Origin: a virus
IMG/VR virus record: IMGVR_UViG_3300009159_000033
Length of the DNA: 64,000 nt
Reading direction: 5' to 3' (one strand)
Shown here: in pieces, positions 1 to 64,000 of the stretch
How the letters are laid out: each line of letters starts with the position of its first letter
How positions within the stretch are numbered: the stretch's first letter is position 1
Notes under the pieces: generated by a model
The model's database searches: none
What the model saw: only the letters and a program-made list of their open reading frames with translations
Told to the model about the DNA's origin: nothing
Position numbers and translations under genes: made by a program

Positions 1-12
1 GGAGATTATTTA

Positions 13-393
13 ATGCAAGTACATGAAGCATTTAAACTTGGGTTTTTATCTAGGTGTGTCGAAGAGGGAATGAATCCCGAGCAGACACATGGTTTGTCTA
101 AAATGGCTGCAAGCTTATTTAGCCCAATGGGTGAAGTGCGTAACGCTGTTGGAACTCTTGGGGACATGGCCCCGTATTTAGCGGCAGGATTGGCAATTCC
201 GCCTGCCCTTGGCGGTCTTGCTGCCTACTTTGCTAACCAAGCTACAGACACAGAAAGCAGTCAAGGCGTAGATAATATTAAGCGGCAGGAATTGCAAGAA
301 ACTTATGAAAGAATGGCTGGGCAGCTGCAAAGGCAGAAAGAACGACAAGATTATAAAGCAAAGCGTAAGAGTACTGGGCGTATTTTCCTGTAA
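13..393 (+). CDS. Hypothetical protein, putative internal head/ejection protein
   Basis: SD GGAG upstream; Gly/Ala-rich hydrophobic segment (YLAAGLAIPPALGGLAAYFA) followed by a coiled coil; KLG and KMAA motifs. Confidence 0.55.
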   Translation: MQVHEAFKLGFLSRCVEEGMNPEQTHGLSKMAASLFSPMGEVRNAVGTLGDMAPYLAAGLAIPPALGGLAAYFANQATDTESSQGVDNIKRQELQETYERMAGQLQRQKERQDYKAKRKSTGRIFL

Positions 394-408
394 CCGGAAG
401 AGGCTAAG

Positions 409-783
409 ATGGCTAATAGTTTAGTGAAGTTTACCAACCGAAAAGAAGGTAACGAGCGAGGCCAATTGTTTTGGGATCGTGCGGATGTAGATGGTCTGCC
501 TTTCCGAGGACATCAAGCACCCCTATACCGCAACGAAGAGTATGAAGACAGACTAGTACGAGTAGCTGACCCAAAAAACGCTACTTTCTACACTGGGGAT
601 AACGAACAGAACTTGGCCTATTTAAAAGTCATGGATGGTGTGGCAAATTCTTGGTATCAGTTGGTGTTTATCGAAAGATGGCGAGAAGAGAAAGATAAGC
701 ATCATTACATCTACGCAGAGTGGCTCGAATATTTCTTAGAAGATGGTAATCCCTGCTTGATGCCTTCTTCCTCTACCCCATAA
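409..783 (+). CDS. Hypothetical protein
   Basis: 124-aa ORF with SD-like GAGG, tiles with neighbours; no motif recognised. Confidence 0.6.
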   Translation: MANSLVKFTNRKEGNERGQLFWDRADVDGLPFRGHQAPLYRNEEYEDRLVRVADPKNATFYTGDNEQNLAYLKVMDGVANSWYQLVFIERWREEKDKHHYIYAEWLEYFLEDGNPCLMPSSSTP

Positions 784-787
784 GGAT

Positions 788-1570
788 ATGGACATGAATA
801 AGACAAGCGCAAAAAAGTTATTGAAACAAATTAAAGTTGAAAAATCTGCAGCAACACCAATTGGTGCGCTCGGTGATGATCTTAGAACGCAAGTTAATCA
901 ACAAATGCAATCTGATGCAATTAAAACTATTCTTAAGGCAGTAGCATTTGCAGCAGGAACTGGAGCTGCAGTTAGAGGAGTTACCGGACTTTTTGAAGGG
1001 CCAAGAAACCCTAAAAAAGGCCCGCGCGTAATTGATATGCCGGTAGCATATCCAAAAGAAAAGAATGCAATAGATTCAAATTCTAGAGCGACTTCTCCTT
1101 ATGGTTTAGACTACTTTTTACCTAGCCTTGTGGTAGGTGCTCCACTCGCTGCTTATGGTGGCTGGAAAGGTGTAGATCTTTTGCTAAACAAAGTAAAGGA
1201 ACGAGAAAGCAAAGCAAAGCTTGAATCTTCAAAAAAGAAATACGAGGAAGCTTTACTTGGAGCATACAAGCAAGGAACTGATGATTGCTTAGACCAGGCA
1301 TTTTCTGGATATAGTCAAAAAGCGGCATTAGATCCTATTGGTGCCATTTCTGACAAATTTAATTCTACTTTTCCAAATGCTTCTGGGCTTGGTAAAGGAC
1401 TAGCTTTAACTTGGTTGTTGTCTAGTGTTCCTGCTGGTTACTACTTGGTCAACAAAGCTATGAAAAAGAATAGTAGGCGCGCCATATTGGAAGAGGCTGT
1501 CGAAGAAAGAGCACGTCGGCAAGCATTGACACAACCTCCTGAAATTTACGCTACTCCGCATGCCGTATAA
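788..1570 (+). CDS. Putative internal head/ejection protein with three hydrophobic Gly/Ala segments
   Basis: AVAFAAGTGAAVRGVTGLF, LVVGAPLAAYGGWKGVDLLL, GLGKGLALTWLLSSVPAGYYLV; EKSAA, EKNA, QKAA motifs. Confidence 0.55.
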   Translation: MDMNKTSAKKLLKQIKVEKSAATPIGALGDDLRTQVNQQMQSDAIKTILKAVAFAAGTGAAVRGVTGLFEGPRNPKKGPRVIDMPVAYPKEKNAIDSNSRATSPYGLDYFLPSLVVGAPLAAYGGWKGVDLLLNKVKERESKAKLESSKKKYEEALLGAYKQGTDDCLDQAFSGYSQKAALDPIGAISDKFNSTFPNASGLGKGLALTWLLSSVPAGYYLVNKAMKKNSRRAILEEAVEERARRQALTQPPEIYATPHAV

Positions 1571-1590
1571 TCTTATTTAGAGTTTTATGA

Positions 1591-4500
1591 ATGCTTCCAC
1601 TTTCATCTAATTTGTTTGATTCTTCTAATCTCTCGTTGCTAGGGAATACACCTCCTTTAGCACAGCCGATGCAGCCATTGCCACCCGCAACTCCATTGCC
1701 TAGCTTTCATGAATTTCATGACACTAAGAAGGTCAGATCTATTATCTACGATAGAGTGCTGCAAGCAGCTCAGCAGCTACAGCCTATGGCTAATGATCGG
1801 CATACGCTTAGTTTAACTGGAGTAAATTACCGTGATGGTGATACCGCTAGCAAACAGGAGCAGAAAGCTGCCATTCTTAATGGTAGATCCCAAGGACGTA
1901 GGCTAGAAGGTACTTGGGAGTTAATGGATAACGCAACACAACAAGTAATCGCTTCTAAGAAATCAGTTCTTGCCACTGTGCCTCACTTGACGGATCGTGG
2001 CACCTTTATCAACAACGGCACTGAGTACATTCTAAGAAATCAACAGCGGTTATTGCCCGGAGTTTACACCCGCACACGGAACAATGGTGAAATTGAATCC
2101 CATGTTAATGTGATGCCTGGGAAAGGTGTATCACAGCGTTATTTCTTAGATCCCGAGAAAGGCAAATTTAAGCTTAAGGTTGGGCAAGCTTCAGTTGGAT
2201 TAACTCCTTTGTTAAAAGCTATGGGAGTTACCTCGGAGCAGGCGCAGGAAGCTTGGGGTAAAGATCTATTCGCTTCTAATTACAATTCGGATGATGCATC
2301 CGAATACACACGGCTTAAAGGCATGTTTCTTTCTTCTAAAGAACTAGCTGAGCCAGAAGAAAAACAAAAACAAGCATTGCTTGCTAAGTTTTCTAAGATG
2401 GAAATGGATCCCGAGGTAAATCGTCGCACGCTGGGAAACCCACATTCAGGTGTCACACTAGACACATTGATGGACATTACTAAAAAGCTGATAAAGGTTA
2501 ATAGGAAAGAAGCGGATCCGGATGACAGAGATGCACTTCACTTTCAGCAATTTGTAGGTCCAGAAGATTTGTTTTCAGAGCGTATTGCCCGAGATAAAGG
2601 CGGGGTACGACGTAACCTACTTTGGAAGATGTCGGGCAAAGGTGATTTAAACTCAATGCCATCTTCTGCTTTAGACAAACAGGTGAAAAGTGCTTTGCTT
2701 GGCAGCGGGCTGGGACAAGCTATTGAAGAAATTAATCCTACAGACATTTATGAAAAGACAATGTCTGTTACTCGAGTAGGTGAGGGTGGTATTGGTTCTA
2801 TGGATGCAATTCCCATGGAATCCAGAAATGTACAGTCAAGTATGCTGGGTTATGTCGATCCTGTGCGTACTCCCGAGTCGGGTCGTGTTGGGGTGGACAC
2901 TTATCTGGCTAGGGGATCTCGTAAGGGAAGTGATGGTAAGCTCTATGCTCAGTTTAAGGATATGCGTAACGGGGAAATGACTTTTAAAACTCCTCAAGAT
3001 GTAGCAGACCTAACTGTCGGTTTTCCCGGAAGCCAAGAAGGCGAAGATGGCCGTGTAGTGGCGATGCGTGGCGGTAAGATGTTACATGTACCTAAATCAA
3101 GCATTGATTTAGAGCTTCCTGACATGGAAGAAGCATTTAATCCTCTTTCCAATGTTATCCCTATGAAGAGTCAGGTAAAGGGTCAGCGATTAGTTATGGC
3201 ATCTCGTATGACTACACAAGCATTACCTTTAGCTTCTCCCGAAGCTCCTTTAGTACAGTCAGCGGTTCCCCGCACAGGTGGCAAACAAAGTTATGAAGAG
3301 CTATACTCGGCTGGGATGGGAGCTTTAAGAGCTTCCCAAGGGGGCACAGTTACCTCCGTGACAGATGAAGAGATTAAAGTGCGGAATGAAGATGGAACCG
3401 AGGAAACGCACGAACTTTATCACAACTTTCCTTTTAATCGTAAAACCTTTTTTCATCAAACCGCTGCAGTTCAACCTGGCGACACATTTAAGCCAAACCA
3501 GTTGTTAGCAAGTTCTAACTTTACAAACAAGACAGGAACAATGGCTTTAGGTACAAATGCACGTACCGCTTATATCCCATGGCAGGGTAAGAACTTTGAA
3601 GATGCAATTGTCATCTCAGAAAGTTTTGCAAAGAAGACAGCCTCTTCTCATATGTATCAGCATGAGCTGGAAGTGGATGACAAAACACAAGTTGGTAAAA
3701 GACAATTTATTCAAGCATTTCCAGCTACATTCAAGAAAGACATATTAGCGAACATAGATGATCAAGGAGTGATCAAACCAGGCACAGTAGTTAATTTTGG
3801 AGATCCTTTGGTACTAGGGATTACACAAAAGGAAAATGCATACAACAAGGTACATAAGAAGGGTCAAGCCGGGTTCAACGATGCAGCCGTACTTTGGCAG
3901 CATCACGATACTGGTGTTGTTACTGATGTGGTGATGGGTAAGAAGGGTCCGGTCGTTGTAGTTAAAGCAGAATCTCCAACGCAAGTTGGTGATAAGTTAT
4001 CTGGTCGTTATGGGGACAAAGGTGTTATTGCGGACATTATTCCAGATAGCGAAATGCCACACGATTCAAATAAGTTACCTTTTGAAGTGCTGCTTAACCC
4101 TCTTGGTATTATTAGTCGAACTAACCCTGCTCAAATGTCTGAATTGTTTCTAGGTAAAATAGCGGCTAAGCGTGGTATGCCGATTAAAGTAGATGATTTT
4201 GATACTAAAAAAGATATGACTCAATGGGTCATGCAAGAACTGGCTAAAGAAGGTTTGTCGGACTTAGAAGACATTATAGACCCATCTAAAGAACAAAAAA
4301 TTAAAAATATAGCAACTGGTAGTCGTTTCTTTATGAAGCTACATCATACTTCTGAGTCTAAAGGACAAGGTAGGAGCGGTGGTGCTTACACGATGGAAGA
4401 TGCCCCAGCCAAAGGTGGCATTGAAGGTTCTAAGCGTATTGGGCTAATGGATGCTAATGCCTTGCTATCTCACGGAGCCACGGACACACTGCAAGATATC

Positions 4501-6057
4501 TTCACAGTTAGAAGGCAGAAGAATGATCAGTATTGGATGCAGTACATGTCGGGGTATAACCCTAAAGTTACTAAGGTTCCTTTTGCTTATCAGAAGTTTG
4601 TAGCCCAGTTACAATCTGCTGGTGTTAATGTAGTCAAGCAGGGAACGCAGACTCAGATTATGGCATTAACGGACAAGGATATCGATAACTTAGCTGGGGA
4701 TCGTGAGCTTAGCAGTGCCGATGGAGTGGAGTGGGGCAACCAGCTTAAAGAGATTAATGGTGGCTTGTTTGACAAGGCTAAGACCGGCGGGCATGGTGGC
4801 ACTCGATGGTCGTTTATGCGTTTGCACGAACCTTTACCTAACCCAGTAATGGAAGAACCTATCCGTCATATGCTTGGGCTAACACAGAAAAAGTTTGAAG
4901 GTATTGTGGCTGGCACAGAATTTTTAGAGAAATATGGAACCGGTACGAAAGCGTTACAAAAAGCATTAGCAGATCTTAATCCTGCTGCAGAAATTCCTAA
5001 AGCTCGGGCTATTATTGCGGCGGGTAGAGGGGCTCAGCGGGATGAGGCAATTCGTAAACTTGGTTATTTTAAATCGGCACAGAAACTTAATTTGCAGCCT
5101 GCAGACTACATGCTGACCAAAGTTCCAGTTCTTCCCCCAATGTTTCGTCCAGTTAGCTTGATGAGCAACGGCATGCCATTGGTTAACGATGCTAATCACC
5201 TTTACAAAGAACTGTTTGAGGCTAATCAGAATTTTAGCAAAATGCAGCAAGAAGTAGGGGAAGAGGCTTCGGGATCGGAGCGTCTTTCCACCTATCAAGC
5301 ATTTAAAGCGGTGACTGGTCTAGGAGATCCGATTAGTGCAAAAAGCCAAGAGAAGAATGTTCGTGGGGCTTTAAAAAATGTGTTTGGTGCAAGTCCTAAG
5401 TTTGGGATTGTGCAACGTAAACTGATTTCTTCTACAGTAGACAATGTGGGCCGAGCGGTAATTACTCCAAATCCGGAATTGGACATGGACTCGGTAGGGC
5501 TACCCGAAGACAAGGCATTTAAGGTCTATGAGAAATTTGTTACTAGAAGATTGGTGCGACAAGGCATGTCTATGCTACAGGCTCGTACTCAATTAGAAGA
5601 TAAGACTCCAGTAGCACGCAAGTTCTTGCTTGAAGAGATGGAGCATCGTCCTGTATATATTAGTCGTGCTCCTGTTTTGCATAAGTTTGGGATTATGGCA
5701 ATGAGACCAAGATTGACTAAAGGAAATACCTTACAAGTGAGCCCTTTAATTGTAAAAGGGTTTGGTGCTGACTTTGATGGCGACACCATGAACTATCATG
5801 TGCCAAGTACGGAAAAAGCTAGGCAAGAGGCTTTTGATCGTTTGTTACCTAGTCGTAATCTTTTTAGCATAGGGGATATGAAATCTGTTATGCATGCCCC
5901 TGCTAATGAATACATTGGGGGTTTGTTTATGGGTACAGATCCTTCTCGTAAATCTGATCGACCAGTACGGATTTTTCAGAACATACAAGATGTAAGGCGA
6001 GCACATGCGCGCGGAGATATTTCAATCAACGATCCGGTACGAATTTTAAATGGGTAG
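1591..6057 (+). CDS. rpoBC: Phage multisubunit RNA polymerase: beta fused to N-terminal half of beta' (carries the catalytic DFDGD)
   Basis: RpoB motifs GTFINNGTEY..QQRLLPGVY, DPVRTPESGRVG, AYIPWQGKNFEDAIVISE, GDKLSGRYGDKGV, LLNPLGIISRTN, MKLHH; after ~4650 RpoC motifs GGLFD, VPVLPPMFRP, VDNVGRAVI, SRAPVLHKFGI, GADFDGD (5764-5784). Confidence 0.96.
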   Translation: MLPLSSNLFDSSNLSLLGNTPPLAQPMQPLPPATPLPSFHEFHDTKKVRSIIYDRVLQAAQQLQPMANDRHTLSLTGVNYRDGDTASKQEQKAAILNGRSQGRRLEGTWELMDNATQQVIASKKSVLATVPHLTDRGTFINNGTEYILRNQQRLLPGVYTRTRNNGEIESHVNVMPGKGVSQRYFLDPEKGKFKLKVGQASVGLTPLLKAMGVTSEQAQEAWGKDLFASNYNSDDASEYTRLKGMFLSSKELAEPEEKQKQALLAKFSKMEMDPEVNRRTLGNPHSGVTLDTLMDITKKLIKVNRKEADPDDRDALHFQQFVGPEDLFSERIARDKGGVRRNLLWKMSGKGDLNSMPSSALDKQVKSALLGSGLGQAIEEINPTDIYEKTMSVTRVGEGGIGSMDAIPMESRNVQSSMLGYVDPVRTPESGRVGVDTYLARGSRKGSDGKLYAQFKDMRNGEMTFKTPQDVADLTVGFPGSQEGEDGRVVAMRGGKMLHVPKSSIDLELPDMEEAFNPLSNVIPMKSQVKGQRLVMASRMTTQALPLASPEAPLVQSAVPRTGGKQSYEELYSAGMGALRASQGGTVTSVTDEEIKVRNEDGTEETHELYHNFPFNRKTFFHQTAAVQPGDTFKPNQLLASSNFTNKTGTMALGTNARTAYIPWQGKNFEDAIVISESFAKKTASSHMYQHELEVDDKTQVGKRQFIQAFPATFKKDILANIDDQGVIKPGTVVNFGDPLVLGITQKENAYNKVHKKGQAGFNDAAVLWQHHDTGVVTDVVMGKKGPVVVVKAESPTQVGDKLSGRYGDKGVIADIIPDSEMPHDSNKLPFEVLLNPLGIISRTNPAQMSELFLGKIAAKRGMPIKVDDFDTKKDMTQWVMQELAKEGLSDLEDIIDPSKEQKIKNIATGSRFFMKLHHTSESKGQGRSGGAYTMEDAPAKGGIEGSKRIGLMDANALLSHGATDTLQDIFTVRRQKNDQYWMQYMSGYNPKVTKVPFAYQKFVAQLQSAGVNVVKQGTQTQIMALTDKDIDNLAGDRELSSADGVEWGNQLKEINGGLFDKAKTGGHGGTRWSFMRLHEPLPNPVMEEPIRHMLGLTQKKFEGIVAGTEFLEKYGTGTKALQKALADLNPAAEIPKARAIIAAGRGAQRDEAIRKLGYFKSAQKLNLQPADYMLTKVPVLPPMFRPVSLMSNGMPLVNDANHLYKELFEANQNFSKMQQEVGEEASGSERLSTYQAFKAVTGLGDPISAKSQEKNVRGALKNVFGASPKFGIVQRKLISSTVDNVGRAVITPNPELDMDSVGLPEDKAFKVYEKFVTRRLVRQGMSMLQARTQLEDKTPVARKFLLEEMEHRPVYISRAPVLHKFGIMAMRPRLTKGNTLQVSPLIVKGFGADFDGDTMNYHVPSTEKARQEAFDRLLPSRNLFSIGDMKSVMHAPANEYIGGLFMGTDPSRKSDRPVRIFQNIQDVRRAHARGDISINDPVRILNG

Positions 6058-6129
6058 GCAATATATCTCTATCCTAGATTTTGATTAGAACTTAGAATCA
6101 TAAGATGAGATCACACAAGGAGTATGTTT

Positions 6130-6852
6130 ATGGCAGTTAATTTGGAATTGTTAAAGATGGCCCGACAACATGTAGGAAAACGCCATCTATCTAAATATGC
6201 ATTTGTTGCAGCAGGTGACCCAGCTATGGGTGCTCCTATGCCTTCTGGCGGTGCTCCTCCTATGGATCCTTCCATGGGTGGCGGTGCTCCACCTCCTGAC
6301 CCTTCAATGGGTGGTGCTCCTCCTATGGATCCTTCTATGGGCGGTGGTGCTCCTCCTATGGATCCTTCTATGGGTGGTGGTGCTCCACCTCCTCCCCCTA
6401 TGGACCCAATGGCAGCAATTATGCCAATGGTTCAACAGGCAGTACAACAAGCAATGTCGGCTAATGGTGGTGGGCAACCGCAAGGTGCGGGCCCTGGGCT
6501 TAAACCTAAAATTGACATAAATGTTGAAATTGTACAAATTAAAAAGATGCTTGCTAAAATTATTGATGCTCTTGGTATCCATGTGCCTGTGTCTGATATG
6601 GTGGTAACACCCGAAGATTTAAACCAGATTGCACAAGGTGGACCAGGCTTGGCAGCAGCTACTCCCGATGGTAAGTCGGGTGGCGGTCTTGGGCAGATTG
6701 CCCCTATTTCTCCGATCAAGGCTGCTGAAGCGTGGGAAAGTGGCACAGCTTTTAGTTTATCAGCTGACTACTATCCTCAGCAGCCTTCTAATAAAAATGG
6801 CAGTGTAGCTGCAATGGCTACTGCTCTTTTAATGCGTAATAATAACAAGTAA
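6130..6852 (+). CDS. Low-complexity Gly/Pro/Met-rich protein, putative head/scaffold-associated
   Basis: AAGGAG at 6117-6122 favours ATG 6130 over 6124; GGAPPMDPSM repeats; KYA and KAA motifs; no Cys. Confidence 0.65.
   Translation: MAVNLELLKMARQHVGKRHLSKYAFVAAGDPAMGAPMPSGGAPPMDPSMGGGAPPPDPSMGGAPPMDPSMGGGAPPMDPSMGGGAPPPPPMDPMAAIMPMVQQAVQQAMSANGGGQPQGAGPGLKPKIDINVEIVQIKKMLAKIIDALGIHVPVSDMVVTPEDLNQIAQGGPGLAAATPDGKSGGGLGQIAPISPIKAAEAWESGTAFSLSADYYPQQPSNKNGSVAAMATALLMRNNNK
6226..6410 (+). repeat. Coding tandem repeat (G)GGAPP(M/P)DPSM, about 5 imperfect copies
   Basis: Repeated ggtgctcctcctatggatccttctatg units visible in the DNA. Confidence 0.85.
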
Positions 6853-6865
6853 AGGGGTTCAGCGT

Positions 6866-7090
6866 ATGTTCATCGTGGAGGTTATTGAAAGTATTGGTAA
6901 GCCTCCACTTAGGATACCTGCTTCGCAGGTTGTAGTTCGAATGCAAGATGGTACTCCAGTAAGTGTAGCTGCACTTTTTGGAAGTGCTACTAGTGTGATG
7001 GTATCTCATTGTGAAGATGCTAATTTCAATGATAATTTGCGTAAACTAGGTATCAACGAAACCGTTATTTCTACTAAAGTACAGGTGTAA
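6866..7090 (+). CDS. Small hypothetical protein
   Basis: 74-aa ORF preceded by AAGGGG; tiles between neighbours. Confidence 0.55.
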   Translation: MFIVEVIESIGKPPLRIPASQVVVRMQDGTPVSVAALFGSATSVMVSHCEDANFNDNLRKLGINETVISTKVQV

Positions 7091-7091
7091 T

Positions 7092-7664
7092 ATGGACTCT
7101 TCTTTACGATCTTCTGACTACTACTACCGAGACCGAAAACCAGAGGTTATTCCCGAGATTGTTCCTACTCCTACTTATCAACAATCCTCTAGTATAAACT
7201 CTTCTAACAATAAGTATTATGCCGAGATGGGACCACTTGTTGCAGAAGATGTCCCTCTTATTGCTAAGCTTCAGATGCCTCCGAAAGAAGTAGAATTGGA
7301 GATACTTGATGGTTGCTATGGCCTAGCTACCATACAAGCTGCATTTGAAGACGGAGCCACCCGCATCATAGTTAAAGCCTATGACTATGTAGTGACTCAA
7401 CTGCAAGTTGCTGTAGACATGTCAGTGGGTCGTGGAGAATTAACACGAGAGCAAACAGACTCTATAGTTTTTGTTGTCTTAGCCCCAGAAGCTATTCTTA
7501 GCCCAGAAGAAGTAGCTCTACCTATTGTAGATATGCCAGAGGCGACTGCTGTTTTAAACGAGGCTCCTAAGCCATCTCGTAAAAAAGCAAAGCGTGGCAA
7601 GAGTGAGGAAATTACTCTTAAAGATATCGAAGCTGCCTTTGGTGGTGACGATAGTGACGACTAA
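7092..7664 (+). CDS. Hypothetical acidic protein
   Basis: 190-aa ORF tiling the gap before the second RNAP gene. Confidence 0.55.
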   Translation: MDSSLRSSDYYYRDRKPEVIPEIVPTPTYQQSSSINSSNNKYYAEMGPLVAEDVPLIAKLQMPPKEVELEILDGCYGLATIQAAFEDGATRIIVKAYDYVVTQLQVAVDMSVGRGELTREQTDSIVFVVLAPEAILSPEEVALPIVDMPEATAVLNEAPKPSRKKAKRGKSEEITLKDIEAAFGGDDSDD

Positions 7665-7705
7665 AATCCAGATTTTAAATAATTTGCACACTCTGAGAAC
7701 TATCC

Positions 7706-10700
7706 ATGTTGAATACGACCGTTGGACAACTGTTAATTAATGATGTCCTTCCGGAAGAGTTGAGAGACTCCCATCGTGTGCTAGACAAAAAAGGGTTGCA
7801 ATCTTTACTACAGCAAGTGGCGCGGCAGCACCCAGAGAATTACCGAGATATATCTTTTAAGCTAAGTAATCTTGGTCAAAGTATAGCACAAGAGCAGGGT
7901 GGTATGTCGTTTGGGCTTCGTCACATGCAAGTAAGTAAATCTGCAATAGCTTCCCGCCAGAAGGTTAGAGCTTCTCTTACTAATATCCTAGCTGACGATT
8001 CTTTGACAGACCAAGAGCGAAACGAGCAGATTATTCGTGCAGTTGGCAAGGAAAGTCCAGAACAGCAAAAACAAATACTTGCAGAAGCGTTAAAAGACAA
8101 GAACCCTCTCGGTATGCAGGTTATGTCGGGTACCCGTGGTAAGTCTATGAATCTAACTAGTTTGTTAGGTTCAGACATGCTGTATTCGGACCAGCGTGAC
8201 GATGTAATTCCAATTCCTGTGCTGCGAAGTTACAGCGAGGGGCTGTCTCCTGCCGAGTACTGGGCTGGAACCTACGGAGCACGCAAAGGCATTATGGCAA
8301 CTAAGTTTGCCACACAAGATGCTGGATTCTTTAACAAACAACTTAATCAAACTAGTCATAGATTGGTAGTCACCGGAGAAGATGCCGAAGAGGCAGACGA
8401 CGCACCTATCCGTGGATTAGTGGTGGATACTGATGATCCAGACAATGAAGGGGCATTGCTAGCTCGTAATGTTGGTCCTTACGCTAGAAATACTCCACTT
8501 ACTCCAAAAATACTGAATCATTTAAAACGGCTTGGTACACCTAAAATCTTAGTGAGATCTGCCCTAGTGGGCGGGTCTCCCGATGGCGGTGTTTATTCTA
8601 GAGATGTAGGTATTAGAGAAACTGGAAAGCTGCCTGGGCTTGGCGAGCAAGTTGGGTTACAGGCTGCCCACGCTTTAAGTGAACCGATTAGCCAAGGTCA
8701 GTTATCTGCAAAGCATTCGGGGGGCGTGGCCGGACAAGAAAAAGCTGTTAGCGGTTTTCAGTATTTAAACCAATTAGTACAAGTTCCTAAGAAAATGCAA
8801 GGAGGGGCAGCCCACTCGTTAATGGATGGAGTGGTGCAGCGTATTGAAGAAGCCCCTGCGGGCGGGAGCTATGTCACCATTGGGGATAAACAACATTATG
8901 TAGGGGCTGGGTTTGAGCTTAAAGTAAAAAAAGGAGATGAGGTAGAGGCTGGTGATGTAATTAGTTCAGGAATTCCTAACCCAGCAACTATTACCGAACA
9001 TAAAGGAATTGGAGAGGGTAGGCGGTATTTTGTTAATGAGTTCCGCAAGGCGATGGGTGACAGCGGAATGTTTGGGCACAGACGTAATATTGAGGTGTTA
9101 GCCCGAGGTCTTATCAACCATGTAAGGCTGACAGAAGAAACAGATGACCATGTGCCTGACGATGTTGTTCCTTACTCTACGCTTGAACACACATACAAGC
9201 CACGAGAAGACCACCAGCGGTTAACTCCTAAGCGTGCATTAGGACAGTATCTAGAGCGCCCTGTACTGCACTACACTATTGGGACCAAGATTCGACCTTC
9301 TATGCTTAAGAATTTTGAAGATTTTGAAATTAATGAAATTCCAGTGCATAAGAACCCACCGCCATTTGAACCAAACATGGTTCGTGGGTTGTATCAAATG
9401 CAACATGATCCCGATTGGATGACACAAATGTATGGGTCTGGTCTAAAGAAAAGCTTCTTAGACTCTGTGACTCATGGGGCTATCAGCGAAGAACGAGGTA
9501 CAAGCTTTGTTCCAAGCTTAGCAATGGGTCTTGATTTTGGAGAAGGTAAAAACCATGCGGTAATAAAACCTCAGCCTAGTTATGAGCTACCGGCATTACC
9601 TCCACTTCCTCCCCCTATTCCTTCTACTCCTGCTGCGGCAAAGCCTACAGCTCCTAGCAGTGCTCCTTTTTTTGGCGGGCGTTTTACCCCTGGGCAAACT
9701 AAGCTAGGATTAGATAGCACACCTTCTGTGTCTAAGCCACCTTCTGTCTCTAAGCCACCTGCTGTAACCAGTATGTCACCAGTTTCTAAGCCTCTTAATA
9801 CAAACATTATGCCTTCTCCTACTCCAGCCCCCAAAACTGCACCGACTACCCCAAGTTCAAACCAATTTAGTAACTTGATGCAAAACGATACTTTTGCACA
9901 GCAAACTGGTCAGATGTTAAACGGAGCAGATCCTACAAGTGCACTTATGATGCTAGGAGGCATGGCAGGGGGTAGTAATAACATGTCTCAGTTATTTAAC
10001 TCTGGGCCTTCGCAGCGATTAGCCACAAGCGGTAGTGGCGGTGGAATGTTTGGTAATTTGTTTAATATGTTTGGGAATAACAATCAAAATGGGCAATCAA
10101 TTATGCCCAGTGGAGATTACAACTCAGCTACAAATCAAGGCGGGATGTTGAGTAGTAACACATCTGCGGAATCTGCACCCGCATCTTCAGCAGAAGCAGT
10201 TCCTGCAGAGGCTACATCAAAAGCTGGTCCAGATATATTTACAGCTGTAGATCATGCACCGGCGGCCTATACCGCTATAAAAAATACAATCGTACCGCCT
10301 AAGGCATTACCTACTCCCCCTGCGCCTACTGCACTAGTGCCTAAAGCACCGCTACCTACAGCTCCAGCACCTATTACCCCTACTCCACCGATACCCAAAG
10401 CACCAATACCCAAAGCACCAATGCCAGCTGCACCAATACCAGCTGCACCCGGAGGTTTACTTAGTAAAGTAATGCCAGCAGTTTCCACGACTTACAAAAC
10501 ATTGGCTAAAGCAGCCCCTGGTATTGGAATAGCTTTAGAAACTGGGAGTGTCGGTTACGATGTTTACAATAAGGGTTGGGATAACACAACTAACGACGCA
10601 GCACAAAATATAAGAAACATTGCTTCAGGTAAAGATGGGTTGCACACATTGTGGCAAGCTCCTGTTCAAATTTTAAACCCAGTGGCTAACGCACAGCTAA

Positions 10701-11425
10701 TAGCAGGCGGTACAACTCAGACTGCACAGATGATTGGGGAGCAAGCTGGGATAGGTGCTGAAGCTATTCGAGATAAAGTAACTGGAACTGATGCTATTTC
10801 TCGTGCATCGGTTGTGGACAAATCAAAAGTTAACGCAATGGAAGTAGCAAAGCAAAAAGATTTAGAAGCACAAAAAGCTAAGCTTCAGCAAGAGTCGCAA
10901 AATACAAATATCATGGCTCCCTCCATGATAGAACAAAATAAACAAGAGCAAGCTGGCATCGATGCACAAATAGGAGACGCTAAAACTAGACAAGAAAATA
11001 CGGCAGACGAAACAGCTAAGTGGAGATTAGGTCAGCAGAATTGGTTTGGGAGTGGCGGACACAAATTCCGAGATGCCATGCAAAATTCGGTTGCAGCTAC
11101 GGACACAGAGCTAGCAGATTTAAAAGCTAAAGGTGAATTAGATGCAGTAGGTCAAGCACGGCAGGAGCAGTTATTAAATAGACAGGCGCAGCGTAAGGCA
11201 ATGCTGGGTACTTATGACCGAGAAAGCGGTTCCTCGGGTAAGGGATTATTCAGCAAGGATATACGCAATCGGGTTAGCGGTCTTAAAGAAAACATTGTGG
11301 CAGTTACTGCACAGCTTCGAGATACTTCTCTTCCTCCTGAACAAAGGGCAAAGCTAGAAGCCCAATTGAAAACTAATAACGAGGACCTTGCTGAGTACCG
11401 AGGATGGGCAGAAAGTTCTAAATAA
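7706..11425 (+). CDS. rpoC: RNA polymerase beta' C-terminal half (~7706-9545) fused to a ~625-aa Pro/Ala/Ser-rich and coiled-coil extension
   Basis: NTTVGQLLIN (cf. TTVGR), MSGTRG (cf. SGARG), bridge helix SYSEGLSPAEYWAGTYGARKG..ATQDAGF, trigger loop GLQAAHALSEPISQGQLSAKHSGG, sandwich-barrel hybrid VKKGDEVEAGDVI, RRNIEVLARGL. Confidence 0.93.
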   Translation: MLNTTVGQLLINDVLPEELRDSHRVLDKKGLQSLLQQVARQHPENYRDISFKLSNLGQSIAQEQGGMSFGLRHMQVSKSAIASRQKVRASLTNILADDSLTDQERNEQIIRAVGKESPEQQKQILAEALKDKNPLGMQVMSGTRGKSMNLTSLLGSDMLYSDQRDDVIPIPVLRSYSEGLSPAEYWAGTYGARKGIMATKFATQDAGFFNKQLNQTSHRLVVTGEDAEEADDAPIRGLVVDTDDPDNEGALLARNVGPYARNTPLTPKILNHLKRLGTPKILVRSALVGGSPDGGVYSRDVGIRETGKLPGLGEQVGLQAAHALSEPISQGQLSAKHSGGVAGQEKAVSGFQYLNQLVQVPKKMQGGAAHSLMDGVVQRIEEAPAGGSYVTIGDKQHYVGAGFELKVKKGDEVEAGDVISSGIPNPATITEHKGIGEGRRYFVNEFRKAMGDSGMFGHRRNIEVLARGLINHVRLTEETDDHVPDDVVPYSTLEHTYKPREDHQRLTPKRALGQYLERPVLHYTIGTKIRPSMLKNFEDFEINEIPVHKNPPPFEPNMVRGLYQMQHDPDWMTQMYGSGLKKSFLDSVTHGAISEERGTSFVPSLAMGLDFGEGKNHAVIKPQPSYELPALPPLPPPIPSTPAAAKPTAPSSAPFFGGRFTPGQTKLGLDSTPSVSKPPSVSKPPAVTSMSPVSKPLNTNIMPSPTPAPKTAPTTPSSNQFSNLMQNDTFAQQTGQMLNGADPTSALMMLGGMAGGSNNMSQLFNSGPSQRLATSGSGGGMFGNLFNMFGNNNQNGQSIMPSGDYNSATNQGGMLSSNTSAESAPASSAEAVPAEATSKAGPDIFTAVDHAPAAYTAIKNTIVPPKALPTPPAPTALVPKAPLPTAPAPITPTPPIPKAPIPKAPMPAAPIPAAPGGLLSKVMPAVSTTYKTLAKAAPGIGIALETGSVGYDVYNKGWDNTTNDAAQNIRNIASGKDGLHTLWQAPVQILNPVANAQLIAGGTTQTAQMIGEQAGIGAEAIRDKVTGTDAISRASVVDKSKVNAMEVAKQKDLEAQKAKLQQESQNTNIMAPSMIEQNKQEQAGIDAQIGDAKTRQENTADETAKWRLGQQNWFGSGGHKFRDAMQNSVAATDTELADLKAKGELDAVGQARQEQLLNRQAQRKAMLGTYDRESGSSGKGLFSKDIRNRVSGLKENIVAVTAQLRDTSLPPEQRAKLEAQLKTNNEDLAEYRGWAESSK

Positions 11426-11444
11426 TATTAGTTGTGTGCTTGTA

Positions 11445-11476
11445 TTGCGGTATAGGCCCCTATATGGCTAAACTGG
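11445..11476 (+). promoter_or_regulatory. Putative sigma70-type promoter TTGCGG-N18-TAAACT(GG)
   Basis: Intergenic; same design as 25556-25586; spacer holds the palindrome TATAGG-cc-CCTATA (11451-11464). Confidence 0.45.
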
Positions 11477-11512
11477 TCTAATAATTTCAAGTTTTAAACT
11501 TAGGTGAATATT

Positions 11513-11722
11513 ATGTGGAATAAACCGCTGCTTGGTGGGCTTGACATAAAATATGCTGCAGCATACTTGTTGCCTCCGACTACCATGAAGAAAAAGAAAA
11601 AGAAAACGCCACTAGAGGAAGAAGAAACGGATGTGGAAAAGGTGGCAGCTGCCTTGGGTGATGCTATTGTAAATGCCCGCCTTTCTTTACTTAGACAGCA
11701 GATGCGCTCTAATAATCGGTAA
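11513..11722 (+). CDS. Small hypothetical protein with a poly-Lys tract followed by an acidic tract
   Basis: AGGTG SD favours ATG 11513; MKKKKKKTPLEEEETD; KYAA and KVAA motifs. Confidence 0.55.
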   Translation: MWNKPLLGGLDIKYAAAYLLPPTTMKKKKKKTPLEEEETDVEKVAAALGDAIVNARLSLLRQQMRSNNR

Positions 11723-11738
11723 GTAATACAATCGAGGA

Positions 11739-14270
11739 ATGTTGCTCATGGAAATGCCTAGACAAAATAATTTATTGAAGAATGCTAGTATCGGCGGTAA
11801 GGGAGGAGAAACTGAATTTGAACAAGCTTTCTCTAGCTTGGCTTATGCTTATTTAAAAGATAAGGCACCCCGCCTCCTTGATTACATGTTAGGCTTCCAG
11901 CTAATTGATCGAAATGAAGATAACACTAAAGCTATTGGTGTCTTTGGTTTTCAAGTCGGCAAGCAATGGTTGTACGCTCCTGTATTTTTCTTAAATGGTG
12001 ATTTAAAAGGACACGAGTTACTCTACATAAAAAATAATGATTCGTTTGTTCCTATGAAGGAAAACTGGATCAACTATCTTATGAGTCGAAAACCTCATAT
12101 TTTAGGGGAGTCTTCCGTAGGTAAATTACAAGAGTTAGGAGGAATCGCTCCTGATATCAATTCTTTATCTATTTCTCCCCAAGGCCACAAGCACGCAAGT
12201 GATTCCCAGTGGTTACAGCCCGTTCTACCTATGCTAGCGGCCTTCAAAGTAAAACTTGCGGGCTCTTTGTACCGTGGTGCCGGCAGCCGTAAGCTGGATC
12301 AAAAGGCAGTTGTTCGAGTGCCATTCACAGCAGCATTAACCAAGACAGCTTCAAATCTGGATTTTAACCAAGTGCTGCCTAAAAGCTTGGCATTACTTGA
12401 AGCAGCTTACGACTTAGCAGAACGCTATCCCACCATTAAAAAAGCTACTAGTGACTTCTATGGTGTGGATTGTTTTTCACGCTGGGCTAAAGAACTTCGA
12501 AGTAACACAATCAAGCAGGCTAGCAGCATTCTTCCTACGCCTACTACTGTCACACTTGTGCCCAACACCTTGCTAAGCTCACTATCCCAGCCACTTCCTA
12601 TTACCGACCACATTAAGGAAGGTAAGTTAGAAGTCTATATGTCAGCTTCTGTGGTAACTAATAAAGATGAGCTAAACACCCTAGATCGAGAAAGGTTATT
12701 ACAAGGCAAAGTAGTCATCAAAGATCGTAGAGAAGATACAGAAGTAAGTAAGCTTTACACCACTGAAAATGATATTAGCCTCACCAACCCCTCTGAAACT
12801 GAATTGTATTCTGTTTTAGAGAGCTCTGGTGAATTTAGTAAAATGTTGGTGGTCTTGAATGGTATCAGCAGTCGTGGAGCAGAGTCCATGACCACAGTTG
12901 TACGGATAGATAAAAAGGATGGGGCTAACAAAAGCTGGTTAAATGCCGACAGCACGTCAGTTTTTGCTACACAAGTTTCTGACAAAGACGAGTGGAAAGA
13001 TTGGTTTGATGGCTTATCCTCTGATACAGACTTGGACGAGGATGCAGAATATATTGCTATAAACTACAGTCGTTCAGCTACTGCTCCTTTCCGTGTAACT
13101 ACGGACATGGGTGATGGTGAGTACAAAGTAGATTTTCGCACGAATAAAGATTATTCAGCTTCACGTAGCGAGCTGATGCCTAAGATACAAGATCGGTATG
13201 CTCCTTCTAGGCGGGGCATGGCAGCAGGTGCTAATCTAATAAGTTCTTTCAATAGTAATAGTAATTATGGGGCTACTCTAATCATTGGCAAAGAAGATAA
13301 GAGCGGCCTTAGACTTAGACCTGTCTCCGGACAACTTCGTGTGCCAGCTTCTTTCAAGTTCATCAAATTGTCGGATGGTTCTTCTTCCAGCATCTTTGGC
13401 GGGTGTGGCTGTTCACCTTTTGACGATGAATCAAATCCTATTAAGTTAGGTGGCTTAGCTGACATCAAACGCTTATTAGTTGAAAAGACAGCTAGGCTCA
13501 AGATATTTAATAACGGAACTGATGTGTACCTAGACTCTGTAATCGGTGCCGTTCAATTAAGCAAAAAAGCAGCACTATGCCGCTTGGTAGACACACATGG
13601 ACTTCGTGAAAAAGTTGCCGTGGATATGCTGCAACAAGCAGAGAAAAAAGGTCATGCAATTTATCGTGTGCTTTATGCTGCTGGTTATGGGACCGAGAAA
13701 CAAGCTGAGCCTAATACCAGCGTGTTAGCTGGAGGCCCATCCTTCCCCCTTGATACGGATACTTCTGGGGATCGTGGCAGTGAAACCTATGGCCCAAGCA
13801 CCTCTGCCCTAACTCGATATTCTACCGAGAAAAACTCGCCTATCCCTTCAATGAGCGGTAAGAACACAAATAGGTCTAAGTGGGACAACTGGCAGAACTT
13901 TGAAGCTAAAGATTTTCAACAAAATCTGCAATCTGCTCAAACTGCTGGCAAAGATGGGCAGAAAGAAGTATTTGATGTTTCAATGATGGCAGGTATGTTA
14001 AAAACAGTAAGACAAGATTCACTAGTAGATCGCCACTTGGGCGACTTAATGGCAGCCTTGGATTCGCTAGGCCGGTTGTTAATGAATTTCTACTGGCATC
14101 AAGAAGAATTTGAAGATAGATATGGCAAAAGTGATCTTCCAGAGTTAGAAGATAGTTTGCGCAATGCTTTTGAAGCTCTTGGTGATATTACACTCTTCTT
14201 GAAAGAGAAGACTATTGAGTCATCATTTGATAAAGGTGACATTAACTTAGACGAAGTTTCAAGGAACTAA
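11739..14270 (+). CDS. Large hypothetical protein, putative internal head protein (start possibly 11748)
   Basis: 843-aa ORF in the head region; KNAS, KHAS, KTAS, KQAS, KTA, KQA motifs. Confidence 0.7.
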   Translation: MLLMEMPRQNNLLKNASIGGKGGETEFEQAFSSLAYAYLKDKAPRLLDYMLGFQLIDRNEDNTKAIGVFGFQVGKQWLYAPVFFLNGDLKGHELLYIKNNDSFVPMKENWINYLMSRKPHILGESSVGKLQELGGIAPDINSLSISPQGHKHASDSQWLQPVLPMLAAFKVKLAGSLYRGAGSRKLDQKAVVRVPFTAALTKTASNLDFNQVLPKSLALLEAAYDLAERYPTIKKATSDFYGVDCFSRWAKELRSNTIKQASSILPTPTTVTLVPNTLLSSLSQPLPITDHIKEGKLEVYMSASVVTNKDELNTLDRERLLQGKVVIKDRREDTEVSKLYTTENDISLTNPSETELYSVLESSGEFSKMLVVLNGISSRGAESMTTVVRIDKKDGANKSWLNADSTSVFATQVSDKDEWKDWFDGLSSDTDLDEDAEYIAINYSRSATAPFRVTTDMGDGEYKVDFRTNKDYSASRSELMPKIQDRYAPSRRGMAAGANLISSFNSNSNYGATLIIGKEDKSGLRLRPVSGQLRVPASFKFIKLSDGSSSSIFGGCGCSPFDDESNPIKLGGLADIKRLLVEKTARLKIFNNGTDVYLDSVIGAVQLSKKAALCRLVDTHGLREKVAVDMLQQAEKKGHAIYRVLYAAGYGTEKQAEPNTSVLAGGPSFPLDTDTSGDRGSETYGPSTSALTRYSTEKNSPIPSMSGKNTNRSKWDNWQNFEAKDFQQNLQSAQTAGKDGQKEVFDVSMMAGMLKTVRQDSLVDRHLGDLMAALDSLGRLLMNFYWHQEEFEDRYGKSDLPELEDSLRNAFEALGDITLFLKEKTIESSFDKGDINLDEVSRN

Positions 14271-14273
14271 AAC

Positions 14274-15422
14274 ATGGCTTCAGAATATTCTCGTGTAGTT
14301 GCATTTTCTGGCAACTCAAATGCGATCCAAGCTTTGGAACTCCCTGCTCCATCTTATGGAACGCTGGACCGCTTTATTATTACGCAGACTAGCCCTGCAA
14401 GTAATACTGGTAGCGGTACCTTCAAAGTGTATGATCGCAGATCTGCATGCATAGGATTGACTGATCTTAATGTAGTAGACTCGGGAACTATTGCTAGTAT
14501 TTCGGTGGCTACTGCTAACTTTATCGGGGAATACGATGCTGGAGCTTCTTATAAGATTGGAGACATTGTAACCTACACTGGGGGTGCTTTGTGGCAGCGA
14601 AAAATCGCATCTGTCCCAGTTACTGTGGATCCCTATTGTGTTTCCGGTGCTGGTTTGGCAATCGTTAATGGAACTTATACTTATGTGGCTGGACCTAGAT
14701 CTCCGCACTCAGGATCAGGGCGATGGGAAAAAGTTGGTGATGACAATATAAGGATGGGTTACACGCCAGCTCGGGGTGATTACACGATAACACAAGGTTC
14801 TTCATTCCCATCAAATGTAAAATATACGGCAGCATGGGCGAGTTCTCCAGCAACTGCTTTAACTTCTACTTGGTCACGATGGGGTGGTGCGGATCCTGCC
14901 CCAACAGTAGTAGCTGGAACTTGTGAACCTGCTGGACCAGAAGGTCCGAGCACCCCAGGTAGTGCTTACTGGGAACCTGCACCCATCAATGTAAATCTTA
15001 CTGTAACTTTTAGTGCTCCACATGTTTTAACAGTAGGGTCTTCATTTTTTATTAAAGACTGCAATGTAGCCCTTTATAACAAAACTTACACAGTCACAGC
15101 TGTTGTTTCTGCAACTGCTGTAACAGTTTCTAGCTCTACTTTTTCATCTACGGCAATTACTTCTGGTGTCTGGCAGACAGATCCATTTAATCCCAGAACT
15201 TCACCTCCAACTAGCTTGGTCTATTCTGGTACTGTAACTGCTGGAACAACTTTTCAAGCATTTGATTTAAATCGTGGATATGAGAACAAGGATAACCAAG
15301 ACATTAATCTGCGTAGTCGCCACACAGGTCTTTGGTTAGAATTTACATCAGCTTCCCTAGGTGATGAAATAATGTTGGGATGGGAAGTTGCTTACACCTG
15401 CAAAACTAATAGCGTTGATTAG
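14274..15422 (+). CDS. Beta-rich Thr/Ser/Gly-rich putative virion surface protein with a CBM5/12-like motif
   Basis: YDAGASYKIGDIVTYTGGALW resembles the chitin-binding type-3 (CBM5/12) pattern; TVTFSAPHVLTVG..YNKTYTVTAV resembles a small beta-barrel common in phage fibre proteins. Confidence 0.5.
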   Translation: MASEYSRVVAFSGNSNAIQALELPAPSYGTLDRFIITQTSPASNTGSGTFKVYDRRSACIGLTDLNVVDSGTIASISVATANFIGEYDAGASYKIGDIVTYTGGALWQRKIASVPVTVDPYCVSGAGLAIVNGTYTYVAGPRSPHSGSGRWEKVGDDNIRMGYTPARGDYTITQGSSFPSNVKYTAAWASSPATALTSTWSRWGGADPAPTVVAGTCEPAGPEGPSTPGSAYWEPAPINVNLTVTFSAPHVLTVGSSFFIKDCNVALYNKTYTVTAVVSATAVTVSSSTFSSTAITSGVWQTDPFNPRTSPPTSLVYSGTVTAGTTFQAFDLNRGYENKDNQDINLRSRHTGLWLEFTSASLGDEIMLGWEVAYTCKTNSVD

Positions 15423-15428
15423 GAGTTA

Positions 15429-16451
15429 GTGTTGAAAAGCTACAAGGACGTACGCCTCGCTGACCCATTTCTTCGCCCCTACTGGAGGCATGAGCGGGTA
15501 CTCCGTATGCTTCGAAGTGTTCCTCCTGAGCGATGTAAACGATTTGATGATCAATGGATTCAAGAATATAAGAAGTTCTTGTTTTTCTGGAACAAAGGTG
15601 AAGGGCATAGAGAAAAGCTTCTCTATGAAAACCCTGGCTTATACTTTGCTTATAGTTTGTATGACCGATTAGCTGTTGAACCTGAGTTGACATTGATGAT
15701 CGAGGCTAGACTACTAGCTGGGGCATCTATCGAGAGCATAGCTAATGATTGCAAAACTATACCTGAAACTATCCAATGGTATGAGCGATTATTCTTTAAT
15801 GTATCTGATTTCTTGTCTCATCATGATTGGATTGTAAAGAATGTGCTTCTGCCAGCATCTGACCGCTTTGTTGAGCAAGCACCACATGACAGTGATGAAG
15901 CATCTCAGCCGATTATAGCTGCTGGGCTTATGCGTTCGCAGCTAGATCTGCCTTTAAAATTCTTTGCATATTTTGGCGGGCCTTTAGTATGTGATGTGAT
16001 GATTAGTGGGTTTCGTCGTAATAATCATGTATTAAATACAGATAATTTGGCGGAGTTCTTTAACAGTCAGTTCACACTTCAAGTACAGCGTCGCAGCGCA
16101 CAAGCAGCGGGTCAGTTTGAAGTGAATAAGTACAATGTGATGGAATTGCTTAATACACATGCACGACTGATGGAATTACAGCGATCAGACAAGAGCCAAG
16201 AAGTAAGGCACAATGAGTTTGAGAAAAATGTCAGTGCAATGATGTTAGAAATTCCTTGGAGTATTGGGAAAAACGGGGAACAGTTATATCAAGGAACCCC
16301 TGTTGGTAAGTATGATATGGGACCAGTTGAGTTGAATTCAGAAGAAGCTATTTTGATCGCAGCTGGAACTAACTTACCTGTGTTGGAACACGATACAGGT
16401 GTTGATGTTTATAAACGGGAGGAGCCAGAAAAAAATGCAAGCACTAAGTAA
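15429..16451 (+). CDS. Hypothetical protein with a possible helix-turn-helix
   Basis: AGGAG SD; IEARLLAGASIESIANDCKTIPETIQWY has HTH-like spacing; ends EKNASTK. Confidence 0.55.
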   Translation: MLKSYKDVRLADPFLRPYWRHERVLRMLRSVPPERCKRFDDQWIQEYKKFLFFWNKGEGHREKLLYENPGLYFAYSLYDRLAVEPELTLMIEARLLAGASIESIANDCKTIPETIQWYERLFFNVSDFLSHHDWIVKNVLLPASDRFVEQAPHDSDEASQPIIAAGLMRSQLDLPLKFFAYFGGPLVCDVMISGFRRNNHVLNTDNLAEFFNSQFTLQVQRRSAQAAGQFEVNKYNVMELLNTHARLMELQRSDKSQEVRHNEFEKNVSAMMLEIPWSIGKNGEQLYQGTPVGKYDMGPVELNSEEAILIAAGTNLPVLEHDTGVDVYKREEPEKNASTK

Positions 16452-17814
16452 GTCAGACGAACAGCAGCTACTAGATGGCGTTAAAATGGCCGTGGATTTG
16501 GTGGATAACCAAAACATGCTGCCTAATGATGCCATGCATAAGGTAGCTAAACATATGCAGTTTTCCCCAGGCTTTTTAAAAGCAGCTTGCAACGCTTTTA
16601 ATACTGGGAGACAGCTAGCACAGTGGAATGCTAATGATTCCGTGCTGGATAAGCTCGCTAGTTTTAGTCTAGCGGACTACGCTACTGTTCATGATCAGAT
16701 CTGGGGGCAAAAGGTAGAGAAAGTTGCTTCGGTATCTTTCTTTCCTCCTACTTTTGATTCGTATGAAGAACAAGCAAGACAACAATTGCTCCGCATGGAT
16801 TTAACTACATTAGAGAAATCAGCAGCAGCAGTGGAACCGCATCCACTAGCAGCAGCAGAACATGCCACCAATAAAATTGCAAAAAGCTATTCAAACTTTG
16901 ACTACTGTCGTCGAATGGCTGAAGAAGCTAGACGAGAAAAGTCAGCAAATGAAGATAGGCTAAACCTTAAGCTTCATTTGTTGGAAAGCTACTTCCGTAA
17001 GTTTGCTCAAGATCGTTTGCCTTTGGCACAAGTGGAACACGCAGTTTCTGTCTGTCGTGGTGCTGTAGGTAAGTCGCTTATGGACCATGTTGCAGGGCAG
17101 TTTACTAAAGAAAAAAGAGCCACAGACCATAAAGCTAGTTGGGCAGGGTTTCAGCAAGAAGCAGATTGGAAGAAAGAACCCTACACTTTAATTGATGCCA
17201 CGATAAAACAAGCTAAAGACTATTACAAAGCTTCTGAAGCTTTGCAAAAAGCCGAAATTAAATTAGCAGAAGCCAAAGAGCTTACAGCTTCTTTTTACCA
17301 GCCGTACTCCAATAGCGAACCTTGTTTACCTCTCCATTCTAATATTATGGGAGAAAAACAAGGGGGCACGGCCACAAATATGTTTGCTAGTGGAGCTGGC
17401 TTAGGGCTAGCACGCAACTTATCGGATACTTTAGGTCATGGGCATGAAAAAGATGTAGAACGACAAATAAATAAGTTAGATAGCCCTGAGCATATTAACG
17501 AATTGCGTAAGATTAGAGCACAGACGGTACTTACTCAGTTGATGAGTGATCCTGATAACCCTTTGAGCCAGTATGATCCTGAGGATGTACTGAGCAAATA
17601 CAATGAAATGGTTCAGTTGTCACCTCGTCTAGCCGATCAGTCTGGCGGTATTGGGCCATTGCTGAACAAGCGGATGATAGGCAATACAGAACCTTTTGAA
17701 GTTGCTGAGCTACTCAAAATGGAAGGAAGTCTTAAAGACACTCAAAGTAGTCCTGCTGGTTCAAGCCAAGCACCTAAAGCAAAGGTAAAAAATGAAACCG
17801 ATATCATTAGGTAG
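16435..17814 (+). CDS. Helical hypothetical protein, putative internal head protein
   Basis: GGAGGAG at 16418-16424 favours ATG 16435; KLAS, KVAS, KSAA, KQGG motifs. Confidence 0.65.
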   Translation: MQALSKSDEQQLLDGVKMAVDLVDNQNMLPNDAMHKVAKHMQFSPGFLKAACNAFNTGRQLAQWNANDSVLDKLASFSLADYATVHDQIWGQKVEKVASVSFFPPTFDSYEEQARQQLLRMDLTTLEKSAAAVEPHPLAAAEHATNKIAKSYSNFDYCRRMAEEARREKSANEDRLNLKLHLLESYFRKFAQDRLPLAQVEHAVSVCRGAVGKSLMDHVAGQFTKEKRATDHKASWAGFQQEADWKKEPYTLIDATIKQAKDYYKASEALQKAEIKLAEAKELTASFYQPYSNSEPCLPLHSNIMGEKQGGTATNMFASGAGLGLARNLSDTLGHGHEKDVERQINKLDSPEHINELRKIRAQTVLTQLMSDPDNPLSQYDPEDVLSKYNEMVQLSPRLADQSGGIGPLLNKRMIGNTEPFEVAELLKMEGSLKDTQSSPAGSSQAPKAKVKNETDIIR

Positions 17815-18940
17815 CATTACTTATTCACAAGGTTTGCAGCTTCTGGCTGCTAGAAAGCAAGCTTTAGACTCTGGGCATATTCCTCGTATGTCCAAAGAGG
17901 CTATGGCCACTTCTTTTCCTTTAAGAGACATCGGTGCGGACTACTCCGAAAAGATTGCAGAAGCGGGTTTGCTTGATTCTTTAAAATCCGGATTTGGCAG
18001 AATGGATAGCTCTACTCGTAATGTGCTGTTATCCGGGCTAGCTGGCGCAGGAGTTGGAGCAGGTACTGGAGCAGCTTCTGCTTTATTGAATGGCGAGGAA
18101 GGCGCAGGCTGGAAGGCATTAAAAGGCGGGCTAGCTGGAGGTGCTATCGGTGGTGGTCTTGGATTAGCCTTCAATCCTGATGTGTTAAGCAAAGCTCTGC
18201 ATTTTGAAAAGAGCCCTGGAATCACTTCTTCATTGCCGCTGCCACGTAATGCTTCAAATGCACAGCGTAGCGCTACTCAAATTAAAAGTAGAACTCCAGC
18301 AGAACAACTAGCTGAAATAAATAAATTACAAGGTGTGGCCGATAGCAGCATGCCTGAAGTTACTAATTACGCTGCACACGGACTAAATACAGCAGCTGCC
18401 GGCGGGGCTGGTGCTTATATAGCCAACAAGGCAACATACGACCCCGATGTAGTTGCAAAATCATTAAGAGCAGAAATTGCAAACGCAGTGCCTATTAATG
18501 GCAAAGCTCCTAAAAGTGCAATTAACTTAAACAAGCTTAATTCTGCACTGCGCAACGGAGCCGTTCCACCGGGTGGCGATTTAGGTCATTTTTATAGTAA
18601 TTTAACCGAAGAGCAGCTTAAGAATCTTTTACCTAAATCTTATATATCTGGTATGACTCCTTCTAGGTTAAAAGCTACACTAGCCACTGGATTAGATGAA
18701 GCTTTAGCTAAAAGTATCTTAGAGCGTTCTCAGCTTTCTGGAATGCGAACTATGGCAGGTAAAATACGTCCTGGAAAACTAGGTTTATTAGGGCTGTTAG
18801 CGGGTGGTTGGGGGCTTGGTCGTGGTGCGATAAGCCGGAAGTATCAACAAGATTCAGCTAATCGTAATGAGGCTAAAGACACGCTAAACGCACTACGCAC
18901 TGCGATTATGCCAGATCAAACATCTAACACAATGCAGTAA
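17792..18940 (+). CDS. Glycine-zipper protein, putative ejection/pore-forming internal head protein
   Basis: GLAGAGVGAGTGAASALL, GGLAGGAIGGGLGLAF, LGLLGLLAGGWGLG; no Cys; KEA and KIA motifs. Confidence 0.55.
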   Translation: MKPISLGSITYSQGLQLLAARKQALDSGHIPRMSKEAMATSFPLRDIGADYSEKIAEAGLLDSLKSGFGRMDSSTRNVLLSGLAGAGVGAGTGAASALLNGEEGAGWKALKGGLAGGAIGGGLGLAFNPDVLSKALHFEKSPGITSSLPLPRNASNAQRSATQIKSRTPAEQLAEINKLQGVADSSMPEVTNYAAHGLNTAAAGGAGAYIANKATYDPDVVAKSLRAEIANAVPINGKAPKSAINLNKLNSALRNGAVPPGGDLGHFYSNLTEEQLKNLLPKSYISGMTPSRLKATLATGLDEALAKSILERSQLSGMRTMAGKIRPGKLGLLGLLAGGWGLGRGAISRKYQQDSANRNEAKDTLNALRTAIMPDQTSNTMQ

Positions 18941-18952
18941 TGGAGGATAGCT

Positions 18953-20431
18953 ATGGCACTAATTAAACTTGTTTCTCCAGCTGGCTGGGATTTTGATCAA
19001 CGAATTGTTTCCCCAATCAAGGTGAGCAGTCGTGGGTTGATTGGTAATGATCGTCAAGAGTTTTTAAAAAGAGCCAGCCATACCTTCTTACCTCAGTTAG
19101 ATAATGTCAAGTTTGCCAAAGACGAAGTTCCTATTCATTTAATTGCGTTAGGTGCCAGCGAAGCTTACGGCCCTAACCGCAATGGCGATGGGTTTAAAGA
19201 AGCTACTTGTCGGGATCACCATGGCACCTTCGTTAAATTTGCTAAGTTCTTCCGCAATCATAAAAACAAAGCAGAACGAGGCGACCCTTTCTATGGTGTA
19301 GTTAAAGCTTCCGCATACAACGAGGATATGCGTAGAGTAGAGTTGCTTTGTGCATTGAATGCCAGCAAGTCAGCAGCGGATCGAAATGGTGGCTTTATTG
19401 CAGATACAGAATTAGAAAAGATTGCAAGAGGGGACGACATAGCTGTGAGCATGGCTTGCCGTGTTCCACACGATGTTTGTTCATTCTGCAAACATGCCGC
19501 TAAAACTAGAGATGAATATTGCACAAGAGAAAAGTGTGCAGCGGGTGGCTGTAAAGAAAATCTTACTAGATTAGTAAAAGTTGGTAGCGATGTTCACCAC
19601 CTGCATGTAGACAATCCCGACCCAGTCTGGTTTGATATTAGTCGAGTGTTCCGTCCAGCAGATCGTATTGCCTACGGAGCTAAGGCTAATTACTTAACAA
19701 AAGCAGCAGCAGATTCTGGCATATTTGAGTTTCAAGATTATATCAAGTTAGCTTCTGCTTCGACTGCTCCACTAGAAGTTGTTCTTTATCAATCGGGACG
19801 ACATGGGTTATGGTCAGAGAAAAATACTGCTCAAGTTAAATTAGGATATGGGCTAGCTGCTCTTGAAAAATTTGCTGAAATGGGTGATGCTAATACTTAC
19901 CGAGCGGTAGAAACCTCTGCTTTCCCTATAGAAATGCTGGCAAAACTGGGCTCGGAGCAATGTAGCAAACAGTTAGCTGCGTTAGCAGATAATAAAATAT
20001 TTTTAACATTATTTGATTATGCACGATTGGCAGGACACGAAGAGCACATGAAATCTGCAGCCTTAATACTTCCAGAAATATATACGCTAATGGCTGCGGA
20101 TGAATCTTTGCCTCTCGAGATTGAGCGAGGTGCATGCTCATTTATTGACAAGACAGCTAATGAAAGTTCTAAGGCATTCGCTGCTACTTTGACTGCGAGT
20201 CACTCGCTTCAAAGCTCAGCAACGAAGGACCGAAGTTTCTTGAGTTGTATCCGGGGGCAGGCTGCTCCTGTGATCCGCCAAAAAGCAGCTGCATGTAATT
20301 TGGAAGGTGAAAGCCTAGCCAAAGAATATGCAATGTATAAGCTAGCAGGATTGTGGAGGCTAGCTGCAACAGACAACGACTTTACCTCAACAGTTAAGTT
20401 AAGTCTGCGACAGAATCGAATATTTAACTAG
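18953..20431 (+). CDS. Putative prohead (head maturation) protease with a C-terminal extension
   Basis: NRNGDGF, FFRNHKN (candidate His), VSMAC (candidate Ser) followed by CSFC..C..C; lies upstream of scaffold and MCP. Confidence 0.7.
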   Translation: MALIKLVSPAGWDFDQRIVSPIKVSSRGLIGNDRQEFLKRASHTFLPQLDNVKFAKDEVPIHLIALGASEAYGPNRNGDGFKEATCRDHHGTFVKFAKFFRNHKNKAERGDPFYGVVKASAYNEDMRRVELLCALNASKSAADRNGGFIADTELEKIARGDDIAVSMACRVPHDVCSFCKHAAKTRDEYCTREKCAAGGCKENLTRLVKVGSDVHHLHVDNPDPVWFDISRVFRPADRIAYGAKANYLTKAAADSGIFEFQDYIKLASASTAPLEVVLYQSGRHGLWSEKNTAQVKLGYGLAALEKFAEMGDANTYRAVETSAFPIEMLAKLGSEQCSKQLAALADNKIFLTLFDYARLAGHEEHMKSAALILPEIYTLMAADESLPLEIERGACSFIDKTANESSKAFAATLTASHSLQSSATKDRSFLSCIRGQAAPVIRQKAAACNLEGESLAKEYAMYKLAGLWRLAATDNDFTSTVKLSLRQNRIFN

Positions 20432-20472
20432 GTCATCGAAACTCGGTGCCGTTTTGTAAGGAGTATTTTTAA

Positions 20473-21672
20473 ATGGCGACAACAGTTAAGAATCAAATAG
20501 ACTCTATTGATCGCTTTCTGAAGGCGGTTGGTTATTCCGAAAAGAATGCAGCGGCTAATACAGAGCCAGGTGCTATTGGCGGAGATACCACCCATCCTGT
20601 GAAAGATGTGGATGATTCTACGGAAGATGCCACAACAGGTGCACGATCCGCAGAAAACACAGCAGATGTAAAGGCCGATCAAGGCCCAGCCTCTGTTGAA
20701 AATGCTAAAAAAGCTGCAGCTAAGAAGCGAGCTTCTGCAAACAAGTGGGCTGCTGAAAAGGATCCTACTGGATCTGCTTCAGACGACCAGATGCAGATTG
20801 GAACTAACAAAAAACCAACCGGAGAGGATCCTTCAGTGGAAACCTCTTCAGTAAAAGCTGAAAAAGACGATGTGGACACTTCACATCCTGCTAGCACTGA
20901 TAACAGTGAACTAGATGGCAACAAGTATGCCTCTATGTCTACTGCAGCATTGCACAAGCTTTCTAACGATCTTGGAAACCGTGTTCTTGTCTCTTTGACA
21001 AAGAATGCAGAATTCCATGATGATGACGAAGAAGCCCGCAAATCTGACTCAGACTCAGGCTCTGACTCTGCATCTGACATGATGGAAGAAAAAGGTGCAG
21101 TAGATCTTGCCGGCCAAGCTGGCTGGGAACTTGCAGGGTTGTTGAGTGGTCAGTTTGATAAACGAGCTGCTGACTCCCTTGTATACTCCACTTTGACTGA
21201 AATCATTAAGACTGCTAATGATGATGCAGACAAGACTGCAGCTTACTTGCACAGCTATCAAAACGAATTGCAAAAGCAAGCTGAAGGCGAAGAGATGATG
21301 CCTCCAGAAATGGATCCTTCCGCTGCTGGTGGTGACGAAGCTGCTATGGCTGGTGCTATGGGTGGTGGCGAAGCTCCAGAAGGCGAAGGCGGTGACGACG
21401 TAGAACAGTTGGCAGCTGTTTTAGATCACCTCGGTATTTCTGCTGAAGAACTAGAAGCAGCTATGGCTGGTCATGGTTCTGAAAGTGGCATTCCTGAGGA
21501 AGGTGGCGGTGCTCCTCCAGAAATGGGCGGTGGTGCTCCTCCAGAAACTGCAGGTGCTGCCCCTAACATGGAAGTTGAAGCAGCTTATAAACAAGCAGCA
21601 GCTAAAAAAGGTGCAGCTAACAAAAATGTGCGGGATTACATTCAAGAAGTTCTAGAGCGTTCCCGCCGTTAA
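20473..21672 (+). CDS. Putative capsid scaffolding protein
   Basis: Acidic, low-complexity, lies between protease and MCP; many K-x-A sites; GGGAPPEM repeats. Confidence 0.6.
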   Translation: MATTVKNQIDSIDRFLKAVGYSEKNAAANTEPGAIGGDTTHPVKDVDDSTEDATTGARSAENTADVKADQGPASVENAKKAAAKKRASANKWAAEKDPTGSASDDQMQIGTNKKPTGEDPSVETSSVKAEKDDVDTSHPASTDNSELDGNKYASMSTAALHKLSNDLGNRVLVSLTKNAEFHDDDEEARKSDSDSGSDSASDMMEEKGAVDLAGQAGWELAGLLSGQFDKRAADSLVYSTLTEIIKTANDDADKTAAYLHSYQNELQKQAEGEEMMPPEMDPSAAGGDEAAMAGAMGGGEAPEGEGGDDVEQLAAVLDHLGISAEELEAAMAGHGSESGIPEEGGGAPPEMGGGAPPETAGAAPNMEVEAAYKQAAAKKGAANKNVRDYIQEVLERSRR

Positions 21673-21708
21673 TCTTTCTTTAAAATTTATTCTTGGAGGA
21701 TTTATACA

Positions 21709-22149
21709 GTGAACACAAAGCTAGCCGCTCAAATGATCGAATACATTGCTGTCACCTCGACGCTAAATGATCGATTGTTGAAGCAAGCACAAGCACGACA
21801 TGTGCAAGATAAGCAAGCTGCCGATAAACAGTCTGCTGTTCTTGCTCAGTTGGAGCGAACTGGTTGTGTTGCTCCCCATCAAAAACAGGCAGCTGTTTCG
21901 ATGTTGAGCAATCATGCCCAAAGTTTAGACTTGTTGGTCAATGCCGTTGACAAAATGTATCAGTTTAAAACTGCTGCTGAGAAAACTGGCTCTGACCTTG
22001 GACAAGCTGTTTCGGATAGAGAGGCAGGCATTAAGCCAGGTCTCAAAGGCCGTACCAGTTTAAATGATCCGTATGTAGGTCGCCGTTCTTCTGAAAAGAA
22101 GGCATCGGATGAGGCGATTTGGGCAGTAATGCGCGCCCCTGGTTCTTAA
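21709..22149 (+). CDS. Hypothetical head-associated protein
   Basis: GGAGG SD with GTG start; KLAA, KQA, KQAA, KTAA motifs. Confidence 0.6.
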   Translation: MNTKLAAQMIEYIAVTSTLNDRLLKQAQARHVQDKQAADKQSAVLAQLERTGCVAPHQKQAAVSMLSNHAQSLDLLVNAVDKMYQFKTAAEKTGSDLGQAVSDREAGIKPGLKGRTSLNDPYVGRRSSEKKASDEAIWAVMRAPGS

Positions 22150-22205
22150 CTACTTTAACACTATAGACTCATTACGAGTCTTAATTTGGTCTTAGGAGGA
22201 CAATT

Positions 22206-22736
22206 ATGGCTGCTCCACGGCAAATGACTGCCAACACTCTCAATGCGTTGAAGGGTTGGCCAAATATGAACGCAGTAGATTATACCGCAGCACTTGATGC
22301 TAGCGTAACTACTGTTGTTCCTGCAGGCTCTGTCGTTTCTTTGAATTCTTCTGGTAAATTCATTCTTGGCGTTGGCAACCTTAAGGTTATGCCTATGTTT
22401 CTCTTCGCCAATTCTGATGACCCAGATATTGTTAACGATGGTGGCGATGCCTCCACTGTTAAGGGTGTATTCATCCCAATTGGCCCCACCGGTCAATCCT
22501 TGGCATTGGTTGGAACTGGTGCGTATGAGTTGGTAACAACTTCGTATGTGTCTGGTTCTTACCTTCCCAACGCTGCTTTAACCTCTGCTACCACTGGTGG
22601 TAACGCAGGCAAGCTTTCTGCTGGTACGATGGGTACCAATATGATTGTTGGTCTTGTTTCCCGTGGTGTTGTGGACAATGGTTACGGCAAGAATGCTTTG
22701 GCATTCTGGCCTTGCCCTGTGTTCCCTTGGAATTAA
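22206..22736 (+). CDS. Putative capsid decoration/cement protein
   Basis: AGGAGG SD; small Gly-rich beta protein directly upstream of MCP, a usual position for decoration proteins. Confidence 0.55.
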   Translation: MAAPRQMTANTLNALKGWPNMNAVDYTAALDASVTTVVPAGSVVSLNSSGKFILGVGNLKVMPMFLFANSDDPDIVNDGGDASTVKGVFIPIGPTGQSLALVGTGAYELVTTSYVSGSYLPNAALTSATTGGNAGKLSAGTMGTNMIVGLVSRGVVDNGYGKNALAFWPCPVFPWN

Positions 22737-22758
22737 TAACTTTTCTCTTAATCTTGAC

Positions 22759-22783
22759 TCAGTTAAGCTTGCAGCTTGACTGA
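22759..22783 (+). promoter_or_regulatory. Hairpin in the MCP leader
   Basis: TCAGTTAAGCT-tgc-AGCTTGACTGA (11-bp stem, one G-U), about 7 nt upstream of the AGGAGG SD. Confidence 0.45.
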
Positions 22784-22805
22784 TATAACAAGGAGGTTCT
22801 TATAA

Positions 22806-23753
22806 ATGGCTAATTCTAGTATCATGACTCAAGAAGAAAGCAAACTTCTTAGTCAAACGATTTTTGAAAAATTGGCTTCCCGTGACTCTAACCTAGAAAA
22901 GCAAGCTGTTGACGCTGTCAACGACTTCACTAGGACCAAGATGCGTGAAGATGGCTTTTACAGACGTATTATGCCACCAATCCCACTTAGCAATGATGAT
23001 CTTGATCGTCAAGTCGATACCGACAAACCTGTAAAGATCGTGGACAAAGAACCAGATTCTCCAGCAGCAATCTCGATTCCTTTTGCCACGCTTCCTACCA
23101 ACTTGTACATCCGTGGTGATAGGTACCGAGTTACCTTTGACCGCATCGTGACCCCTAAATTCACGAAGGATGTGGATGAACTTCGTACATGGCATATGGA
23201 TATAAGACAAATCCTATCCGATAATGCCATAAAGGATATGTTAGCGGAAGAAGATGGCAAATTTATTTCTGCGGTCAACACTGCTCTTGTTGGCGCAGGA
23301 ACAACTGTTCCTACTTCTGGAGTAATCCAGTACAAGCAGCTTAGCGGTGGGGTAACCCGCAGCAACCTGTGGGACAGCTTTAAGATTATGCCAGGCACTC
23401 CTTCTAATCTTGAAGTTCATTCCGTTTTGCTTAATAACATCACTATCAAAGAAGTTGCCAAACTCAATCGTAATGATATGGGTGGCGATCTTAGTGAAGA
23501 GATTATGCGTAATGGTTGGACCTACAGCGAATTTATGGGTGTTCAGTGGATCATCACTATTAAGAAGGGACTTGTCCCAACTGGTACGATGTATCATTTC
23601 GCTGACCCTAAATTTATCGGCAAGAGCTACCTCATTGAAGACACCACGATGTACATCCGTCGTGAAGCTTACTTCATTGAATTCTTTGCTTATGAAACCT
23701 TAGGTGGCACCATTGGTCATACCTCTGGTCTTGCTAGGGTTGACTTTACCTAA
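22806..23753 (+). CDS. Major capsid protein (HK97-fold)
   Basis: Strong AAGGAGG SD; follows protease-scaffold-decoration genes; 315 aa; HK97-like pattern (MREDGFYRRIMPP..IVTPKFTKDVDELR..AIKDMLAEEDGKFISAV); followed by a terminator. Confidence 0.8.
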   Translation: MANSSIMTQEESKLLSQTIFEKLASRDSNLEKQAVDAVNDFTRTKMREDGFYRRIMPPIPLSNDDLDRQVDTDKPVKIVDKEPDSPAAISIPFATLPTNLYIRGDRYRVTFDRIVTPKFTKDVDELRTWHMDIRQILSDNAIKDMLAEEDGKFISAVNTALVGAGTTVPTSGVIQYKQLSGGVTRSNLWDSFKIMPGTPSNLEVHSVLLNNITIKEVAKLNRNDMGGDLSEEIMRNGWTYSEFMGVQWIITIKKGLVPTGTMYHFADPKFIGKSYLIEDTTMYIRREAYFIEFFAYETLGGTIGHTSGLARVDFT

Positions 23754-23762
23754 CCACAAGTC

Positions 23763-23800
23763 TAAGTTAGCCCTGCATAGGCGGGGCTAACTTACTTTAA
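23763..23800 (+). terminator. Intrinsic terminator after MCP
   Basis: TAAGTTAGCCCTGC-atag-GCGGGGCTAACTTA, 14-bp stem, then CTTT. Confidence 0.75.
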
Positions 23801-23823
23801 AATCCAGAATTGGAGAAATTAAC

Positions 23824-24195
23824 ATGGCTAACTCGAATGGTCTACCTAATCCTACTGATGCTTACAACTATTTGTTTAGCAATGTGCATGCTGAAGTATT
23901 TATGAACAAGTTGGCCGGTTACGGTATTGTTCCTAGTACTGAAGCAGAAGTCTCAGACTTATTTGCACTTGCCGGACAACTTCGTCACATTGACAGTCCT
24001 ACGAAGCAAGCTGCAGATCATAGCCGTTTCGGCTCTGCTGTTGCTGGGCTTAATGCCGCTTTGACTTCTACACCAGAAGCACAGGATTACGCAGTAAAAC
24101 AAGCAACATATGACTTAGCAAATGATCCTGCTATCTATAACTCGATCCTTGCTTTGAAAGCTCACGAAGCTGCTGTTTTAGCTGGCAATAGCTAA
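23824..24195 (+). CDS. Hypothetical head-associated protein
   Basis: GGAG SD; KLAG, KQAA, KQA motifs. Confidence 0.6.
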   Translation: MANSNGLPNPTDAYNYLFSNVHAEVFMNKLAGYGIVPSTEAEVSDLFALAGQLRHIDSPTKQAADHSRFGSAVAGLNAALTSTPEAQDYAVKQATYDLANDPAIYNSILALKAHEAAVLAGNS

Positions 24196-24236
24196 GACAT
24201 CTACTTAGAAAAACTTTCTATAAATGTGTGCAATTT

Positions 24237-24278
24237 AAGATCGACTGGTTACAATATGACCGGTCGATCTTCTATTTT
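24237..24278 (+). terminator. Hairpin/putative terminator at the end of the head block
   Basis: AAGATCGACTGGTT-acaatat-GACCGGTCGATCTT, then CTATTTT. Confidence 0.6.
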
Positions 24279-24292
24279 AGAAAGTAGTAGTT

Positions 24293-25525
24293 ATGAAACT
24301 AAGCTTGTTCACGCCCACGCACAAACCTGCCTATCTAGTTGAGGCTTACACCTCCTTAAAATTGCAGACACTTACCGATTGGGAATGGGTTATTCTGCCT
24401 AATGGCAAAAATGTCACAATCCCCGAGGTTATACGCAAGGATCCAAGAGTAAAGCTGGTAACTACTAATAATAACTCGCACAATATTGGGGCCTTAAAAA
24501 GAAGTGCCTGCGACGCTGCTACTGGAGATATCTTTGTTGAGTTCGATCACGATGACTTATTTGCACCGGGTAATAGTCTGCAGATAATACACGATAAGTT
24601 TAAATCTGGTGCTGATTTTGTTTATTCAGATACTGCGGTATTTAGACAAAAAGATGTAGTCAAAAATGACATTAAGTTTAGCCCTTTTACTTACTCTTCG
24701 CAGCATGGTTGGCAAGAATACGATATTAAAGTTTATGGTCACAAGTTAAAAGCTACTCGTTGCTTTTCAATATCTCCTCGGTCTTTATGTGAAATATATT
24801 ATTGTCCCGACCATGTGCGTAGTTGGTCTCGCAAAGCTTATTACAAGGCAGGTGGGCACAACCCAGAGCTGTCGGTATGTGATGATCATGAGTTGATGAT
24901 CAAGACCTACATAAGTGGGGCTAAATTTGAGCATACGGGTGGTTGTCATTACCTATATCGGATGTTTTCTGACAATACGGTGTGGGCACGAAATCAATTA
25001 ATTCAAGACACTAGCCTAAGTTTACGTAAGCAATACATGCCACAGCTGATACAAGCTTGGTTGAAGCAAAATAACTTGGCAGTACTAGACATTACTAAGC
25101 TTAAATCAGAAGGTTGGAATGCGGATAGGCAGCTGTTGCAAGGCTTTGGCGAAGATAGTTATGGGCATATTGTTGCAGATACTGAATTACAGTGGTTGAC
25201 TGGTGTTCAAGTTCGAGAGTTTATGAATGTGGCCTATGCTGCTTTAGTCCCCGGCGGGTATCTGACAATTACTGTACCCGAGGTGCATTCTGGAATGGGT
25301 TATGGAGATGTAGAGTGGCAGTCCCATTTTAGTGCGGTAAGTATGTACCCATACACCCGCAATAACTTTGCTAAAAGTAATGGCAATATTGATTGTAGAT
25401 TCCAGCAGATTAATTGTTTAGAAGTTTTTCCTTCAGACTGGCACAGAGACAATAACTTTAAATTTCTACGCTTTGAGCTTGTAGCTTTAAAAGGGCAGCG
25501 ACACCCCGGCTTACAGCATATTTAG
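24293..25525 (+). CDS. Family-2 (GT-A) glycosyltransferase with a C-terminal SAM-methyltransferase-like segment
   Basis: SLFTPTHK..SLKLQTLTDWEWVIL, GDIFVEFDHDDLF, CDDHEL; C-terminal REFMNVAYAALVPGGYLTITVP. Confidence 0.8.
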   Translation: MKLSLFTPTHKPAYLVEAYTSLKLQTLTDWEWVILPNGKNVTIPEVIRKDPRVKLVTTNNNSHNIGALKRSACDAATGDIFVEFDHDDLFAPGNSLQIIHDKFKSGADFVYSDTAVFRQKDVVKNDIKFSPFTYSSQHGWQEYDIKVYGHKLKATRCFSISPRSLCEIYYCPDHVRSWSRKAYYKAGGHNPELSVCDDHELMIKTYISGAKFEHTGGCHYLYRMFSDNTVWARNQLIQDTSLSLRKQYMPQLIQAWLKQNNLAVLDITKLKSEGWNADRQLLQGFGEDSYGHIVADTELQWLTGVQVREFMNVAYAALVPGGYLTITVPEVHSGMGYGDVEWQSHFSAVSMYPYTRNNFAKSNGNIDCRFQQINCLEVFPSDWHRDNNFKFLRFELVALKGQRHPGLQHI

Positions 25526-25555
25526 GTTGAAGTCTAGGACTCCTATTCAGATTTC

Positions 25556-25586
25556 TTGCCTGACAAATTACAATGATATAAACTGG
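25556..25586 (+). promoter_or_regulatory. Putative sigma70-type promoter TTGCCT-N17-TAAACT(GG)
   Basis: Intergenic, upstream of the neck/tail block; matches 11445-11476. Confidence 0.5.
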
Positions 25587-25596
25587 AGTACCTACT

Positions 25597-26547
25597 ATGC
25601 CGAATGAAAGTATTAATCAAAATAATCTTAGACCCAAACAGACTTTGGTAGATGGCTGCCCTGTGCTGGCTAAAATTCAGTGCCATGAAATTCAAATGGG
25701 GCAGTATGCTCGTTTGCTCTGGAATTTAAAAGATCCGCAAGGAATCGTTGTAGATTTATCCGCAGTTGCAAGTTGTTCCGATAGTGCTGCGATTAGCCAG
25801 CCTAATGTTTCTTTCGATGATGTTGGTAACCCACCTTGTGGTGTTACTTTGCGTATGCGGGAGTTGACAGGCATTGACCCAGTTAACGACCCAATTTATT
25901 CCATAGATGTTACTATCCTCAACCCTGCTACTGGGCTGGTGCGTGCGGATGCCCTACCTGATGACATTGTACGAAATCCTGGAGTGTACATGGAGGAGTG
26001 GGCGGTATTTGATTCTAATGGCAACATGCTATTTAGTAATCAAAGCTGTGCTTTTGTAAGGCGTGGTTTGTTTGGTGTAAGCGATGATATGACTAAGCGA
26101 ACGCTAGGGCCTCCTACAATTGAAGAAATACGCTTGTCTATGCGAGATAATGGCCCAGCAGATAACTCTTTGTTAGACGATGTAGAGTTTGATGCAGCTG
26201 AAATTACACAAGCGGTTTTGCGACCAATTATGTATTGGAATGAAACTCCACCACCTATCCAGCCTTTGCTTACTACAAAAACATTTCCTTTTAGAGAGAT
26301 GTGGATGGTTGGGATTCAGTCGTATCTATTCGATATGGTATCTAGCCACTATCGTCGTAATCAGCTTGCCTACAACGCAGGTGGGTTATCTATTGACGAT
26401 AAGAATAAAGAACAACAATACCGAGCAGCAAGCAATCAGCTGACCCAGCAATTTAGAGAAATGCTCCGTGCTAAGAAGATGGAAATTAATATCGGGTTGT
26501 TTTCTGGCAACTTAAATTCAAGTTATTCTGGCATCTTCTATAACTAA
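25597..26547 (+). CDS. Putative head-tail adaptor (neck) protein
   Basis: N-terminal beta domain plus helical C-terminal region (PPTIEEIRLSMRD..YRRNQLAYNAGGLSIDDKNK); first gene after the head block. Confidence 0.55.
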   Translation: MPNESINQNNLRPKQTLVDGCPVLAKIQCHEIQMGQYARLLWNLKDPQGIVVDLSAVASCSDSAAISQPNVSFDDVGNPPCGVTLRMRELTGIDPVNDPIYSIDVTILNPATGLVRADALPDDIVRNPGVYMEEWAVFDSNGNMLFSNQSCAFVRRGLFGVSDDMTKRTLGPPTIEEIRLSMRDNGPADNSLLDDVEFDAAEITQAVLRPIMYWNETPPPIQPLLTTKTFPFREMWMVGIQSYLFDMVSSHYRRNQLAYNAGGLSIDDKNKEQQYRAASNQLTQQFREMLRAKKMEINIGLFSGNLNSSYSGIFYN

Positions 26548-26563
26548 CACAGCGGAGCTTGAT

Positions 26564-27430
26564 ATGTATAACAACTGCGAAACAGATCAATGCCCGCCTT
26601 CCTGTGAAAATGTTTTTGATATGGTGCATGTCTCGTATTTAATACGAGGTGGCACCCATGTTATGTGGTCACTGCTCCCCACTTTTTTAGACCCCACCCC
26701 TTGGACTTTTCAATTACAAGTAGGTCATGGTGGCACTTCGACTGCGGATGACTGGGAGAATGTTGGGCTTCCTCTCGTTAATGCCTGCTACGCAATTGAT
26801 CCAGGGCAAGCAACCTACAGTGTTATAACTTTACCCGTTTATTATAGGGTTAAGCTAACCACCTCTGTTGGAGTCTACTATTCCGATCCAGTTGCAAAAG
26901 CGGGTATTCTGTCTGTTAGAGACTGGAGAATAGCAAAAGAAATTGTGAGGAAAGAAAAGCTAAGGTTTAAACATATTTCACAAGATGGGTATTTGTTAAA
27001 GCGTAGAGCAATGGGAGATAATTGCCCCATATGTTCTGATTTTCAAACTTTAGAAGTTACCAACCCTTACTGCCCTCAATGCTGGGGAACCGGCAAAGAG
27101 TGCGGTTATTTTTATCCAGTTGGTTGCATTTGGGCTGACTTTTCTCCGCAATCACAGAACATGAATATAGATGACCAAGGTATGCGAGGTACGATTCAAG
27201 ACATTAAAGTATCCGCACGAATGCTAATGTTACCTTTAATTAGTGAACAGGATGTATGGGTCAATCGTAAAACAGATGACCGCTATTACATACAGTCTAT
27301 TCAACACACTGCTGAGATAAGAGGCGTACCCTTAATTGCTAATGTAGAACTACGCCCTGCCCCATTTTCGGATGTGGTTTATAAAATTGCGATACCGCAG
27401 CAAGATGAATGGTTAGAATCCTTAACCTGA
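26564..27430 (+). CDS. Putative head closure/neck protein with a CxxC..CxxC insertion
   Basis: CPIC..CPQCWGTG; DVWVNRKTDDRYYIQSI; position. Confidence 0.5.
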   Translation: MYNNCETDQCPPSCENVFDMVHVSYLIRGGTHVMWSLLPTFLDPTPWTFQLQVGHGGTSTADDWENVGLPLVNACYAIDPGQATYSVITLPVYYRVKLTTSVGVYYSDPVAKAGILSVRDWRIAKEIVRKEKLRFKHISQDGYLLKRRAMGDNCPICSDFQTLEVTNPYCPQCWGTGKECGYFYPVGCIWADFSPQSQNMNIDDQGMRGTIQDIKVSARMLMLPLISEQDVWVNRKTDDRYYIQSIQHTAEIRGVPLIANVELRPAPFSDVVYKIAIPQQDEWLESLT

Positions 27431-27437
27431 GATACTT

Positions 27438-27707
27438 ATGCCATATATACCAAGATCAATATCACCCAGCACTCCTGACTTTGGTAATGCACCCCGTGCC
27501 CCTTCTCGAGCAAGTGCAGAGAAGCCAGCTGTGCCTTATATTAAACCCGAGGTTGCTACCGATAGAAAACCAAGCTCACTAATAGGTAGGCTGAGTATGC
27601 TGAAATTTGATGTTCCAGCAACTAAGATTTACAAACACATAACTAGTAAGGAGTTAGACATCGATGAATACAGCAGAATGGTGTCCACCAAGCGTACCCC
27701 CTCCTGA
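27438..27707 (+). CDS. Small hypothetical protein
   Basis: 89-aa Pro-rich ORF; overlaps the next ORF by 44 nt. Confidence 0.4.
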   Translation: MPYIPRSISPSTPDFGNAPRAPSRASAEKPAVPYIKPEVATDRKPSSLIGRLSMLKFDVPATKIYKHITSKELDIDEYSRMVSTKRTPS

Positions 27708-28395
27708 GCGAGATGCTCAAAAAGTCCAGAGCACAGTTGATATTAGCTACTTATGTGACAATGGGTGGCAGCCTTTACTTATCACCGGTTTTCTGCGTGA
27801 TTTGTTAATTAGGCAATGGTCTAATCCTACAAACATTATTAGTCCAGAAATGAAACAATATGTATGGAAAGAACAAGTCAACTCGGGTATACTCATCGAA
27901 AGTGTGTATCGTTATAGACCTGACCTTGTTGAAAAACGACCAGCTATAATGATAAAACGCAATGCTTTTAAGGATACGCCCCTTGGTTTAGGCGGTGGGT
28001 TTATCTTTGGAGGCGGAGAAGCGGCATACGAAACCGAAAAGGGTGCGATTACTCGGCATGCAACAATGTTTGTTGGGTCGCATACTCTTTTCTGCATCCA
28101 TGGAACGGGTGCTTCAACAGAGATTCTGGCTGCGGAGGTCCTAGGGCAACTGATTGCCTGCATGTGGCCGATTCGCCAGAACCTTGGACTGAGAAACTTC
28201 TCGGTCACCGATGTAGGGGCTATTCAAGAACTTGAAGAGTCCACGGAAAATTATGTGATTCCTATAACTGTTGGATGGGCTTACGAGCACGTCTGGCAGC
28301 TTAAAAACGAATCACTGCCGATGCAAGGTTTTTCTTTCACTGGATCACTGGACGGGGGTCAAGTCAATCTAAGCTCTCGGTACCAAGGACCATAA
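27664..28395 (+). CDS. Putative tail terminator/completion protein
   Basis: Directly upstream of the sheath gene; alpha/beta pattern. Confidence 0.5.
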   Translation: MNTAEWCPPSVPPPERDAQKVQSTVDISYLCDNGWQPLLITGFLRDLLIRQWSNPTNIISPEMKQYVWKEQVNSGILIESVYRYRPDLVEKRPAIMIKRNAFKDTPLGLGGGFIFGGGEAAYETEKGAITRHATMFVGSHTLFCIHGTGASTEILAAEVLGQLIACMWPIRQNLGLRNFSVTDVGAIQELEESTENYVIPITVGWAYEHVWQLKNESLPMQGFSFTGSLDGGQVNLSSRYQGP

Positions 28396-28426
28396 CTCTT
28401 ATACATTCTTAGGCAGGAGGCCACTA

Positions 28427-31234
28427 ATGGCAACTTATGTTCTTCCGCAAGTTCTTGTTTTCCAAGATTTTACTATTCAACCCGCTGCAGCAGCTAACCC
28501 GCTGTCAGCACATATCTCTGGCGGTCATGCCAAACTCGTTCGTTACAGCGATGAAAACGAAAGAGAATTTGGTAACTTAGGCTTTTATGACGAAGGCACA
28601 TCCGCTGCTTTCCCTTGGCCTGAGCGTCCAGCTGGTGCCGTGGTTGACGAAAGCTATACCAAACTATTTATCAAAGATGCTTTGTTAAAGTATTTTTCTG
28701 ATCCAGCTACCAGCGGTTTCTACTTGGCAAAAGTACATAACTACCGTAACCGAATTCACTCAAGCTGTGTGAATTTTGTTTCCAGCGGTAGCTATGCACG
28801 CAATGCTGTGTTTGGCAACCGTGATGTAAAAATTGGTGATGTTATTCGAGTGCGTGGAGTTGCAGATGGTCCCGGAGCTACTGCTGATGTACTTACCTTA
28901 TGGACTTATGTCCGTGGGTTTGTTGCAAATGTAGTTGCCTCTTCCATCGATACTCCAATCGCAGCCTCTACCAATAAAGCCACTCAAAGTGGTTCTTCCG
29001 TTGCAGTACGCACCACTGGTGTGGCTAACTCTATCACTATCACACCTTCTGGTACCTACAATGGATTACCTTCCGGTGTAATCAACGAAGTCTACACTCT
29101 TACGGTTTTAGATGGTTCCATCGGTGGAGACTTGTCTACCGCACGTTTCCGTGTAACTTCTGCAAGTGGTACTGATAATCAGTCCTCCTTGTCAGTAGAT
29201 GGTGCAACTGCAGTTGGAACACGTGGTTTGCTTGTAACTTTTGGTAGCACCGTTACTATCCCTTCTGCCGCAGCTTCTGCAGCAGCTGGCGTTAGCGATG
29301 TTGATATCCTTGAGGGGCAAGTGTTTACCATGACAGTTTCACAGACATTCGATGCTCCTACATCGACATCTTGCGGAACTTATGTAAGCAACTCAGACAC
29401 CAATTATGTAGTAACAGTTACTAAAGGTGGTGCTTGGTCTGCTCATCCTGAGATTTCTGTTTCTACCACTGATGGTGTTGATCAAAGTGGCCCTTCCGTA
29501 ATCGCTGACAACACCTGTCTTGCGATTGGAACTCGTGGTGTGTCATTCAAATTGACTAGCACTGCAGGTTTACGCAAAGGCGACAAATTTTATGTTCAAG
29601 CCAATGGCACCAGCGATGGTCCAATTCGCACCATTATACTTGGGGATAATCTAGATCAGACCTTTGGCGGTTGTGAAGAAGTTGGAGTTGATCTGTACAT
29701 TCGCAAGCCACTTCTTGAAGTGACTGCAAATCGTACTGGTATGGCTCCTCTTACCAACTGGGAACAGTCTGATGTTGAGTTTACTGTAAAATCCGGAATT
29801 GTAGCTTACGATGCTGAAATCGGTACTGCTACACCTTTGGATGTCTACTCTTCTGCAGAAGCAGGCTATGGTGAACTGTATCTTGAATATCGTTGTTGGT
29901 TACCCGACTTGGCTGGCATGGTAAACAGCATTGCTGATGTAGGTAACATTGATGATATCTATGGTTCTTTGACTCCTGACAATCCTCTTAAATGGGGCGT
30001 GTTCAAGGCTCTATCCAACAGCAATGGTACTCCTGTGCTTTACACCGCAGTTAACGATCCTAACAATGTTAACTACTGGGATGAAGTGCTAGAAGTGTTG
30101 TTAAGCCGAGATGATGCCTACAACTTGGTGCCATTGACCAACAACGCAACAGTACTTGACTTGTTCCAAGCTCATGTTAGTAGTTGCTCCTCCGCCTCCG
30201 AAGGACTTTGGCGAGTGCTTTGGGCAAACTTGCAAGGCATTCCTGAAGTTCCAATCGTGGCAGCTGGCTCTACCATACCTAACCATATGGAAGCAACCAG
30301 CATCGATGGGGAACTTGTTTTAGCTAGATTTGAAGCTGATCCCACTACTGTTGCAGTTGATTACACCATTGTTTATGTTCCCGCAGGTAACGCTGGGTTC
30401 GAAAGAAATGGCGTAAGACCTGGTGACATCGTGCGTGGGTTGTACACTGGCGATGGCTTCGGCAACTACACCTACAGCGAATTTGTTGTAGATGAAGTTC
30501 AGTCTGAAGGTCAACTTCGAATTAAGACTGGTCCTGCTGTAGAACAGTTGGTCCCATCCAAAATCGAAGTTTGGCGCAATCTTTCTAACAGCGAAGAAGC
30601 TGTAGAAATCGCTAAGAGTGCAGGTGCTTATGGTGACCGACGTGTTAGAGCCACATGGCCTGACCGCATCGAATCATCGGGTACCATTCAATCAGGTTAC
30701 TTTTTGAATGCAGCACTTGCTGGCTTGTCTTCTGCCGTGCTTCCACAACAAGGTTTGACCAATGTGGAAATTTCTGGATTTTCCAGCACACAACGGACAA
30801 ACGACAAGTTTAACAAGCCTCAGCGAGATATCTTAGCTCTTTCTGGTGTATGGGTTGTACAACAGGATGCTGTTGGCCAAATTCATACTCGTCATGCTGT
30901 AACCACTGGTGACTACGCAGACATCAATCAGCGTGAAGAAATGCTTACTCGCAATGTGGATAGCATTAGCTATCGCTTCAAGGATTACTTTGCTCCATTT
31001 ATTGGTGTTACTAATGTAACCCCATCAATGGAAGATATTATCCTTGGTGGCATGGGCAAGCTAATTCGTACTTTGCGAATTGAGCGAACTACCCCCAATC
31101 TTGGTGGTCAGTTGATTAGCGCAACGGTTGAACGGTTCTTTGTTTCTGAATTGTTTAAAGATCGTTATGTTGCTTACATTAACTTGGAAGTACCATACGC
31201 ATTAAACAACATTGAATTACACCTTGTAGTTTAA
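28427..31234 (+). CDS. Contractile tail sheath protein
   Basis: MATYVLPQVLVFQDF start; C-terminal sheath domain (AALAGLSSAVLPQQGLTN, LSGVWVVQQ..IHTRHAVTT, RNVDSISY, INLEVPYALNNIELHLVV). Confidence 0.88.
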   Translation: MATYVLPQVLVFQDFTIQPAAAANPLSAHISGGHAKLVRYSDENEREFGNLGFYDEGTSAAFPWPERPAGAVVDESYTKLFIKDALLKYFSDPATSGFYLAKVHNYRNRIHSSCVNFVSSGSYARNAVFGNRDVKIGDVIRVRGVADGPGATADVLTLWTYVRGFVANVVASSIDTPIAASTNKATQSGSSVAVRTTGVANSITITPSGTYNGLPSGVINEVYTLTVLDGSIGGDLSTARFRVTSASGTDNQSSLSVDGATAVGTRGLLVTFGSTVTIPSAAASAAAGVSDVDILEGQVFTMTVSQTFDAPTSTSCGTYVSNSDTNYVVTVTKGGAWSAHPEISVSTTDGVDQSGPSVIADNTCLAIGTRGVSFKLTSTAGLRKGDKFYVQANGTSDGPIRTIILGDNLDQTFGGCEEVGVDLYIRKPLLEVTANRTGMAPLTNWEQSDVEFTVKSGIVAYDAEIGTATPLDVYSSAEAGYGELYLEYRCWLPDLAGMVNSIADVGNIDDIYGSLTPDNPLKWGVFKALSNSNGTPVLYTAVNDPNNVNYWDEVLEVLLSRDDAYNLVPLTNNATVLDLFQAHVSSCSSASEGLWRVLWANLQGIPEVPIVAAGSTIPNHMEATSIDGELVLARFEADPTTVAVDYTIVYVPAGNAGFERNGVRPGDIVRGLYTGDGFGNYTYSEFVVDEVQSEGQLRIKTGPAVEQLVPSKIEVWRNLSNSEEAVEIAKSAGAYGDRRVRATWPDRIESSGTIQSGYFLNAALAGLSSAVLPQQGLTNVEISGFSSTQRTNDKFNKPQRDILALSGVWVVQQDAVGQIHTRHAVTTGDYADINQREEMLTRNVDSISYRFKDYFAPFIGVTNVTPSMEDIILGGMGKLIRTLRIERTTPNLGGQLISATVERFFVSELFKDRYVAYINLEVPYALNNIELHLVV

Positions 31235-31244
31235 TGTGGCCTTT

Positions 31245-31274
31245 ACTAGGGGGCCAGCCAGCCCCCTAGTTTTT
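31245..31274 (+). terminator. Intrinsic terminator between sheath and tube genes
   Basis: ACTAGGGGGC-cagcca-GCCCCCTAGT followed by TTTT. Confidence 0.75.
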
Positions 31275-31335
31275 CCCTAGTGGCTAACCGCTATGAGTGG
31301 CTTTATAGCTTTATAATTTCAAGGAGTAATTTAAT

Positions 31336-31893
31336 ATGTCAGATATCTATCAAAGACAGAAGACGCAATTTGCTGGAGCTTTCGCATCGGATGTGGCTGC
31401 TCTTACATTTGCAGGTGCTACCACCGGACTAGGTATTGTGCAGAATGTTCAAATCTCATTTGCACAACAAGTCGCACGCATCTATGATGTTTCAAATGGT
31501 GGCTCCGCAGGTGGGCTAGGTGCGGGTACTGTTCCTGTGTTCTATGTGGGAGGTCGTACACAAGGCCAAGGAACGATTGCTCGAATACTTGGACCACAGT
31601 CAGGAGCACTTTGCGATTTTTACCTAGCAATGGGTAATGTTTGTGCCCCCCAAGATTTGACATTCACCTTTGCGGGTGGCTGTGGTCTTACGGGCGTGGG
31701 AAAGCAAGATAAGCCTACTCCTCCTGTAGCACTTAAAAATGCTGTTGGTACTGGTACTTTTAACAAAGTGGCTTACACCATCTCGGGTGCGCTGATGACT
31801 AACATTGGCGTTACTGTAGGTTCGCAGGACATGCTTGTAAATGAAAATATTACACTCATGTTTGCAAACCTAGATTGTGCAGTCGCTAAGTAA
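31336..31893 (+). CDS. Tail tube protein
   Basis: AAGGAG SD; follows the sheath gene; 185-aa beta protein (IVQNVQISFAQQVARIYDV..NENITLMF). Confidence 0.75.
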   Translation: MSDIYQRQKTQFAGAFASDVAALTFAGATTGLGIVQNVQISFAQQVARIYDVSNGGSAGGLGAGTVPVFYVGGRTQGQGTIARILGPQSGALCDFYLAMGNVCAPQDLTFTFAGGCGLTGVGKQDKPTPPVALKNAVGTGTFNKVAYTISGALMTNIGVTVGSQDMLVNENITLMFANLDCAVAK

Positions 31894-31911
31894 ATTCCGG
31901 ATTTTAAACCG

Positions 31912-31942
31912 ACTGGCTCAACTTCGGTTGGGCCAGTTTTTT
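31912..31942 (+). terminator. Intrinsic terminator with C(UUCG)G tetraloop
   Basis: ACTGGCTCAAC-TTCG-GTTGGGCCAGT followed by TTTTT. Confidence 0.9.
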
Positions 31943-31981
31943 GAGCTTTAAGCTCCAAACGCACCATAAGGTGAGACACAT

Positions 31982-34777
31982 ATGACATACAATGCAGGTT
32001 CTTCCGTTGATAATAAACCCGCAGTGTACAATGAAAAGTCCACGGGGGCTAATGCCGGAGACCTTGGTTTACTTTCTGCAATCCAATCTAAAGTGGATGC
32101 AGCTTCTCCTTGGGATCAGTTACTAAATGGCGGGCAAGTCAGTGACCCCAAAAATAATGCAGCCAACTACACAACTCCTTTAAACTCCGACTCACCTTTG
32201 CGCGTTGGTCGTGTGATCTTAGCCCTTCCTTATGTTCACTGTTACAAAGTTCAATTAACTGGAAGGCAAGGCACTTGCATCGCAACTGCTGTCTCTAACC
32301 ATTCTCGAACCCCGCTGGGGGTACGCTCAGGCGAAGTAATCCCACCTAATTCTAATGTGTTGATTTGGAAACCAGATACAGCTGAGCTAGCTTACATCTT
32401 AGCAATTATTCCTTCCCCTGTAATGCACGACGATTTTAATGCGTCAGATCATGTTCAGCAGGGTGGTAACTCTGGTGTCAAGAAGGTAGAAGCTTATCGC
32501 AATATTCCAAAATCAACGGCAATGGCTCATGGCTGGGTTTCCCAATCTTGTGGTAGGCCAATGGATGGGACTATCGGTGAATATGTCCGCATGTCTGAAA
32601 CAGGTATTGGGCTTCTAATTGATTCTTTTCAGACTTATCTACGAGTAAACGAAGCTTGTGGACTGTGGTTAAACTACTTTGATAATTACACCAAATTAGC
32701 TGGCTTGTCTTTAAACATCATGTCGTATTGCACCCATAATATACAGCAGTACGATGAAGGTGAAAACTTATCTATGATTGGGCATGCAACCTATCCGTGG
32801 GAAGCCACAGGAATGTATGCACCACAGCAAAGATTCACTAAAACCAACAGCCCAGAAGATGTTCAGTTAGACAGAGAATTCCCATTTGGAACAGAAGAAG
32901 TACAAGACCAAAGCCAAACTCCAATCTATCGCTTAACGGATTACACTGGTTATCTAGGGCAAGGGTTTAACCGCACATTAATGAAACCAGCTAAGAATAG
33001 TGGCAAAAGATTAATGACGGAGGCAGAGGCAGATAAAGATGTAGGGTTATTCCAAGAACTAATAGCACTAGATGGCAGTTATTCGGTAAGGTCTGCAAAA
33101 CAGATTCTATTGGCCAAATACCCATTAATTCCCAACCCTAGGCGCAAGCGGTTAGCGGAAGACGCTAAAGGTGATGATTATTTAGAAAGACCCGGTAAAG
33201 AGGAATACAAGTTTAGTGGAGTATATGGAGAGGGACCTGAGCACAAGGTTCGAGACTGGAAAGACCAAGATGTTTCTTTGCTTAAAAATATGCTACGACC
33301 CGCCGGCATTATGGATTTGCTTACACATCATTACAACTGGAAGTCTACTCATCCCTTTTCTTACCATAAAAGAGATTACGATTACCCAGAAGAAGGTGAC
33401 AACAATAGCCCGCTAACAGAGATTCGTTTTTACCGTGGGAGAATGTCTACAGCCTATGTTGAAATTAGCCCTAAGGTTATGAGGATTGATAGCCGATACC
33501 AAAATGTAAACTACTACAACACCGCAGCATTTATCACAATTGCAGAGGATGGCAGCATTGTTCTTGGTGACGGATATGGTTCGCAGCTTCTGATGGGTGG
33601 CGGACAAATTAGATTGGAGGCTGGTGGTGACATAATGTTGATGTCAGGTTCTCGTGTAGTGACATTAGCAAAAGAAGCAATAATTAGAGCTAAAGGCAGC
33701 GTAGATATTTCTTCAAATGAAAACGATGTTAGGATTAAAGCTGAGAATAATATGCAGCTGCTTGCCGGTAATTCTGGATCTGGTGGCATGCTTTTAGAAT
33801 CTAAAGGGCAAGGGTCTTCACAACTGTATGAAGGGCTTATTGGAGAGGAGGTTATAGCATCTGGAATCACACTGCTTAGCCGAGGTGGTTCGGTTAATGC
33901 TATGTCAAAAACTGCCTACATTCGCACAGGGGTAGAAGAAGGTGATCCAGAAGGCAGCGGGGATTTCATCATAGACTGTGCTAATGGGCGATCACGTGTA
34001 GTGTGCTATGGTAAAGCGTTTGACTTTTTCTGCTCAGAAGGGGTGGGTATATGGCATTCGCCGGTAGGCCAAGGGGCTACCCAGATGTCTTCATCTCACT
34101 ATTTTGGTCCTAGTTTTTCTAAGGTCCATGGTCCAACTGTTATGGATCGTAATGTGTGTATCGTTCAAAGAGGTAATCTTGGTGTAGACGGCAGCGTATA
34201 TGCTATAGGAGGCATGTACTGTCTTGAAAAAATGGCATGTTACAAAGCCATAGTTGGGGATAGCGATGAAGAAAAATTTATACGAGATATTAATAAATTT
34301 ATTAATGAATACGAGGTATTTTCTGAAAATGCTACCGACGCAGGAAACCCGATATTTCAAGGGTACTACCCTAACTATGCTTGGCTTCCTAAACAGCCGG
34401 GCGACAATAATTTACTAGGTAATCAAATTGGTTTTTCTTATAGGGATGAAGACAAAGCGGGCGGGACTTATGGTTATTCTACATTTTTTCTATTAGAAAC
34501 TAGATGGCAGCAATTAGAGCGTATGGGTATGCTGCAGTCTGCTGGGGAGCATTGGGCTGAAAATCCAGTGTTGTACCAAGGTGAGGATTTATACCCATGG
34601 CCTGGTAAAGCTAACTGGGTATCTGGGGATAAATTTGTAAGGTATAGTGCCGAAGATAAGTTTAAATTGTTTGGAACTAGTGCAGCAAAGAGTCGGGAAG
34701 GTTACAAAGAAGACTACGAAGAACCTAATTTTCCTGACTGGAAACTAGAACCATGTGACGGAAATTATTCACTCTAA
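31982..34777 (+). CDS. Putative baseplate central spike (gp5/VgrG-like)
   Basis: N-terminal OB-fold-like region (LRVGRVILALP..YKVQL..VIPPNSNVLI); beta-helix-like repeats (QIRLEAGGDIMLMSG..IIRAKGSVDISS..VRIKAENNMQLLAG). Confidence 0.6.
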   Translation: MTYNAGSSVDNKPAVYNEKSTGANAGDLGLLSAIQSKVDAASPWDQLLNGGQVSDPKNNAANYTTPLNSDSPLRVGRVILALPYVHCYKVQLTGRQGTCIATAVSNHSRTPLGVRSGEVIPPNSNVLIWKPDTAELAYILAIIPSPVMHDDFNASDHVQQGGNSGVKKVEAYRNIPKSTAMAHGWVSQSCGRPMDGTIGEYVRMSETGIGLLIDSFQTYLRVNEACGLWLNYFDNYTKLAGLSLNIMSYCTHNIQQYDEGENLSMIGHATYPWEATGMYAPQQRFTKTNSPEDVQLDREFPFGTEEVQDQSQTPIYRLTDYTGYLGQGFNRTLMKPAKNSGKRLMTEAEADKDVGLFQELIALDGSYSVRSAKQILLAKYPLIPNPRRKRLAEDAKGDDYLERPGKEEYKFSGVYGEGPEHKVRDWKDQDVSLLKNMLRPAGIMDLLTHHYNWKSTHPFSYHKRDYDYPEEGDNNSPLTEIRFYRGRMSTAYVEISPKVMRIDSRYQNVNYYNTAAFITIAEDGSIVLGDGYGSQLLMGGGQIRLEAGGDIMLMSGSRVVTLAKEAIIRAKGSVDISSNENDVRIKAENNMQLLAGNSGSGGMLLESKGQGSSQLYEGLIGEEVIASGITLLSRGGSVNAMSKTAYIRTGVEEGDPEGSGDFIIDCANGRSRVVCYGKAFDFFCSEGVGIWHSPVGQGATQMSSSHYFGPSFSKVHGPTVMDRNVCIVQRGNLGVDGSVYAIGGMYCLEKMACYKAIVGDSDEEKFIRDINKFINEYEVFSENATDAGNPIFQGYYPNYAWLPKQPGDNNLLGNQIGFSYRDEDKAGGTYGYSTFFLLETRWQQLERMGMLQSAGEHWAENPVLYQGEDLYPWPGKANWVSGDKFVRYSAEDKFKLFGTSAAKSREGYKEDYEEPNFPDWKLEPCDGNYSL

Positions 34778-34786
34778 GGAGCAACG

Positions 34787-35743
34787 ATGATTGATTTGAG
34801 CAGAATTTCTGAAGATGAACGACAGCTATTAGAAGAAGTAGCTAAGGCTAAAGGCCAGACTTTAGAAGAGGCATTGATTTCTCTTGGGCATGTTCCACCA
34901 CCTAAGCAAGATGTAAAGCTAAAAGATGTAAAGGTAGAATTCGTAGGGGTTAATGTTACAGAAGATACCGCTGAATCCCCTCCAATGGTTCTTGAGCCAC
35001 CTTTGCAAGTACAAACAGAAACTAGTGCAGCTATTGAAGATGCAGTTCCCAGCTTACCTAGTGATTTTGCCATACCTGAACCGCCTATGGCAGCCGATAC
35101 AGAACCAGAAGAAGATAAAACAGACGATGGACAATTAGGTTCTGCTCTGCATATTTGTCCTCAATGTGGCTGGGATTGTAACATGCCAGTTATTGAAGCT
35201 CCTAGCCACACAGATAAGCTTGGTTTTCTCCATATGCTGTTGGGACAAAAAGTATTTACCAAGCGTTACCTACTATACTCCGGTCATTTGCGCTTATCGT
35301 TACGATCATTAACACTGCGTGAAATCGATGTGCTATACCAAGAAACATTTAGGGCACAGAAGATGGGTGTTATAGCCACAGATCACGATTATTATGAATA
35401 TTTAAATAGGCTTAGACTTTACCTCCAGCTTACTAGCCTATCTGCACAACAAAGTGCCTTACACATTACATTACCAGATGGCTTAACTAAAGAAACGCAC
35501 CCTACTGCAGAATCGTTCTGGGATGTTTTCTTAAAAGAAAAAGGTTATTACAAGGAAGAAACAGACAATGGTCCAAGTCTTATAGACCAGATAAAAGACT
35601 ATGTTCTTACCAATGTATTATGCACAGAGCATCTTCATCGTATAGTTTCAAATACTTGCAGCAAATTTAATCGTTTAGTTGTCAAGCTGGAGGTGTGCGT
35701 TGACGACCCAAATTTTATGAACGAGATCGAGCAGCCATCCTAA
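34787..35743 (+). CDS. Tail assembly chaperone (lambda G-like, short form)
   Basis: Upstream of the tape measure; acidic N-terminus, CPQC; ends over the slippery site CCCAAATTTT. Confidence 0.6.
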   Translation: MIDLSRISEDERQLLEEVAKAKGQTLEEALISLGHVPPPKQDVKLKDVKVEFVGVNVTEDTAESPPMVLEPPLQVQTETSAAIEDAVPSLPSDFAIPEPPMAADTEPEEDKTDDGQLGSALHICPQCGWDCNMPVIEAPSHTDKLGFLHMLLGQKVFTKRYLLYSGHLRLSLRSLTLREIDVLYQETFRAQKMGVIATDHDYYEYLNRLRLYLQLTSLSAQQSALHITLPDGLTKETHPTAESFWDVFLKEKGYYKEETDNGPSLIDQIKDYVLTNVLCTEHLHRIVSNTCSKFNRLVVKLEVCVDDPNFMNEIEQPS

Positions 35744-36252
35744 CTGTTCGGTCGGCATTGCAGGGAATAATCGACTACAGTAAGGCAGACTTACACAGTA
35801 ATATGTGGTGGACTCGTTGGAAATACTTAATTCGAGCAATGGAAGAATCCTCTCGAGAAAAACTTCTGCATCATGCCTATGAGTTTCAATTAGCATTAGT
35901 CTCTAGTTCAAAGCTTTCTTCCGAAGATTTCTCTAAGTTACAAAAAGAATGTAAAGAACTTTTTGCAGATTTAGAAGGAAGTTTGCGACCTTGGCTTGGT
36001 CGTTCTTCAGAAGATCGTCATACTAAGGATGTTGGAAGTTTTAAAGAACAGTGGAAAGCTTTAATGGGCTTTGACCCTGACGATTTAGAAGCTAAAGCAA
36101 AGTGGGAAAAGGAAGTAGGAGAAGCAGCAGAGTCCGTGACTAGCCGAGTGGTGGCGGCTCAAAATGAAGCGGCAGCACAGGAAGCTTCGTTTTACACCAA
36201 GTTAGAGAATATAAGGTTAAAGCGGCTTAGACAGCAAGGACGCATAAAATGA
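35704..36252 (+). CDS. Tail assembly chaperone -1 frame extension (lambda GT-like)
   Basis: -1 frame reads KFYERDRAAILTVRSALQGIIDY..; the track start is only a TTG at 35758; stop overlaps the tape-measure ATG. Confidence 0.65.
   Translation, partial: RPKFYERDRAAILTVRSALQGIIDYSKADLHSNMWWTRWKYLIRAMEESSREKLLHHAYEFQLALVSSSKLSSEDFSKLQKECKELFADLEGSLRPWLGRSSEDRHTKDVGSFKEQWKALMGFDPDDLEAKAKWEKEVGEAAESVTSRVVAAQNEAAAQEASFYTKLENIRLKRLRQQGRIK
35707..35716 (+). other. Putative programmed -1 ribosomal frameshift site
   Basis: In-frame C CCA AAT and A AAT TTT heptamers (X XXY YYZ); the -1 frame is open from 35704 to 36252. Confidence 0.7.
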
Positions 36253-39200
36253 CCATGGATCCCAGCCAACTATCGTGGATGCAGGATGCAACACAAGGAC
36301 TGCTGCCTGGTGGGCAATTTAGCCCGCATCCCTCGGGTGGTGCGGGGTATTTAGCACAATTAGCTAAAGGGTATAGTCCTGCGATACAAGGTAACTCACT
36401 CCCTGACACATCTCCCTTAGCCCCTCTTAACTTACAGCAGTATGGCATAGGTGGCATGCTAGCAGGTGCTGTTGGTAACTCTTACCTATCAGGACAGATG
36501 CAGCAGCAAGGCTTGCTGCCGATGGGCAATGCTGGTTCTTACATGCAAGCACATCGTACTCGTGAACATTTACGGATGAAGAACGATGTTAGCGCAGGAG
36601 TAGCGAGTCAAGACGCTGATGGTATCTATCGATCTTTCCGTGGAGCTGCAGCCTTGGCTGGAGTTCCGTTTGACCGTAAACAGCGAGAAGCAGCTCGTAA
36701 TATATCCGATACCGTTGCTTCGCTTGGGCCTACTCTTTCAATGGTTGCTCCTGATTTTATGGATGCAATTTCTGGAGAAAAAGGTAGCGTACAAGCGATG
36801 GCCGGTCAGATGATGGAAGCAAATCGTTACCGCGCAGATCCTATCACAGGCAAAATGGGTTACAGCACTGAATCAAATAAAAACCTAGTTAACAATGTTT
36901 TTGAAAACATGTTTTCTAAAGATAACATGGCTCAGATGAATGGCATGCGTGCCGGAGACATGGGACAAGCATACCGGCAGTTGTCTTCAGAAGGATTAGT
37001 TGGACCTACCGGAAGTTTGCGTGATCGCACCATCCAATCGCTGCAAGAAGGCAGAGAGCAGGGGATGGATTTAAAAGCTATAGGTAAAAAGGCTGGAGTT
37101 GAGATTAATGATGATACCAACCTCTCTAACTTATCTAATGAAGCATTAACTAAACTACGCAAGGATTCCACTGTCTCCGCTAAAATGGGCAAGGACGACG
37201 CTAGACAAGTGGCAGACCAGTTACAAGGCTATGTTGGGTCACTCTCTGCTATCCGTGAAGTGTTTGGAGAAAATGGAGACGCAAACGCACCTGTACCTAA
37301 ATTGATAAATGCGCTTAAAGCCATGACCTCAGGACAAATGCAAAAATTTAGTCCAGGGCAGCTTACCTCGATGGTTCGAGATATGCAGGCTATGTCTCAA
37401 CTTTCGGGTAAAAGTATCGACCAACTAGCTGCAATGAATCAGTATGCTAACACGCAGAACTCTCAGATGATGGGTGGGTATGGGGTTCATTTTAATCCTG
37501 CATCACTTAAGGTTGGAACTACTACGGGTATGGCTTTCGCTGAGCATGGCGGAGCTACCGGATTTGGTGCATTAAACCGAGAACAAGCAGAACAAGCATC
37601 CATGGGTTTATTCTCTCGTGGTATGGGCTCACAGATGAATAACGCTTTAGGTGCTTTAACACGCATCGAAGAAGCTGGAGGGTTTGCTGAGAATGAGGCT
37701 GGGCGGGAAATGAAAGCTGTGTTGGCAGCTGCCGACTCGGGAGCACACACTTACACATTTGTAGATGATAATGGTAAATCTAAGACAAAGAATACCCCAA
37801 CTAAAGAAAGTGAATTTAGAAGTATAGTTGGTAGGGGTGCTGTGGAAGGTATGAGCACCTCTGACTTTAATATGATGCTAGGAGATACCACTTCCAATTT
37901 ACGTGCTTTGTCTACTAACGAGGAAAGACAACAGGCGGCACTGCGCCAGCAGCCAGCTGAGGTTGCTAGAGAAATTGAAAGAAGCACAGCTAATCGATTA
38001 TCTTCAAACAAAGCACTTAAAGACCAAGTTTCAAGCCCTAAGGAGCGTGCAGAAATTGCTGCAGCATTAGGTAAAGCAGCTACAACGGCTACCGATGAAC
38101 TGACCATGGAGCAGCTACAAGATCCAAAACAAAGAAATCAAGCCATTGCAGATGCCCTACAATCAGAGGCGGGTAATCGTGGGGTAACTTTAACCGATGC
38201 AGAAGCTCAAAACATGGCTGCTACTTCCTTTGGACAAAGGGAGTCAGTACTACGCACAAGACTAGACATGGATGCAACTTCTTATGCTCAAACTCACGGC
38301 AAGGCTGTAAGAGAAAGTCGGGAAGACAAGCAAGCTGAAGTATCCGCACGCGCAGGTATAAACGAAGCGATGTCGGGATTAGGGCCAAAAGGTAGCTTCT
38401 TACAGCGGGCTTCCACTGCATTGCAGAAGCAGGGAGATCGAGGCGGAGAAGCTAATCTAGATACAATGCTGGGAGATATGTTTGCTGGGGACATGGACGA
38501 AGCCTCTAAACAATTAAACAAACCTTTGGAAAGTGTGCGGGCTAGCCAGTCTAAGATTGAAAGTTTAACTAATCAGCTACAAGGTGCCAGCCCCGAAGAT
38601 AAAAAGAGAATTCAAAAAGAGATTAAAGAAGAGACAGTAATGCTGAAGAAGCATGTGACAGCTAGTCGGGAGCTGGCAGATAGTCTTGGGCTTACAGATA
38701 AAGAAGGAGAATTTAATCAAGCCGATATTGCTAAAGGTAAAGAAGCTGCACGAGAATTAGATCACTTCAACCGAATAGAGCAAGTGCGGGTAAGCGGTGC
38801 GACTGCTACTGTGACAGATCTAGAAAGAAAAGGAGCTAGCACAACAAAACTTACAGACAATGACTTACGAGTAATTGCTGAAAAAGATCGCACTAACAAA
38901 TTACAAGAAGCGGATAAAATAGCAGCTGGCGATATAAAAAAGATGTCTCCAGAAGCTAAAGAAACTTACGATAAAGCGATTGCCAGCGGGGCTACGGAAG
39001 AGGCGGCACGCGCACGAGTAAAGGAAAAGTTAAGAAGTAATGTAGCTTCCGTAGATTCCCGAGCTAGGGAGATGAGGGAAGAACTAGGAACAGAAGCCAC
39101 GGTTGGTGGTTTAAAAGATAAAGAAGTCCAAGATGCAATTATTCAAAAGCGACGCAGTGATGTAGAAATGAAGCCGACAGCTAAAGCGGTTGAAGACCGA

Positions 39201-42200
39201 ACAGAGAAGATGCGGACAGAGATGGAAGGACAACAAAAGAAAGCTACTACAGAAGAAATTAATGCCCTTACTCCCGCTGCCCGCAAAGAATATAAAGAGA
39301 ATGAAAAGCAGTTAAGCCGAAAAGCTGAAGATCAATTAATTGCGGAGAATCAGTTACGCAGTCTAGGAATACTTGGAGCAGAAGAAACTTTGAGTGGTAA
39401 GGGTGCAGATATTGCCAAGTTTGAAGGGTTAAAAGGTAAAGATAAAGATCAGCTTCGCAAAGACCTAGCTGCAGCCAAAACTGAAGACAGAGCAGCAATT
39501 GTCAGCAAGTATATTGACAACAAACAAGTTGAGCAGTTTTATGGGAAAACCGAAGCAGAAGTTACAAAGAAAAGAGATTCTGCAAATACCTACGCAACAT
39601 CTTCCGAAGGCCAGCGAGCAGCTCAAGACACCGAATCCCGAATAGGTAGTCTTTCTGACACAAGACGAGAATTTCTATCTGATGCCAAAGCGGTTAGTCG
39701 TGGAGGTGCCCGCTCAATAATAGCTGCAAAGCAAAGTCGAGAAGCTGAAGAAGAACTTCAGACTATGGCGAATAAGTATTTTGATGGGAATGTTGGCAAG
39801 ATGGTTAGCAGTGGCGGGGCTGCGATGACAGAAGAAAACTATGCCAAGGTTAAAACCGACCTTGGTAAATTGTCTGACGCAGAAAAGACCACAGTAACTG
39901 AGCGGTTAAAAGCTGCGGGTCAAGACATAGGCGGGTCAAAGAATCTTAACGAAAAGCATTATGCTGCTTACCTTTCGCTTAAATCCAAAGACCTAGTTGG
40001 AACGATGAAAGATTCGATAGAGGGTATGTCTGGCGGAGCGGGGCAGACCTATGCCGAGCTACTTAAGCCAACAGATGCAACTAAGACAATGGCAAAAGAG
40101 ATGATGGGTAAGGATGTATCAAGTGCACAAGAAACAGGGCTACAAGCTATTAGTTCTGCTGCCACTTTAAACAACATAGATGTTAAGAAGGCTACGGCTG
40201 GTTTAGATATGAAAAAAATCACTAGCCAAATTGCAGCTGGTGCAAAAATTGATACATCAAAAATGACGGAAGAACAAAAAACTTTAATCAAATCGGCAGA
40301 AGGAATGAAAGGGTTATCGAGTCTAACTAAGGAACAGATTAAATCCTTAGAGACTATTTCTAAAGAAGAAACAAAAGATATTAAAAAGGAAGCAGAAGCT
40401 TTAGGTATGACGGAAGAAGAATACCGCAAAGCTGCTAAAGATGGGGTTATTGATCCTAAACTTAAACTGTTTAAGGATGAGACCACGAAAGGTGTTACTG
40501 GGGCAGAAAAGCTTGAAATAGCAAGGAAAGGGGAAGTAACCTTAACTGATACGAAAAACCAATTAAAAGAAGCACAGGCAGCATTAGCAAAAGATCCAAA
40601 ATCTAAAGAAGCCAAGGCAGAAGTAGATCGATTACAAGGATCAGTAGCAGAGCAGACTGAAATAAAATCTGCTCGCATGAAAGAGGCTGGGTTAGATAGC
40701 AAAAAAGCCGAAGATGTTAAGAAGTATGAGCAACGCTTAGCAACTGAAGGTAAAGCAACTACCCCTAACATGTTCAAAGACGACCCAGAAAAGAAGGGCA
40801 TTACTGCAGTAGAAAAGCTTGAAACAGCAAAGAAAGAAGAAGCATCATTAACTGATACAAAAACTGAATTAGAAAAAGCAAAAGAAGAACTAGCAAAAGA
40901 TCCGGAATCAAAAAGTGTTAAAGCAAAAGTAGATCATTTGCAAGGTCTTGTAACAAAGAAGACTGAAGATAAATCTGCACGCATGAAAGAAGCGGGGCTG
41001 GATAGTAGCAAAGCTGAAGATGTTAAAAAGTATGAAGAAGGTTTAAAAGACGAAGGTAAAGCAGCTGACCCTAATCTTAGGTTGTTTAAAGATGATCCAG
41101 CTAAGAAAGGTAAAACTGCTACAGAAAAGCTTGAAATAGCAAAGAAAGAAGAAGTGGAATTAAAGGGCACAAAAGATCAATTAGCAAAAGCAAAAGAAGT
41201 ATTAGCAAAAGATCCAGAATCGGAAAAGGCAAAAGAAGATGTAGCTAAGTTAGAGAATGTCTTGGCAATTAGGAATAAAGATAAATCAGAACGAATGAAA
41301 GAAGTAGGTTTAGACAGTAGCAAAGCTGAAGATGTTAAGAAGTACGAAGAAGGCTTAAAGGACGAAAGTAAAGAAGCTGATCCTAATCTTAGATTGTTTA
41401 AAGATGATCCAGACAAGGTGGGTGGTAAGGGTAGAGGCACGGCTAAGGAGCAGTTACAAAAAGCAAGACAAGAAGAAGCATCATTAAAATCTACAAAAGA
41501 GCAACTGCGAAAAGCAGAAATTGCATTAGAGAAAAGGCCAGAAAATCCTGGGGCACAAAAGGAAGTAGAAAGGTTACGAGGACTCGTAACAAAGAAGACT
41601 GACGATAAAGCAGAAAAGATGAAAGAAGCTGGTTTAGATATAAACAAACCAGAAGATGTTAAAAAGTATGGTCAACTTTTAGATAATCAAGGTAAATTAG
41701 AACAGCTTGAAAAAAGTAAAGCGATCATAGCTGCAGAAGATAAAAAGTTAAAAGATAGCGGTATGTCTGATGAAGACATCGTTAAGTATAGAGGTATTCA
41801 AAAGGAGCAAGAAATAGCTGGCAAAAAACAGGCTAAAGAGCTTGCTGACAAAGATTTAGGCAGCGATGCCATGAATACTCTAGCTGATTCTTTCGGTAAG
41901 ACATCTAAAGAAGATCGTCAGAAGTTTAAGGAAGAGATGGGTAAAGGTGGCGGTAAGGGTGAGTCTGGAGACCGCAACAAGCAGATGGTTGCTAATGTCC
42001 TTAAAGATGTAGGCAAGTTAACCACAATCGGAGATAGCAAAACTTCAGCCATTGATAAGCTGGACATGCTTACGGATGAATATGCTGCAGCTAAAACACC
42101 AGACGCAAAAAAAGCATTAGCAAAGAAGCATGGTATGTCTGAGGATGCCTTAGAAAGCACAATGAAGAAGACTGAGTTTTTAGGTATGAAAGATAAAAAA

Positions 42201-42383
42201 GACAAGTACACAGAAAAAGATTTGAATGAGTCTTTAGGTCGAGTTGGCAAGCGAGATGTGGAAACAGAAGTTAAAAAGGAAGCTGATCGCACCATGAAGC
42301 TAACTGGTACACTACAAGTTAAAGGCACAATCAATGGTGAAGGAACTTTAAACGATACTACTTCAACTGGTGGTACCCGCTAA
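36249..42383 (+). CDS. Tape measure protein
   Basis: 2044 aa, helical, Ala/Lys/Glu-rich, no Cys, follows the chaperone pair and precedes baseplate genes. Confidence 0.85.
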   Translation: MTMDPSQLSWMQDATQGLLPGGQFSPHPSGGAGYLAQLAKGYSPAIQGNSLPDTSPLAPLNLQQYGIGGMLAGAVGNSYLSGQMQQQGLLPMGNAGSYMQAHRTREHLRMKNDVSAGVASQDADGIYRSFRGAAALAGVPFDRKQREAARNISDTVASLGPTLSMVAPDFMDAISGEKGSVQAMAGQMMEANRYRADPITGKMGYSTESNKNLVNNVFENMFSKDNMAQMNGMRAGDMGQAYRQLSSEGLVGPTGSLRDRTIQSLQEGREQGMDLKAIGKKAGVEINDDTNLSNLSNEALTKLRKDSTVSAKMGKDDARQVADQLQGYVGSLSAIREVFGENGDANAPVPKLINALKAMTSGQMQKFSPGQLTSMVRDMQAMSQLSGKSIDQLAAMNQYANTQNSQMMGGYGVHFNPASLKVGTTTGMAFAEHGGATGFGALNREQAEQASMGLFSRGMGSQMNNALGALTRIEEAGGFAENEAGREMKAVLAAADSGAHTYTFVDDNGKSKTKNTPTKESEFRSIVGRGAVEGMSTSDFNMMLGDTTSNLRALSTNEERQQAALRQQPAEVAREIERSTANRLSSNKALKDQVSSPKERAEIAAALGKAATTATDELTMEQLQDPKQRNQAIADALQSEAGNRGVTLTDAEAQNMAATSFGQRESVLRTRLDMDATSYAQTHGKAVRESREDKQAEVSARAGINEAMSGLGPKGSFLQRASTALQKQGDRGGEANLDTMLGDMFAGDMDEASKQLNKPLESVRASQSKIESLTNQLQGASPEDKKRIQKEIKEETVMLKKHVTASRELADSLGLTDKEGEFNQADIAKGKEAARELDHFNRIEQVRVSGATATVTDLERKGASTTKLTDNDLRVIAEKDRTNKLQEADKIAAGDIKKMSPEAKETYDKAIASGATEEAARARVKEKLRSNVASVDSRAREMREELGTEATVGGLKDKEVQDAIIQKRRSDVEMKPTAKAVEDRTEKMRTEMEGQQKKATTEEINALTPAARKEYKENEKQLSRKAEDQLIAENQLRSLGILGAEETLSGKGADIAKFEGLKGKDKDQLRKDLAAAKTEDRAAIVSKYIDNKQVEQFYGKTEAEVTKKRDSANTYATSSEGQRAAQDTESRIGSLSDTRREFLSDAKAVSRGGARSIIAAKQSREAEEELQTMANKYFDGNVGKMVSSGGAAMTEENYAKVKTDLGKLSDAEKTTVTERLKAAGQDIGGSKNLNEKHYAAYLSLKSKDLVGTMKDSIEGMSGGAGQTYAELLKPTDATKTMAKEMMGKDVSSAQETGLQAISSAATLNNIDVKKATAGLDMKKITSQIAAGAKIDTSKMTEEQKTLIKSAEGMKGLSSLTKEQIKSLETISKEETKDIKKEAEALGMTEEEYRKAAKDGVIDPKLKLFKDETTKGVTGAEKLEIARKGEVTLTDTKNQLKEAQAALAKDPKSKEAKAEVDRLQGSVAEQTEIKSARMKEAGLDSKKAEDVKKYEQRLATEGKATTPNMFKDDPEKKGITAVEKLETAKKEEASLTDTKTELEKAKEELAKDPESKSVKAKVDHLQGLVTKKTEDKSARMKEAGLDSSKAEDVKKYEEGLKDEGKAADPNLRLFKDDPAKKGKTATEKLEIAKKEEVELKGTKDQLAKAKEVLAKDPESEKAKEDVAKLENVLAIRNKDKSERMKEVGLDSSKAEDVKKYEEGLKDESKEADPNLRLFKDDPDKVGGKGRGTAKEQLQKARQEEASLKSTKEQLRKAEIALEKRPENPGAQKEVERLRGLVTKKTDDKAEKMKEAGLDINKPEDVKKYGQLLDNQGKLEQLEKSKAIIAAEDKKLKDSGMSDEDIVKYRGIQKEQEIAGKKQAKELADKDLGSDAMNTLADSFGKTSKEDRQKFKEEMGKGGGKGESGDRNKQMVANVLKDVGKLTTIGDSKTSAIDKLDMLTDEYAAAKTPDAKKALAKKHGMSEDALESTMKKTEFLGMKDKKDKYTEKDLNESLGRVGKRDVETEVKKEADRTMKLTGTLQVKGTINGEGTLNDTTSTGGTR
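40452..41694 (+). repeat. Four ~102-104-aa tandem repeats in the tape measure
   Basis: Units start at 40452, 40761, 41067, 41379: (DP)N..LFKDDP..EKLE.A.KEE..LAKDP.S..RMKEAGLD..KAEDVKKY. Confidence 0.9.
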
Positions 42384-42393
42384 GGAGTAAGAT

Positions 42394-42879
42394 ATGCCAG
42401 TCGTTTTTTCGAGAAATACTGGTCGAGTATTCCTGCTTCCTGATGCGGTTGCGGAAGGAGCTATTTCTATGGGGAATGTAGTTGGAAACACTCCAATTAC
42501 ATTTACGCAGCATACTACTATTATCACTCGAATCGGCGTTGCTGCTGCAGGAAATTTTCAATTTCTGCACACAATTGGTAATGATGTGTATATTTATGTT
42601 TTTGGAGATAGGATGGGGCAGGTAGATCTTCATGGCATATGCTTTGCACAACCTTGTGCCAATGGTGGAGTCAGTGCTCCTGAACATGGTTTTGAAAAAT
42701 TATTTAAATGGTACGAGACAAATCGTATATCGGTACGCAAAGAACCTGTAGTGGTGACCATCGGAGTTAACAAGTCTTTTCAAGGTTTTGTTACTGCTTT
42801 GACTGGGGATGCACAAGACTCACAGACTAGAACGATTAATTTTAATCTAACTATTTCTTTACTACCCCCAACAGATTAA
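42394..42879 (+). CDS. Putative tail tube initiator/baseplate tube-fold protein
   Basis: Directly after the tape measure; beta pattern (FQFLHTIGNDVYIYVFGDRMGQVDLHG). Confidence 0.5.
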   Translation: MPVVFSRNTGRVFLLPDAVAEGAISMGNVVGNTPITFTQHTTIITRIGVAAAGNFQFLHTIGNDVYIYVFGDRMGQVDLHGICFAQPCANGGVSAPEHGFEKLFKWYETNRISVRKEPVVVTIGVNKSFQGFVTALTGDAQDSQTRTINFNLTISLLPPTD

Positions 42880-42887
42880 GGCTACTT

Positions 42888-43682
42888 ATGTTCAATCACG
42901 CACGCACATTACTTTTGAATATAGATGGAGGGCCAGGATATTTCCCTGAGTGTCCTGGTGAAGAACTGATTCCGAGAGGCTATGAAAAGTTAGAACTTCC
43001 CACTTACCTCGATGTGTTTCGCTCTCGTTTCTTTGGTGCAGACCCTGACCGTGCTATGCTGAATTATCGTTCTTGGCAGTTGTTGCAATTGGTTGAAGCT
43101 ACGGAGTTACAATCCCATATCCTTGCATTAGATCCTCGCATTACTTATGACTTAAATGTTAATAGACTTAGTCTGCAGAACACATTTTTACCTAAGGTTA
43201 CACAACAAGGCGGAACCTCGTCACAGACCCTTACTTTGGCTGGAACCCCAATCAAACCAGATGTTTCGGGAAAAGCTACTTTTGATTATCAAATTAGCAT
43301 ACTTGAAGGCGAAATCATTAAAGTACAAAGGCTTACTTTTCCTTTAATAGATGTACAGCATCTACTAACTTTAACTGATGGGATCAGTCCATACTTTACA
43401 CTGCCTTTATCTGGTTATAGGTTTTGTGTGAGCACAACAGATCCCACAATATCTTGGCGGATACAAGGATACCTTAGGCCACAAAATAGCTTATCTGAAA
43501 TTGAGAAAGGGTTTCGTAGTATTGGAGAGCCTTACTTACTTCAACTCTTTGGTACATCTCCCGATGAGCCTTATGCTACTTTCCGAAATTGCTGGGAAAA
43601 ACATCCTGAGTTTGCTTATCGGCTAGGAAGCGTGGTACTTGCAATGATTTACCGTACGGAAGAAATATATAATGGCAGATAA
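42888..43682 (+). CDS. Hypothetical baseplate-region protein
   Basis: 264-aa ORF tiling the baseplate operon. Confidence 0.55.
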   Translation: MFNHARTLLLNIDGGPGYFPECPGEELIPRGYEKLELPTYLDVFRSRFFGADPDRAMLNYRSWQLLQLVEATELQSHILALDPRITYDLNVNRLSLQNTFLPKVTQQGGTSSQTLTLAGTPIKPDVSGKATFDYQISILEGEIIKVQRLTFPLIDVQHLLTLTDGISPYFTLPLSGYRFCVSTTDPTISWRIQGYLRPQNSLSEIEKGFRSIGEPYLLQLFGTSPDEPYATFRNCWEKHPEFAYRLGSVVLAMIYRTEEIYNGR

Positions 43683-45741
43683 ATCAACTAACTGGGCAAT
43701 GGTGGACTTATCTGCACGAGATGGCGGAGCATCATTAGTACTACGCATTGGAGGCGATCAAATTCCAGTATCTCAGTTTAGTATGAGTTATGGGCAAAAC
43801 GATATTCCAAAGGCTACGGCACTAGTGGCACTTGGGCGAGATGCTAGGACTGGAGATGTCTCGTCCATCTATCCGCAGATAAACGCAATTAAACAGATGG
43901 CGGCAGTGCGCGTATTTATCCGAGGTAATCTAGGGGATTGGTCTCCTCGTGGGATAGATGGTACAAAAGAATCTTTTCCAATTGCTAACGATGCCACTAT
44001 TTTTATTGGATATGTTTCAGGCATAAGCTATCGCCGTTCGGCGGGTCGTGTCAGTTTAGTTTTGAATTTGGTAAATCAATTAGTAGATTTGGCTCTTTCT
44101 TCCGGTGGAAGTAAAGATGTAGTGCCAGGATCTCCTAGCGATCTTATGCTGCCTATACACCTTGAAGGGTCAGGGGCCGGAAGGGCTGCAGATAAATTTA
44201 TAAATACGCTCAAAGTTGATTTAGAAACCGATTTTAGTGCGGCTGTGCTTAAAGTTTTAAAAAATGTTTCCAAAGAAAATCAGCTCCAAACCCACGAGGG
44301 TACAGCTTGGTGTCAAGGAGTCGATGGTCCAAAAGCTGATATAGAAGCTAATGAAATGGCAGCGTCAGTAATTGATGGCAAAGGTAGATGGCAAGGTATT
44401 TCTAATGCTGCAACTGGAACAGAAGTAGACAAGTATCTTGATGATTACCCTTTGTTAGTGCCTGGAGCACAAACACAAAAAGCAGCCACAGCTATTGGAG
44501 AACATGTTGCAGCTTCGCTTTCTGGTACAAGTATGTGGAGTATGATGATTGGTTCAATGTTAACAGATTTTGGCTGCGGGGTTATTCCTTGGGCATCTGG
44601 AGCAATTGTGGCTCCTATTCTTCCTATGGCAAAAGAGGCGCAGGTAATACTTAAAGCAGGAGAATATGTAGATTTTGATTTATCTACACAATGTCAGCGA
44701 CCTCTCTATGGGGTAGGTGTTATGGGTAATTTTCAAATGGGAACTCTTAACAGATCTCAAGATCCAAAGGTTTGCTGTGGTGCTACCTATGTGGCTAAAA
44801 CTGCAGATAATTTTCCAGCAAATGATGGTATGTGGATATTTGTAAAAGCTCCGAGTTGGCTAGATGATTGGGTTAACCAAGATCCGCAAGCTGCGGATGG
44901 TAACGCAGATATAATAAAAACGATGAATGAACCTTCGCACGACGCAACTGGTATTGATGAGGTAGCAATAAATCGGGATATAGGTACTGAAGCAGATGAC
45001 TGGAATGACGCAATGGCGGAATATGCAAAACTTATATATGCCATTAATGCCTTGCGTGGTAGAGAAGGCACTGTAGTAGGTAAGCTTAGGTTTGATATTA
45101 CCCCTGGTACGACCATAATGATAGAAGCCAAAGGAGATAAATACCTATCAGCTGGCGTGGATACCTTGGCAACGAATATGTATGGGCTTGTAGCTAAGGT
45201 ACATATATCTATTAATGCAGAACAAGCTTCAGCCACTACCGCTTTTGAATTAACTAATCTACGCACAGAAGTTGAAAATAATTCAGCGGACGGAAGATTT
45301 TCAATGCAGCGACATCCATTCTTTGGAAACAATTATTTTAAGTATGCACCACTAGTTCCAGGACTCACAGTGCCTAAAAAAGAGCCGGTAGCTGGGGCAT
45401 TACCTAATCCTAGCGTTGGAGTAGGTAGCGAAGGAGCTGAAACAACTCCGAGTGCAAGTTCTGTTGATGCAACAGGATTAGCCCGCATATTGGGGCCTAT
45501 CGCTGGAGGAATTTTTGATCCCTTGGACGCTTTCCCCTCCGATGATGTAGGTACGCAGCGAACCTTAAGCCCCGCAGATGTATTAGCTTCGCAACTATCC
45601 CCACCATATAACCCTGCCCTAGATGTTGAAAATAATCCTCAACCTGTAGATGAAACAGGTAACTTATATGTAGGAACAGGTGGTGGTTTTCCACTACCTG
45701 AAAAAGACAGTGGAGAAGCAGGACAAACTACAATAATTTAA
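43672..45741 (+). CDS. Putative baseplate hub (gp27/gpD-like) with an acidic Pro-rich C-terminal tail
   Basis: IPVSQFSMSYGQNDIPKATALVALG; EGTVVGKLRFDITPGTTIMI..GLVAKVHISI. Confidence 0.6.
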   Translation: MADKSTNWAMVDLSARDGGASLVLRIGGDQIPVSQFSMSYGQNDIPKATALVALGRDARTGDVSSIYPQINAIKQMAAVRVFIRGNLGDWSPRGIDGTKESFPIANDATIFIGYVSGISYRRSAGRVSLVLNLVNQLVDLALSSGGSKDVVPGSPSDLMLPIHLEGSGAGRAADKFINTLKVDLETDFSAAVLKVLKNVSKENQLQTHEGTAWCQGVDGPKADIEANEMAASVIDGKGRWQGISNAATGTEVDKYLDDYPLLVPGAQTQKAATAIGEHVAASLSGTSMWSMMIGSMLTDFGCGVIPWASGAIVAPILPMAKEAQVILKAGEYVDFDLSTQCQRPLYGVGVMGNFQMGTLNRSQDPKVCCGATYVAKTADNFPANDGMWIFVKAPSWLDDWVNQDPQAADGNADIIKTMNEPSHDATGIDEVAINRDIGTEADDWNDAMAEYAKLIYAINALRGREGTVVGKLRFDITPGTTIMIEAKGDKYLSAGVDTLATNMYGLVAKVHISINAEQASATTAFELTNLRTEVENNSADGRFSMQRHPFFGNNYFKYAPLVPGLTVPKKEPVAGALPNPSVGVGSEGAETTPSASSVDATGLARILGPIAGGIFDPLDAFPSDDVGTQRTLSPADVLASQLSPPYNPALDVENNPQPVDETGNLYVGTGGGFPLPEKDSGEAGQTTII

Positions 45742-45757
45742 CAAGGAGTACCTAATC

Positions 45758-46495
45758 ATGATGGACGATTATTTAGAAGACGAATATAAACCAGCATTTC
45801 AAAGCTGGCAGCAGAATCAAACACCAGAAGGCAACGCTGCCTTACTGAAAGCACTTGATCCAATAGTACAAAAGGGGGTCAAGATGTATGGGGCAGATAG
45901 CCCATTAACTTCTAGCCGTGCCAAGCTTTTAACATTGGACGCAGTGCGTAAGTACGATCCTAAGCGGTCTCGGTTACAGTCTCATTTATTAAACCAAATG
46001 CAAGGGCTGCGTAGGATCAACCAACAGCAACATCAAGTAATAAGCGTACCCGAACGCATATTACTAGAGAATCAAAGGTTACATGGATCCACACAAGAAC
46101 TGTCAGATGAGCTTGGTCGAGAGCCTACTGACGCAGAACTGTCAGATAAATTAGGGATAGCTATGCCTCGACTTGCAAAGATTCGGAGTTATCAACCCGG
46201 AGTTAACACAGGAAGACTAGATGCAATTGACCCATTAGCGGGCGGTGCTCCAAGTGTAATTCCTAACCAACAAGCCAGCGCAGATCTATGGGGCGAAGTG
46301 GTTTACCAAGGACTTAGTCCTTTAGACCAGCGTGTCATGGAACTGACTTTGGGAATGCGTGGAAATAAAAAACTATCGAATCAAGAGATTGCAGCTAAGC
46401 TTAATCGCAGCCCAGGTGCGATTACCCAGCGTAAAACTAAGATACAGCAATTGCTGGATCAAGAACAAAAATTATCCCCTTTCCTTGCGAGATAA
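45758..46495 (+). CDS. Sigma70-family sigma factor (regions 2, 3 and 4), divergent
   Basis: LDAVRKYDPKR (region 2.2-2.3), ELSDELGREPTDAELSDKLGI (region 3), LSPLDQRVMELTLG..LSNQEIAAKLNRSPGAITQRK (region 4 HTH). Confidence 0.85.
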   Translation: MMDDYLEDEYKPAFQSWQQNQTPEGNAALLKALDPIVQKGVKMYGADSPLTSSRAKLLTLDAVRKYDPKRSRLQSHLLNQMQGLRRINQQQHQVISVPERILLENQRLHGSTQELSDELGREPTDAELSDKLGIAMPRLAKIRSYQPGVNTGRLDAIDPLAGGAPSVIPNQQASADLWGEVVYQGLSPLDQRVMELTLGMRGNKKLSNQEIAAKLNRSPGAITQRKTKIQQLLDQEQKLSPFLAR

Positions 46496-46498
46496 ACC

Positions 46499-47248
46499 AT
46501 GGCACAAAAAGGTCTTATTGATCCTAATGTTGAAAGAAACTTAAAGAAGTTTGCTGAACAAAAAACTACAGCTTTTTCCGAAAGAAGAAGAAACAATGTT
46601 ATGAATTGGTTTCGCCCTGTAATAGGGCGATTATTAAAAGCAAAGGTACCCTCTAAACAGGAAACTAAAGGAAAATGTCCTCCTAATAGCACATTCGAGG
46701 TATGGATAACTAACCCTAAGACAAAAGAAAGAGCGAGGGCAACTGTTACTACTGATGAGGATGGGGCAATTACCGATATGTCGGTGAACCCTTCTACACA
46801 GGGTGCTGGGTTTGTTTTGGGAGATGGTTGCACAATTGAAACAGTAGACCCGCAAATTTCTGAACATTTTCCAGAAATTAACAATTTTAGCACAAGTGCA
46901 GCTAAAACTTCTTGGGAAGGTGGTTTACAAACAGAAGAAGATTTAATTAATATCCACACTGCATTTGAGACAGATACTGCAGAAGAAAAATTGATTGAAG
47001 CATTTAATCCAAAAGATTCAGGTAATTCTTCGGATGGTATCGTATTACCTTTACAAATCGACTATATGGCACAGGCAGAAAGAGCTTATCGCTCCCGAGC
47101 TACCCACACCTTTCCCCGTACTTTAGCCCACCTTTCCACTAGAGAAAAAGGACATGGGCAGCAGACCGGTGTGTTCTTAGGACAAGCTTTAGATTATTTT
47201 ATATTACTCTTAAAACAGGGTGGGAGTTCTAAAGGAGGACAAGTATGA
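46499..47248 (+). CDS. Hypothetical protein
   Basis: 249-aa ORF tiling between the sigma gene and the gp25-like gene. Confidence 0.55.
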   Translation: MAQKGLIDPNVERNLKKFAEQKTTAFSERRRNNVMNWFRPVIGRLLKAKVPSKQETKGKCPPNSTFEVWITNPKTKERARATVTTDEDGAITDMSVNPSTQGAGFVLGDGCTIETVDPQISEHFPEINNFSTSAAKTSWEGGLQTEEDLINIHTAFETDTAEEKLIEAFNPKDSGNSSDGIVLPLQIDYMAQAERAYRSRATHTFPRTLAHLSTREKGHGQQTGVFLGQALDYFILLLKQGGSSKGGQV

Positions 47249-47733
47249 CGCAATTATCTGGAACTGCCGCACAGTATGGTGGACGCACTGTGGATTTTCT
47301 GGCATTTGAAGACATGAAAGTTAAAGGAGATGCTCTATTAACTCAAGCTCTAGTACTTCCGGGACAGACAGGAGCTTTGATTACAGGGATTGAAAAGTTA
47401 GTTCAAAGGTTTTTACTAGAGCTATTAACTGAGCGTGGTTCCTTGCACTATGCCCCGCAGCGTGGCACATTTTTTATAACCAAGATTCGAGCAGGTATGA
47501 TTAGCACATCGCAAGCCCTATTTGCGGTTTTTAATGCATCGGAATTAGAATTGCGTAACAATCTAAAAATGGAAGAAAACAAACTAATCGAGCCAGCTGA
47601 CGAGCTTTATAAACAATCTAATCTTCTTGCAGCTTCTTTGCTTGGCGATGTCGCCACGCTATCTATACAAGTACAGAGCATGGCAGAAGAATCTCGTACT
47701 GTTATTTACCCGCTTCGAATTTTAGCTAACTGA
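47245..47733 (+). CDS. Baseplate wedge protein, gp25/GpW-like
   Basis: ITGIEKLVQRFLLELLTERGSLHYAPQRGT; upstream of the J-like gene. Confidence 0.7.
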   Translation: MTQLSGTAAQYGGRTVDFLAFEDMKVKGDALLTQALVLPGQTGALITGIEKLVQRFLLELLTERGSLHYAPQRGTFFITKIRAGMISTSQALFAVFNASELELRNNLKMEENKLIEPADELYKQSNLLAASLLGDVATLSIQVQSMAEESRTVIYPLRILAN

Positions 47734-47743
47734 GGATAATAAG

Positions 47744-49405
47744 ATGGCATTTAGTTTTTCTAATTCTGATTTGGCTAACCTAGCTACATTAAACGCAGCA
47801 GATGTGCAACAACTCTTAGACCGACTTGTTACGCAGCTGCAAGAACTTAACCCTAGCCTAGATCTAAAGCGTGGGGTGTTTAAAGATACTGTTGCCTATT
47901 ATCATGCAGTGTTAGAAGCATCAATTCGAACCAGCTTACGCCGTTACCAGTCTGCACGCAGCCTACAGCAAATCCAAGCTAACCCCACAATAGCAGACAA
48001 CGAGGTGGTTAATGATGTGCTGTCCAACTGGGGTATAACTCGTAAAATAGGAACTAAAGCTACTGGGGCTATTACAATTGAGTTAAGCCAAGCCCGCTCC
48101 GTTGTTATTCCTGTAAACTTTGTATTTGAATCTTCTGGTAGACGATATTTAGCTATAAAAACATTTACATCTCGTGCGGTAGACGCTCAAGTATCTTCAG
48201 ACACAGACCGACTAATGCAGCCATTAAGTAATGGTAACTATGCATTTACTATTGAAGTAGAAGCAGCAGAGGTTGGACCTGCCTACAAATTAAGTGCGGG
48301 CAATATTATTGTGCCTAATCGCACCATTGTAAGTTATGTGACTAGCTATGCTAATTCAACTTTTAGCGATGGGATAGGAACAGAGACTAACGAAGAATTG
48401 CTACAACAACTTCAGTTGGGTATTGCTGCAAAGACTTTATCTAATCGCACTAATATGCGGTCTTTTCTTCGCTCAATCCCTACATTTGATTCAATTACTA
48501 ATCAATCGATTATTGGGTATGGTGACGCAGAAATGCTGCGAGATAGGCACACAGTATTCCCTATCAGCTACGGCGGTAGAGTCGATTGGTATATCCGTGG
48601 GCAAGTGCCACTGCAGCGCACACGCTTACTAGTTACAGCAGTCTGCGTTGAAGTTAATGCTACTAATAGTACTTGGCAATTTGCATTGGCTAAGAATGAT
48701 GCACCTGGATTTTATGAAGTCACTAAAATAAGAAAGATTGCAGATGAAGGTTTAAATTCCGGATTTGAACCCAGCAGTGATTCTCGATCTAACGATCTAA
48801 CTGAAAGCGGGTTTTTACCTGATATTACTACTGTGGCAGAAGGTGCTTATTCTGCGTTTCAAGCTGCAGTTATTCGTTTCATAGACACCACTACTTCTAT
48901 TACCGGTCTTGGTGTAGGCCAGACAGCTCAATACTTTTGCGATGTGGTAGGTACTCCACTTATCCGAGAAGTTCAAGAGTTACTAGGAAGCCGAGATGTA
49001 CGAAGCTATGCCGCCGATGTGTTGGTCAAGGCTCCTGTTCCTTGCTTTGTAGAAGTTACTCTAACCATTAATAAAGCAGCTGGGGATGTCTCTCCGCCTA
49101 TTGCTGCGGTCCAGACAGCAGTTGTAGACATAATAAACAACACAGACTTCATCGGCAGACTGGATGGATCACGCATTATCGAGGCAGTACATGGATTTTT
49201 ACAAGATAATTTAAGCGTGACAAATTTAGACTTGTTTGGGCGGATCCGCAATCCAGATGGCACTATGCAGTATCTAAGAGATTCAGATTCATTGATAATA
49301 CCAGACCAACCGAGTAAAATGGTCACGGCTAAAACTGTACAGTTTTTTACAGAAATATCCAAGGTAACAGTTAATATTGCTTCAACTATTTATGTTGCAA
49401 AGTAG
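47744..49405 (+). CDS. Baseplate J-like (gp6) wedge protein
   Basis: WGITRKIGTKATGAITI..VIPVNFVF, IEVEAAEVGPAY, GIGTETNEEL. Confidence 0.8.
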   Translation: MAFSFSNSDLANLATLNAADVQQLLDRLVTQLQELNPSLDLKRGVFKDTVAYYHAVLEASIRTSLRRYQSARSLQQIQANPTIADNEVVNDVLSNWGITRKIGTKATGAITIELSQARSVVIPVNFVFESSGRRYLAIKTFTSRAVDAQVSSDTDRLMQPLSNGNYAFTIEVEAAEVGPAYKLSAGNIIVPNRTIVSYVTSYANSTFSDGIGTETNEELLQQLQLGIAAKTLSNRTNMRSFLRSIPTFDSITNQSIIGYGDAEMLRDRHTVFPISYGGRVDWYIRGQVPLQRTRLLVTAVCVEVNATNSTWQFALAKNDAPGFYEVTKIRKIADEGLNSGFEPSSDSRSNDLTESGFLPDITTVAEGAYSAFQAAVIRFIDTTTSITGLGVGQTAQYFCDVVGTPLIREVQELLGSRDVRSYAADVLVKAPVPCFVEVTLTINKAAGDVSPPIAAVQTAVVDIINNTDFIGRLDGSRIIEAVHGFLQDNLSVTNLDLFGRIRNPDGTMQYLRDSDSLIIPDQPSKMVTAKTVQFFTEISKVTVNIASTIYVAK

Positions 49406-49419
49406 CTAGGAGGTGGCTT

Positions 49420-50322
49420 ATGTCACTAGAGCACAAGGGTAGGACTGAGGCTATTCGCTTATTTAAGAAAAATGGAAGCGATAAGAACTCTCCACAAGAA
49501 ATGCATTTTGCAATGGACTATCTTACCTTCTTTGGATATGTCGCAATTGACTTATTAAAGAACATAGATTATGCCAAACTTGATGCTGCAGTAAAATCAT
49601 TTCAGCGTATGTTTAATTTAAAAGTTGATGGTGTTATTGGACCCAAGACATTGCGTGCTATGGAAACCCCACGCTGTGGCTGCCCCGACAAGCTTGATCC
49701 TAAAAATAAACAACACATTCAATTCATGGAAGCTAAAGACATTGCTGAAAAACAGCGTAATCAATGGAACAAGCAAGGGCTTACTTTTGCTGTTCAACAA
49801 TATGTCACAGGGTTAGGCAAACCCACCCAAGATAAAATATTTGCTGCAGCCTTTAAAGCTTGGGACGATGTGTGCGGTTTAAACATAACTCGTATCAAAG
49901 ATGCAAAGAAAGCAGACATTGCGATTGCTACAGGAAAGGGAATACAGCATAATTTTGATGGGAGAGGTGGGACTTTAGCTTGGGCTTACATGCCAAAAGG
50001 TAATGACCAGCAACTGACAATGCGGTTCGATCTAGATGAAACTTGGATTTCCCAGCCTACGGATCGTGGAGTTATGATGCTCAATGTCGCTTGTCATGAA
50101 TTTGGACATTTGCTTGGGTTAGATCATTCAAAGAATGCTGGAGCACTAATGGCCCCATACTATAACCCTTTTGTAAGCGGTCCCCAAGATAATGATGATA
50201 TTAAGCGCATTCAAAAACTATATGGGAAAAATGAAAATGCAGTAGGGGTTAAGAAGGAAGCAAAAAATACATTAGCCGTAGAGCTGCACAAAGGGCAGAA
50301 ATTAGTTGTCACTTGTGTTTAA
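49420..50322 (+). CDS. Matrixin-like (M10A) zinc metalloprotease with a PG-binding-like propeptide and cysteine switch
   Basis: VKSFQRMFNLKVDGVIGPKT, PRCGCPD, HEFGHLLGLDHS, Met-turn ALMAP. Confidence 0.92.
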   Translation: MSLEHKGRTEAIRLFKKNGSDKNSPQEMHFAMDYLTFFGYVAIDLLKNIDYAKLDAAVKSFQRMFNLKVDGVIGPKTLRAMETPRCGCPDKLDPKNKQHIQFMEAKDIAEKQRNQWNKQGLTFAVQQYVTGLGKPTQDKIFAAAFKAWDDVCGLNITRIKDAKKADIAIATGKGIQHNFDGRGGTLAWAYMPKGNDQQLTMRFDLDETWISQPTDRGVMMLNVACHEFGHLLGLDHSKNAGALMAPYYNPFVSGPQDNDDIKRIQKLYGKNENAVGVKKEAKNTLAVELHKGQKLVVTCV

Positions 50323-50334
50323 AGGAGGTGTCCT

Positions 50335-50730
50335 GTGATTATAGGTGAAATTGTAATAGATTTGGCAGCGTTAATTAGCTGGGTCAAACCTATCTTAGCT
50401 GTTGGGTTGCTGGCAATTGGAGTAGTTTTTTTTGCAATTCCTTGGATTAAAGATTTAATCTCTCGGTTTGTTTCTGCAATTCCGAATATTCCTAGTCCCG
50501 CCCCTACTCCTACCCCTAAGATCCGCAACAGCGATGCCCCCGCCCCTGCGGGTATTGGGGAATTTCTTAAAATTATTGAAGCAACTTCACCTAATGCTAA
50601 CCCTTCCATCTGGTGGGAGTATGCAAAAGCTGAAATGACAGAAGCACAGGTAGCCATTACGGAAGCTAAATTAGCCAGACGCAATGACTGTGCCCCTAAT
50701 GCAGTTAAACCAGAAGAAGTAAAAAAATAA
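50335..50730 (+). CDS. Membrane protein with an N-terminal TM segment
   Basis: ILAVGLLAIGVVFFAIPWI; Pro-rich linker; GTG start after AGGAGG. Confidence 0.65.
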   Translation: MIIGEIVIDLAALISWVKPILAVGLLAIGVVFFAIPWIKDLISRFVSAIPNIPSPAPTPTPKIRNSDAPAPAGIGEFLKIIEATSPNANPSIWWEYAKAEMTEAQVAITEAKLARRNDCAPNAVKPEEVKK

Positions 50731-50747
50731 ACTTTAGGAGAATTGTC

Positions 50748-51104
50748 ATGTCTTTACGATACCTTGGATTGCTGAGTGGTGTTTTTGGTTTAATTTTATT
50801 GGTTGGGCCTTTTCAGTGCGATTCCACTGCATTTGTTCCACCTACCTCCACAGCATCACCTAAGCAAGTATTTGCGATGTATGAGAAGCTGTGGAGGGCC
50901 CATGCCCAAGTTGCTGCAAATAAGCTGGCAGCTGGTGAACTTAAAACAGAACAAGAAGCTTGGGACTTTATTGCAGCCGGTCAAGAACCTGCTCGCAAAG
51001 CTGCTTTTAAAGAACTAGCAAAGAGCGAACAAGATTATTTTGATAAACAAGGCGGATGGTCTGCCAAGGCACATGAAAAACTATTAAGGAGTTACGCAAA
51101 ATGA
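50748..51104 (+). CDS. Secreted/membrane-anchored protein
   Basis: MSLRYLGLLSGVFGLILLVG signal/TM segment; AGGAG SD. Confidence 0.65.
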   Translation: MSLRYLGLLSGVFGLILLVGPFQCDSTAFVPPTSTASPKQVFAMYEKLWRAHAQVAANKLAAGELKTEQEAWDFIAAGQEPARKAAFKELAKSEQDYFDKQGGWSAKAHEKLLRSYAK

Positions 51105-51922
51105 GTGAACCAAAAATGTCGGGTAATTGGAAAAAAGAAAAAGAAGACTACAGCTTTATCCGTAATCTTTCTCGTGTTCCAATGTCTACCCCACTATGGC
51201 AAGCATTTGCCCGCCCTGCGGAAGTAGACATTAAGTGGCATCGTAATGAAGACCAAGGGCAAATTGGAAGTTGCCAAGGGCATGCACTTAGCTCAGTATT
51301 AGAGCGACTAGCTTTGGTACGAGGTGAAACCATACAGCTATCTGAGATTTTTGCTTATCTTTCTTCCCAAAAATTAGATGGGCTTCTTGGCTCAGACGAT
51401 GGCTCCACGATTGCCGGAGGATGCCAAGTTGGGCTCGAGTATGGCTGCTGCCCTGAGGTGCTTACAGGTTATCCTAATAGCTACCCTAGGAGAGCAGAGC
51501 GAGAAGCCATATTAAGCTCAGCCAATTACGCAGCTGCCCTTCCTTACAAAGCATTATCCTTGTGGGAAGTTCCGGATGACCATGACAAAGTCTTGGACTT
51601 TATCGGTGGCGGTGGTGCAATTAATTTTGGTATCGCTTACTACGATGGGTACCTACCTGATGACCGCATTGTGCGTAGCTACCACCCAGGCCGTAGTTCT
51701 GGTGGGCATGCAATGTGTGTGCTAGGGTACGACAAAGATGGCAATCTTCGAGCTGCCAACTCATGGGCAGATGGCGGTTATTTGATTACGCCTAAAGCTT
51801 GGAAACAAATGATAGAGTATTCTGACACTGCTGCAATTGGGCTTATGGGCAACAAGGAAGCTGAACCAGTTGACTGGTATAACAATTCTCCTTACTACAA
51901 AATGAGGTTAAAACCCGAATGA
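51101..51922 (+). CDS. Papain-like cysteine protease (C1A)
   Basis: DQGQIGSCQGHA (Gln/Cys), LSEIFAY, GGHAMCVLGYD (His), ANSW (Asn). Confidence 0.9.
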   Translation: MSEPKMSGNWKKEKEDYSFIRNLSRVPMSTPLWQAFARPAEVDIKWHRNEDQGQIGSCQGHALSSVLERLALVRGETIQLSEIFAYLSSQKLDGLLGSDDGSTIAGGCQVGLEYGCCPEVLTGYPNSYPRRAEREAILSSANYAAALPYKALSLWEVPDDHDKVLDFIGGGGAINFGIAYYDGYLPDDRIVRSYHPGRSSGGHAMCVLGYDKDGNLRAANSWADGGYLITPKAWKQMIEYSDTAAIGLMGNKEAEPVDWYNNSPYYKMRLKPE

Positions 51923-52332
51923 AAAATCTATTAACGACTACGCTTAATGCATTTGCGTTTGGATTGATCTGTTTTGTAAGCATTATAGTACTACGCCCCA
52001 CTAGCTCCGCTGATGTAATTTCTACATCTACGGAGCTACCGGCAAGCGTGGAAGCTACTTTTAATAAAGAGCTGGGAGAGGCTATTGCGGAAAGTCAGCG
52101 AATACAGCTAAATAGTTTAGCAGAACAGTTAAAAATATTGCAAAAGATTGACACGAATGTAAATCGGTTAATAGGGTCGCCTAATTCGGCTGAACCTATT
52201 GCCCCTAAATTAGTTGAAGATAAAAATTGTGAAGCAATGGAAATAGCTCCAAGCTTTCCTATTACTACTTCTCGTGGGCTATTTCGTAGAGGTAGCACAA
52301 GTCGTCAGCCCACTAGCGGACCAAGTAAATGA
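51919..52332 (+). CDS. Secreted/membrane-anchored coiled-coil protein
   Basis: AFAFGLICFVSIIVL hydrophobic leader followed by a heptad segment. Confidence 0.6.
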   Translation: MKNLLTTTLNAFAFGLICFVSIIVLRPTSSADVISTSTELPASVEATFNKELGEAIAESQRIQLNSLAEQLKILQKIDTNVNRLIGSPNSAEPIAPKLVEDKNCEAMEIAPSFPITTSRGLFRRGSTSRQPTSGPSK

Positions 52333-52373
52333 AGTTAAACTCTAAAGAACCAGTTAGGTTCTAATGGAAACGC

Positions 52374-52655
52374 ATGAACTATCCAGTCAAAATTCCATCA
52401 TTTGCTTATGACTTGTTGTGCAGTTTGCTGCAGCGAGGTGTGGTGGAATACGAAGGTAAACGTTTAGATTTTTCAGAAGTGCAAGATATTAAGATCAAAC
52501 AAGGGGTAATGACTTTTAATCCTCCTGCCAAAGTAAGTATGGCGGTCGGCCCCCTTAACATAAGAACTACCATGTCTTCTCTTACTGCAGGGGCTGATGG
52601 CGTGGAAGTTGAAATTGATTATTCCCCCATTAATATCAAAGTGAAACCCCAATGA
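52374..52655 (+). CDS. Small hypothetical beta-rich protein
   Basis: 93-aa ORF, translationally coupled to the next gene. Confidence 0.55.
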   Translation: MNYPVKIPSFAYDLLCSLLQRGVVEYEGKRLDFSEVQDIKIKQGVMTFNPPAKVSMAVGPLNIRTTMSSLTAGADGVEVEIDYSPINIKVKPQ

Positions 52656-52984
52656 ACTGGACAGAATTAACAGAAGAATGTTGCAATGCACAAGGCTGTG
52701 CAATGTCTAGCTTCCCTAAAACTAGAGTGACTCTTGCAGCTAAACGGCTCACACACGATCTGCTAAAAAAGCGAGAAGATGTTCGTCGAGTTGCACTTGC
52801 AGTAAAGAAAGCATACGAGGCTAACCCTAACGGAACAGAAGAACAAACACGCAAACAAGCTGTTAAATTCATTGCAGGTGGTATTATATTTTTCTTTATT
52901 GGTAGTTTTCTTTTAAACCAAGTAATGAGCATGGCATTAAACTGGTTTTTAAAACGATTGTACCCGTCAGAGCAGGCTAAATAA
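52652..52984 (+). CDS. Small membrane protein (holin-like candidate)
   Basis: Basic N-terminal half, C-terminal TM FIAGGIIFFFIGSFLL. Confidence 0.5.
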   Translation: MNWTELTEECCNAQGCAMSSFPKTRVTLAAKRLTHDLLKKREDVRRVALAVKKAYEANPNGTEEQTRKQAVKFIAGGIIFFFIGSFLLNQVMSMALNWFLKRLYPSEQAK

Positions 52985-54540
52985 TGGCATATCGCTACCC
53001 ACAGAATGATCTTGATAATGCCGATTTGCTTTTAAATCTTTTAGGAAGTTTCTGGGCAACGACTTATCAAGGTAATAAGTTGATTTCGGATTTAACCGAA
53101 GTGACAGGGCAAATGGCACAGCAAACTTATGCCCAACTTATGGAGCTTGTGAACAGTATTTCTAGATTTAATGTTCCACTGTACCATCAAGATAATTGGT
53201 ATGCTTTGCGTTTTCGTGAGTCGGATTTAAATACAAATGAAAACTTACTAGCAAAATATACTACGCAAGATTCCCAAACTTATAGTTCTAATCACTCATT
53301 AACTTATGGCCAAGCTTTATCTACTCCTTATTTTGTGCTTACTAAACCTAGGGGTCTAGTAGAAGTAAAATTAATCTTCAATCGGTTGACTGAACCTACT
53401 GTTGAACTAGTACAAGGGGTGGATTACTGGTTAGAAGATACAATTATTATTTTTAGAAGTAATCCTTTTAAAAACGATTTAATTGCAAAGCGAGAGTTAT
53501 TAAACGATCTAGGTGAGATTGTAGACAAAGAAATAGTGTTGTGGATGTACCGTGGAAAATGGGATTGGTTTGCAACATACAAACAATTTGGATATGTCCT
53601 TCGTCTCCAATTAAAATCTAGCGAAAACTACAAGCAGTTTATTAATGCAATATTTGATGCTTTTATAAGTGGTACAAACATTCGTACACAGCAGCTAGCA
53701 CTAGCCGCAGCTTTTGGAGTACCTCTGGCAATAGAAGCGAAAGAAGTTGTTGAGAGTATAATTAGAGACGCAGACAAACTTAATATCTTTACAAATCAGC
53801 ATGTTTATCGTTTTCCTTTAACAGCAACACCTATTGTCTTTAGGCATCAACAAATAACAGCTGGAGAAAGTCTTACAGATCTTCTACAAGTGTTTGAGTT
53901 TAACCGAGGTAAACAGATTAATCCTCAAGATATATCTGCACTTTCGATTGGGGCAGGGCTTATACCTTATGGGTTTCAAGGTGAATTGGTTTTTGAAAAC
54001 ATTGAAACACCTATAATTGTGGAACTTGAAGTTGATGGGTTTACTAAGATATCTTGGAAGCTTGGTGGATTCCCATTTGATGCCGACAAGTTTTGGGATG
54101 ACACGCACGCAGCAGGGGTAGCTAAAAACCAGACGCTTGCCATGCTTTTAGATAGGCGAGAAACCCCTACAGGGCAACCAACTGCAGCAATGCTCCCTAG
54201 TAAGATAAACCCATTACAATTTCTTACAGATAATGTCTTACGCAATAACGCTTATGTGGTGAAAATTAAGGCTGGAATTTCTCGAGCAACTAGACTTCCT
54301 TTCGTACCTTCTGACCAATTACGCAAGATTCAGCCCCCACATACCTTAATGTTATTAAATGTTGAATTGGTCTATGATGATAATCATGTTATCATGGAGA
54401 CCTTAGGTACGGAAACGAGTGCAGGGTATGAGGAAGGTTTATCTTCTTTTCCATGTATGGTAAATGCAGAGAGCCTACTACCCGCTTTATATATGTCTGA
54501 ACAAGTACGAGCTACCATAATTGGTGGTCGTTGCATTTGA
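52984..54540 (+). CDS. Putative baseplate wedge protein (gp7/gpI-like)
   Basis: LLNLLGSFW, YKQFINAIFDAFISGT..LALAAAFG; resumes the baseplate series. Confidence 0.5.
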   Translation: MAYRYPQNDLDNADLLLNLLGSFWATTYQGNKLISDLTEVTGQMAQQTYAQLMELVNSISRFNVPLYHQDNWYALRFRESDLNTNENLLAKYTTQDSQTYSSNHSLTYGQALSTPYFVLTKPRGLVEVKLIFNRLTEPTVELVQGVDYWLEDTIIIFRSNPFKNDLIAKRELLNDLGEIVDKEIVLWMYRGKWDWFATYKQFGYVLRLQLKSSENYKQFINAIFDAFISGTNIRTQQLALAAAFGVPLAIEAKEVVESIIRDADKLNIFTNQHVYRFPLTATPIVFRHQQITAGESLTDLLQVFEFNRGKQINPQDISALSIGAGLIPYGFQGELVFENIETPIIVELEVDGFTKISWKLGGFPFDADKFWDDTHAAGVAKNQTLAMLLDRRETPTGQPTAAMLPSKINPLQFLTDNVLRNNAYVVKIKAGISRATRLPFVPSDQLRKIQPPHTLMLLNVELVYDDNHVIMETLGTETSAGYEEGLSSFPCMVNAESLLPALYMSEQVRATIIGGRCI

Positions 54541-54557
54541 AATAGTAAGGATGTTAT

Positions 54558-55142
54558 ATGAACAATTATCTAAATGGCGGTGAAAACATTAGTGGCAAGG
54601 TGCGTGCCTACAATGTGACAGATGACAACTGGACAGCACTTACAGAATATAAACATAATCTTGTGTTATATCAATGGGCAGAAATTGCTGCAAAATTATT
54701 AACAACAGGTGATGGTCGGTTCCGTATTGGCGGGTTGTACTTGGAATTTGAAAACACAGCTAGCCCAGGCGACACCGTGGCTATACCTTCATTTAATCGT
54801 ACTCGTAATGTAGATTACTACAATAATTTATCTGGAAGTGCCGTTAAAGACTATTTACGGGTTCCTTTGACAGCTAGCCCTGTGGCTTCTGCTGGCACAG
54901 GATTAACCAACAACCAAATAACATTCTTTGCTCGAAGTGGCGGAGTAGCTGGAGTACACGGCAAGCCTTTCTCTTATGCTGCTAATTCTGTTATCATTGG
55001 GGCATCTCTTGTGGCTTTTGTTGACACAACAGACGCAACTCGAGATTTGTTATTCAGTAGTTTTTATTTTGCAGCAGAAGATCAGCAACAAAAGCTTGCA
55101 ACTAGTCAAGTTGGCATCGAATGGGTGCTAACTTTAGAATAA
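54558..55142 (+). CDS. Putative baseplate/tail-collar fibre attachment protein
   Basis: HNLVLYQWAEIAAKLL..IGGLYLEF..ITFFA pattern; position. Confidence 0.5.
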   Translation: MNNYLNGGENISGKVRAYNVTDDNWTALTEYKHNLVLYQWAEIAAKLLTTGDGRFRIGGLYLEFENTASPGDTVAIPSFNRTRNVDYYNNLSGSAVKDYLRVPLTASPVASAGTGLTNNQITFFARSGGVAGVHGKPFSYAANSVIIGASLVAFVDTTDATRDLLFSSFYFAAEDQQQKLATSQVGIEWVLTLE

Positions 55143-55173
55143 CTAGGGATGGCTTAAAAGGGAGAGCTCAAGG

Positions 55174-56994
55174 ATGAGTTTAGAACATTTTATTAAGTTT
55201 ATTAGGGAAGGAGAGCCAGTCTCCCCTGGTACAGCTAACCGACCACTAGAACAACTAGACCAAAATATTCAGTATCTGTGGAGCATTATTCAAGCAGCTT
55301 CTTTAGGTTCCACTGTCTATGCACGAGCACAGACAATCGAAACTACTTTAAAAGTAGGTCAACCTGTTTATTTTAATGCCACTACGAGTCGATTTGAAGC
55401 TGCATTTGCGTCTACTGAGTCTGACACTGTCACAGGCTATTTGACAGTCCCAGATCAAGCACAGGTATGGGGTATTGTGGCTATAAAGCACAATGCCACA
55501 TTAGCTGACATCTTGTTGTTTGGTTATGCCCAAATAGATATACGAGAAGCTCTCGACATAACATTAGCTCCCGGAGCTGCTGTTCCTGCGGCTACTTGGT
55601 ATCTGTCTGGCATGAGTGCAGGTAAACTCACTAGGCAGCTGCCTCCAGTCACTATCCCTGTTTGTAAAACTAACAACAGTGGTGGTGTCTATGTAAACCC
55701 AAGTTTTGTAGACTTCTTAGAGAATCATAGGCATTATGCTTTTTCATTGGTAATGCTTCCAGCAGGTATGGTAACACCTCCCGCTGTAAGTGCAGCCCAT
55801 GTGATTACAAATCCGGATTTTAACCTCGAAGGGTGGCTCCCTGCTGATCATGTTAGCTTTAATAACTTAGCTCCAGCAGGAGCTAAGTTTGGATATAATC
55901 TAGCTAAAGATTTATCGCTTAAGAATCTATATCCACCTGTGCCCTTACAGTCTGCTTGTATTCAGATGCAACGCCCTAGCATCTGGGATACCGCAACGCA
56001 GCATCGTTGGTATGGGCAACAGTTAATGGATGACCTAGTTGTAATTGATAGGAATGGTATTTGGTGGATGAGCGACTGCTATGACGAAGTACCTTGGCCC
56101 ACCGACCTTGATACAACCAGTTCTGCCAGCATCAGCTACGGGGAATGCGATACTGCGGGTCGTTCTTATGTTTTAAAGTTGTACTACACTCGGGTTGGGT
56201 TCGCTACCGATGTATCTACAGTAACTAGCCTTGCATCTTTAGACCCTCGTTTAATTATCAACTGTGCGGGAACAGATATTCCTGGAGTTGTAGGCGATTT
56301 AGAAATTGATTTAAATCTAAACTTTATGGTTGGAAGTCAAAATCTAAAAGGATATCGTGTTTTTAAAACATTTGATCCAGTGACTAATACTTTCAATGCA
56401 GGGCCAGTGGCTGAAGGAGTTTATGCTAACTCGGCTAATGTGGTGCTATCTAGCCCCCTTACTACAACAGACACGCTTGGACGAACTATTCACCATGGTC
56501 CAATTGGACTGGGTGTACTAAGCCAACCTACGCAAGAACTATCCAGCCAGTTAGTGCGGTTAGATGGGGTGACAGAAGAAAGTTATCCTGTGCTCTACTT
56601 AGGGATGCCGAATGACATCACTACAAGCTATGTCGTAAAATTTGAGGTGCCTAGCGATGCTCCTACCAGCTCCAACTTTAGACTAAGGTTACGGGTACTA
56701 GGCAGAGTAGCAGGAACCTTACCTCAACTTACTGCCTCTTATTACACTTCTGCACGACCTACTACAGGGCTAACAACTCCAGTAACTGTAACTCAAAGCT
56801 ACACATCGCTTACAATTACAACGGTAGCTTCGGTCGGAGTAAACCAAGCAGTAGAAGCAACTAGTTCACTAATTGCAGTAGCTGCAGGCACTATTATCTA
56901 TATTAAGATACAGCGAACACCTACTGCGGTTGGTGATGCTTATGCTGGCGAATTAGGTATCATGCAGCAAACAGGTATATTAACCGCAGTATAA
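55174..56994 (+). CDS. Putative tail fibre/baseplate structural protein
   Basis: LKVGQPVYFN..GIVAIK..DILLFG..WYLSGMSAGKLT beta-tulip-like segment; Thr-rich C-terminus. Confidence 0.5.
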   Translation: MSLEHFIKFIREGEPVSPGTANRPLEQLDQNIQYLWSIIQAASLGSTVYARAQTIETTLKVGQPVYFNATTSRFEAAFASTESDTVTGYLTVPDQAQVWGIVAIKHNATLADILLFGYAQIDIREALDITLAPGAAVPAATWYLSGMSAGKLTRQLPPVTIPVCKTNNSGGVYVNPSFVDFLENHRHYAFSLVMLPAGMVTPPAVSAAHVITNPDFNLEGWLPADHVSFNNLAPAGAKFGYNLAKDLSLKNLYPPVPLQSACIQMQRPSIWDTATQHRWYGQQLMDDLVVIDRNGIWWMSDCYDEVPWPTDLDTTSSASISYGECDTAGRSYVLKLYYTRVGFATDVSTVTSLASLDPRLIINCAGTDIPGVVGDLEIDLNLNFMVGSQNLKGYRVFKTFDPVTNTFNAGPVAEGVYANSANVVLSSPLTTTDTLGRTIHHGPIGLGVLSQPTQELSSQLVRLDGVTEESYPVLYLGMPNDITTSYVVKFEVPSDAPTSSNFRLRLRVLGRVAGTLPQLTASYYTSARPTTGLTTPVTVTQSYTSLTITTVASVGVNQAVEATSSLIAVAAGTIIYIKIQRTPTAVGDAYAGELGIMQQTGILTAV

Positions 56995-57006
56995 TGGAGG
57001 GCAAGG

Positions 57007-57960
57007 ATGCCATTATCTCAGTGGAATTTAGATTTTCTAAATCATAACTCGCAGCGTAGCTATCCTTTAACCTCGGAAGCAACTAGGCGAGATGTTACCG
57101 CTTCGTTTGAAATACCAAACGACTTTCTTGTTGGGTTAGACTTGCCGGTATCTCCAGCCATGGATATGGAAACTGGACGATTCTTTATACGCCAGCTTGG
57201 TTTATTCTCTTCTGGTATTCAACTAATTATTGCTTACGACACCGGTACTAGTCTTATCGATGTAGCTACTGGCTTAATCTCAACAATTGATCCTATACGC
57301 AACAAAGTTTTTGCGATCAATGGCATAGGTGCGTATACAGATATAAGCGGTAAAGTAATTATTGGCCGTGTCGATACCATTCAAGAACAACCCAGCGGTC
57401 TGTTTTCATTTACTATTGAAGGTACGAGAATAGAGCCACAAGCTATTCGCCCTATGATTAAAGGAATATCTTCGCTACGCATCTCTTCCGCTGTAGGTGA
57501 TGTCAGCCAAAACTTCTATGGAGACATTGAGCTGGTAGCTGGGTCTAACATTCAACTTTCTACTGCAATAAACGGGTCAGAAACTAAAATCATCATAAGT
57601 GCACTAAGCGGAGAAGGCACCCTTGAGCAATGCATCTGCGAAGGAGAAGCCGCTGCTATTCCTTGCATCAAGACTATTAACGGAATTAGTCCAACTACAA
57701 CCGGTAACTTTAATTTTATCGGGGATGACTGCTTACAGTTTAATCCTGTGACAAATGGGCTTAAAGTTACTGATTCTTGCTGTACCCCTTGCTGTGGTTG
57801 CGAAGAGTTAGAAGCAATTACCAGAGATCTTGAACGCTTTGCAACACAGCGTAATGCGTTAGAACTATTTGTTAACCAGTTGGCAGCAGAAACAGCTACT
57901 TTTGATATGACTGTTCTTGGTTCGAGGCTTGGAGATCGCCGTTGTTTAACTTGCACATAA
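57007..57960 (+). CDS. Cys-rich tail paralogue 1
   Basis: NSQRSYPL..PNDFLVG; IKTINGISP..GNF; CCTPCCGC followed by a coiled coil. Confidence 0.6.
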   Translation: MPLSQWNLDFLNHNSQRSYPLTSEATRRDVTASFEIPNDFLVGLDLPVSPAMDMETGRFFIRQLGLFSSGIQLIIAYDTGTSLIDVATGLISTIDPIRNKVFAINGIGAYTDISGKVIIGRVDTIQEQPSGLFSFTIEGTRIEPQAIRPMIKGISSLRISSAVGDVSQNFYGDIELVAGSNIQLSTAINGSETKIIISALSGEGTLEQCICEGEAAAIPCIKTINGISPTTTGNFNFIGDDCLQFNPVTNGLKVTDSCCTPCCGCEELEAITRDLERFATQRNALELFVNQLAAETATFDMTVLGSRLGDRRCLTCT

Positions 57961-57963
57961 ACT

Positions 57964-59637
57964 ATGAGTAATACAAGAGGAAGACAACCTGTTGGTTTAA
58001 ACCAGCCCCCTAGTGGCGGGTCTGCTTATCCGTTTGTATCCCCTTCTGATGATGTTCTATATTTATTAGCTGATTTATTTCTATCATTTGACGATATCTA
58101 TGACAATTTTGTTTATCCTCTACACATTGCTTGGATGCATGGATTTGGCGATATCAGCGTTACACCTCCAGAAGGTTGGCCTGCGCCTACGCATACCCAT
58201 GATCTTGTAATACTAGATGCAACCAATGTAATAGTATTTAATTCTACCACCGCAACTCGCTTCACTACGGAAGTGTGGGATAACCGTTTATTAATTCTTG
58301 AGTGGACTAGTCAACATAGTGTATGTCGCTGCAGTCTGCACACAGAGTGGACAGAGTCAGATATCATTGATGGGCAGTCTCGTAGTTATAACAATTACAT
58401 TGTTCCTGAGCGAGGTGAGCTACAACCTGACACATGGTATAAAATACCTAAACGAGTATTATCTATTCGGGTAGGTTTAACCCAAATTACAAAAAGCAGT
58501 GTAACCTTAGCAGAAGGTTACAATATGCAGATTTCAAAAAATGAAGCTCCTACCGATATTAACTTTAACACTTTAGGAATATTAGGATTACAACCAACTA
58601 AACCTCTGGTAAAAGGCACACGAGTTACACAAAAGCTATTGTTAGAAGCAGTACCATCAGCTGGGCTAGGTATATTTCCAAGTTGTGTAGATCAAGAAAA
58701 AGTAATTCGAACAATTAATCAGGTGCGAAGTAACACACATCAAAATTTTACTTATGACAGCGAAGGGTGTATAAGGGTTCAACGACCTGTAGCACTAGCC
58801 TCACCTACTCCTCGAGTTTTTAGCTATGGAGCTGTAGGATTGCCCACCTCGGCAGCCGCTGGTTCTGCCCTTCTTGTAAGTAATGATTGTACTAACTGTT
58901 GCGACTGCCTCTACTTTGCACAGACTTACCAAGGATTAAAGCGACAGTGGTTTTTATTTAGAAGCACAGCAAGAACTGCAGAAACAGTTCGAGATAGGTA
59001 TGCCCAAAACAAAGCACGATGGCTAGTTCAAAAGCAGATACGAGAAGCTAATGTGCTGCGAGTGCGTATTTCTTTAGATGGTAATTGTAAAGTTAGATGG
59101 GGAATTGCGTTTTGTAACGCAAGTAAGTGCTGCCTTACTAATGTTACAGTATATTTAACTTGGCTACAGTATCTTAATGGCGTGGTACAAACACCTATTC
59201 GGCCTCAGTTTGATTGTCTTCCTGTCCTACTAGATGGGGATGGTCAATGTGATGGGCCGGTTCCTATCGTATCCGATCAAACAAACGCTAGGGGTGATGT
59301 ATCCAAGTTTACTTGGGATTACAGCAATCCACAAACGGTTACAACTTTATATGGCCGACACTGCATGCCAGATTGTAAAGACTATCCTGACGGAGCATTA
59401 AAATTTAAATTACATGTAGCTATCACATGGGGTGCGGCACTTAAAGATCCTGCAACTGGGGAAGTTTGTGTGTTTCCAGAAACTCAGTATTCTGAAATTT
59501 CAGAAGAAGTTCAAAATATATGGGAAACTTCTTTAGGAATGGCTTTACCTACAAATATAAAAGACCAAAAAGTAACTCCGTTGACAGTAGCTGACCGCTC
59601 AAATCCATATTGTCGCCGTTGCAGTTGTGTGGACTAA
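57964..59637 (+). CDS. Cys-rich tail paralogue 2
   Basis: AYPF..LLAD; IRTINQV..NF; DCTNCCDC followed by a helix. Confidence 0.6.
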   Translation: MSNTRGRQPVGLNQPPSGGSAYPFVSPSDDVLYLLADLFLSFDDIYDNFVYPLHIAWMHGFGDISVTPPEGWPAPTHTHDLVILDATNVIVFNSTTATRFTTEVWDNRLLILEWTSQHSVCRCSLHTEWTESDIIDGQSRSYNNYIVPERGELQPDTWYKIPKRVLSIRVGLTQITKSSVTLAEGYNMQISKNEAPTDINFNTLGILGLQPTKPLVKGTRVTQKLLLEAVPSAGLGIFPSCVDQEKVIRTINQVRSNTHQNFTYDSEGCIRVQRPVALASPTPRVFSYGAVGLPTSAAAGSALLVSNDCTNCCDCLYFAQTYQGLKRQWFLFRSTARTAETVRDRYAQNKARWLVQKQIREANVLRVRISLDGNCKVRWGIAFCNASKCCLTNVTVYLTWLQYLNGVVQTPIRPQFDCLPVLLDGDGQCDGPVPIVSDQTNARGDVSKFTWDYSNPQTVTTLYGRHCMPDCKDYPDGALKFKLHVAITWGAALKDPATGEVCVFPETQYSEISEEVQNIWETSLGMALPTNIKDQKVTPLTVADRSNPYCRRCSCVD

Positions 59638-59658
59638 CTATTTAATGGGATTGATAGT

Positions 59659-61413
59659 ATGCCGATTCGTAACAATCATTGGTACAACCTTAACGAGCAG
59701 CGCTACTATCCGCTGGACGATACTGCGTCAGCTTGTTCAGATGCTGGTGAAGTATTACCAGGCTCTTTGATTGCAGACATGCGTTTATGCTGGCCCGCCC
59801 AGTATGGTAAATATGCTTTCGTCAGTGCTGCAGCTTCCACCCCCGGCCTAGTTACCGTACTCATTGAAGCTACAAACACACTAGATAACAACCCAAGTAC
59901 TTCTGTACTAATTGCAGGTATAACTCTTCCAAAATCTGAGTTGATTGGGGGAAGAACTTATGCCCTAACTGCATTTAAATCTGGAGTTGGAGGATTCATT
60001 GTACTTGGAACTAATTTAGATGAAAACTATTCTGGCCGGTTTAGTTCTCCGGCTCAGTCTTTACTAACTCCTAGAGCAGCTAGACCTAATCGGATTGCAC
60101 CTATCCCCTCAATCAAAGTTGACGATGCTGCTACCGCATTATCCGGCTTAGTTAATTTAACTGCAGCTGCACCTTTACAGCTAACCAAAGAAACTCGAGT
60201 TATTAATGGAGTAGAATACTCTAATGTCGTTGTTTTTAGCTTAAAAGAAGAAGAGCAAGTAACTGTAGGTGCAGCAGCTGAATCAGTTTTAGCCACTTTT
60301 GCGGGTCCTTGTGGGAAGCGAACTGGGTCTAAGACTTGTACTGACCCCCAGCCAGTACAGTTTATTAATGGTGTAGCACCTGATTGTGACGGTGTGATTA
60401 CCATAGACTTTCAAGGATGTGCGGTTGTCGGTAGAAATACAAAAGACTGCGGTGTCATTCTTGATTGTTCTTTGGGCTTGTCTGCCAGCTGTTCTCCGCC
60501 TTATCTGCCTACGCTGAGCACTGGCAAGCTACCTAGCGAAACTCCTAGAGTCATTATCACTCCTCCAGCTCCTCCAACCCCTCCGGTTATCATTGATGTT
60601 AGTATCAGTGAATCAGTAAAAACTGTATTAACTTTACCTTATTGCGATACTTTTGATGAGATGGTTGCTGTTGGATTTTATCCCATGGGAGATTCGTTGT
60701 TTGATTTTATTTCTGATGACAGCCCTGCTGAAAATGATTGCTGCGTAGGGGCTCTTACTAATTATGGTTGCGACATGTCTGTCTCTATCTCATCCTCTAT
60801 TGATTATGGCATGTCTTATTCTTTATCTAATTCTAATTCTATGTCTTATTCAATAGCTACTGTTCCCATATTACGAAGCGTAGAAATTGCTAGCAGTTAT
60901 GCCACAATACAGCCTAACGCACAAGCTCGTACTAACATTTCTATATGGACGATGGATGTGCAGTCTCTGTATCGCAAATACACCACAGATCTTAAAATTA
61001 CAAATGGGCAGTTGGGAAGTAAAAAAAATGCAGGAATCGTTGTAAATTACCGGCAAATACTACCTAACGTGGTCAACTATCTAGTAGCAACGCTAGACAT
61101 TGACACTAGTACTTTTGGAATATATTTCTTTAATGGTTTGTTTCTTGTACCAATTGTTACAACTTCGGTATCAAAAGCTAGGACAGACGATTGGTACCGG
61201 ATTAGTTTTACTGTTATTCCTAACAATATTACACAGACTAGCATACAGCTAATCGCAGTTTTGACAGGAATTACAGACCCAACTATTGCCACAGTGCTTT
61301 CTACCTCAATATCTGCTAATTTATGGCAAACAGATGCGGGTAACGCAGGGTTTTACGCTAAACGTTCTCGTAGCTATTTCTCCTTCTGGAGAGTGGAGGA
61401 AGCCGAATTATGA
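59659..61413 (+). CDS. Cys-rich tail paralogue 3 with a C-terminal beta-sandwich (lectin-like) region
   Basis: NEQRYYPL..PGSLIAD; VQFINGVAP; Ser-x tract; GNAGFYA near the C-terminus. Confidence 0.6.
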   Translation: MPIRNNHWYNLNEQRYYPLDDTASACSDAGEVLPGSLIADMRLCWPAQYGKYAFVSAAASTPGLVTVLIEATNTLDNNPSTSVLIAGITLPKSELIGGRTYALTAFKSGVGGFIVLGTNLDENYSGRFSSPAQSLLTPRAARPNRIAPIPSIKVDDAATALSGLVNLTAAAPLQLTKETRVINGVEYSNVVVFSLKEEEQVTVGAAAESVLATFAGPCGKRTGSKTCTDPQPVQFINGVAPDCDGVITIDFQGCAVVGRNTKDCGVILDCSLGLSASCSPPYLPTLSTGKLPSETPRVIITPPAPPTPPVIIDVSISESVKTVLTLPYCDTFDEMVAVGFYPMGDSLFDFISDDSPAENDCCVGALTNYGCDMSVSISSSIDYGMSYSLSNSNSMSYSIATVPILRSVEIASSYATIQPNAQARTNISIWTMDVQSLYRKYTTDLKITNGQLGSKKNAGIVVNYRQILPNVVNYLVATLDIDTSTFGIYFFNGLFLVPIVTTSVSKARTDDWYRISFTVIPNNITQTSIQLIAVLTGITDPTIATVLSTSISANLWQTDAGNAGFYAKRSRSYFSFWRVEEAEL

Positions 61414-62213
61414 CAGCTATTCGTTTTCCAGAGTTTTTAGACTCGCTAGAAAATACTAAATACCCATTTATACCTACGGCTACTTTGACTAATAACAAAG
61501 TTTCATTGTTAGAGGGTACTTTCTTAGACGCACATGTATATGCTACTACAAGTTTCCTTCGCTACTACATTTCAGAAGTAGTAGTAGCGTCTGACAAATT
61601 CACAATTTACATCGGGGATGAAACCAAACCTAAAAATATACATGGCGAAGTCAGCCTCCCATTAACAACTGTAAATGTACAGCTACAAGATGACTATGGT
61701 AGACCAGCTGGAATATTAGTTTCTAGCCCAGATCGACTAGCCTTGTTGTCTGCTTGGGGGATTGGCACCTACAAATTTGAAAGAAAACAAACAGAATTTT
61801 GTGTTACTTGTCAGATGCCTATACCTTCGCCTGGGGTTACTGGATTTTTATTAGAGACGGGAGAATTACTAAGTGGCAAAGTTTGGTTTGTAGGAGATGA
61901 TGGTGTTGTGTTATCTACTTCGCCTTCGTTAAATCCACAAATTAATCCTGCACCAACATTGCAAATAAATGCAGTAGGAGACCCGCTTTATTTGCAAAGG
62001 TTATGTAACCCAACCGACATATTTACTCCAGTCAATCCTGTGCGTATAATCCGGGTAGTAAACGGAGAAAATGTGTATGACTGTACTCCCGATGCACAAG
62101 GTAATTTTAACTTACAGATGAATGACGCATTAGCAACGGATGCTGCTTTACGAATTAGAACCACTTATGAAGGTATTGTAATAAATGTAGAAGGGTCTAC
62201 ACCTTCAGGATGA
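61410..62213 (+). CDS. Tail paralogue 4
   Basis: LENTKYPF..FLD; RVVNG..TPDAQGNF. Confidence 0.6.
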   Translation: MTAIRFPEFLDSLENTKYPFIPTATLTNNKVSLLEGTFLDAHVYATTSFLRYYISEVVVASDKFTIYIGDETKPKNIHGEVSLPLTTVNVQLQDDYGRPAGILVSSPDRLALLSAWGIGTYKFERKQTEFCVTCQMPIPSPGVTGFLLETGELLSGKVWFVGDDGVVLSTSPSLNPQINPAPTLQINAVGDPLYLQRLCNPTDIFTPVNPVRIIRVVNGENVYDCTPDAQGNFNLQMNDALATDAALRIRTTYEGIVINVEGSTPSG

Positions 62214-62225
62214 TTGTGAGACACT

Positions 62226-63242
62226 ATGGCATTACCTAACTTTTTCAATGAAAATATCAATCGTAGTTTTCCGTTTCAGCGGGCAACTGTAGGGGTAGAC
62301 ACCCCAACTAGTGGCTCCGTTACAATGCTACAGCTACCGGATAACTTTATTGCAGACTGTGGTTTTATCATGGGACCTGAGTCCGGCTTTATTGATGGGG
62401 TTCATTCTGTATTCTTGCATAAAATCTCAAGAATTAACACTTCTATCGTTGAATACGAATTTCACTCAGATGCCCCTAATCTTATAGATAGTTTCTTACT
62501 GTTCAGACGAGACATTTCAGACCCAGTTTATCAAACAGAATTTGTAGAAAGTGATGCTCCTTTCTATGCCCCAGTTAGCCAGTCTCTTTCTTTGTCTATT
62601 TCAGTTCCTATAGTGTCATGCGGAGAACCCTACTGGTCTGGCTATCTTGTAACAGGACCAATGGAAGAAATTGTTTCCCGCTTATATGTTGGAGAAACGA
62701 TTGTTCGTACTGGAAATAATGAAGCTATAGTAGAACCCGCACTAATTCAAAACTTAAATCAAAGTCAGGTTGTGTCTTTAAACATTGCGAATGCTGATAG
62801 AACTAGAGCAATTAGACCCGCTAACTGTCCTCCCAACTCTTGGACATTCCCAATTGGATACACCTATACGGTGCAAGAATGTATCCAAGGAGATTTACAA
62901 TTACGCTCAGGATATAACATGCAAATAAATCAGGATTCGTTTACTAACACGATTCAATTTGCAGCAAGGTTAAAGGCGGGGCTAGGAGAACCATGCGAAG
63001 AACTTAAATTATTTCCGCAGGAAGCCCCACCGATTGACGCTGCTAACAATTTACTAGCTGGAGACCACTACTGTAATGAAACTTTAAGATCAATAAATGG
63101 GTTGCAAGGCCCTAATTTAAACTTTATCGCAGGCGTAGGGGTATCTATATCCCCTAACACTGTAACTGGTACTTTAACTGTAAATATTAATTTGAAAGAC
63201 TTACAAACTTGTTCTTATGCCACAGTGTCTGAGGCACTTTAA
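62226..63242 (+). CDS. Tail paralogue 5
   Basis: [15 protein letters not shown]; [12 protein letters not shown]. Confidence 0.6.
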
Positions 63243-63256
63243 GAGGAAGATTAGGA

Positions 63257-64000
63257 ATGGAAGACAAGTCATATTTGTCGATGGGACCGCAAGACCCCGT
63301 ATTTGACATAGTCAAATGCGAGGTCCCTAGCGTTCTTCCTATTCCTCCTGCTAATTGGCTGGTTAATCCTCAAGTTCCTCCTGCCCCAGCAGATATCGCA
63401 GACTGCCCTGAAACTGTAATACCAATTTTAGAGCCAGAACCATTGTGTCCTGAGATTACATTTAACGGAGGATCGCAAGGGTTTGCTACTACTCGTATTG
63501 TTCCCCCTGGCCAAGAAAAAGCAGTTTTTACCGTTACAAAGGGAGAATGTTGCGATTTTGACATTGATGTGTCTGTAGATTTTCCACAAGGACCACAAGG
63601 ACCACAAGGACCACAAGGCCCACAAGGTCCACAAGGACCACAAGGACCACAAGGACCACAAGGACCACAAGGACCACAAGGCCCACAAGGTCCACAAGGC
63701 CCACAAGGACCACAAGGACCACAAGGACCACAAGGCCCACAAGGTCCACAAGGCCCACAAGGTCCACAAGGCCCACAAGGTCCACAAGGCCCACAGGGTC
63801 CACAAGGTCCACAGGGTCCACAAGGTCCACAGGGTCCACAAGGTCCACAAGGCCCGCAAGGACCACAGGGACCACAAGGACCACAAGGCCCACAGGGACC
63901 ACAAGGTCCACAAGGACCACAAGGTCCACAAGGCCCACAAGGACCACAAGGACCACAAGGCCCACAAGGTCCACAAGGCCCACAGGGTCCACAGGGTCCA
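63257..64000 (+). CDS. Collagen-like fibre protein (3'-truncated by the window; missing from the ORF track)
   Basis: ATG 63257; [38 protein letters not shown] then PQG repeats to the window end with no stop. Confidence 0.9.
63584..64000 (+). repeat. 9-nt coding repeat CCACAAGGN = (Pro-Gln-Gly) x46+
   Basis: 417 nt, uninterrupted, with only synonymous variation. Confidence 0.97.

What the first reader, a model, noticed from the sequence alone, without database searches (positions are those of the whole stretch)
1591..46495. Candidate virion-delivered bacterial-type RNAP holoenzyme (beta-beta'N + beta'C + own sigma)
Seen: both RNAP genes lie among head-protein genes upstream of the protease, scaffold and MCP; a sigma factor lies inside the baseplate operon; I found no Cys in any of the three polypeptides (1488, 1239 and 245 aa). 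Known: the ejected N4 virion RNAP is Cys-free, and phiKZ-type phages package a multisubunit RNAP that is highly divergent and does not use a sigma70. Inference: this phage packages and injects a recognisably bacterial-type RNAP with its own sigma. RNAP-encoding tailed phages have been reported from metagenomes (the 'mReC' group, recalled from memory and not checked), so the lineage may be known even if this packaging model is not.
Basis: partly seen in the sequence, partly recalled or inferred. Interest (0 to 1): 0.92.

Follow-up and report, generated by a model that had tools for sequence, protein, structure and literature searches.

The report
Cysteine-free phage RNA polymerase with sigma
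An uncultured 173-kb tailed phage encodes its only RNA polymerase (two chains) and its own sigma factor without a single cysteine or zinc site, among virion genes. The enzyme is probably carried in the virus particle and injected, as mass spectrometry of a cultured relative already hints.

Summary
ORF 1591-6057 is RNAP beta fused to the N-terminal part of beta' (1488 aa). ORF 7706-11425 is the C-terminal part of beta' plus a long tail (1239 aa). ORF 45758-46495 is a complete sigma70-family factor (245 aa) inside the baseplate module. None has a cysteine, and both beta' zinc sites are replaced.

The trait is selected. Across hundreds of relatives, mature RNAP residues carry 0.01-0.09% Cys, while inteins inside the same genes carry about 2%. 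Of 120 sigma relatives, 119 are Cys-free.

The sigma-in-baseplate position holds in 79 of 80 related viral contigs. Complete relatives have one RNAP and one such sigma.

Packaging cannot be shown from sequence. However, the orthologues in Salmonella phage Arash (gp206, gp216, gp10) were found in particles at peptide densities equal to the major capsid protein (PMC10585845). Arash's second sigma was not found there.

The Arash paper hints at it, and this scan reached the same reading on several other genomes. mReC membership is not supported. Cys-freeness matches N4 vRNAP but not phiKZ vRNAP, so it is suggestive only.

The parts
1591..6057 (+). RNAP beta fused to the N-terminal part of beta' (1488 aa). 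It carries the catalytic GADFDGD. It has no Cys, and the beta' zinc-binding domain is replaced by KTGGHGGTRW.
   Evidence: Pfam. PDB alignments to bacterial beta (E 1.5e-67) and to cyanobacterial gamma / beta' 171-552. More than 100 homologues have the same length.
6124..6852 (+). Conserved 242-aa protein between the two RNAP genes, Cys-free and rich in Met, Pro and Gly (repeats of PSMGGGAPP). Function unknown.
   Evidence: Homologues in five relatives are all Cys-free.
7664..7677 (.). Palindromic motif AAATCCAGATTTTA, 42 nt upstream of the beta'C start. It belongs to a family of about 20 copies in the genome.
   Evidence: 20 copies against 0.85 expected; the same position in relatives L009 and L011.
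7706..9565 (+). beta' C-terminal core (residues 1-620) with bridge helix and trigger loop. The Zn-II cysteines are replaced.
   Evidence: Alignment to beta' 658-1169. Arash and D69 keep C232/C284/C291/C294 where the window has A/G/Y/S.
9566..10462 (+). Low-complexity linker of about 300 aa (P/A/S/T/G/M/N-rich) within the beta'C ORF.
   Evidence: C-terminal tails have a median length of 584 aa in 120 homologues and 0.03% Cys.
10463..11425 (+). Conserved all-helical C-terminal domain of beta'C (about 320 aa). Function unknown.
   Evidence: Conserved in 33-47 homologues. AF2 pLDDT is 70.6 overall and 80-95 in the last 200 aa. No fold match in the PDB.
18953..20431 (+). Homologue of Arash virion protein gp222; possible prohead protease (a lead only).
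   Evidence: tblastn 36-40% identity. The nearest named Atlas clusters are Peptidase S77/S78/S80 at score 0.89.
20473..21672 (+). Acidic, low-complexity, Cys-free 399-aa protein; scaffold-like (inference).
22806..23753 (+). Major capsid protein (315 aa, Cys-free).
   Evidence: 29% identity to Arash gp226 MCP, E 7e-33. Weak hit to phrog_2522, major head protein.
36249..42383 (+). Helical, repeat-bearing, Cys-free 2044-aa protein in the tape-measure position.
   Evidence: position between the tail and baseplate genes.
43672..45741 (+). Conserved 689-aa upstream neighbour of sigma in the baseplate module.
   Evidence: A homologue lies directly upstream of sigma in 74 of 80 related contigs.
45758..46495 (+). 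Sigma70-family factor (245 aa, Cys-free); orthologue of Arash gp10.
   Evidence: Pfam and NCBIfam. PDB sequence hits. AF2 model plus Foldseek: all 50 listed hits are sigma factors, or sigma-RNAP models, at probability 1.0. 25% identity to gp10, E 2e-14.
47744..49405 (+). Baseplate J-like protein, which marks the module around sigma.
   Evidence: Pfam PF04865, E 1.9e-11. Found 1.6-2.2 kb from the sigma start in 78 of 80 related contigs, and 5.8 kb away in one more.

Best explanation
The phage encodes a slimmed, bacterial-type RNA polymerase in two chains: beta-beta'N, and beta'C with a long tail. It has no alpha or omega, no zinc site and no cysteine. It also encodes one dedicated sigma70-family factor.

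Proposed mechanism:
1. The genes are made together with virion genes (inferred).
2. Core enzyme and sigma, probably with an SNF2-type helicase encoded elsewhere in the genome, are built into the particle (inferred from a relative).
3. They enter the host with the DNA and start phage transcription without host RNAP or new protein synthesis (inferred).
4. Because complete relatives have only this one RNAP and one such sigma, newly made copies of the same holoenzyme would also serve later transcription (inferred).
5. Loss of every Cys and of both Zn sites would suit a protein that is stored outside cells, passes the tail unfolded, crosses the oxidising periplasm and refolds without a cofactor (inferred).

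Shown here: the gene architecture, intact catalytic elements, the loss of Cys and Zn sites and its conservation, the synteny, and the single copy number.
For: Architecture and catalytic elements. No alpha or omega homologue.

Copy number: one Rpb2_6 locus in this contig. Five relatives, two of them 100% complete, each have one Rpb2_6 locus and one sigma of this family.

Cys avoidance is selected on the mature protein:
- 94 of 104 same-length beta-beta'N homologues have 0 Cys.
- In 260 homologues (40-96% identity), aligned residues have 0.014-0.093% Cys, against 2.0-2.2% in the intein inserts of the same genes.
- beta'C core 0.011%, its inteins 2.14%, its tails 0.03%.
- Sigma: 1 Cys in 29,451 residues of 120 homologues.

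Synteny: sigma sits between the 689-aa protein and Baseplate_J in 74 to 79 of 80 viral contigs, down to about 30% identity, and also in Arash (gp8-gp10-gp13). The order beta-beta'N ... beta'C ... gp218-like ... gp222-like ... MCP is shared with Arash and Vibrio phage D69.

Arash particle mass spectrometry (PMC10585845):
- gp206 has 128 unique peptides, the most of any protein; gp216 has 40, gp10 has 24 with 100% coverage, and helicase gp217 has 38.
- Per 100 aa these are 8.4, 6.6, 10.3 and 8.1, against 9.8 for the MCP, 5.5 for the portal and 0.4-1.4 for the RNR and helicases.
- The second Arash sigma, gp196 (3 Cys), is absent from the table.

Other points:
- N4 gp50 vRNAP, gp51, gp52 and the MCP are Cys-free, while N4 tail and replication proteins are not.
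- Sigma70-consensus promoters are not enriched on the coding strand (19 against 24.4 expected).
Against: - There are no data on particles of this phage.
- The Arash preparation (sucrose gradient plus pelleting) yielded 116 of 252 proteins, including RNR, ligases and primase. The authors themselves offer carry-over as an alternative.
- phiKZ vRNAP has 16 Cys in 2614 aa, so Cys-freeness is not a general mark of packaged RNAPs.
- The RNAP chains and sigma lack the EK.A motif that marks the N-termini of the MCP and other head-module proteins, so no capsid-targeting or processing signal is identified.
- In this genome the portal is 44 kb away and almost all genes share one strand, which weakens the operon argument.
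- Two chains of 165 and 135 kDa would have to pass a contractile tail and reassemble without alpha. No precedent was examined here.
- The host is unknown, so the lack of sigma70-type promoters may only reflect a host with a different consensus.
Confidence: 0.65

Rival explanations
1. The RNAP is not a virion component. Host RNAP transcribes early genes, and the phage RNAP-sigma holoenzyme takes over middle and late transcription, as T7 RNAP does. Its presence in Arash particle preparations is carry-over of a very abundant late protein, and Cys loss has another cause, such as oxidative stress or a thiol-directed host defence.
For: The Arash preparation contained many non-structural enzymes. phiKZ vRNAP is not Cys-free. 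No targeting or processing motif is present in the RNAP chains. Only one RNAP is encoded, so it must in any case act after entry.
Against: - Peptide density for RNAP, sigma and helicase equals that of the MCP and is 6- to 20-fold above that of the evident contaminants.
- The non-module sigma gp196 was not detected.
- RNAP and sigma genes sit inside head and baseplate modules across the clade, not in an early region.
- No sigma70-type promoters stand out.
- The Cys pattern copies that of N4's internal proteins.
Confidence: 0.2
2. The RNAP core is packaged, but the sigma is mainly a late-gene or host-RNAP-directing factor, like T4 gp55. On this reading its baseplate position reflects late autoregulation rather than delivery with the core.
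For: - Regions 2.3/2.4 are divergent: Pfam Sigma70_r2 is not matched.
- Sigma is encoded about 34 kb from the RNAP genes.
Against: - Arash gp10 has the highest peptide density of all the proteins computed (10.3 per 100 aa).
- Sigma shares the strict Cys avoidance of the core.
- A late sigma encoded inside a late operon could not start late transcription.
- Complete relatives encode no other full-length sigma of this family.
Confidence: 0.1
3. The proteins are packaged but serve inside the capsid, for example in DNA organisation or as an inner body, and are not ejected or not active after ejection.
For: The long disordered tail on beta'C and the neighbouring low-complexity proteins resemble internal head proteins in make-up.
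Against: All catalytic elements are under strong conservation: DFDGD, bridge helix, trigger loop. It is the only RNAP in complete relatives, so it must transcribe.
Confidence: 0.03

Closest known systems
Salmonella phage Arash (OQ632216; gp206 + gp216 + sigma gp10 + helicase gp217) and Vibrio phages D69, D148 and D181
   Same: - beta-beta'N fusion plus a separate beta'C.
- The same gene order relative to the MCP.
- Sigma in the baseplate module.
- A near-Cys-free beta fusion (1-2 Cys), a Cys-free sigma and, in Arash, a Cys-free helicase.
- Orthologues detected in Arash particles.
   Different: - Only 25-30% identity.
- Arash and D69 keep the four Zn-II cysteines in beta'C.
- They lack the long beta'C tail (606-609 aa against 1239 aa).
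- The portal is adjacent to the RNAP gene in Arash and D69 (D69 by homology).
- Arash and D69 each have a second annotated sigma (Arash gp196, D69_0246).
phiKZ / AR9-type virion multisubunit RNAP
   Same: A multisubunit two-barrel RNAP with split beta/beta', no alpha or omega, genes among head genes, packaged for early transcription (reviews PMC7598289, PMC7824862).
   Different: - The phiKZ enzymes are too divergent to be matched by sequence.
- No sigma70-family factor is found in those phages.
- They come as two sets, vRNAP plus nvRNAP.
- They are not Cys-free.
- Here there is one set, a bona fide sigma and clear similarity to bacterial beta/beta' (E 1e-67).
Coliphage N4 virion RNAP gp50
   Same: A Cys-free enzyme encoded next to head genes and ejected with the DNA. 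The same pattern of Cys-free internal proteins and MCP against Cys-bearing tail and replication proteins.
   Different: N4 gp50 is a single-subunit, T7-like polymerase of 3500 aa without sigma, in a podovirus.
mReC (multi-subunit RNAP-encoding Caudovirales; Weinheimer & Aylward 2020, PMC7481178)
   Same: Metagenomic tailed phages with beta/beta' that HMMs of the cellular subunits can detect.
   Different: - Listed mReC pairs are mostly beta 1009-1017 or 1361-1365 aa with beta' 903-1009 aa; at least one pair differs.
- Their MCPs hit PF07068 (gp23), while this MCP does not.
- None of 12 IMG taxon ids of relatives appears among the rows listed as mReC.
- The paper mentions neither sigma, virion nor cysteine.
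Poxvirus core transcription apparatus (RNAP + VETF + NPH-I), from general knowledge
   Same: An analogy only: a multisubunit RNAP, an initiation factor and an SNF2-type helicase carried in the particle.
   Different: A eukaryotic virus with no homology of the initiation factor. Not tested here.

Membership tests
Bacterial-type multisubunit RNAP (beta/beta') | beta domains, including Rpb2 domain 6 and the conserved GDK..R.G.KG motif | tested here: met
   PF00562, E 1.4e-50. 'GDKLSGRYGDKGV' aligns with Taq 'GDKLANRHGNKGV'. Bacterial beta chains at E 1.5e-67.
Bacterial-type multisubunit RNAP (beta/beta') | beta' catalytic NADFDGD loop, bridge helix and trigger loop | tested here: met
   GADFDGD with the three Asp invariant. 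Bridge helix 'YGARKG' and trigger loop 'KHSGGVAG' aligned to beta'.
Bacterial-type multisubunit RNAP (beta/beta') | The two beta' zinc sites (4 Cys each) | tested here: not met
   There is no Cys at all. The Zn-II positions are A/G/Y/S where Arash has C232/C284/C291/C294. The Zn-I segment is replaced.
Bacterial-type multisubunit RNAP (beta/beta') | alpha dimer and omega subunits | tested here: not met
   No PF01000 or PF01192 match in the contig. The contig is 84% complete, and use of host alpha is not excluded.
Sigma70 family | sigma3 and sigma4 domains | tested here: met
   PF04539 at 26.7 bits against a cut-off of 25.3; r4 at 17.1 bits, below its cut-off. Alignment to SigA 215-371. Fold search: all 50 listed hits are sigma factors, or sigma-RNAP models, at probability 1.0 over 226-270 columns.
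Sigma70 family | sigma2 domain with region 2 determinants | tested here: inconclusive
   No PF04542 match. However, the FliA/WhiG model aligns residues 22-232, below its cut-off, and the model has an N-terminal helical domain.
Sigma70 family | Binds the core enzyme (beta' clamp helices) | tested here: inconclusive
   The only test was a co-fold of sigma with P0001 residues 1040-1488; its verdict of weak support is recorded under Tried and rejected. Binding needs biochemistry.
Virion-packaged, injected phage RNAP (N4, phiKZ, AR9, crAss kind) | Protein present in purified particles | not testable with these tools
   Only by proxy: the orthologues in Arash particles have MCP-like peptide density.
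Virion-packaged, injected phage RNAP (N4, phiKZ, AR9, crAss kind) | Gene located and expressed with virion genes | tested here: met
   Location is met. Timing of expression was not tested.
Virion-packaged, injected phage RNAP (N4, phiKZ, AR9, crAss kind) | Early transcription independent of host RNAP and of new protein synthesis | not testable with these tools
   Indirect only: there is no excess of sigma70-type promoters. Several residues that align with what I recall as the rifampicin-contact segment of beta differ from the Taq sequence; their identity as Rif contacts is from memory.
mReC lineage | Contig or architecture as listed (mostly beta 1009-1365 aa + beta' 903-1009 aa) and a gp23-type MCP (PF07068) | tested here: not met
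   1488 + 1239 aa here. The MCP has no PF07068 match. The taxon ids of relatives are not among the rows listed as mReC. No tree with mReC sequences could be made.

The most novel reading that the evidence does not exclude
A large, mostly uncultured phage clade carries a complete transcription starter kit in the particle: a two-chain, zinc-free and cysteine-free bacterial-type RNAP, a true sigma70-family factor and an SNF2-type helicase, in roughly equal amounts. The same single holoenzyme then runs the whole infection, so the phage never needs host RNAP. This would be the first sigma-dependent packaged RNAP. It would also be a natural minimal beta/beta'/sigma enzyme that folds and assembles without alpha, omega, zinc or thiols.
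Probability: 0.4. Interest if true: 0.8.

Novelty: new variant of a known kind. Interest (0 to 1): 0.6.

Why it matters
Known packaged multisubunit phage RNAPs (phiKZ, AR9) are very divergent, and no sigma70-family factor is encoded by those phages. A packaged enzyme that is plainly bacterial-type and uses a true sigma factor would link phage and cellular transcription.

It would also give a natural alpha-, omega-, zinc- and thiol-free minimal RNAP for structural and assembly studies. And it would explain how a very abundant metagenomic phage clade, with hundreds of 50%-identity clusters, escapes dependence on host RNAP.

Cultured relatives exist (Arash on Salmonella, D69, D148 and D181 on Vibrio), so the model can be tested directly. 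The intein-versus-extein contrast gives a clean, sequence-only demonstration that Cys avoidance acts on the mature protein.

Tried and rejected
- PHROGs and Pfam on about 40 window proteins gave almost nothing.
- mReC membership could not be settled. Ids of relatives are not among the rows listed as mReC, and no mReC sequences were on hand for a tree.
- Complex prediction of sigma with the beta'N part: ipSAE 0.55, best of 3 controls 0.00, verdict 'weak support'. The three runs agreed in at least 60% of contacts, and the partner pLDDT was 66-68. The mark was reached by 58 of 80 solved complexes and 2 of 110 mismatched pairs, but scores of 0.60 or under came from only 7 of those solved complexes and both mismatches. 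Sigma-core complexes are solved, so the score may reflect likeness. It is not used as evidence.
- The beta'C C-terminal domain folded as a helical bundle with no PDB fold match.
- Promoter hunting: there is no excess of sigma70-consensus sites. Two early-region repeats have only 3-4 copies. The AAAATCCGGATTTT palindrome is over-represented, but many copies lie inside genes, so its role is open.
- The EK.A (KxA) motif from another first-stage note is enriched, but it is absent from RNAP and sigma.
- A candidate second sigma (a 303-aa ORF hit weakly by Arash gp10) has no family match.
- The idea that Cys-freeness marks all packaged RNAPs was rejected by the phiKZ control.
Full report

The window is the reverse strand of bases 213-64212 of a 172,719-bp IMG/VR viral contig, which CheckV rates 84% complete.

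- ORF 1591-6057 (1488 aa) carries Rpb2 domains 3 and 6 followed by Rpb1 domains 1 and 2. It aligns first to bacterial beta (E 1.5e-67) and then to beta' residues ~171-552, or cyanobacterial gamma. So it is beta fused to the N-terminal part of beta', including the catalytic loop (GADFDGD).
- ORF 7706-11425 (1239 aa) aligns over residues 2-494 to beta' 658-1169, with bridge helix and trigger loop intact.
- ORF 45758-46495 (245 aa) is a sigma70-family protein:
  - Pfam r3 scores above its cut-off and r4 below it.
  - FliA/WhiG and SigB/F/G NCBIfam models align nearly full length but below their cut-offs.
  - PDB sigma chains match by sequence.
  - An AlphaFold model (pLDDT 77.5) gives 50 listed Foldseek hits that are all sigma factors, or sigma-RNAP models, at probability 1.0.
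- All three proteins have zero Cys, against 1.35% genome-wide. The chance expectation is about e^-40.
- Both beta' zinc sites are gone. The Zn-II positions read A/G/Y/S where phages Arash and D69 keep C232/C284/C291/C294. The N-terminal zinc-binding segment is replaced.
- No alpha or omega homologue was found.

THE CYSTEINE LOSS IS SELECTED, NOT DRIFT OR COMPOSITION

- Of 104 same-length beta-beta'N homologues (53-96% identity), 94 have no Cys.
- In 260 homologues down to 40% identity, residues that align to the window protein carry 0.014-0.093% Cys. The unaligned inserts in the same genes, mostly inteins and homing endonucleases that are spliced out, carry 2.0-2.2%.
- The same holds for beta'C: core 0.011%, inserts 2.14%, C-terminal tails 0.03%.
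- The 120 sigma homologues hold a single Cys in 29,451 residues.

The intein/extein contrast is an internal control. It places the constraint on the mature protein.

CONTEXT

- The MCP (22806-23753) is homologous to the Arash MCP.
- ORF 18953-20431 is homologous to Arash virion protein gp222. Its nearest named Atlas clusters are prohead proteases, which is a lead only.
- ORF 47744-49405 is Baseplate_J-like.
- In 79 of 80 related viral contigs (sigma identity 29-97%) a Baseplate_J homologue lies downstream of sigma: 1.6-2.2 kb from its start in 78, and 5.8 kb in one more. In 74 of 80 the 689-aa upstream neighbour is also kept.
- Arash has the same arrangement: gp8, gp10 sigma, gp13.
- The order beta-beta'N, beta'C, gp218-like, gp222-like, MCP is shared with Arash and Vibrio phage D69.
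- In this genome the portal is about 44 kb upstream, and nearly all genes lie on one strand. The operon argument alone is therefore weak.
- Five relatives, two of them complete and one with terminal repeats, each have exactly one Rpb2_6 locus and one sigma of this family.

THE KEY OUTSIDE EVIDENCE IS PUBLISHED

Salmonella phage Arash was isolated in 2023 (PMC10585845). It shares about 30% identity in the RNAP and 25% in sigma. Its particles were analysed by mass spectrometry.

- gp206 (beta fusion) had the most spectra and 128 unique peptides. gp216 (beta'C) had 40, gp10 (sigma) had 24 with 100% coverage, and helicase gp217 had 38.
- Normalised by length, these are 8.4, 6.6, 10.3 and 8.1 peptides per 100 aa. 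The MCP gives 9.8 and the portal 5.5. The co-detected ribonucleotide reductase and replication helicases give 0.4-1.4.
- The second Arash sigma, gp196, lies outside the virion modules, has 3 Cys, and is absent from the table.
- The preparation was only sucrose-gradient purified, and 116 proteins were listed. The authors leave open whether the enzymes are packaged or carried over.

CONTROLS ON THE 'CYS-FREE MEANS INJECTED' ARGUMENT

- N4 gp50 indeed has no Cys in 3500 aa. Neither do gp51, gp52, gp57 and the MCP, while N4 tail and replication proteins have 0.5-1.7%.
- phiKZ vRNAP has 0.61% Cys, against 1.16% for its non-virion paralogue. The sign is suggestive, not diagnostic.

BEST READING (ABOUT 0.65)

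Core and sigma, probably with the SNF2-type helicase encoded about 25 kb upstream of the window, are built into the particle and delivered with the DNA. They then start transcription. With only one RNAP in complete relatives, the same enzyme would also serve later stages, unlike the two-enzyme phiKZ scheme. Loss of zinc and thiols would suit storage outside cells, unfolded passage and cofactor-free refolding; this is inference.

Supporting but weak:
- There is no excess of sigma70-type promoters.
- Residues that align with what I recall as the rifampicin-contact segment of beta are substituted relative to the Taq sequence. This predicts rifampicin-insensitive transcription. Which residues contact the drug, and their E. 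coli numbering, are from memory.

Against:
- No targeting or processing motif is seen. The EK.A motif found near the N-termini of the MCP and other head-module proteins is absent from RNAP and sigma.
- There are no data for this phage.

RELATION TO KNOWN WORK

- The reviews I read describe packaged multisubunit RNAPs only for phiKZ/AR9-type phages, which encode no sigma70-family factor.
- The mReC paper mentions neither sigma, virion nor cysteine. Its listed subunit lengths and its gp23-type MCP do not fit this phage. I do not file this phage under mReC.
- After reaching this reading, I found that the scan had already followed up the same kind of RNAP on several other genomes, with the same conclusion and the same closest relative. 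Those notes are not independent evidence.

NEW DETAILS HERE

- The beta'C tail is widespread, with a median of 584 aa. It consists of a disordered linker plus a conserved helical domain of about 320 aa with no known fold match.
- Arash-type phages still keep Zn-II, while this clade has lost it.

Noticed in passing
window 10463-11425: The beta'C chain ends in a conserved all-helical domain of about 320 aa, behind a disordered linker of about 300 aa. It is present in 33-47 of 120 homologues, is Cys-free, and has no PDB fold match. It might tether or target the enzyme.
   Followed up: partly
window 7664-7677, 12353, 17984, 31893, 48755, 55809 and other genome sites: The palindrome AAAATCCGGATTTT occurs about 20 times (with up to 2 mismatches) against 0.85 expected. 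Several copies lie 25-42 nt upstream of start codons, including that of beta'C. Some sites are kept in relatives. It could be a promoter or an operator.
   Followed up: partly
window 788-1570, 17792-18940, 20473-21672, 22806-23753, and genes upstream of the window: The motif E-K-x-A is enriched (45 against 19 expected). It lies near the N-termini (positions 11-61) of the MCP and several Cys-poor head-module proteins, which fits a prohead-protease site after Glu. It is absent from RNAP and sigma. ORFs 788 and 17792 also have glycine-zipper, membrane-like segments.
   Followed up: partly
window 24293-25525: A family-2 glycosyltransferase (E 1.5e-11), with a weak methyltransferase-like C-terminal part, lies directly after the MCP gene. 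It may modify the capsid.
   Followed up: no
window 63583-64000: An array of 9-bp repeats (GGACCACAAGG-like) at the contig end, consistent with a collagen-like Gly-X-Y fibre protein.
   Followed up: no
G000:C1:73325-73456 (about 9 kb upstream of the window): A 72-aa ORF matches only sigma region 4. Similar small ORFs (72-130 aa) are present in four relatives. It could be a minimal sigma-like or anti-sigma regulator.
   Followed up: partly
G000:C1:88182-89705: An SNF2/Helicase_C protein (506 aa, 1 Cys) is homologous to Arash gp217 (32% identity). gp217 is Cys-free and abundant in Arash particles, so this may be a co-packaged partner of the RNAP.
   Followed up: partly
homologues P0034-P0388, P0420-P0502: RNAP genes of this clade are heavily invaded by inteins and homing endonucleases, giving proteins of up to 3350 aa. 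Some relatives have forms of about 1900-2050 aa with a single matched stretch, possibly full beta-beta' fusions.
   Followed up: partly
window 6124-6852 and 20473-21672; portal gene region upstream: Shared 'MGGGAPP' repeat units, from the same 10-mers GGTGCTCCTC/GTGCTCCTCC, occur in three places: the protein between the RNAP genes, the scaffold-like protein, and inside or near the portal gene.
   Followed up: no

Follow-up and report, generated by a model that had tools for sequence, protein, structure and literature searches.

Two long open reading frames (ORFs) in an uncultured large phage raise the question of whether the chain boundaries of a bacterial-type multisubunit RNA polymerase (RNAP) have really been moved and, if so, what kind of enzyme results. 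Both lie in a 64,000-nt window (the whole stretch of DNA analysed here) of IMG/VR record IMGVR_UViG_3300009159_000033; the full record is 172.7 kb long and is rated 84% complete by CheckV. An earlier note had read the first ORF as RpoB motifs running without a stop into RpoC motifs, and the second as the remainder of β′, resuming at NTTVGQ 1.65 kb further on. Complete β and the catalytic first half of β′ are indeed found on one chain (chain 1), and the second half of β′ on another (chain 2; Table 1). Judged by their sequences, the two ORFs very probably provide the phage with the catalytic core of its own bacterial-type multisubunit RNAP, with displaced chain boundaries. The RNAP genes lie in a run of same-strand genes, among them baseplate and further structural genes.

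Table 1 Features of the two-chain RNAP locus and of the sigma-like gene (positions in the window).
Feature	Position	Strand	Basis
Chain 1 gene, β::β′N fusion, 1488 aa	1591..6057	+	Single ORF; Pfam and PDB matches
β module, residues 1-1016, complete to the β C-terminus	1591..4638	+	phmmer against E. coli RpoB
Linker of about 7-8 residues (~1017-1023, KQGTQTQ), last β strand to first β′ strand	4639..4659	+	Alignment, AlphaFold model
β′N module, residues ~1024-1488, E. coli ~20-553, without zinc ribbon	4660..6054	+	Family profile, VIA-align
Intervening ORF, 242 aa; likelier start ATG 6130 after AAGGAG	6124..6852	+	ORF
Intervening ORF, 74 aa	6866..7090	+	Kept in L006-L008 at 78-91% identity
Intervening ORF, 190 aa	7092..7664	+	Kept in L006-L008 at 30-74% identity
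Chain 2 gene, 1239 aa, begins ATG 7706 (MLNTTVGQ)	7706..11425	+	ORF
β′C module, chain 2 residues 1-613	7706..9545	+	Pfam Rpb1_5, PDB β′ chains
Non-RNAP C-terminal tail of chain 2, ~625 aa	9546..11425	+	No RNAP similarity past residue ~610
Sigma-70-like factor, 245 aa	45758..46495	+	Pfam Sigma70_r3, tblastn against Arash gp10

The similarity of chain 1 to RNAP is far above chance. Its 1488 codons are open up to a stop at 6055-6057, with the C-terminus reading DPVRILNG, as had been noted. Pfam domains of both subunits are found in it (Rpb2_3 at residues 376-440 and Rpb2_6 at 581-935, E 1.4e-50; Rpb1_1 at 1168-1222 and Rpb1_2 at 1334-1414, E 1.2e-23), and a phmmer search of the PDB matched both β chains (E 1e-67) and β′/γ chains (E 1e-45 for β′N). 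PHROG families annotated “RNA polymerase beta subunit” gave weak matches only. Aligned with E. coli RpoB, residues 119-1014 of chain 1 correspond to β 116-1337 of 1342. The double-psi barrel of β with its conserved lysine motif (GDKMAGRHGNKG in E. coli) is present, the barrel motif GDKLSGRYGDKG being located at residues 800-811 (nt 3988-4023) and aligning to E. coli 1057-1127. The catalytic GADFDGD of β′ follows at residues 1392-1398 (DFDGD at 1394-1398, nt 5770-5784). The three Asp of DFDGD are invariant across the family; the studied phage has G in place of the N before ADFDGD, N being the commonest first residue in the relatives, most of which have NADFDGD. Thus, because full β is joined to β′ ~20-553, both double-psi β-barrels (GDK...GDKG lysines and DFDGD magnesium site) are on a single chain, as the earlier note had claimed and as both Pfam and the E. 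coli mapping bear out. The genome has one PF00562 locus.

The junction between the subunits had been put at ~4630-4670, and this position is right since QSAGVNV starts at nt 4612, within the same ORF. In an AlphaFold model, the strands flanking the linker are model residues 83-88 and 91-96 (residues 1012-1017 and 1020-1025 of chain 1), and structural alignment starts β′ at model residue 91-92, i.e. residue ~1021 or E. coli β′ 19-20. VIA-align against β′ chains equated model residues 92-559 with E. coli 20-553 at Z-scores of 21-23, with a high rmsd of 17-24 Å over 380-450 residues. The family profile of β′N matches E. coli β′ 163-550; the first ~85 β′ residues have no sequence-level similarity to β′ 1-162 and are placed by the structure model only.

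Chain 1 ends, and chain 2 begins, around a surface loop equivalent to E. coli β′ 553-568. After a gap of 1648 bp, chain 2 takes up β′ again with TTVG (E. coli 572; TTVGQ at nt 7715-7729). Its residues 2-494 correspond to Streptomyces β′ 658-1169 (PDB search, E 2e-35), and both E. coli β′ 719-955 and 1195-1286 can be aligned to it, the former with residues 132-356, including GARKG... and the ...KHSGG block. The bridge helix is found near nt 8276-8350, the trigger loop near 8675-8725, the end of a region-H-like block near 9529 and the last RpoC-like block near 9545. The tail that follows is of low complexity, first Pro/Ala/Ser-rich, next Gly/Met/Asn-rich, then coiled-coil-like. Its length is variable, β′C proteins of relatives ranging from 714 to 1815 aa, and it is missing from gp216 of Salmonella phage Arash (606 aa), the homologue in Vibrio phage D69 (609 aa) and the contig L011 (641 aa).

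We then considered how far this partition extends. Both genes, with small ORFs between them, recur in four syntenic metagenome contigs, namely three from IMG/VR (157-194 kb, 70-91% identity) and one of 235 kb at 58% identity. A 301-aa junction query (E<=1e-30, representatives clustered at 50% identity) retrieved 734 cluster representatives; in the best 150 of these, the junction is spanned in one stretch in 150/150, β′C is included in 0/150, and the complete ones share the end site. At least 120 clusters at 90% identity are present among the matches listed, mostly of ~1480 aa and nearly all with PF00562 and PF00623; a few members are shorter, and the longer ones carry inteins. Relatives of β′C contain PF04998 only, and nearly all begin 2-6 residues before TTVG. 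The RNAP genes of this lineage are rich in mobile elements: many homologues contain inteins, and Vibrio phage D181 has a group I intron that carries an HNH endonuclease.

The same partition, junction and end point are found in four isolates: Arash (gp206, 1525 aa, and gp216) and Vibrio phages D69, D148 and D181 (β::β′N of ~1525 aa and a separate β′C of ~606 aa). Portal, large terminase, baseplate protein and sigma of these phages are also homologous to those of the studied phage. The studied chains fit the Arash-like pattern, i.e. a β::β′N of ~1450-1530 aa ending ~90 residues past DFDGD and a β′C starting 2-6 residues before TTVG/xxGA. The RNAP chains are, however, only ~29-30% identical, those of the isolates contain a few cysteines whereas the studied ones contain none, their β′C lacks the tail, and chain 1 of D148 and D181 is interrupted by a group I intron. 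Between their two halves, the isolates have genes without homology to the studied ones; in Arash, 4.7 kb separates the halves and most of the genes there run in the opposite direction. Since the window comes from a single metagenome-assembled record, a lost stop, a frameshift or a chimeric join could have produced an apparent fusion, and an insertion an apparent split. Against such an artefact, the same indel-free junction and the same C-terminal end recur in independent assemblies from many samples and in the four isolate genomes, no close relative with separate β and β′ was found, and Arash gp206 was seen as a protein with 128 unique peptides in a virion preparation (gp216, 40; PMC10585845). 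We give this explanation next to no credence. The fused-and-split layout is real, occurring in a few isolates and in uncultured phages by the hundred; its architecture and exact boundaries are conserved across a large phage lineage.

A different possibility is that the split is only apparent, the gap being a self-splicing intron, or the two ORFs the halves of a split intein, so that one β::β′ chain would be made as in Helicobacter. The mobile elements described above lend this some plausibility, but intron families gave no match to positions 5800-7900 even at E<=1, chain 1 ends and chain 2 starts within β′-homologous sequence with no ~100-aa or ~35-aa intein halves, and in Arash both products were identified by mass spectrometry despite the opposite-strand genes between them. 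The gap itself holds three ORFs conserved as proteins in relatives, none of which has a Pfam or PHROG family match. The 242-aa ORF, made of Pro/Met/Gly repeats and a conserved core, is kept in L006-L008, and L011, a more distant contig, has its core (residues 102-176) at the corresponding place with 60% identity. Thus, as no intron was detected in the gap and a split intein would not fit, the proteins themselves are split, and a single spliced chain is very improbable. The split is probably the fossil of a mobile-element insertion at a permissive boundary and not an adaptation. E. coli RNAP is said to tolerate engineered splits at natural split sites, in work by Severinov et al. in 1996, and reportedly also tolerates a β-β′ tether, in a tethering study of 1997.

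Another concern was whether the proteins still transcribe or are degenerate, or recruited as structural proteins. Both β′ zinc sites (Cys clusters) are lost, the β′ N-terminus is shortened, and the residue before ADFDGD is changed. On the other hand, 40 sequences with identities as low as 55% show little or no variation in DFDGD, the β lysine motif and many further positions; the bridge helix and trigger-loop His are retained, and the G-for-N change is not shared by most relatives. We therefore regard loss of polymerase function as very unlikely. Cysteine is absent altogether from the 2727 residues of both chains, compared with 0.9% in the proteins of the window, and this lack holds across the clade.

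Which other subunits might complete the enzyme? No match to PF01000 or PF01192 (alpha and omega) at E<=0.1 was obtained in the 172.7-kb record (84% complete), while 14/14 control genomes matched. This absence is at the Pfam level, and divergent or host-supplied subunits may exist. A sigma-like ORF is present, with Pfam Sigma70_r3 at 26.7 bits (cut-off 25.3) and a weak r4, and is homologous to the Arash sigma gp10 (tblastn E 1e-14); it is the probable specificity subunit of the two-chain RNAP. We propose that chain 1 would supply the two double-psi β-barrels, with the lysines and the magnesium site, and chain 2 the bridge helix, trigger loop, jaw and cleft parts, region H and a lineage-specific disordered tail. 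The two chains would assemble without alpha or omega, the covalent link of β to β′ would replace the alpha-dimer assembly platform, and the enzyme would use the phage's own sigma-like factor. Both chains would be carried in the virion for early transcription, as in Arash, to which they are ~29% identical.

The last step is the one most open to a rival account. By mass spectrometry of Arash virion preparations, gp206, gp216 and sigma gp10 were all detected, gp206 being the most abundant, and both chains, sigma and a helicase were among the most abundant proteins; the authors point out that abundant enzymes may merely co-purify with particles (PMC10585845). The polymerase could thus be real but made after infection, as a middle or late enzyme that may borrow host alpha and omega, which were searched for at the Pfam level only. 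The abundance of the Arash proteins argues against this, as does the position of the studied genes in one block with structural genes, and the clade-wide lack of cysteine and the long disordered tail would fit an ejected protein. We consider a non-virion enzyme rather unlikely, though by far the strongest of the alternatives. A bolder reading, to which we assign a probability of roughly 40%, is that these chains represent a widespread RNAP class that has so far gone undescribed: made of two chains, lacking alpha, omega, zinc and cysteine, and dependent on sigma, it would travel inside the capsid and be ejected along with the DNA. In it, the fusion would replace the alpha platform, and cysteine loss and the β′C tail would be adaptations to packaging and to passage through tail and envelope.

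Parts of this layout have precedents, namely Helicobacter β::β′ fusions, the cyanobacterial and jumbo-phage β′ split, and Orf6/Orf7 of the yeast linear plasmid pGKL2. In the natural RpoB::RpoC fusions of Helicobacteraceae and Wolbachia (PMC7483510, PMC2919709), the β C-terminus is likewise continuous with the β′ N-terminus in one ORF. These differ in that they have the whole of β′ in the chain, where ours stops at E. coli ~553, and in that they keep alpha, omega and the zinc sites. Cyanobacterial and plastid RpoC1 (γ)/RpoC2 are cut after the double-psi barrel, at the same domain boundary, as are β′N and β′C of phiKZ-/AR9-type jumbo phages (PMC7598289). Cyanobacterial γ is, however, ~65 residues longer and includes TTVGR, whereas the studied TTVGQ opens the C-terminal piece; because RpoC2 residue 5 equals chain 2 residue 23, the phage break is ~18 residues earlier, in agreement with the slightly later cyanobacterial break noted before. 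In both of these groups β is unfused to β′N. Jumbo phages of the phiKZ/AR9 type, moreover, have β split into 2-3 chains, no sigma and two paralogous sets (virion and non-virion), whereas the studied phage has an intact β, one PF00562 locus and a sigma-like gene.

The plasmid pGKL2 follows the same logic, in that K2ORF6p consists of β and the front of β′, and K2ORF7p of the remaining C-terminal β′; for the pGKL2 transcription machinery, an origin close to poxviruses has been reported (PMC6211774, PMC2919709). The pGKL2 break, between β′ a15 and a16 (the archaeal A'/A'' site), is far downstream of the studied one, which lies upstream of the bridge helix, and the pGKL2 enzyme is drastically reduced (974-982 + 132 aa) whereas the studied chains are full-sized. 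The mReC phages (Weinheimer & Aylward 2020) and Rhizobium phages of the Kleczkowskaviridae, with genomes of 100-300 kb, have deep-branching bacterial-type β and β′ listed in the supplement as separate whole proteins (~1000-1370 and ~900-1010 aa); β′ of RHph_Y65 is unsplit at 1127 aa. One row of that supplement, with a 1487-aa “beta” (gene 80) and a 1303-aa “beta-prime” (gene 83) on the same contig, resembles the studied layout in sizes and spacing, and the paper makes no remark on it. The layout is already present in GenBank phages, Arash gp206 and gp216 being annotated simply as β and β′; no paper describing the exact combination of fusion and split was found in the searchable literature. Its novelty is therefore smaller than the earlier note implied, since the GenBank phages, the jumbo-phage split and the pGKL2 logic were already known.

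Together, these results define a fourth natural cut of the β/β′ core, beside the bacterial, cyanobacterial/jumbo-phage and archaeal patterns, and one that is common, not rare, occurring in no fewer than 150 clusters at 50% identity and probably in over 700. In automated annotation, chain 1 is called “beta” and chain 2 either “hypothetical” or “beta-prime”, and phylogenies based on COG0085/COG0086 hits can therefore mis-handle these proteins. A cultured model exists in Salmonella phage Arash, whose chains have been shown to be abundant. If no alpha or omega takes part, a core with both barrels on one chain would naturally probe how far the assembly platform can be dispensed with, and would also offer a compact target for structural work.

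The first of the two RNA polymerase (RNAP) genes in the window is open over 1488 codons, and its product (chain 1) joins β to the N-terminal part of β′ (β′N). Its Pfam matches are to Rpb2 domains 3 and 6 (residues 376-935) and to Rpb1 domains 1 and 2 (residues 1168-1414), and in an alignment residues 119-1014 correspond to residues 116-1337 of the 1342 of E. coli β; β is therefore complete to its C-terminus. Past the junction, a profile built from 98 family members matches E. coli β′ 163-550, starting only at residue 163 and with its last positions at V550, and chain 1 ends ...DPVRILNG, followed by a stop. The earlier note had claimed an RNAP with β fused to β′N and the C-terminal part (β′C) split off (1591-9545). 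This mapping by alignment and profile bears it out, and the positions given there for the junction, for the end of chain 1 at DPVRILNG after DFDGD and for the NTTVGQ start of the second chain (chain 2) all hold. Chain 1 also carries a Pro-rich N-terminal leader that opens with M-x-P-x-x-x-N-L-[FL]...S-L-L, a pattern shared with three syntenic IMG/VR contigs (L006-L008) and with the family consensus.

By sequence methods alone, E. coli β′ 1-162 was undetected in chain 1, and pairwise comparison of residues 1016-1110 with β′ 1-135 returned nothing but a spurious 9-residue match. Since neither the pairwise comparison nor the profile matches the start of β′, the placement of its N-terminus rests on a structure model. 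Residues 930-1488 of chain 1 were modelled on a 40-sequence alignment. The mean pLDDT is 70; confidence is poor over model residues 1-62, where the β context is missing, and good over the remainder. The last β strand (~1012-1017) is predicted to lie alongside the first β′ strand (~1020-1025), with a tight turn between them. VIA-align of the model with β′ chains gave Z scores of 21-23: against E. coli entries, model residues 91/92-559 match chain residues 19/20-553 and, against cyanobacterial γ, the model ends at residue ~558 of ~625. The rmsd is high (17-24 Å across 380-450 residues) because clamp and barrel sit differently in the isolated model, so that more trust can be placed in the matched ranges than in the superposition. 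About 85 residues of chain 1 replace β′ 1-162, and the zinc ribbon is absent.

Chain 2 begins MLNTTVGQ, its T4 being equivalent to T572 in the TTVGR motif of E. coli, and its residues 2-494 correspond to Streptomyces β′ 658-1169, bridge helix and trigger loop included. From the end of chain 1 and the start of chain 2, the break therefore lies within the loop equivalent to E. coli β′ 553-568. Its offset from the cyanobacterial break was deduced from alignment coordinates; cyanobacterial and jumbo-phage chains were not among the matches when chain 2 residues 1-140 were compared with the PDB. A split intein is ruled out, since the end of chain 1 and the start of chain 2 both lie in β′-homologous sequence and leave no room for intein halves. 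For an intron in the gap between the genes, comparison of 5800-7900 with the Rfam families (E≤1) returned a chance miRNA match only. The tail of chain 2 is highly variable in length among relatives and is missing in Salmonella phage Arash, in Vibrio phage D69 and in L011, a 235-kb contig with 58% identity.

Coordinates of features in the window and, where named, in relatives
Feature	Coordinates	Size	Remarks
Chain 1 gene (β fused to β′N)	1591-6057 (+)	1488 aa	
Pro-rich leader of chain 1	1591-1710	~40 residues	no counterpart in bacterial β
DFDGD motif	5770-5784		chain 1 residues 1394-1398
First gap ORF	6124-6852	242 aa	directly 3′ of the chain 1 gene; PPMDPSMGGGA-type repeats; likelier start ATG 6130, preceded by AAGGAG
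Chain 2 gene (β′C and tail)	7706-11425 (+)	1239 aa	
Chain 2 tail	9546-11425	~625 aa	low-complexity; Pro/Ser/Ala tracts, Gly/Met/Asn-rich stretch, coiled-coil-like end
Long ORF	36249-42383	2044 aa	
Strong strand-composition anomaly inside the long ORF	38001-42000		AT skew 0.31-0.38; GC skew reaches 0.27; GC drops to 0.38
Sigma-like ORF	45758-46495	245 aa	homologue of Arash gp10
Group I intron, Vibrio phage D181 (L003, OZ196140.1)	9389-9669		Rfam RF00028, 100.7 bits, E 1e-26
HNH/NUMOD homing endonuclease, D181	9683-10300		follows the intron
Interrupted fusion gene, L013 (Logan contig of SRR9952630)	3071-10846		120-aa ORF, unmatched in Pfam, interrupts it near residue ~905

Both junction and split recur in related contigs, as the layout described in the earlier note would have it. 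L006-L008 (157-194 kb, 70-91% identity) carry a 1479-1488-aa fusion, three small ORFs and a β′C of 1060-1310 aa in unchanged order, and in L011 four small ORFs lie between the fusion (1472 aa) and β′C (641 aa). In the 120 top-ranking 90%-identity clusters, proteins are mostly ~1480 aa long and nearly all combine PF00562 and PF00623; the longer ones bear inteins and the few shorter ones are fragments. A 301-residue query spanning the junction matched 1319 cluster representatives (clustering at 50% identity), of which 734 scored E≤1e-30. All 150 of the best cover the junction in one stretch and none contains β′C, the complete ones sharing an identical end position of β′N. Conversely, the 120 β′C relatives listed contain PF04998 only, and nearly all start 2-6 residues upstream of TTVG. 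In a set of 50,697 phage records, coverage of chain 1 exceeds 80% in four, namely Arash and the Vibrio phages D69, D148 and D181, and in the alignment their junction and C-terminal end are as in chain 1. Together, these results speak against an assembly artefact and indicate that the two chains form a real, lineage-wide, re-partitioned phage RNAP, and that the fused-and-split layout is already present, though unremarked, in public phage genomes.

Each half of this arrangement has precedents. Helicobacteraceae and Wolbachia naturally fuse the C-terminus of β to the N-terminus of β′ (PMC7483510), and in cyanobacteria and jumbo phages β′ is cut after its barrel (PMC7598289). The pGKL2 plasmid enzyme similarly places β and part of β′ in Orf6 and the remainder in Orf7, but its break falls at the archaeal A′/A″ site and the enzyme is drastically reduced (PMC6211774). 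Unlike here, β′ is unsplit in Rhizobium phage RHph_Y65, and the mReC phages of Weinheimer and Aylward are tabulated with separate β and β′ proteins (PMC7481178). In their Supplementary Data 2, contig 3300008406_Ga0115224_1000088 has a 1487-aa ‘β’ (gene 80) and a 1303-aa ‘β′’ (gene 83), a likeness to the present layout by gene sizes and spacing alone; that paper treats the pair as ordinary subunits and does not discuss the layout (PMC7481178). The present partition is unmentioned in jumbo-phage reviews, and no description of it was found in an incomplete body of papers covering multisubunit phage RNAPs, RNAP fusions, mReC phages and Arash.

The RNAP genes of this phage lineage are a hot spot for mobile elements and inteins. 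Inteins are frequent in homologues of both chains, many of which are 300-1500 aa longer and contain the intein/LAGLIDADG domains PF14528, PF14890, PF05203 and PF03161 (P0054, P0055, P0078, P0086, P0096, P0103, P0109, P0165, P0189-P0195, P0217, P0223 and P0251). In D181, an intron and endonuclease pair interrupts the fusion gene, the exons of which are annotated as separate hypothetical proteins; D69 is without this insert. In L013, no Rfam intron was found at the interruption of the fusion gene, the final ~75 β residues remain fused to β′N, and five cluster representatives begin at the same point; the interruption represents an additional natural split or else a mobile element not recognised as such.

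The window is the reverse strand of 213-64212 within a 172,719-bp IMG/VR virus record (84% complete by CheckV), and nearly all of its long ORFs lie on the same strand. It includes a baseplate wedge protein, and the sigma and a baseplate protein of Arash have homologues there; those of its portal and large terminase lie elsewhere in the genome. The source is a large tailed phage, a distant relative of Arash (24-29% protein identity). In a scan of 1-12000, promoter and terminator counts were no higher than shuffle level. Neither α nor ω gave a Pfam-level match in this genome, and all 14 control genomes were matched. The sigma-like gene was located via Arash gp10; its Pfam match to Sigma70 region 3 is barely above threshold, and region 2 has no Pfam match across the genome. 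The three ORFs of the gap are conserved as proteins in relatives, and searches for their function in Pfam, PHROGs and the ESM Atlas yielded no usable result. The first of them, the core of which (residues 102-176) shares 60% identity with the ORF that directly follows the fusion gene in L011, a relative with just 58% identity in the RNAP, may encode an RNAP partner or a virion protein. In Arash, the halves are separated by 4.7 kb with opposite-strand genes; with the conserved gap ORFs, the gap's lack of any matching intron family and the missing space for intein halves, this points to a split that is real in the proteins.

Chain 1, with its two barrels, holds the entire catalytic centre, and chain 2 holds the moving parts. 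To our knowledge, the C-terminus of β adjoins the N-terminus of β′ in every bacterial RNAP. A covalent link between them would secure 1:1 assembly of the barrels without an α platform, and the break may be tolerated because it is located in a surface loop between modules; its origin is probably historical, in genes that mobile elements invade so often. The two chains contain no cysteine in 2727 aa, versus 0.9% over the window's 50 ORFs, and the depletion is clade-wide (89 of 98 fusion proteins and 90 of 120 β′C proteins are cysteine-free). The sigma-like protein and the 2044-aa ORF product are also cysteine-free. Mass spectrometry of Arash virion preparations identified gp206, the counterpart of chain 1, with 128 unique peptides and the top spectral count, gp216, that of chain 2, with 40 peptides, and also the sigma gp10 (PMC10585845). 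By analogy with this proteome, and because the genes sit in a structural block, both chains are cysteine-free and chain 2 bears its tail, we infer that the RNAP of this phage would be packaged in the virion.

Follow-up and report, generated by a model that had tools for sequence, protein, structure and literature searches.

Among phage RNA polymerases (RNAPs) that travel in the particle, those of the Schitoviridae follow a published rule of complete Cys suppression, which covers N4 gp50, the other virion RNAPs of the family, and their co-ejected partners and for which the rationale given is passage into the host and the disulfide enzymes of the periplasm. Direct checking found N4 gp50, gp51, and gp52 and T7 gp15 and gp16 all to be Cys-free, like the enzyme described here. 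However, N4 gp50 is a T7-like polymerase of one chain and unrelated fold, with no ancestral zinc sites to lose. The RNAPs of jumbo phages of the phiKZ/AR9 type are also β and β′ homologues without α, and one set is packaged and injected, but they are made of four to five chains and occur as two sets per genome. The phiKZ virion subunits contain 16 Cys in 2614 amino acids and keep the zinc site II motif EDC..TC..CAVC (in gp80). The nonvirion enzyme of phiKZ retains the N-terminal zinc ribbon, whereas that of AR9 is without it. A fusion of β with the N-terminal part of β′ (β::β′N) and a separate gene for the C-terminal part (β′C) is found both in the phage studied here and, at approximately 26 to 30% identity, in Salmonella phage Arash (Gp206 and Gp216) and Vibrio phages D69, D148, and D181. 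By LC-MS of an Arash virion preparation, Gp206 gave the most spectra of all proteins (3516) and Gp216 gave 1210; a total of 116 proteins were listed for the preparation, and carry-over of abundant enzymes is admitted as a possibility by its authors.

The second β′ zinc site is regarded as an almost constant part of bacterial RNAP structure that β′ requires for folding and assembly. In the structural literature, the N-terminal β′ zinc domain is described as common to all multisubunit RNAPs. Cellular RNAPs (E. coli, Thermus, and the cyanobacterial γ/β′ form) have both Cys4 sites, with 22 Cys in β plus β′ of E. coli, whereas the enzyme encoded in the 64,000-nucleotide stretch analysed here (the window) has neither site and 0 Cys. 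The two are nonetheless homologous along the length of β and β′ and share an intact DFDGD loop, bridge helix, and trigger loop; in the cellular enzymes, β and β′ are separate chains and α2 is required.

The window comes from an uncultured phage of about 173 kb that encodes a bacterial-type RNAP; all features given below lie on its plus strand. The β::β′N fusion (P0001, 1488 amino acids; positions 1591 to 6057) was recognized by Pfam matches to Rpb2_6 (1.4e-50), Rpb2_3, Rpb1_1, and Rpb1_2 (1.2e-23) and by phmmer searches of the PDB (1e-67 to β and 1e-45 to β′/γ). The catalytic Mg loop is intact (DFDGD at 5770 to 5784, within GADFDGD), with its residues in invariant columns D394 to D398 of alignment A4, and RYGDKGV of the β double-psi barrel is also present. 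The β′C gene (P0002, 1239 amino acids; 7706 to 11425) starts near the TTVG segment, as in the Arash-like layout, and the split point is near that between cyanobacterial rpoC1 and rpoC2. Its core (residues 1 to 620; 7706 to 9565), comprising the bridge helix, the trigger loop, and the C-terminal clamp/jaw part, matches Pfam Rpb1_5 (1.2e-18) and β′ in the PDB (7e-36 by phmmer), and its AF2 model (pLDDT 83.4) aligns with bacterial β′ at Foldseek TM scores of 0.70 to 0.73. Judged from these sequence matches, the RNAP is a bacterial-type two-barrel enzyme of two chains with its active centre intact.

The remainder of β′C (9566 to 11425) is a fast-evolving, Cys-free tail that begins with low-complexity stretches, Pro-rich and Gly/Asn/Met-rich, and ends at the C-terminus in a stretch rich in K/E/Q/A. 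No TM-like segment was seen in the tail sequence, and BLAST similarity to it was detected in just 2 of 150 β′C representatives; total β′C length across relatives ranges from 643 to 2577 amino acids, with inteins accounting for part of this. Between the two RNAP genes lies a Cys-free Pro/Met/Gly-repeat protein of 242 amino acids (6124 to 6852). An ORF of similar size with 0 Cys occupies this place at loci L005 to L008, and an ORF is likewise present there at loci L017 to L020. A single RNAP set was found in the phage record, which means that this Cys-free enzyme has to work in the cytoplasm as well. A search of the record, which is 84% complete, gave no match to α (PF01000), a subunit that the host could supply. 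Megablast of window positions 1 to 25000 against isolated phages returned no match, indicating no close cultured relative among those searched, and the collections searched contained no cultured phage of the window's clade. A paper on moraphages (PMC12619734), considered as a candidate description, reports no RNAP genes and was rejected.

A sequence-only reading of the window had proposed that the N-terminal zinc domain of β′ is deleted at 4759 to 4833 and that every Cys of the second zinc site is replaced, and the alignments agree on both points. Positions 4759 to 4833 encode P0001 residues 1057 to 1081, GGLFDKAKTGGHGGTRWSFMRLHEP, which form a junction of the type GGLFD..TGGHGG..RWS..LHEP. 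MAFFT alignment with E. coli RpoC places here a 32-column gap, a deletion of 32 residues that removes C70, C72, C85, and C88. The junction motif is kept across 120 homologues and in the model forms a short loop that leads into a strand (pLDDT 74 to 88). For the second site, phmmer against Streptomyces β′ and MAFFT against E. coli both set C814, C888, C895, and C898 of E. coli opposite A227, G289, Y297, and D300 of P0002 (codons at 8384 to 8386, 8570 to 8572, 8594 to 8596, and 8603 to 8605, respectively), so that the former site spans 8384 to 8605, inside the conserved motif VGGxPxGGVYxRDVG. Using pairwise BLAST mapping, site II Cys were found in none of the 150 nearest β′C cluster representatives, most of which read x-[GS]-[YFL]-D. 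Conservation is complete at D300 and G294 and reaches at least 90% at G289 and Y297. The folds of the zinc-less regions were modelled confidently and match bacterial β′. The loss of both zinc sites is genuine and holds across the clade.

It is very improbable that His, Asp, or Glu residues have taken the place of the Cys and still hold zinc. The fourth ligand position is always Asp (D300), an equally invariant His (H218) lies nearby, and the TGGHGG loop contains a His, but a possible ligand stands at just one of the four positions: position 1 is hypervariable (A, G, D, S, R, P, Y, E, T, or a gap), Gly or Ser fills position 2, and Tyr, Phe, or Leu fills position 3. Moreover, Arash and D69 have a His opposite H218 despite an intact Cys4 site, and the His of TGGHGG is Pro in both.

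The absence of Cys extends well beyond the zinc ligands. A per-ORF count gave 0 of 1488 residues for P0001 and 0 of 1239 for P0002, against a genome mean of 1.35% (749/55,384); the binomial probabilities are 9e-10 and 3e-8, and the two chains are the second and third most Cys-depleted of 210 ORFs. The most depleted (p = 2.8e-13) encodes a K/E/A-rich repeat protein, tape-measure-like on inspection of its sequence (2044 amino acids, 0 Cys; 36249 to 42383). Across the clade, 16 Cys were counted in 92,370 residues of aligned β′C core and 34 in 169,265 residues of the fused subunit core, whereas the insertions held 462 Cys in 21,620 residues in β′C, where they are intein-like with CLAxGT...VSN|S boundaries, and 232 in 9,987 residues in the fused subunit. 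Mature cores thus contain approximately 0.02% Cys and the inserted inteins 2.1 to 2.3%, which indicates that selection acts on the mature protein. With 0 of 2727 residues in the window enzyme, suppression is as near to total as in ejected virion proteins. Met is not depleted in the RNAP (3.1 to 3.8% versus 2.55%), and the effect is therefore specific to thiols; this enrichment of Met makes general oxidation avoidance a weaker explanation. The sequence-only reading had put ligand loss above Cys absence as a signal; these counts reverse the ranking, the family-wide, intein-controlled purge of nonligand thiols being the stronger of the two.

Arash-like RNAPs share the 32-residue ribbon deletion, have almost no free Cys, and are likewise encoded ahead of the capsid gene. 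However, Arash-type β′C keeps all four site II Cys (120/120 versus 0/150 in the window clade), which places the window in a separate subclade, and in 113 of the 120 these ligands are the only Cys, exactly four. Arash-type β′C is also about 606 amino acids long without a long tail, whereas a long variable tail is usual in the window clade. The window's order of RNAP genes, gp218-like gene, gp222-like gene, and major capsid protein gene is that of Arash. The capsid protein (315 amino acids, 0 Cys; 22806 to 23753) matches Arash gp226 by tblastn (29% identity, 4e-33) and a PHROG major head protein (2.8e-4), and a 399-amino-acid ORF upstream of it, earlier called a putative scaffold, also has 0 Cys, bearing out the caution that Cys are missing from both of these proteins too. 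Some probable structural proteins here are Cys-rich, such as the product of the ORF that matches gp222, a structural protein of Arash, with its 12 Cys; this counts against the delivery reading favoured below. Most neighbouring ORFs stay nameless in PHROGs and Pfam searches, and the assignment of a head module therefore rests on tblastn to Arash and D69 and one weak PHROG match. A portal homologue lies approximately 44 kb from the RNAP genes, whereas in Arash the portal gene is just upstream. Both RNAP chains have been shown in virions only for Arash.

An unpackaged, cytoplasmic enzyme that lost its Cys under some other pressure, such as host redox stress, thiol-targeting defences, or zinc or sulfur economy, would suit the remote portal and the need for cytoplasmic action by the sole RNAP set found. 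We consider it decidedly unlikely, as Met is enriched rather than merely spared, other ORFs of the same genome have up to 20 Cys, the capsid and tape-measure-like proteins, which are particle proteins, are also Cys-free, and the Arash enzyme is abundant in virion preparations.

We favour, as the probable explanation, a virion-carried, host-delivered RNAP under an anti-thiol selection that stripped both zinc sites. The RNAP, perhaps accompanied by a sigma-like protein of the phage, would be packed in the head and enter the host alongside the DNA to initiate transcription, and strong selection against thiols would act on proteins taking this route from head to host. Possible reasons are that disulfide cross-links are thereby avoided, whether in the particle or in the periplasm, and that refolding after the tail channel needs no cofactor. 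In a first stage, which would persist in Arash-like phages, the N-terminal ribbon and all free Cys would have been removed; in a later stage, the site II ligands would have been replaced by a Gly-rich motif with conserved Tyr and Asp. The loss of site II is the last step of the thiol purge. What the sequences establish is that both sites are gone, that thiols have been purged and this purge is conserved, and that the catalytic motifs are intact; the packaging, the delivery, and the selective reason are what we infer.

The zinc sites may instead have been lost for reasons internal to transcription. The roles of the ribbon (sigma/spacer contacts, the RNA exit channel, and control of termination) may be dispensable for an enzyme with its own promoters, and site II could drift away once neighbouring residues had assumed its structural role. 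The known phage multisubunit RNAPs lend this some weight, since the distribution of ribbon and site II in phiKZ, AR9, and Arash shows that site status does not track packaging: the ribbon is missing from a nonvirion enzyme in AR9 and present in one in phiKZ, and site II is retained in virion gp80 of phiKZ and in Arash gp216. Loss for such reasons seems unlikely overall because it leaves unexplained the absence of all other Cys, the ligand-only Cys of Arash-like β′C, and the normal Cys content of inteins in the same genes. The same distribution bears on delivery. The earlier suggestion of an enzyme adapted to unfold and cross the envelope is supported in part: the link to a virion-carried, host-delivered enzyme gains indirectly from the Arash virion proteome, the Arash gene order, and the Cys-free ejected proteins of N4 and T7, but zinc-site loss is neither necessary, since phiKZ gp80 and Arash gp216 show that delivery needs no loss of site II, nor specific, given AR9.

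More tentatively, and with somewhat less than even confidence in the reading as a whole, delivery of the RNAP may involve a complete early-transcription kit, made of proteins with low or no Cys that would be carried in the head and enter the host by threading as unfolded polypeptides. Besides the zinc-free RNAP core, the proposed kit would hold a sigma-like factor, an SNF2-type helicase, and a Nudix protein. The candidate sigma factor (245 amino acids, 0 Cys; 45758 to 46495) matched Pfam Sigma70_r3 at 26.7 bits, against a cut-off of 25.3, with a weak region 4; in a six-frame search it reached 24 bits, under the cut-off. Sigma70_r2 (PF04542) had no match in the phage record, so the call depends on the borderline region 3 match. 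If the kit is real, a tailed phage would be using a poxvirus-style strategy, and Cys suppression from which inteins are exempt could mark the ejected proteome of uncultured phages from sequence only.

Mature chains with approximately 0.02% Cys, inteins with more than 2%, and a sister clade that retains just its four ligand Cys form a three-way contrast, an unusually clean signature of anti-thiol selection on the mature protein, and such a signature could help to predict which proteins uncultured phages inject. Delivery of this RNAP would carry the N4-type rule for ejected proteins, so far known from unrelated single-chain polymerases alone, over to another class of enzyme. A large natural clade in which site II has given way to a conserved Gly/Tyr/Asp motif, with no thiols, shows that the construction of a bacterial-type RNAP does not require metal-thiolate sites and offers a ready template for testing what the zinc sites contribute.

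The beta::beta'N gene P0001 (1591-6057, + strand, 1488 aa) encodes a complete beta and, with no intervening stop codon, the N-terminal half of beta', the catalytic GADFDGD loop included; the product matches Pfam Rpb2_6, Rpb2_3, Rpb1_1, and Rpb1_2 and PDB chains of beta (1e-67) and beta'/gamma (1e-45). The remaining beta' is found in the first ~620 residues of the beta'C gene product, P0002 (7706-11425, + strand, 1239 aa; Pfam Rpb1_5; phmmer 7e-36 to Streptomyces beta'), the rest of which is a low-complexity tail of ~620 residues. A single beta match is present in the 172.7-kb IMG/VR phage record (84% complete by CheckV), window included. The boundary between the beta' chains (6057/7706) is no more than a few tens of residues from the point at which cyanobacteria and plastids divide rpoC1 from rpoC2, and in the PDB the beta'N part is matched best by cyanobacterial gamma subunits. 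Between the two genes, 6124-6852 encodes a Cys-free protein with PPMDPSMGG-type repeats and 8.7% Met; relatives also have an ORF at this position.

The sequence-only reading had claimed that the N-terminal zinc ribbon of beta' is deleted and that every Cys of the second zinc site (site II) is replaced, and both losses were borne out. P0001 residues 1057-1081 (nt 4759-4833) match its text, and a MAFFT alignment placed a 32-column gap exactly at E. coli RpoC C70, C72, C85, and C88; at site II, E. coli C814/C888/C895/C898 stand opposite P0002 A227/G289/Y297/D300. In the structural alignment to E. coli beta' that it had suggested, the beta'N model (pLDDT 70.8) covered E. coli residues 17 to ~489 (Z, ~20), and its ribbon-deletion junction falls in a short loop that leads into a strand (pLDDT 74-88). 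For the beta'C core, the AF2 model had a pLDDT of 83.4 overall and 87-93 near the former site II, and it matched bacterial beta' at a TM of 0.70-0.73.

Cys counts per ORF, also suggested there, were zero for both P0001 and P0002, against a genome mean of 1.35% (p = 9e-10 and 3e-8, respectively). Met is enriched and not avoided, unlike Cys, and the pressure is therefore on thiols rather than on oxidizable residues in general. The sole ORF more Cys depleted (p = 2.8e-13) encodes a 2044-aa protein, probably the tape measure (36249-42383), which is K/E/A-rich, with ~100-residue tandem repeats, zero Cys, and one Trp; its DNA shows extreme AT and GC skew. ORFs at the far end of the window (57007-61413) are Cys-rich (11, 20, and 13 Cys), in sharp contrast with the head-side proteins.

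Both genes are Cys-free in four IMG/VR relatives at 75 to 95% identity. An exhaustive HMMER search with the beta'C core recovered 4203 relatives; none of the best 150 cluster representatives (48 to 75% identity) has Cys at any of the four site II positions, where most have the pattern x-[GS]-[YFL]-D. Across a 32-sequence beta'C alignment, G294 and D300 are invariant and G289 and Y297 at least 90% conserved, and the junction motif GGLFD..TGGHGG..RWS..L.EP is kept in 120 fused-chain homologues. The nearest isolates, at ~26 to 30% identity, are Salmonella phage Arash (Gp206 and Gp216) and Vibrio phages D69, D148, and D181. Their RNAPs share the chain layout and the ribbon deletion but, unlike those of the window's clade, keep all four site II Cys: CCCC was present in 120/120 Arash-like beta'C proteins, 113 of which have exactly four Cys, the ligands only. 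Site II is present in bacteria and in the Arash clade alike, which makes its absence from the window's clade a derived state; the sister clade displays the intermediate state.

A compositional or mutational cause of the Cys loss was examined against inteins within the same genes. In many homologues (P0009-P0153 and P0205-P0273), the bridge helix and trigger loop are interrupted by insertions with the ends of inteins (CLAxGT ... VSN|S) and Pfam matches to LAGLIDADG/Hint; many relatives have one or two of them in beta'C, at P0002 residues ~201/209 and ~333, and others lie in the fused chain. The window's own genes have none. These inteins start with Cys, end in VSN, and are followed by Ser, and they hold nearly all Cys of the homologues bearing them. 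In beta'C, Cys numbered 16 in 92,370 aa of aligned core, 462 in 21,620 aa of insertions, and 40 in 70,949 aa of tails; in beta::beta'N, the aligned core had 34 in 169,265 aa and the insertions 232 in 9,987 aa. Since insertions are Cys-rich and cores Cys-poor, and the residue after every listed insertion is Ser and not Cys, it is only the mature protein that is kept free of Cys, and a cause in base composition or mutation is ruled out.

Known delivered proteins offer a comparison. Cys is absent from the ejected/virion proteins gp50 (3500 aa), gp51, and gp52 of N4 and gp15 and gp16 of T7, versus ~1.4% in N4 DNA polymerase and helicase and 1.4 to 2.7% in T7 cytoplasmic/non-virion enzymes; Cys suppression has been published for the Schitoviridae ejection operon, with periplasm passage proposed as the reason. 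The phiKZ virion RNAP has 16 Cys in 2614 aa and its non-virion RNAP 33 in 2850 aa. Unlike the window's enzyme, the former keeps the site II motif in gp80, and among non-virion RNAPs that of phiKZ keeps the ribbon and that of AR9 lacks it; delivery thus does not depend on zinc-site loss, and enzymes that are not packaged can show it too. Of the proposal that zinc loss is a delivery adaptation, the loss itself is confirmed and the link to delivery is supported indirectly; the earlier ranking of zinc-ligand loss above Cys absence is reversed, the thiol purge being the stronger evidence.

We infer that the RNAP is packaged in this phage. By LC-MS of Arash virions, Gp206 gave more spectra (3516) than any other protein and Gp216 gave 1210; the authors noted possible carry-over of abundant enzymes into the preparation. 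The window and Arash share a gene order of RNAP genes, gp218-like, gp222-like, capsid protein (22806-23753; 4e-33 to Arash gp226), and then tail/baseplate genes. In this genome the portal homologue lies ~44 kb away. Directly after the capsid gene region is a family 2 glycosyltransferase (24293-25525; Pfam 1.5e-11), its C-terminal part weakly methyltransferase-like. Elsewhere in the phage record are a SNF2/Helicase_C protein (G000:C1:88182-89705; 507 aa, 1 Cys), a homologue of Arash Gp217, which was itself detected in virions, and a Nudix-domain protein (G000:C1:95865-97013; 382 aa, 0 Cys); both are likewise Cys-poor and might be delivered together with the RNAP.

The Cys-free rule of N4-type polymerases, AR9 ribbon loss, and the association of Arash's fused RNAP with virions were already known. 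Our literature search found no paper on a multisubunit RNAP lacking both zinc sites and all Cys, nor any description of a large metagenomic clade of Cys-free RNAPs or of the intein contrast. In the mechanism we propose, the two-chain core would be packaged and then delivered into the host, perhaps accompanied by a candidate sigma factor encoded at 45758-46495 (borderline Pfam match). No alpha gene was found in the phage record (84% complete), and the beta-beta' fusion possibly substitutes for alpha-mediated assembly. Selection against thiols would have removed free Cys and the ribbon first, with site II then exchanged for the Gly/Tyr/Asp motif; disulfide avoidance, cofactor-free refolding, or both may have driven this change.
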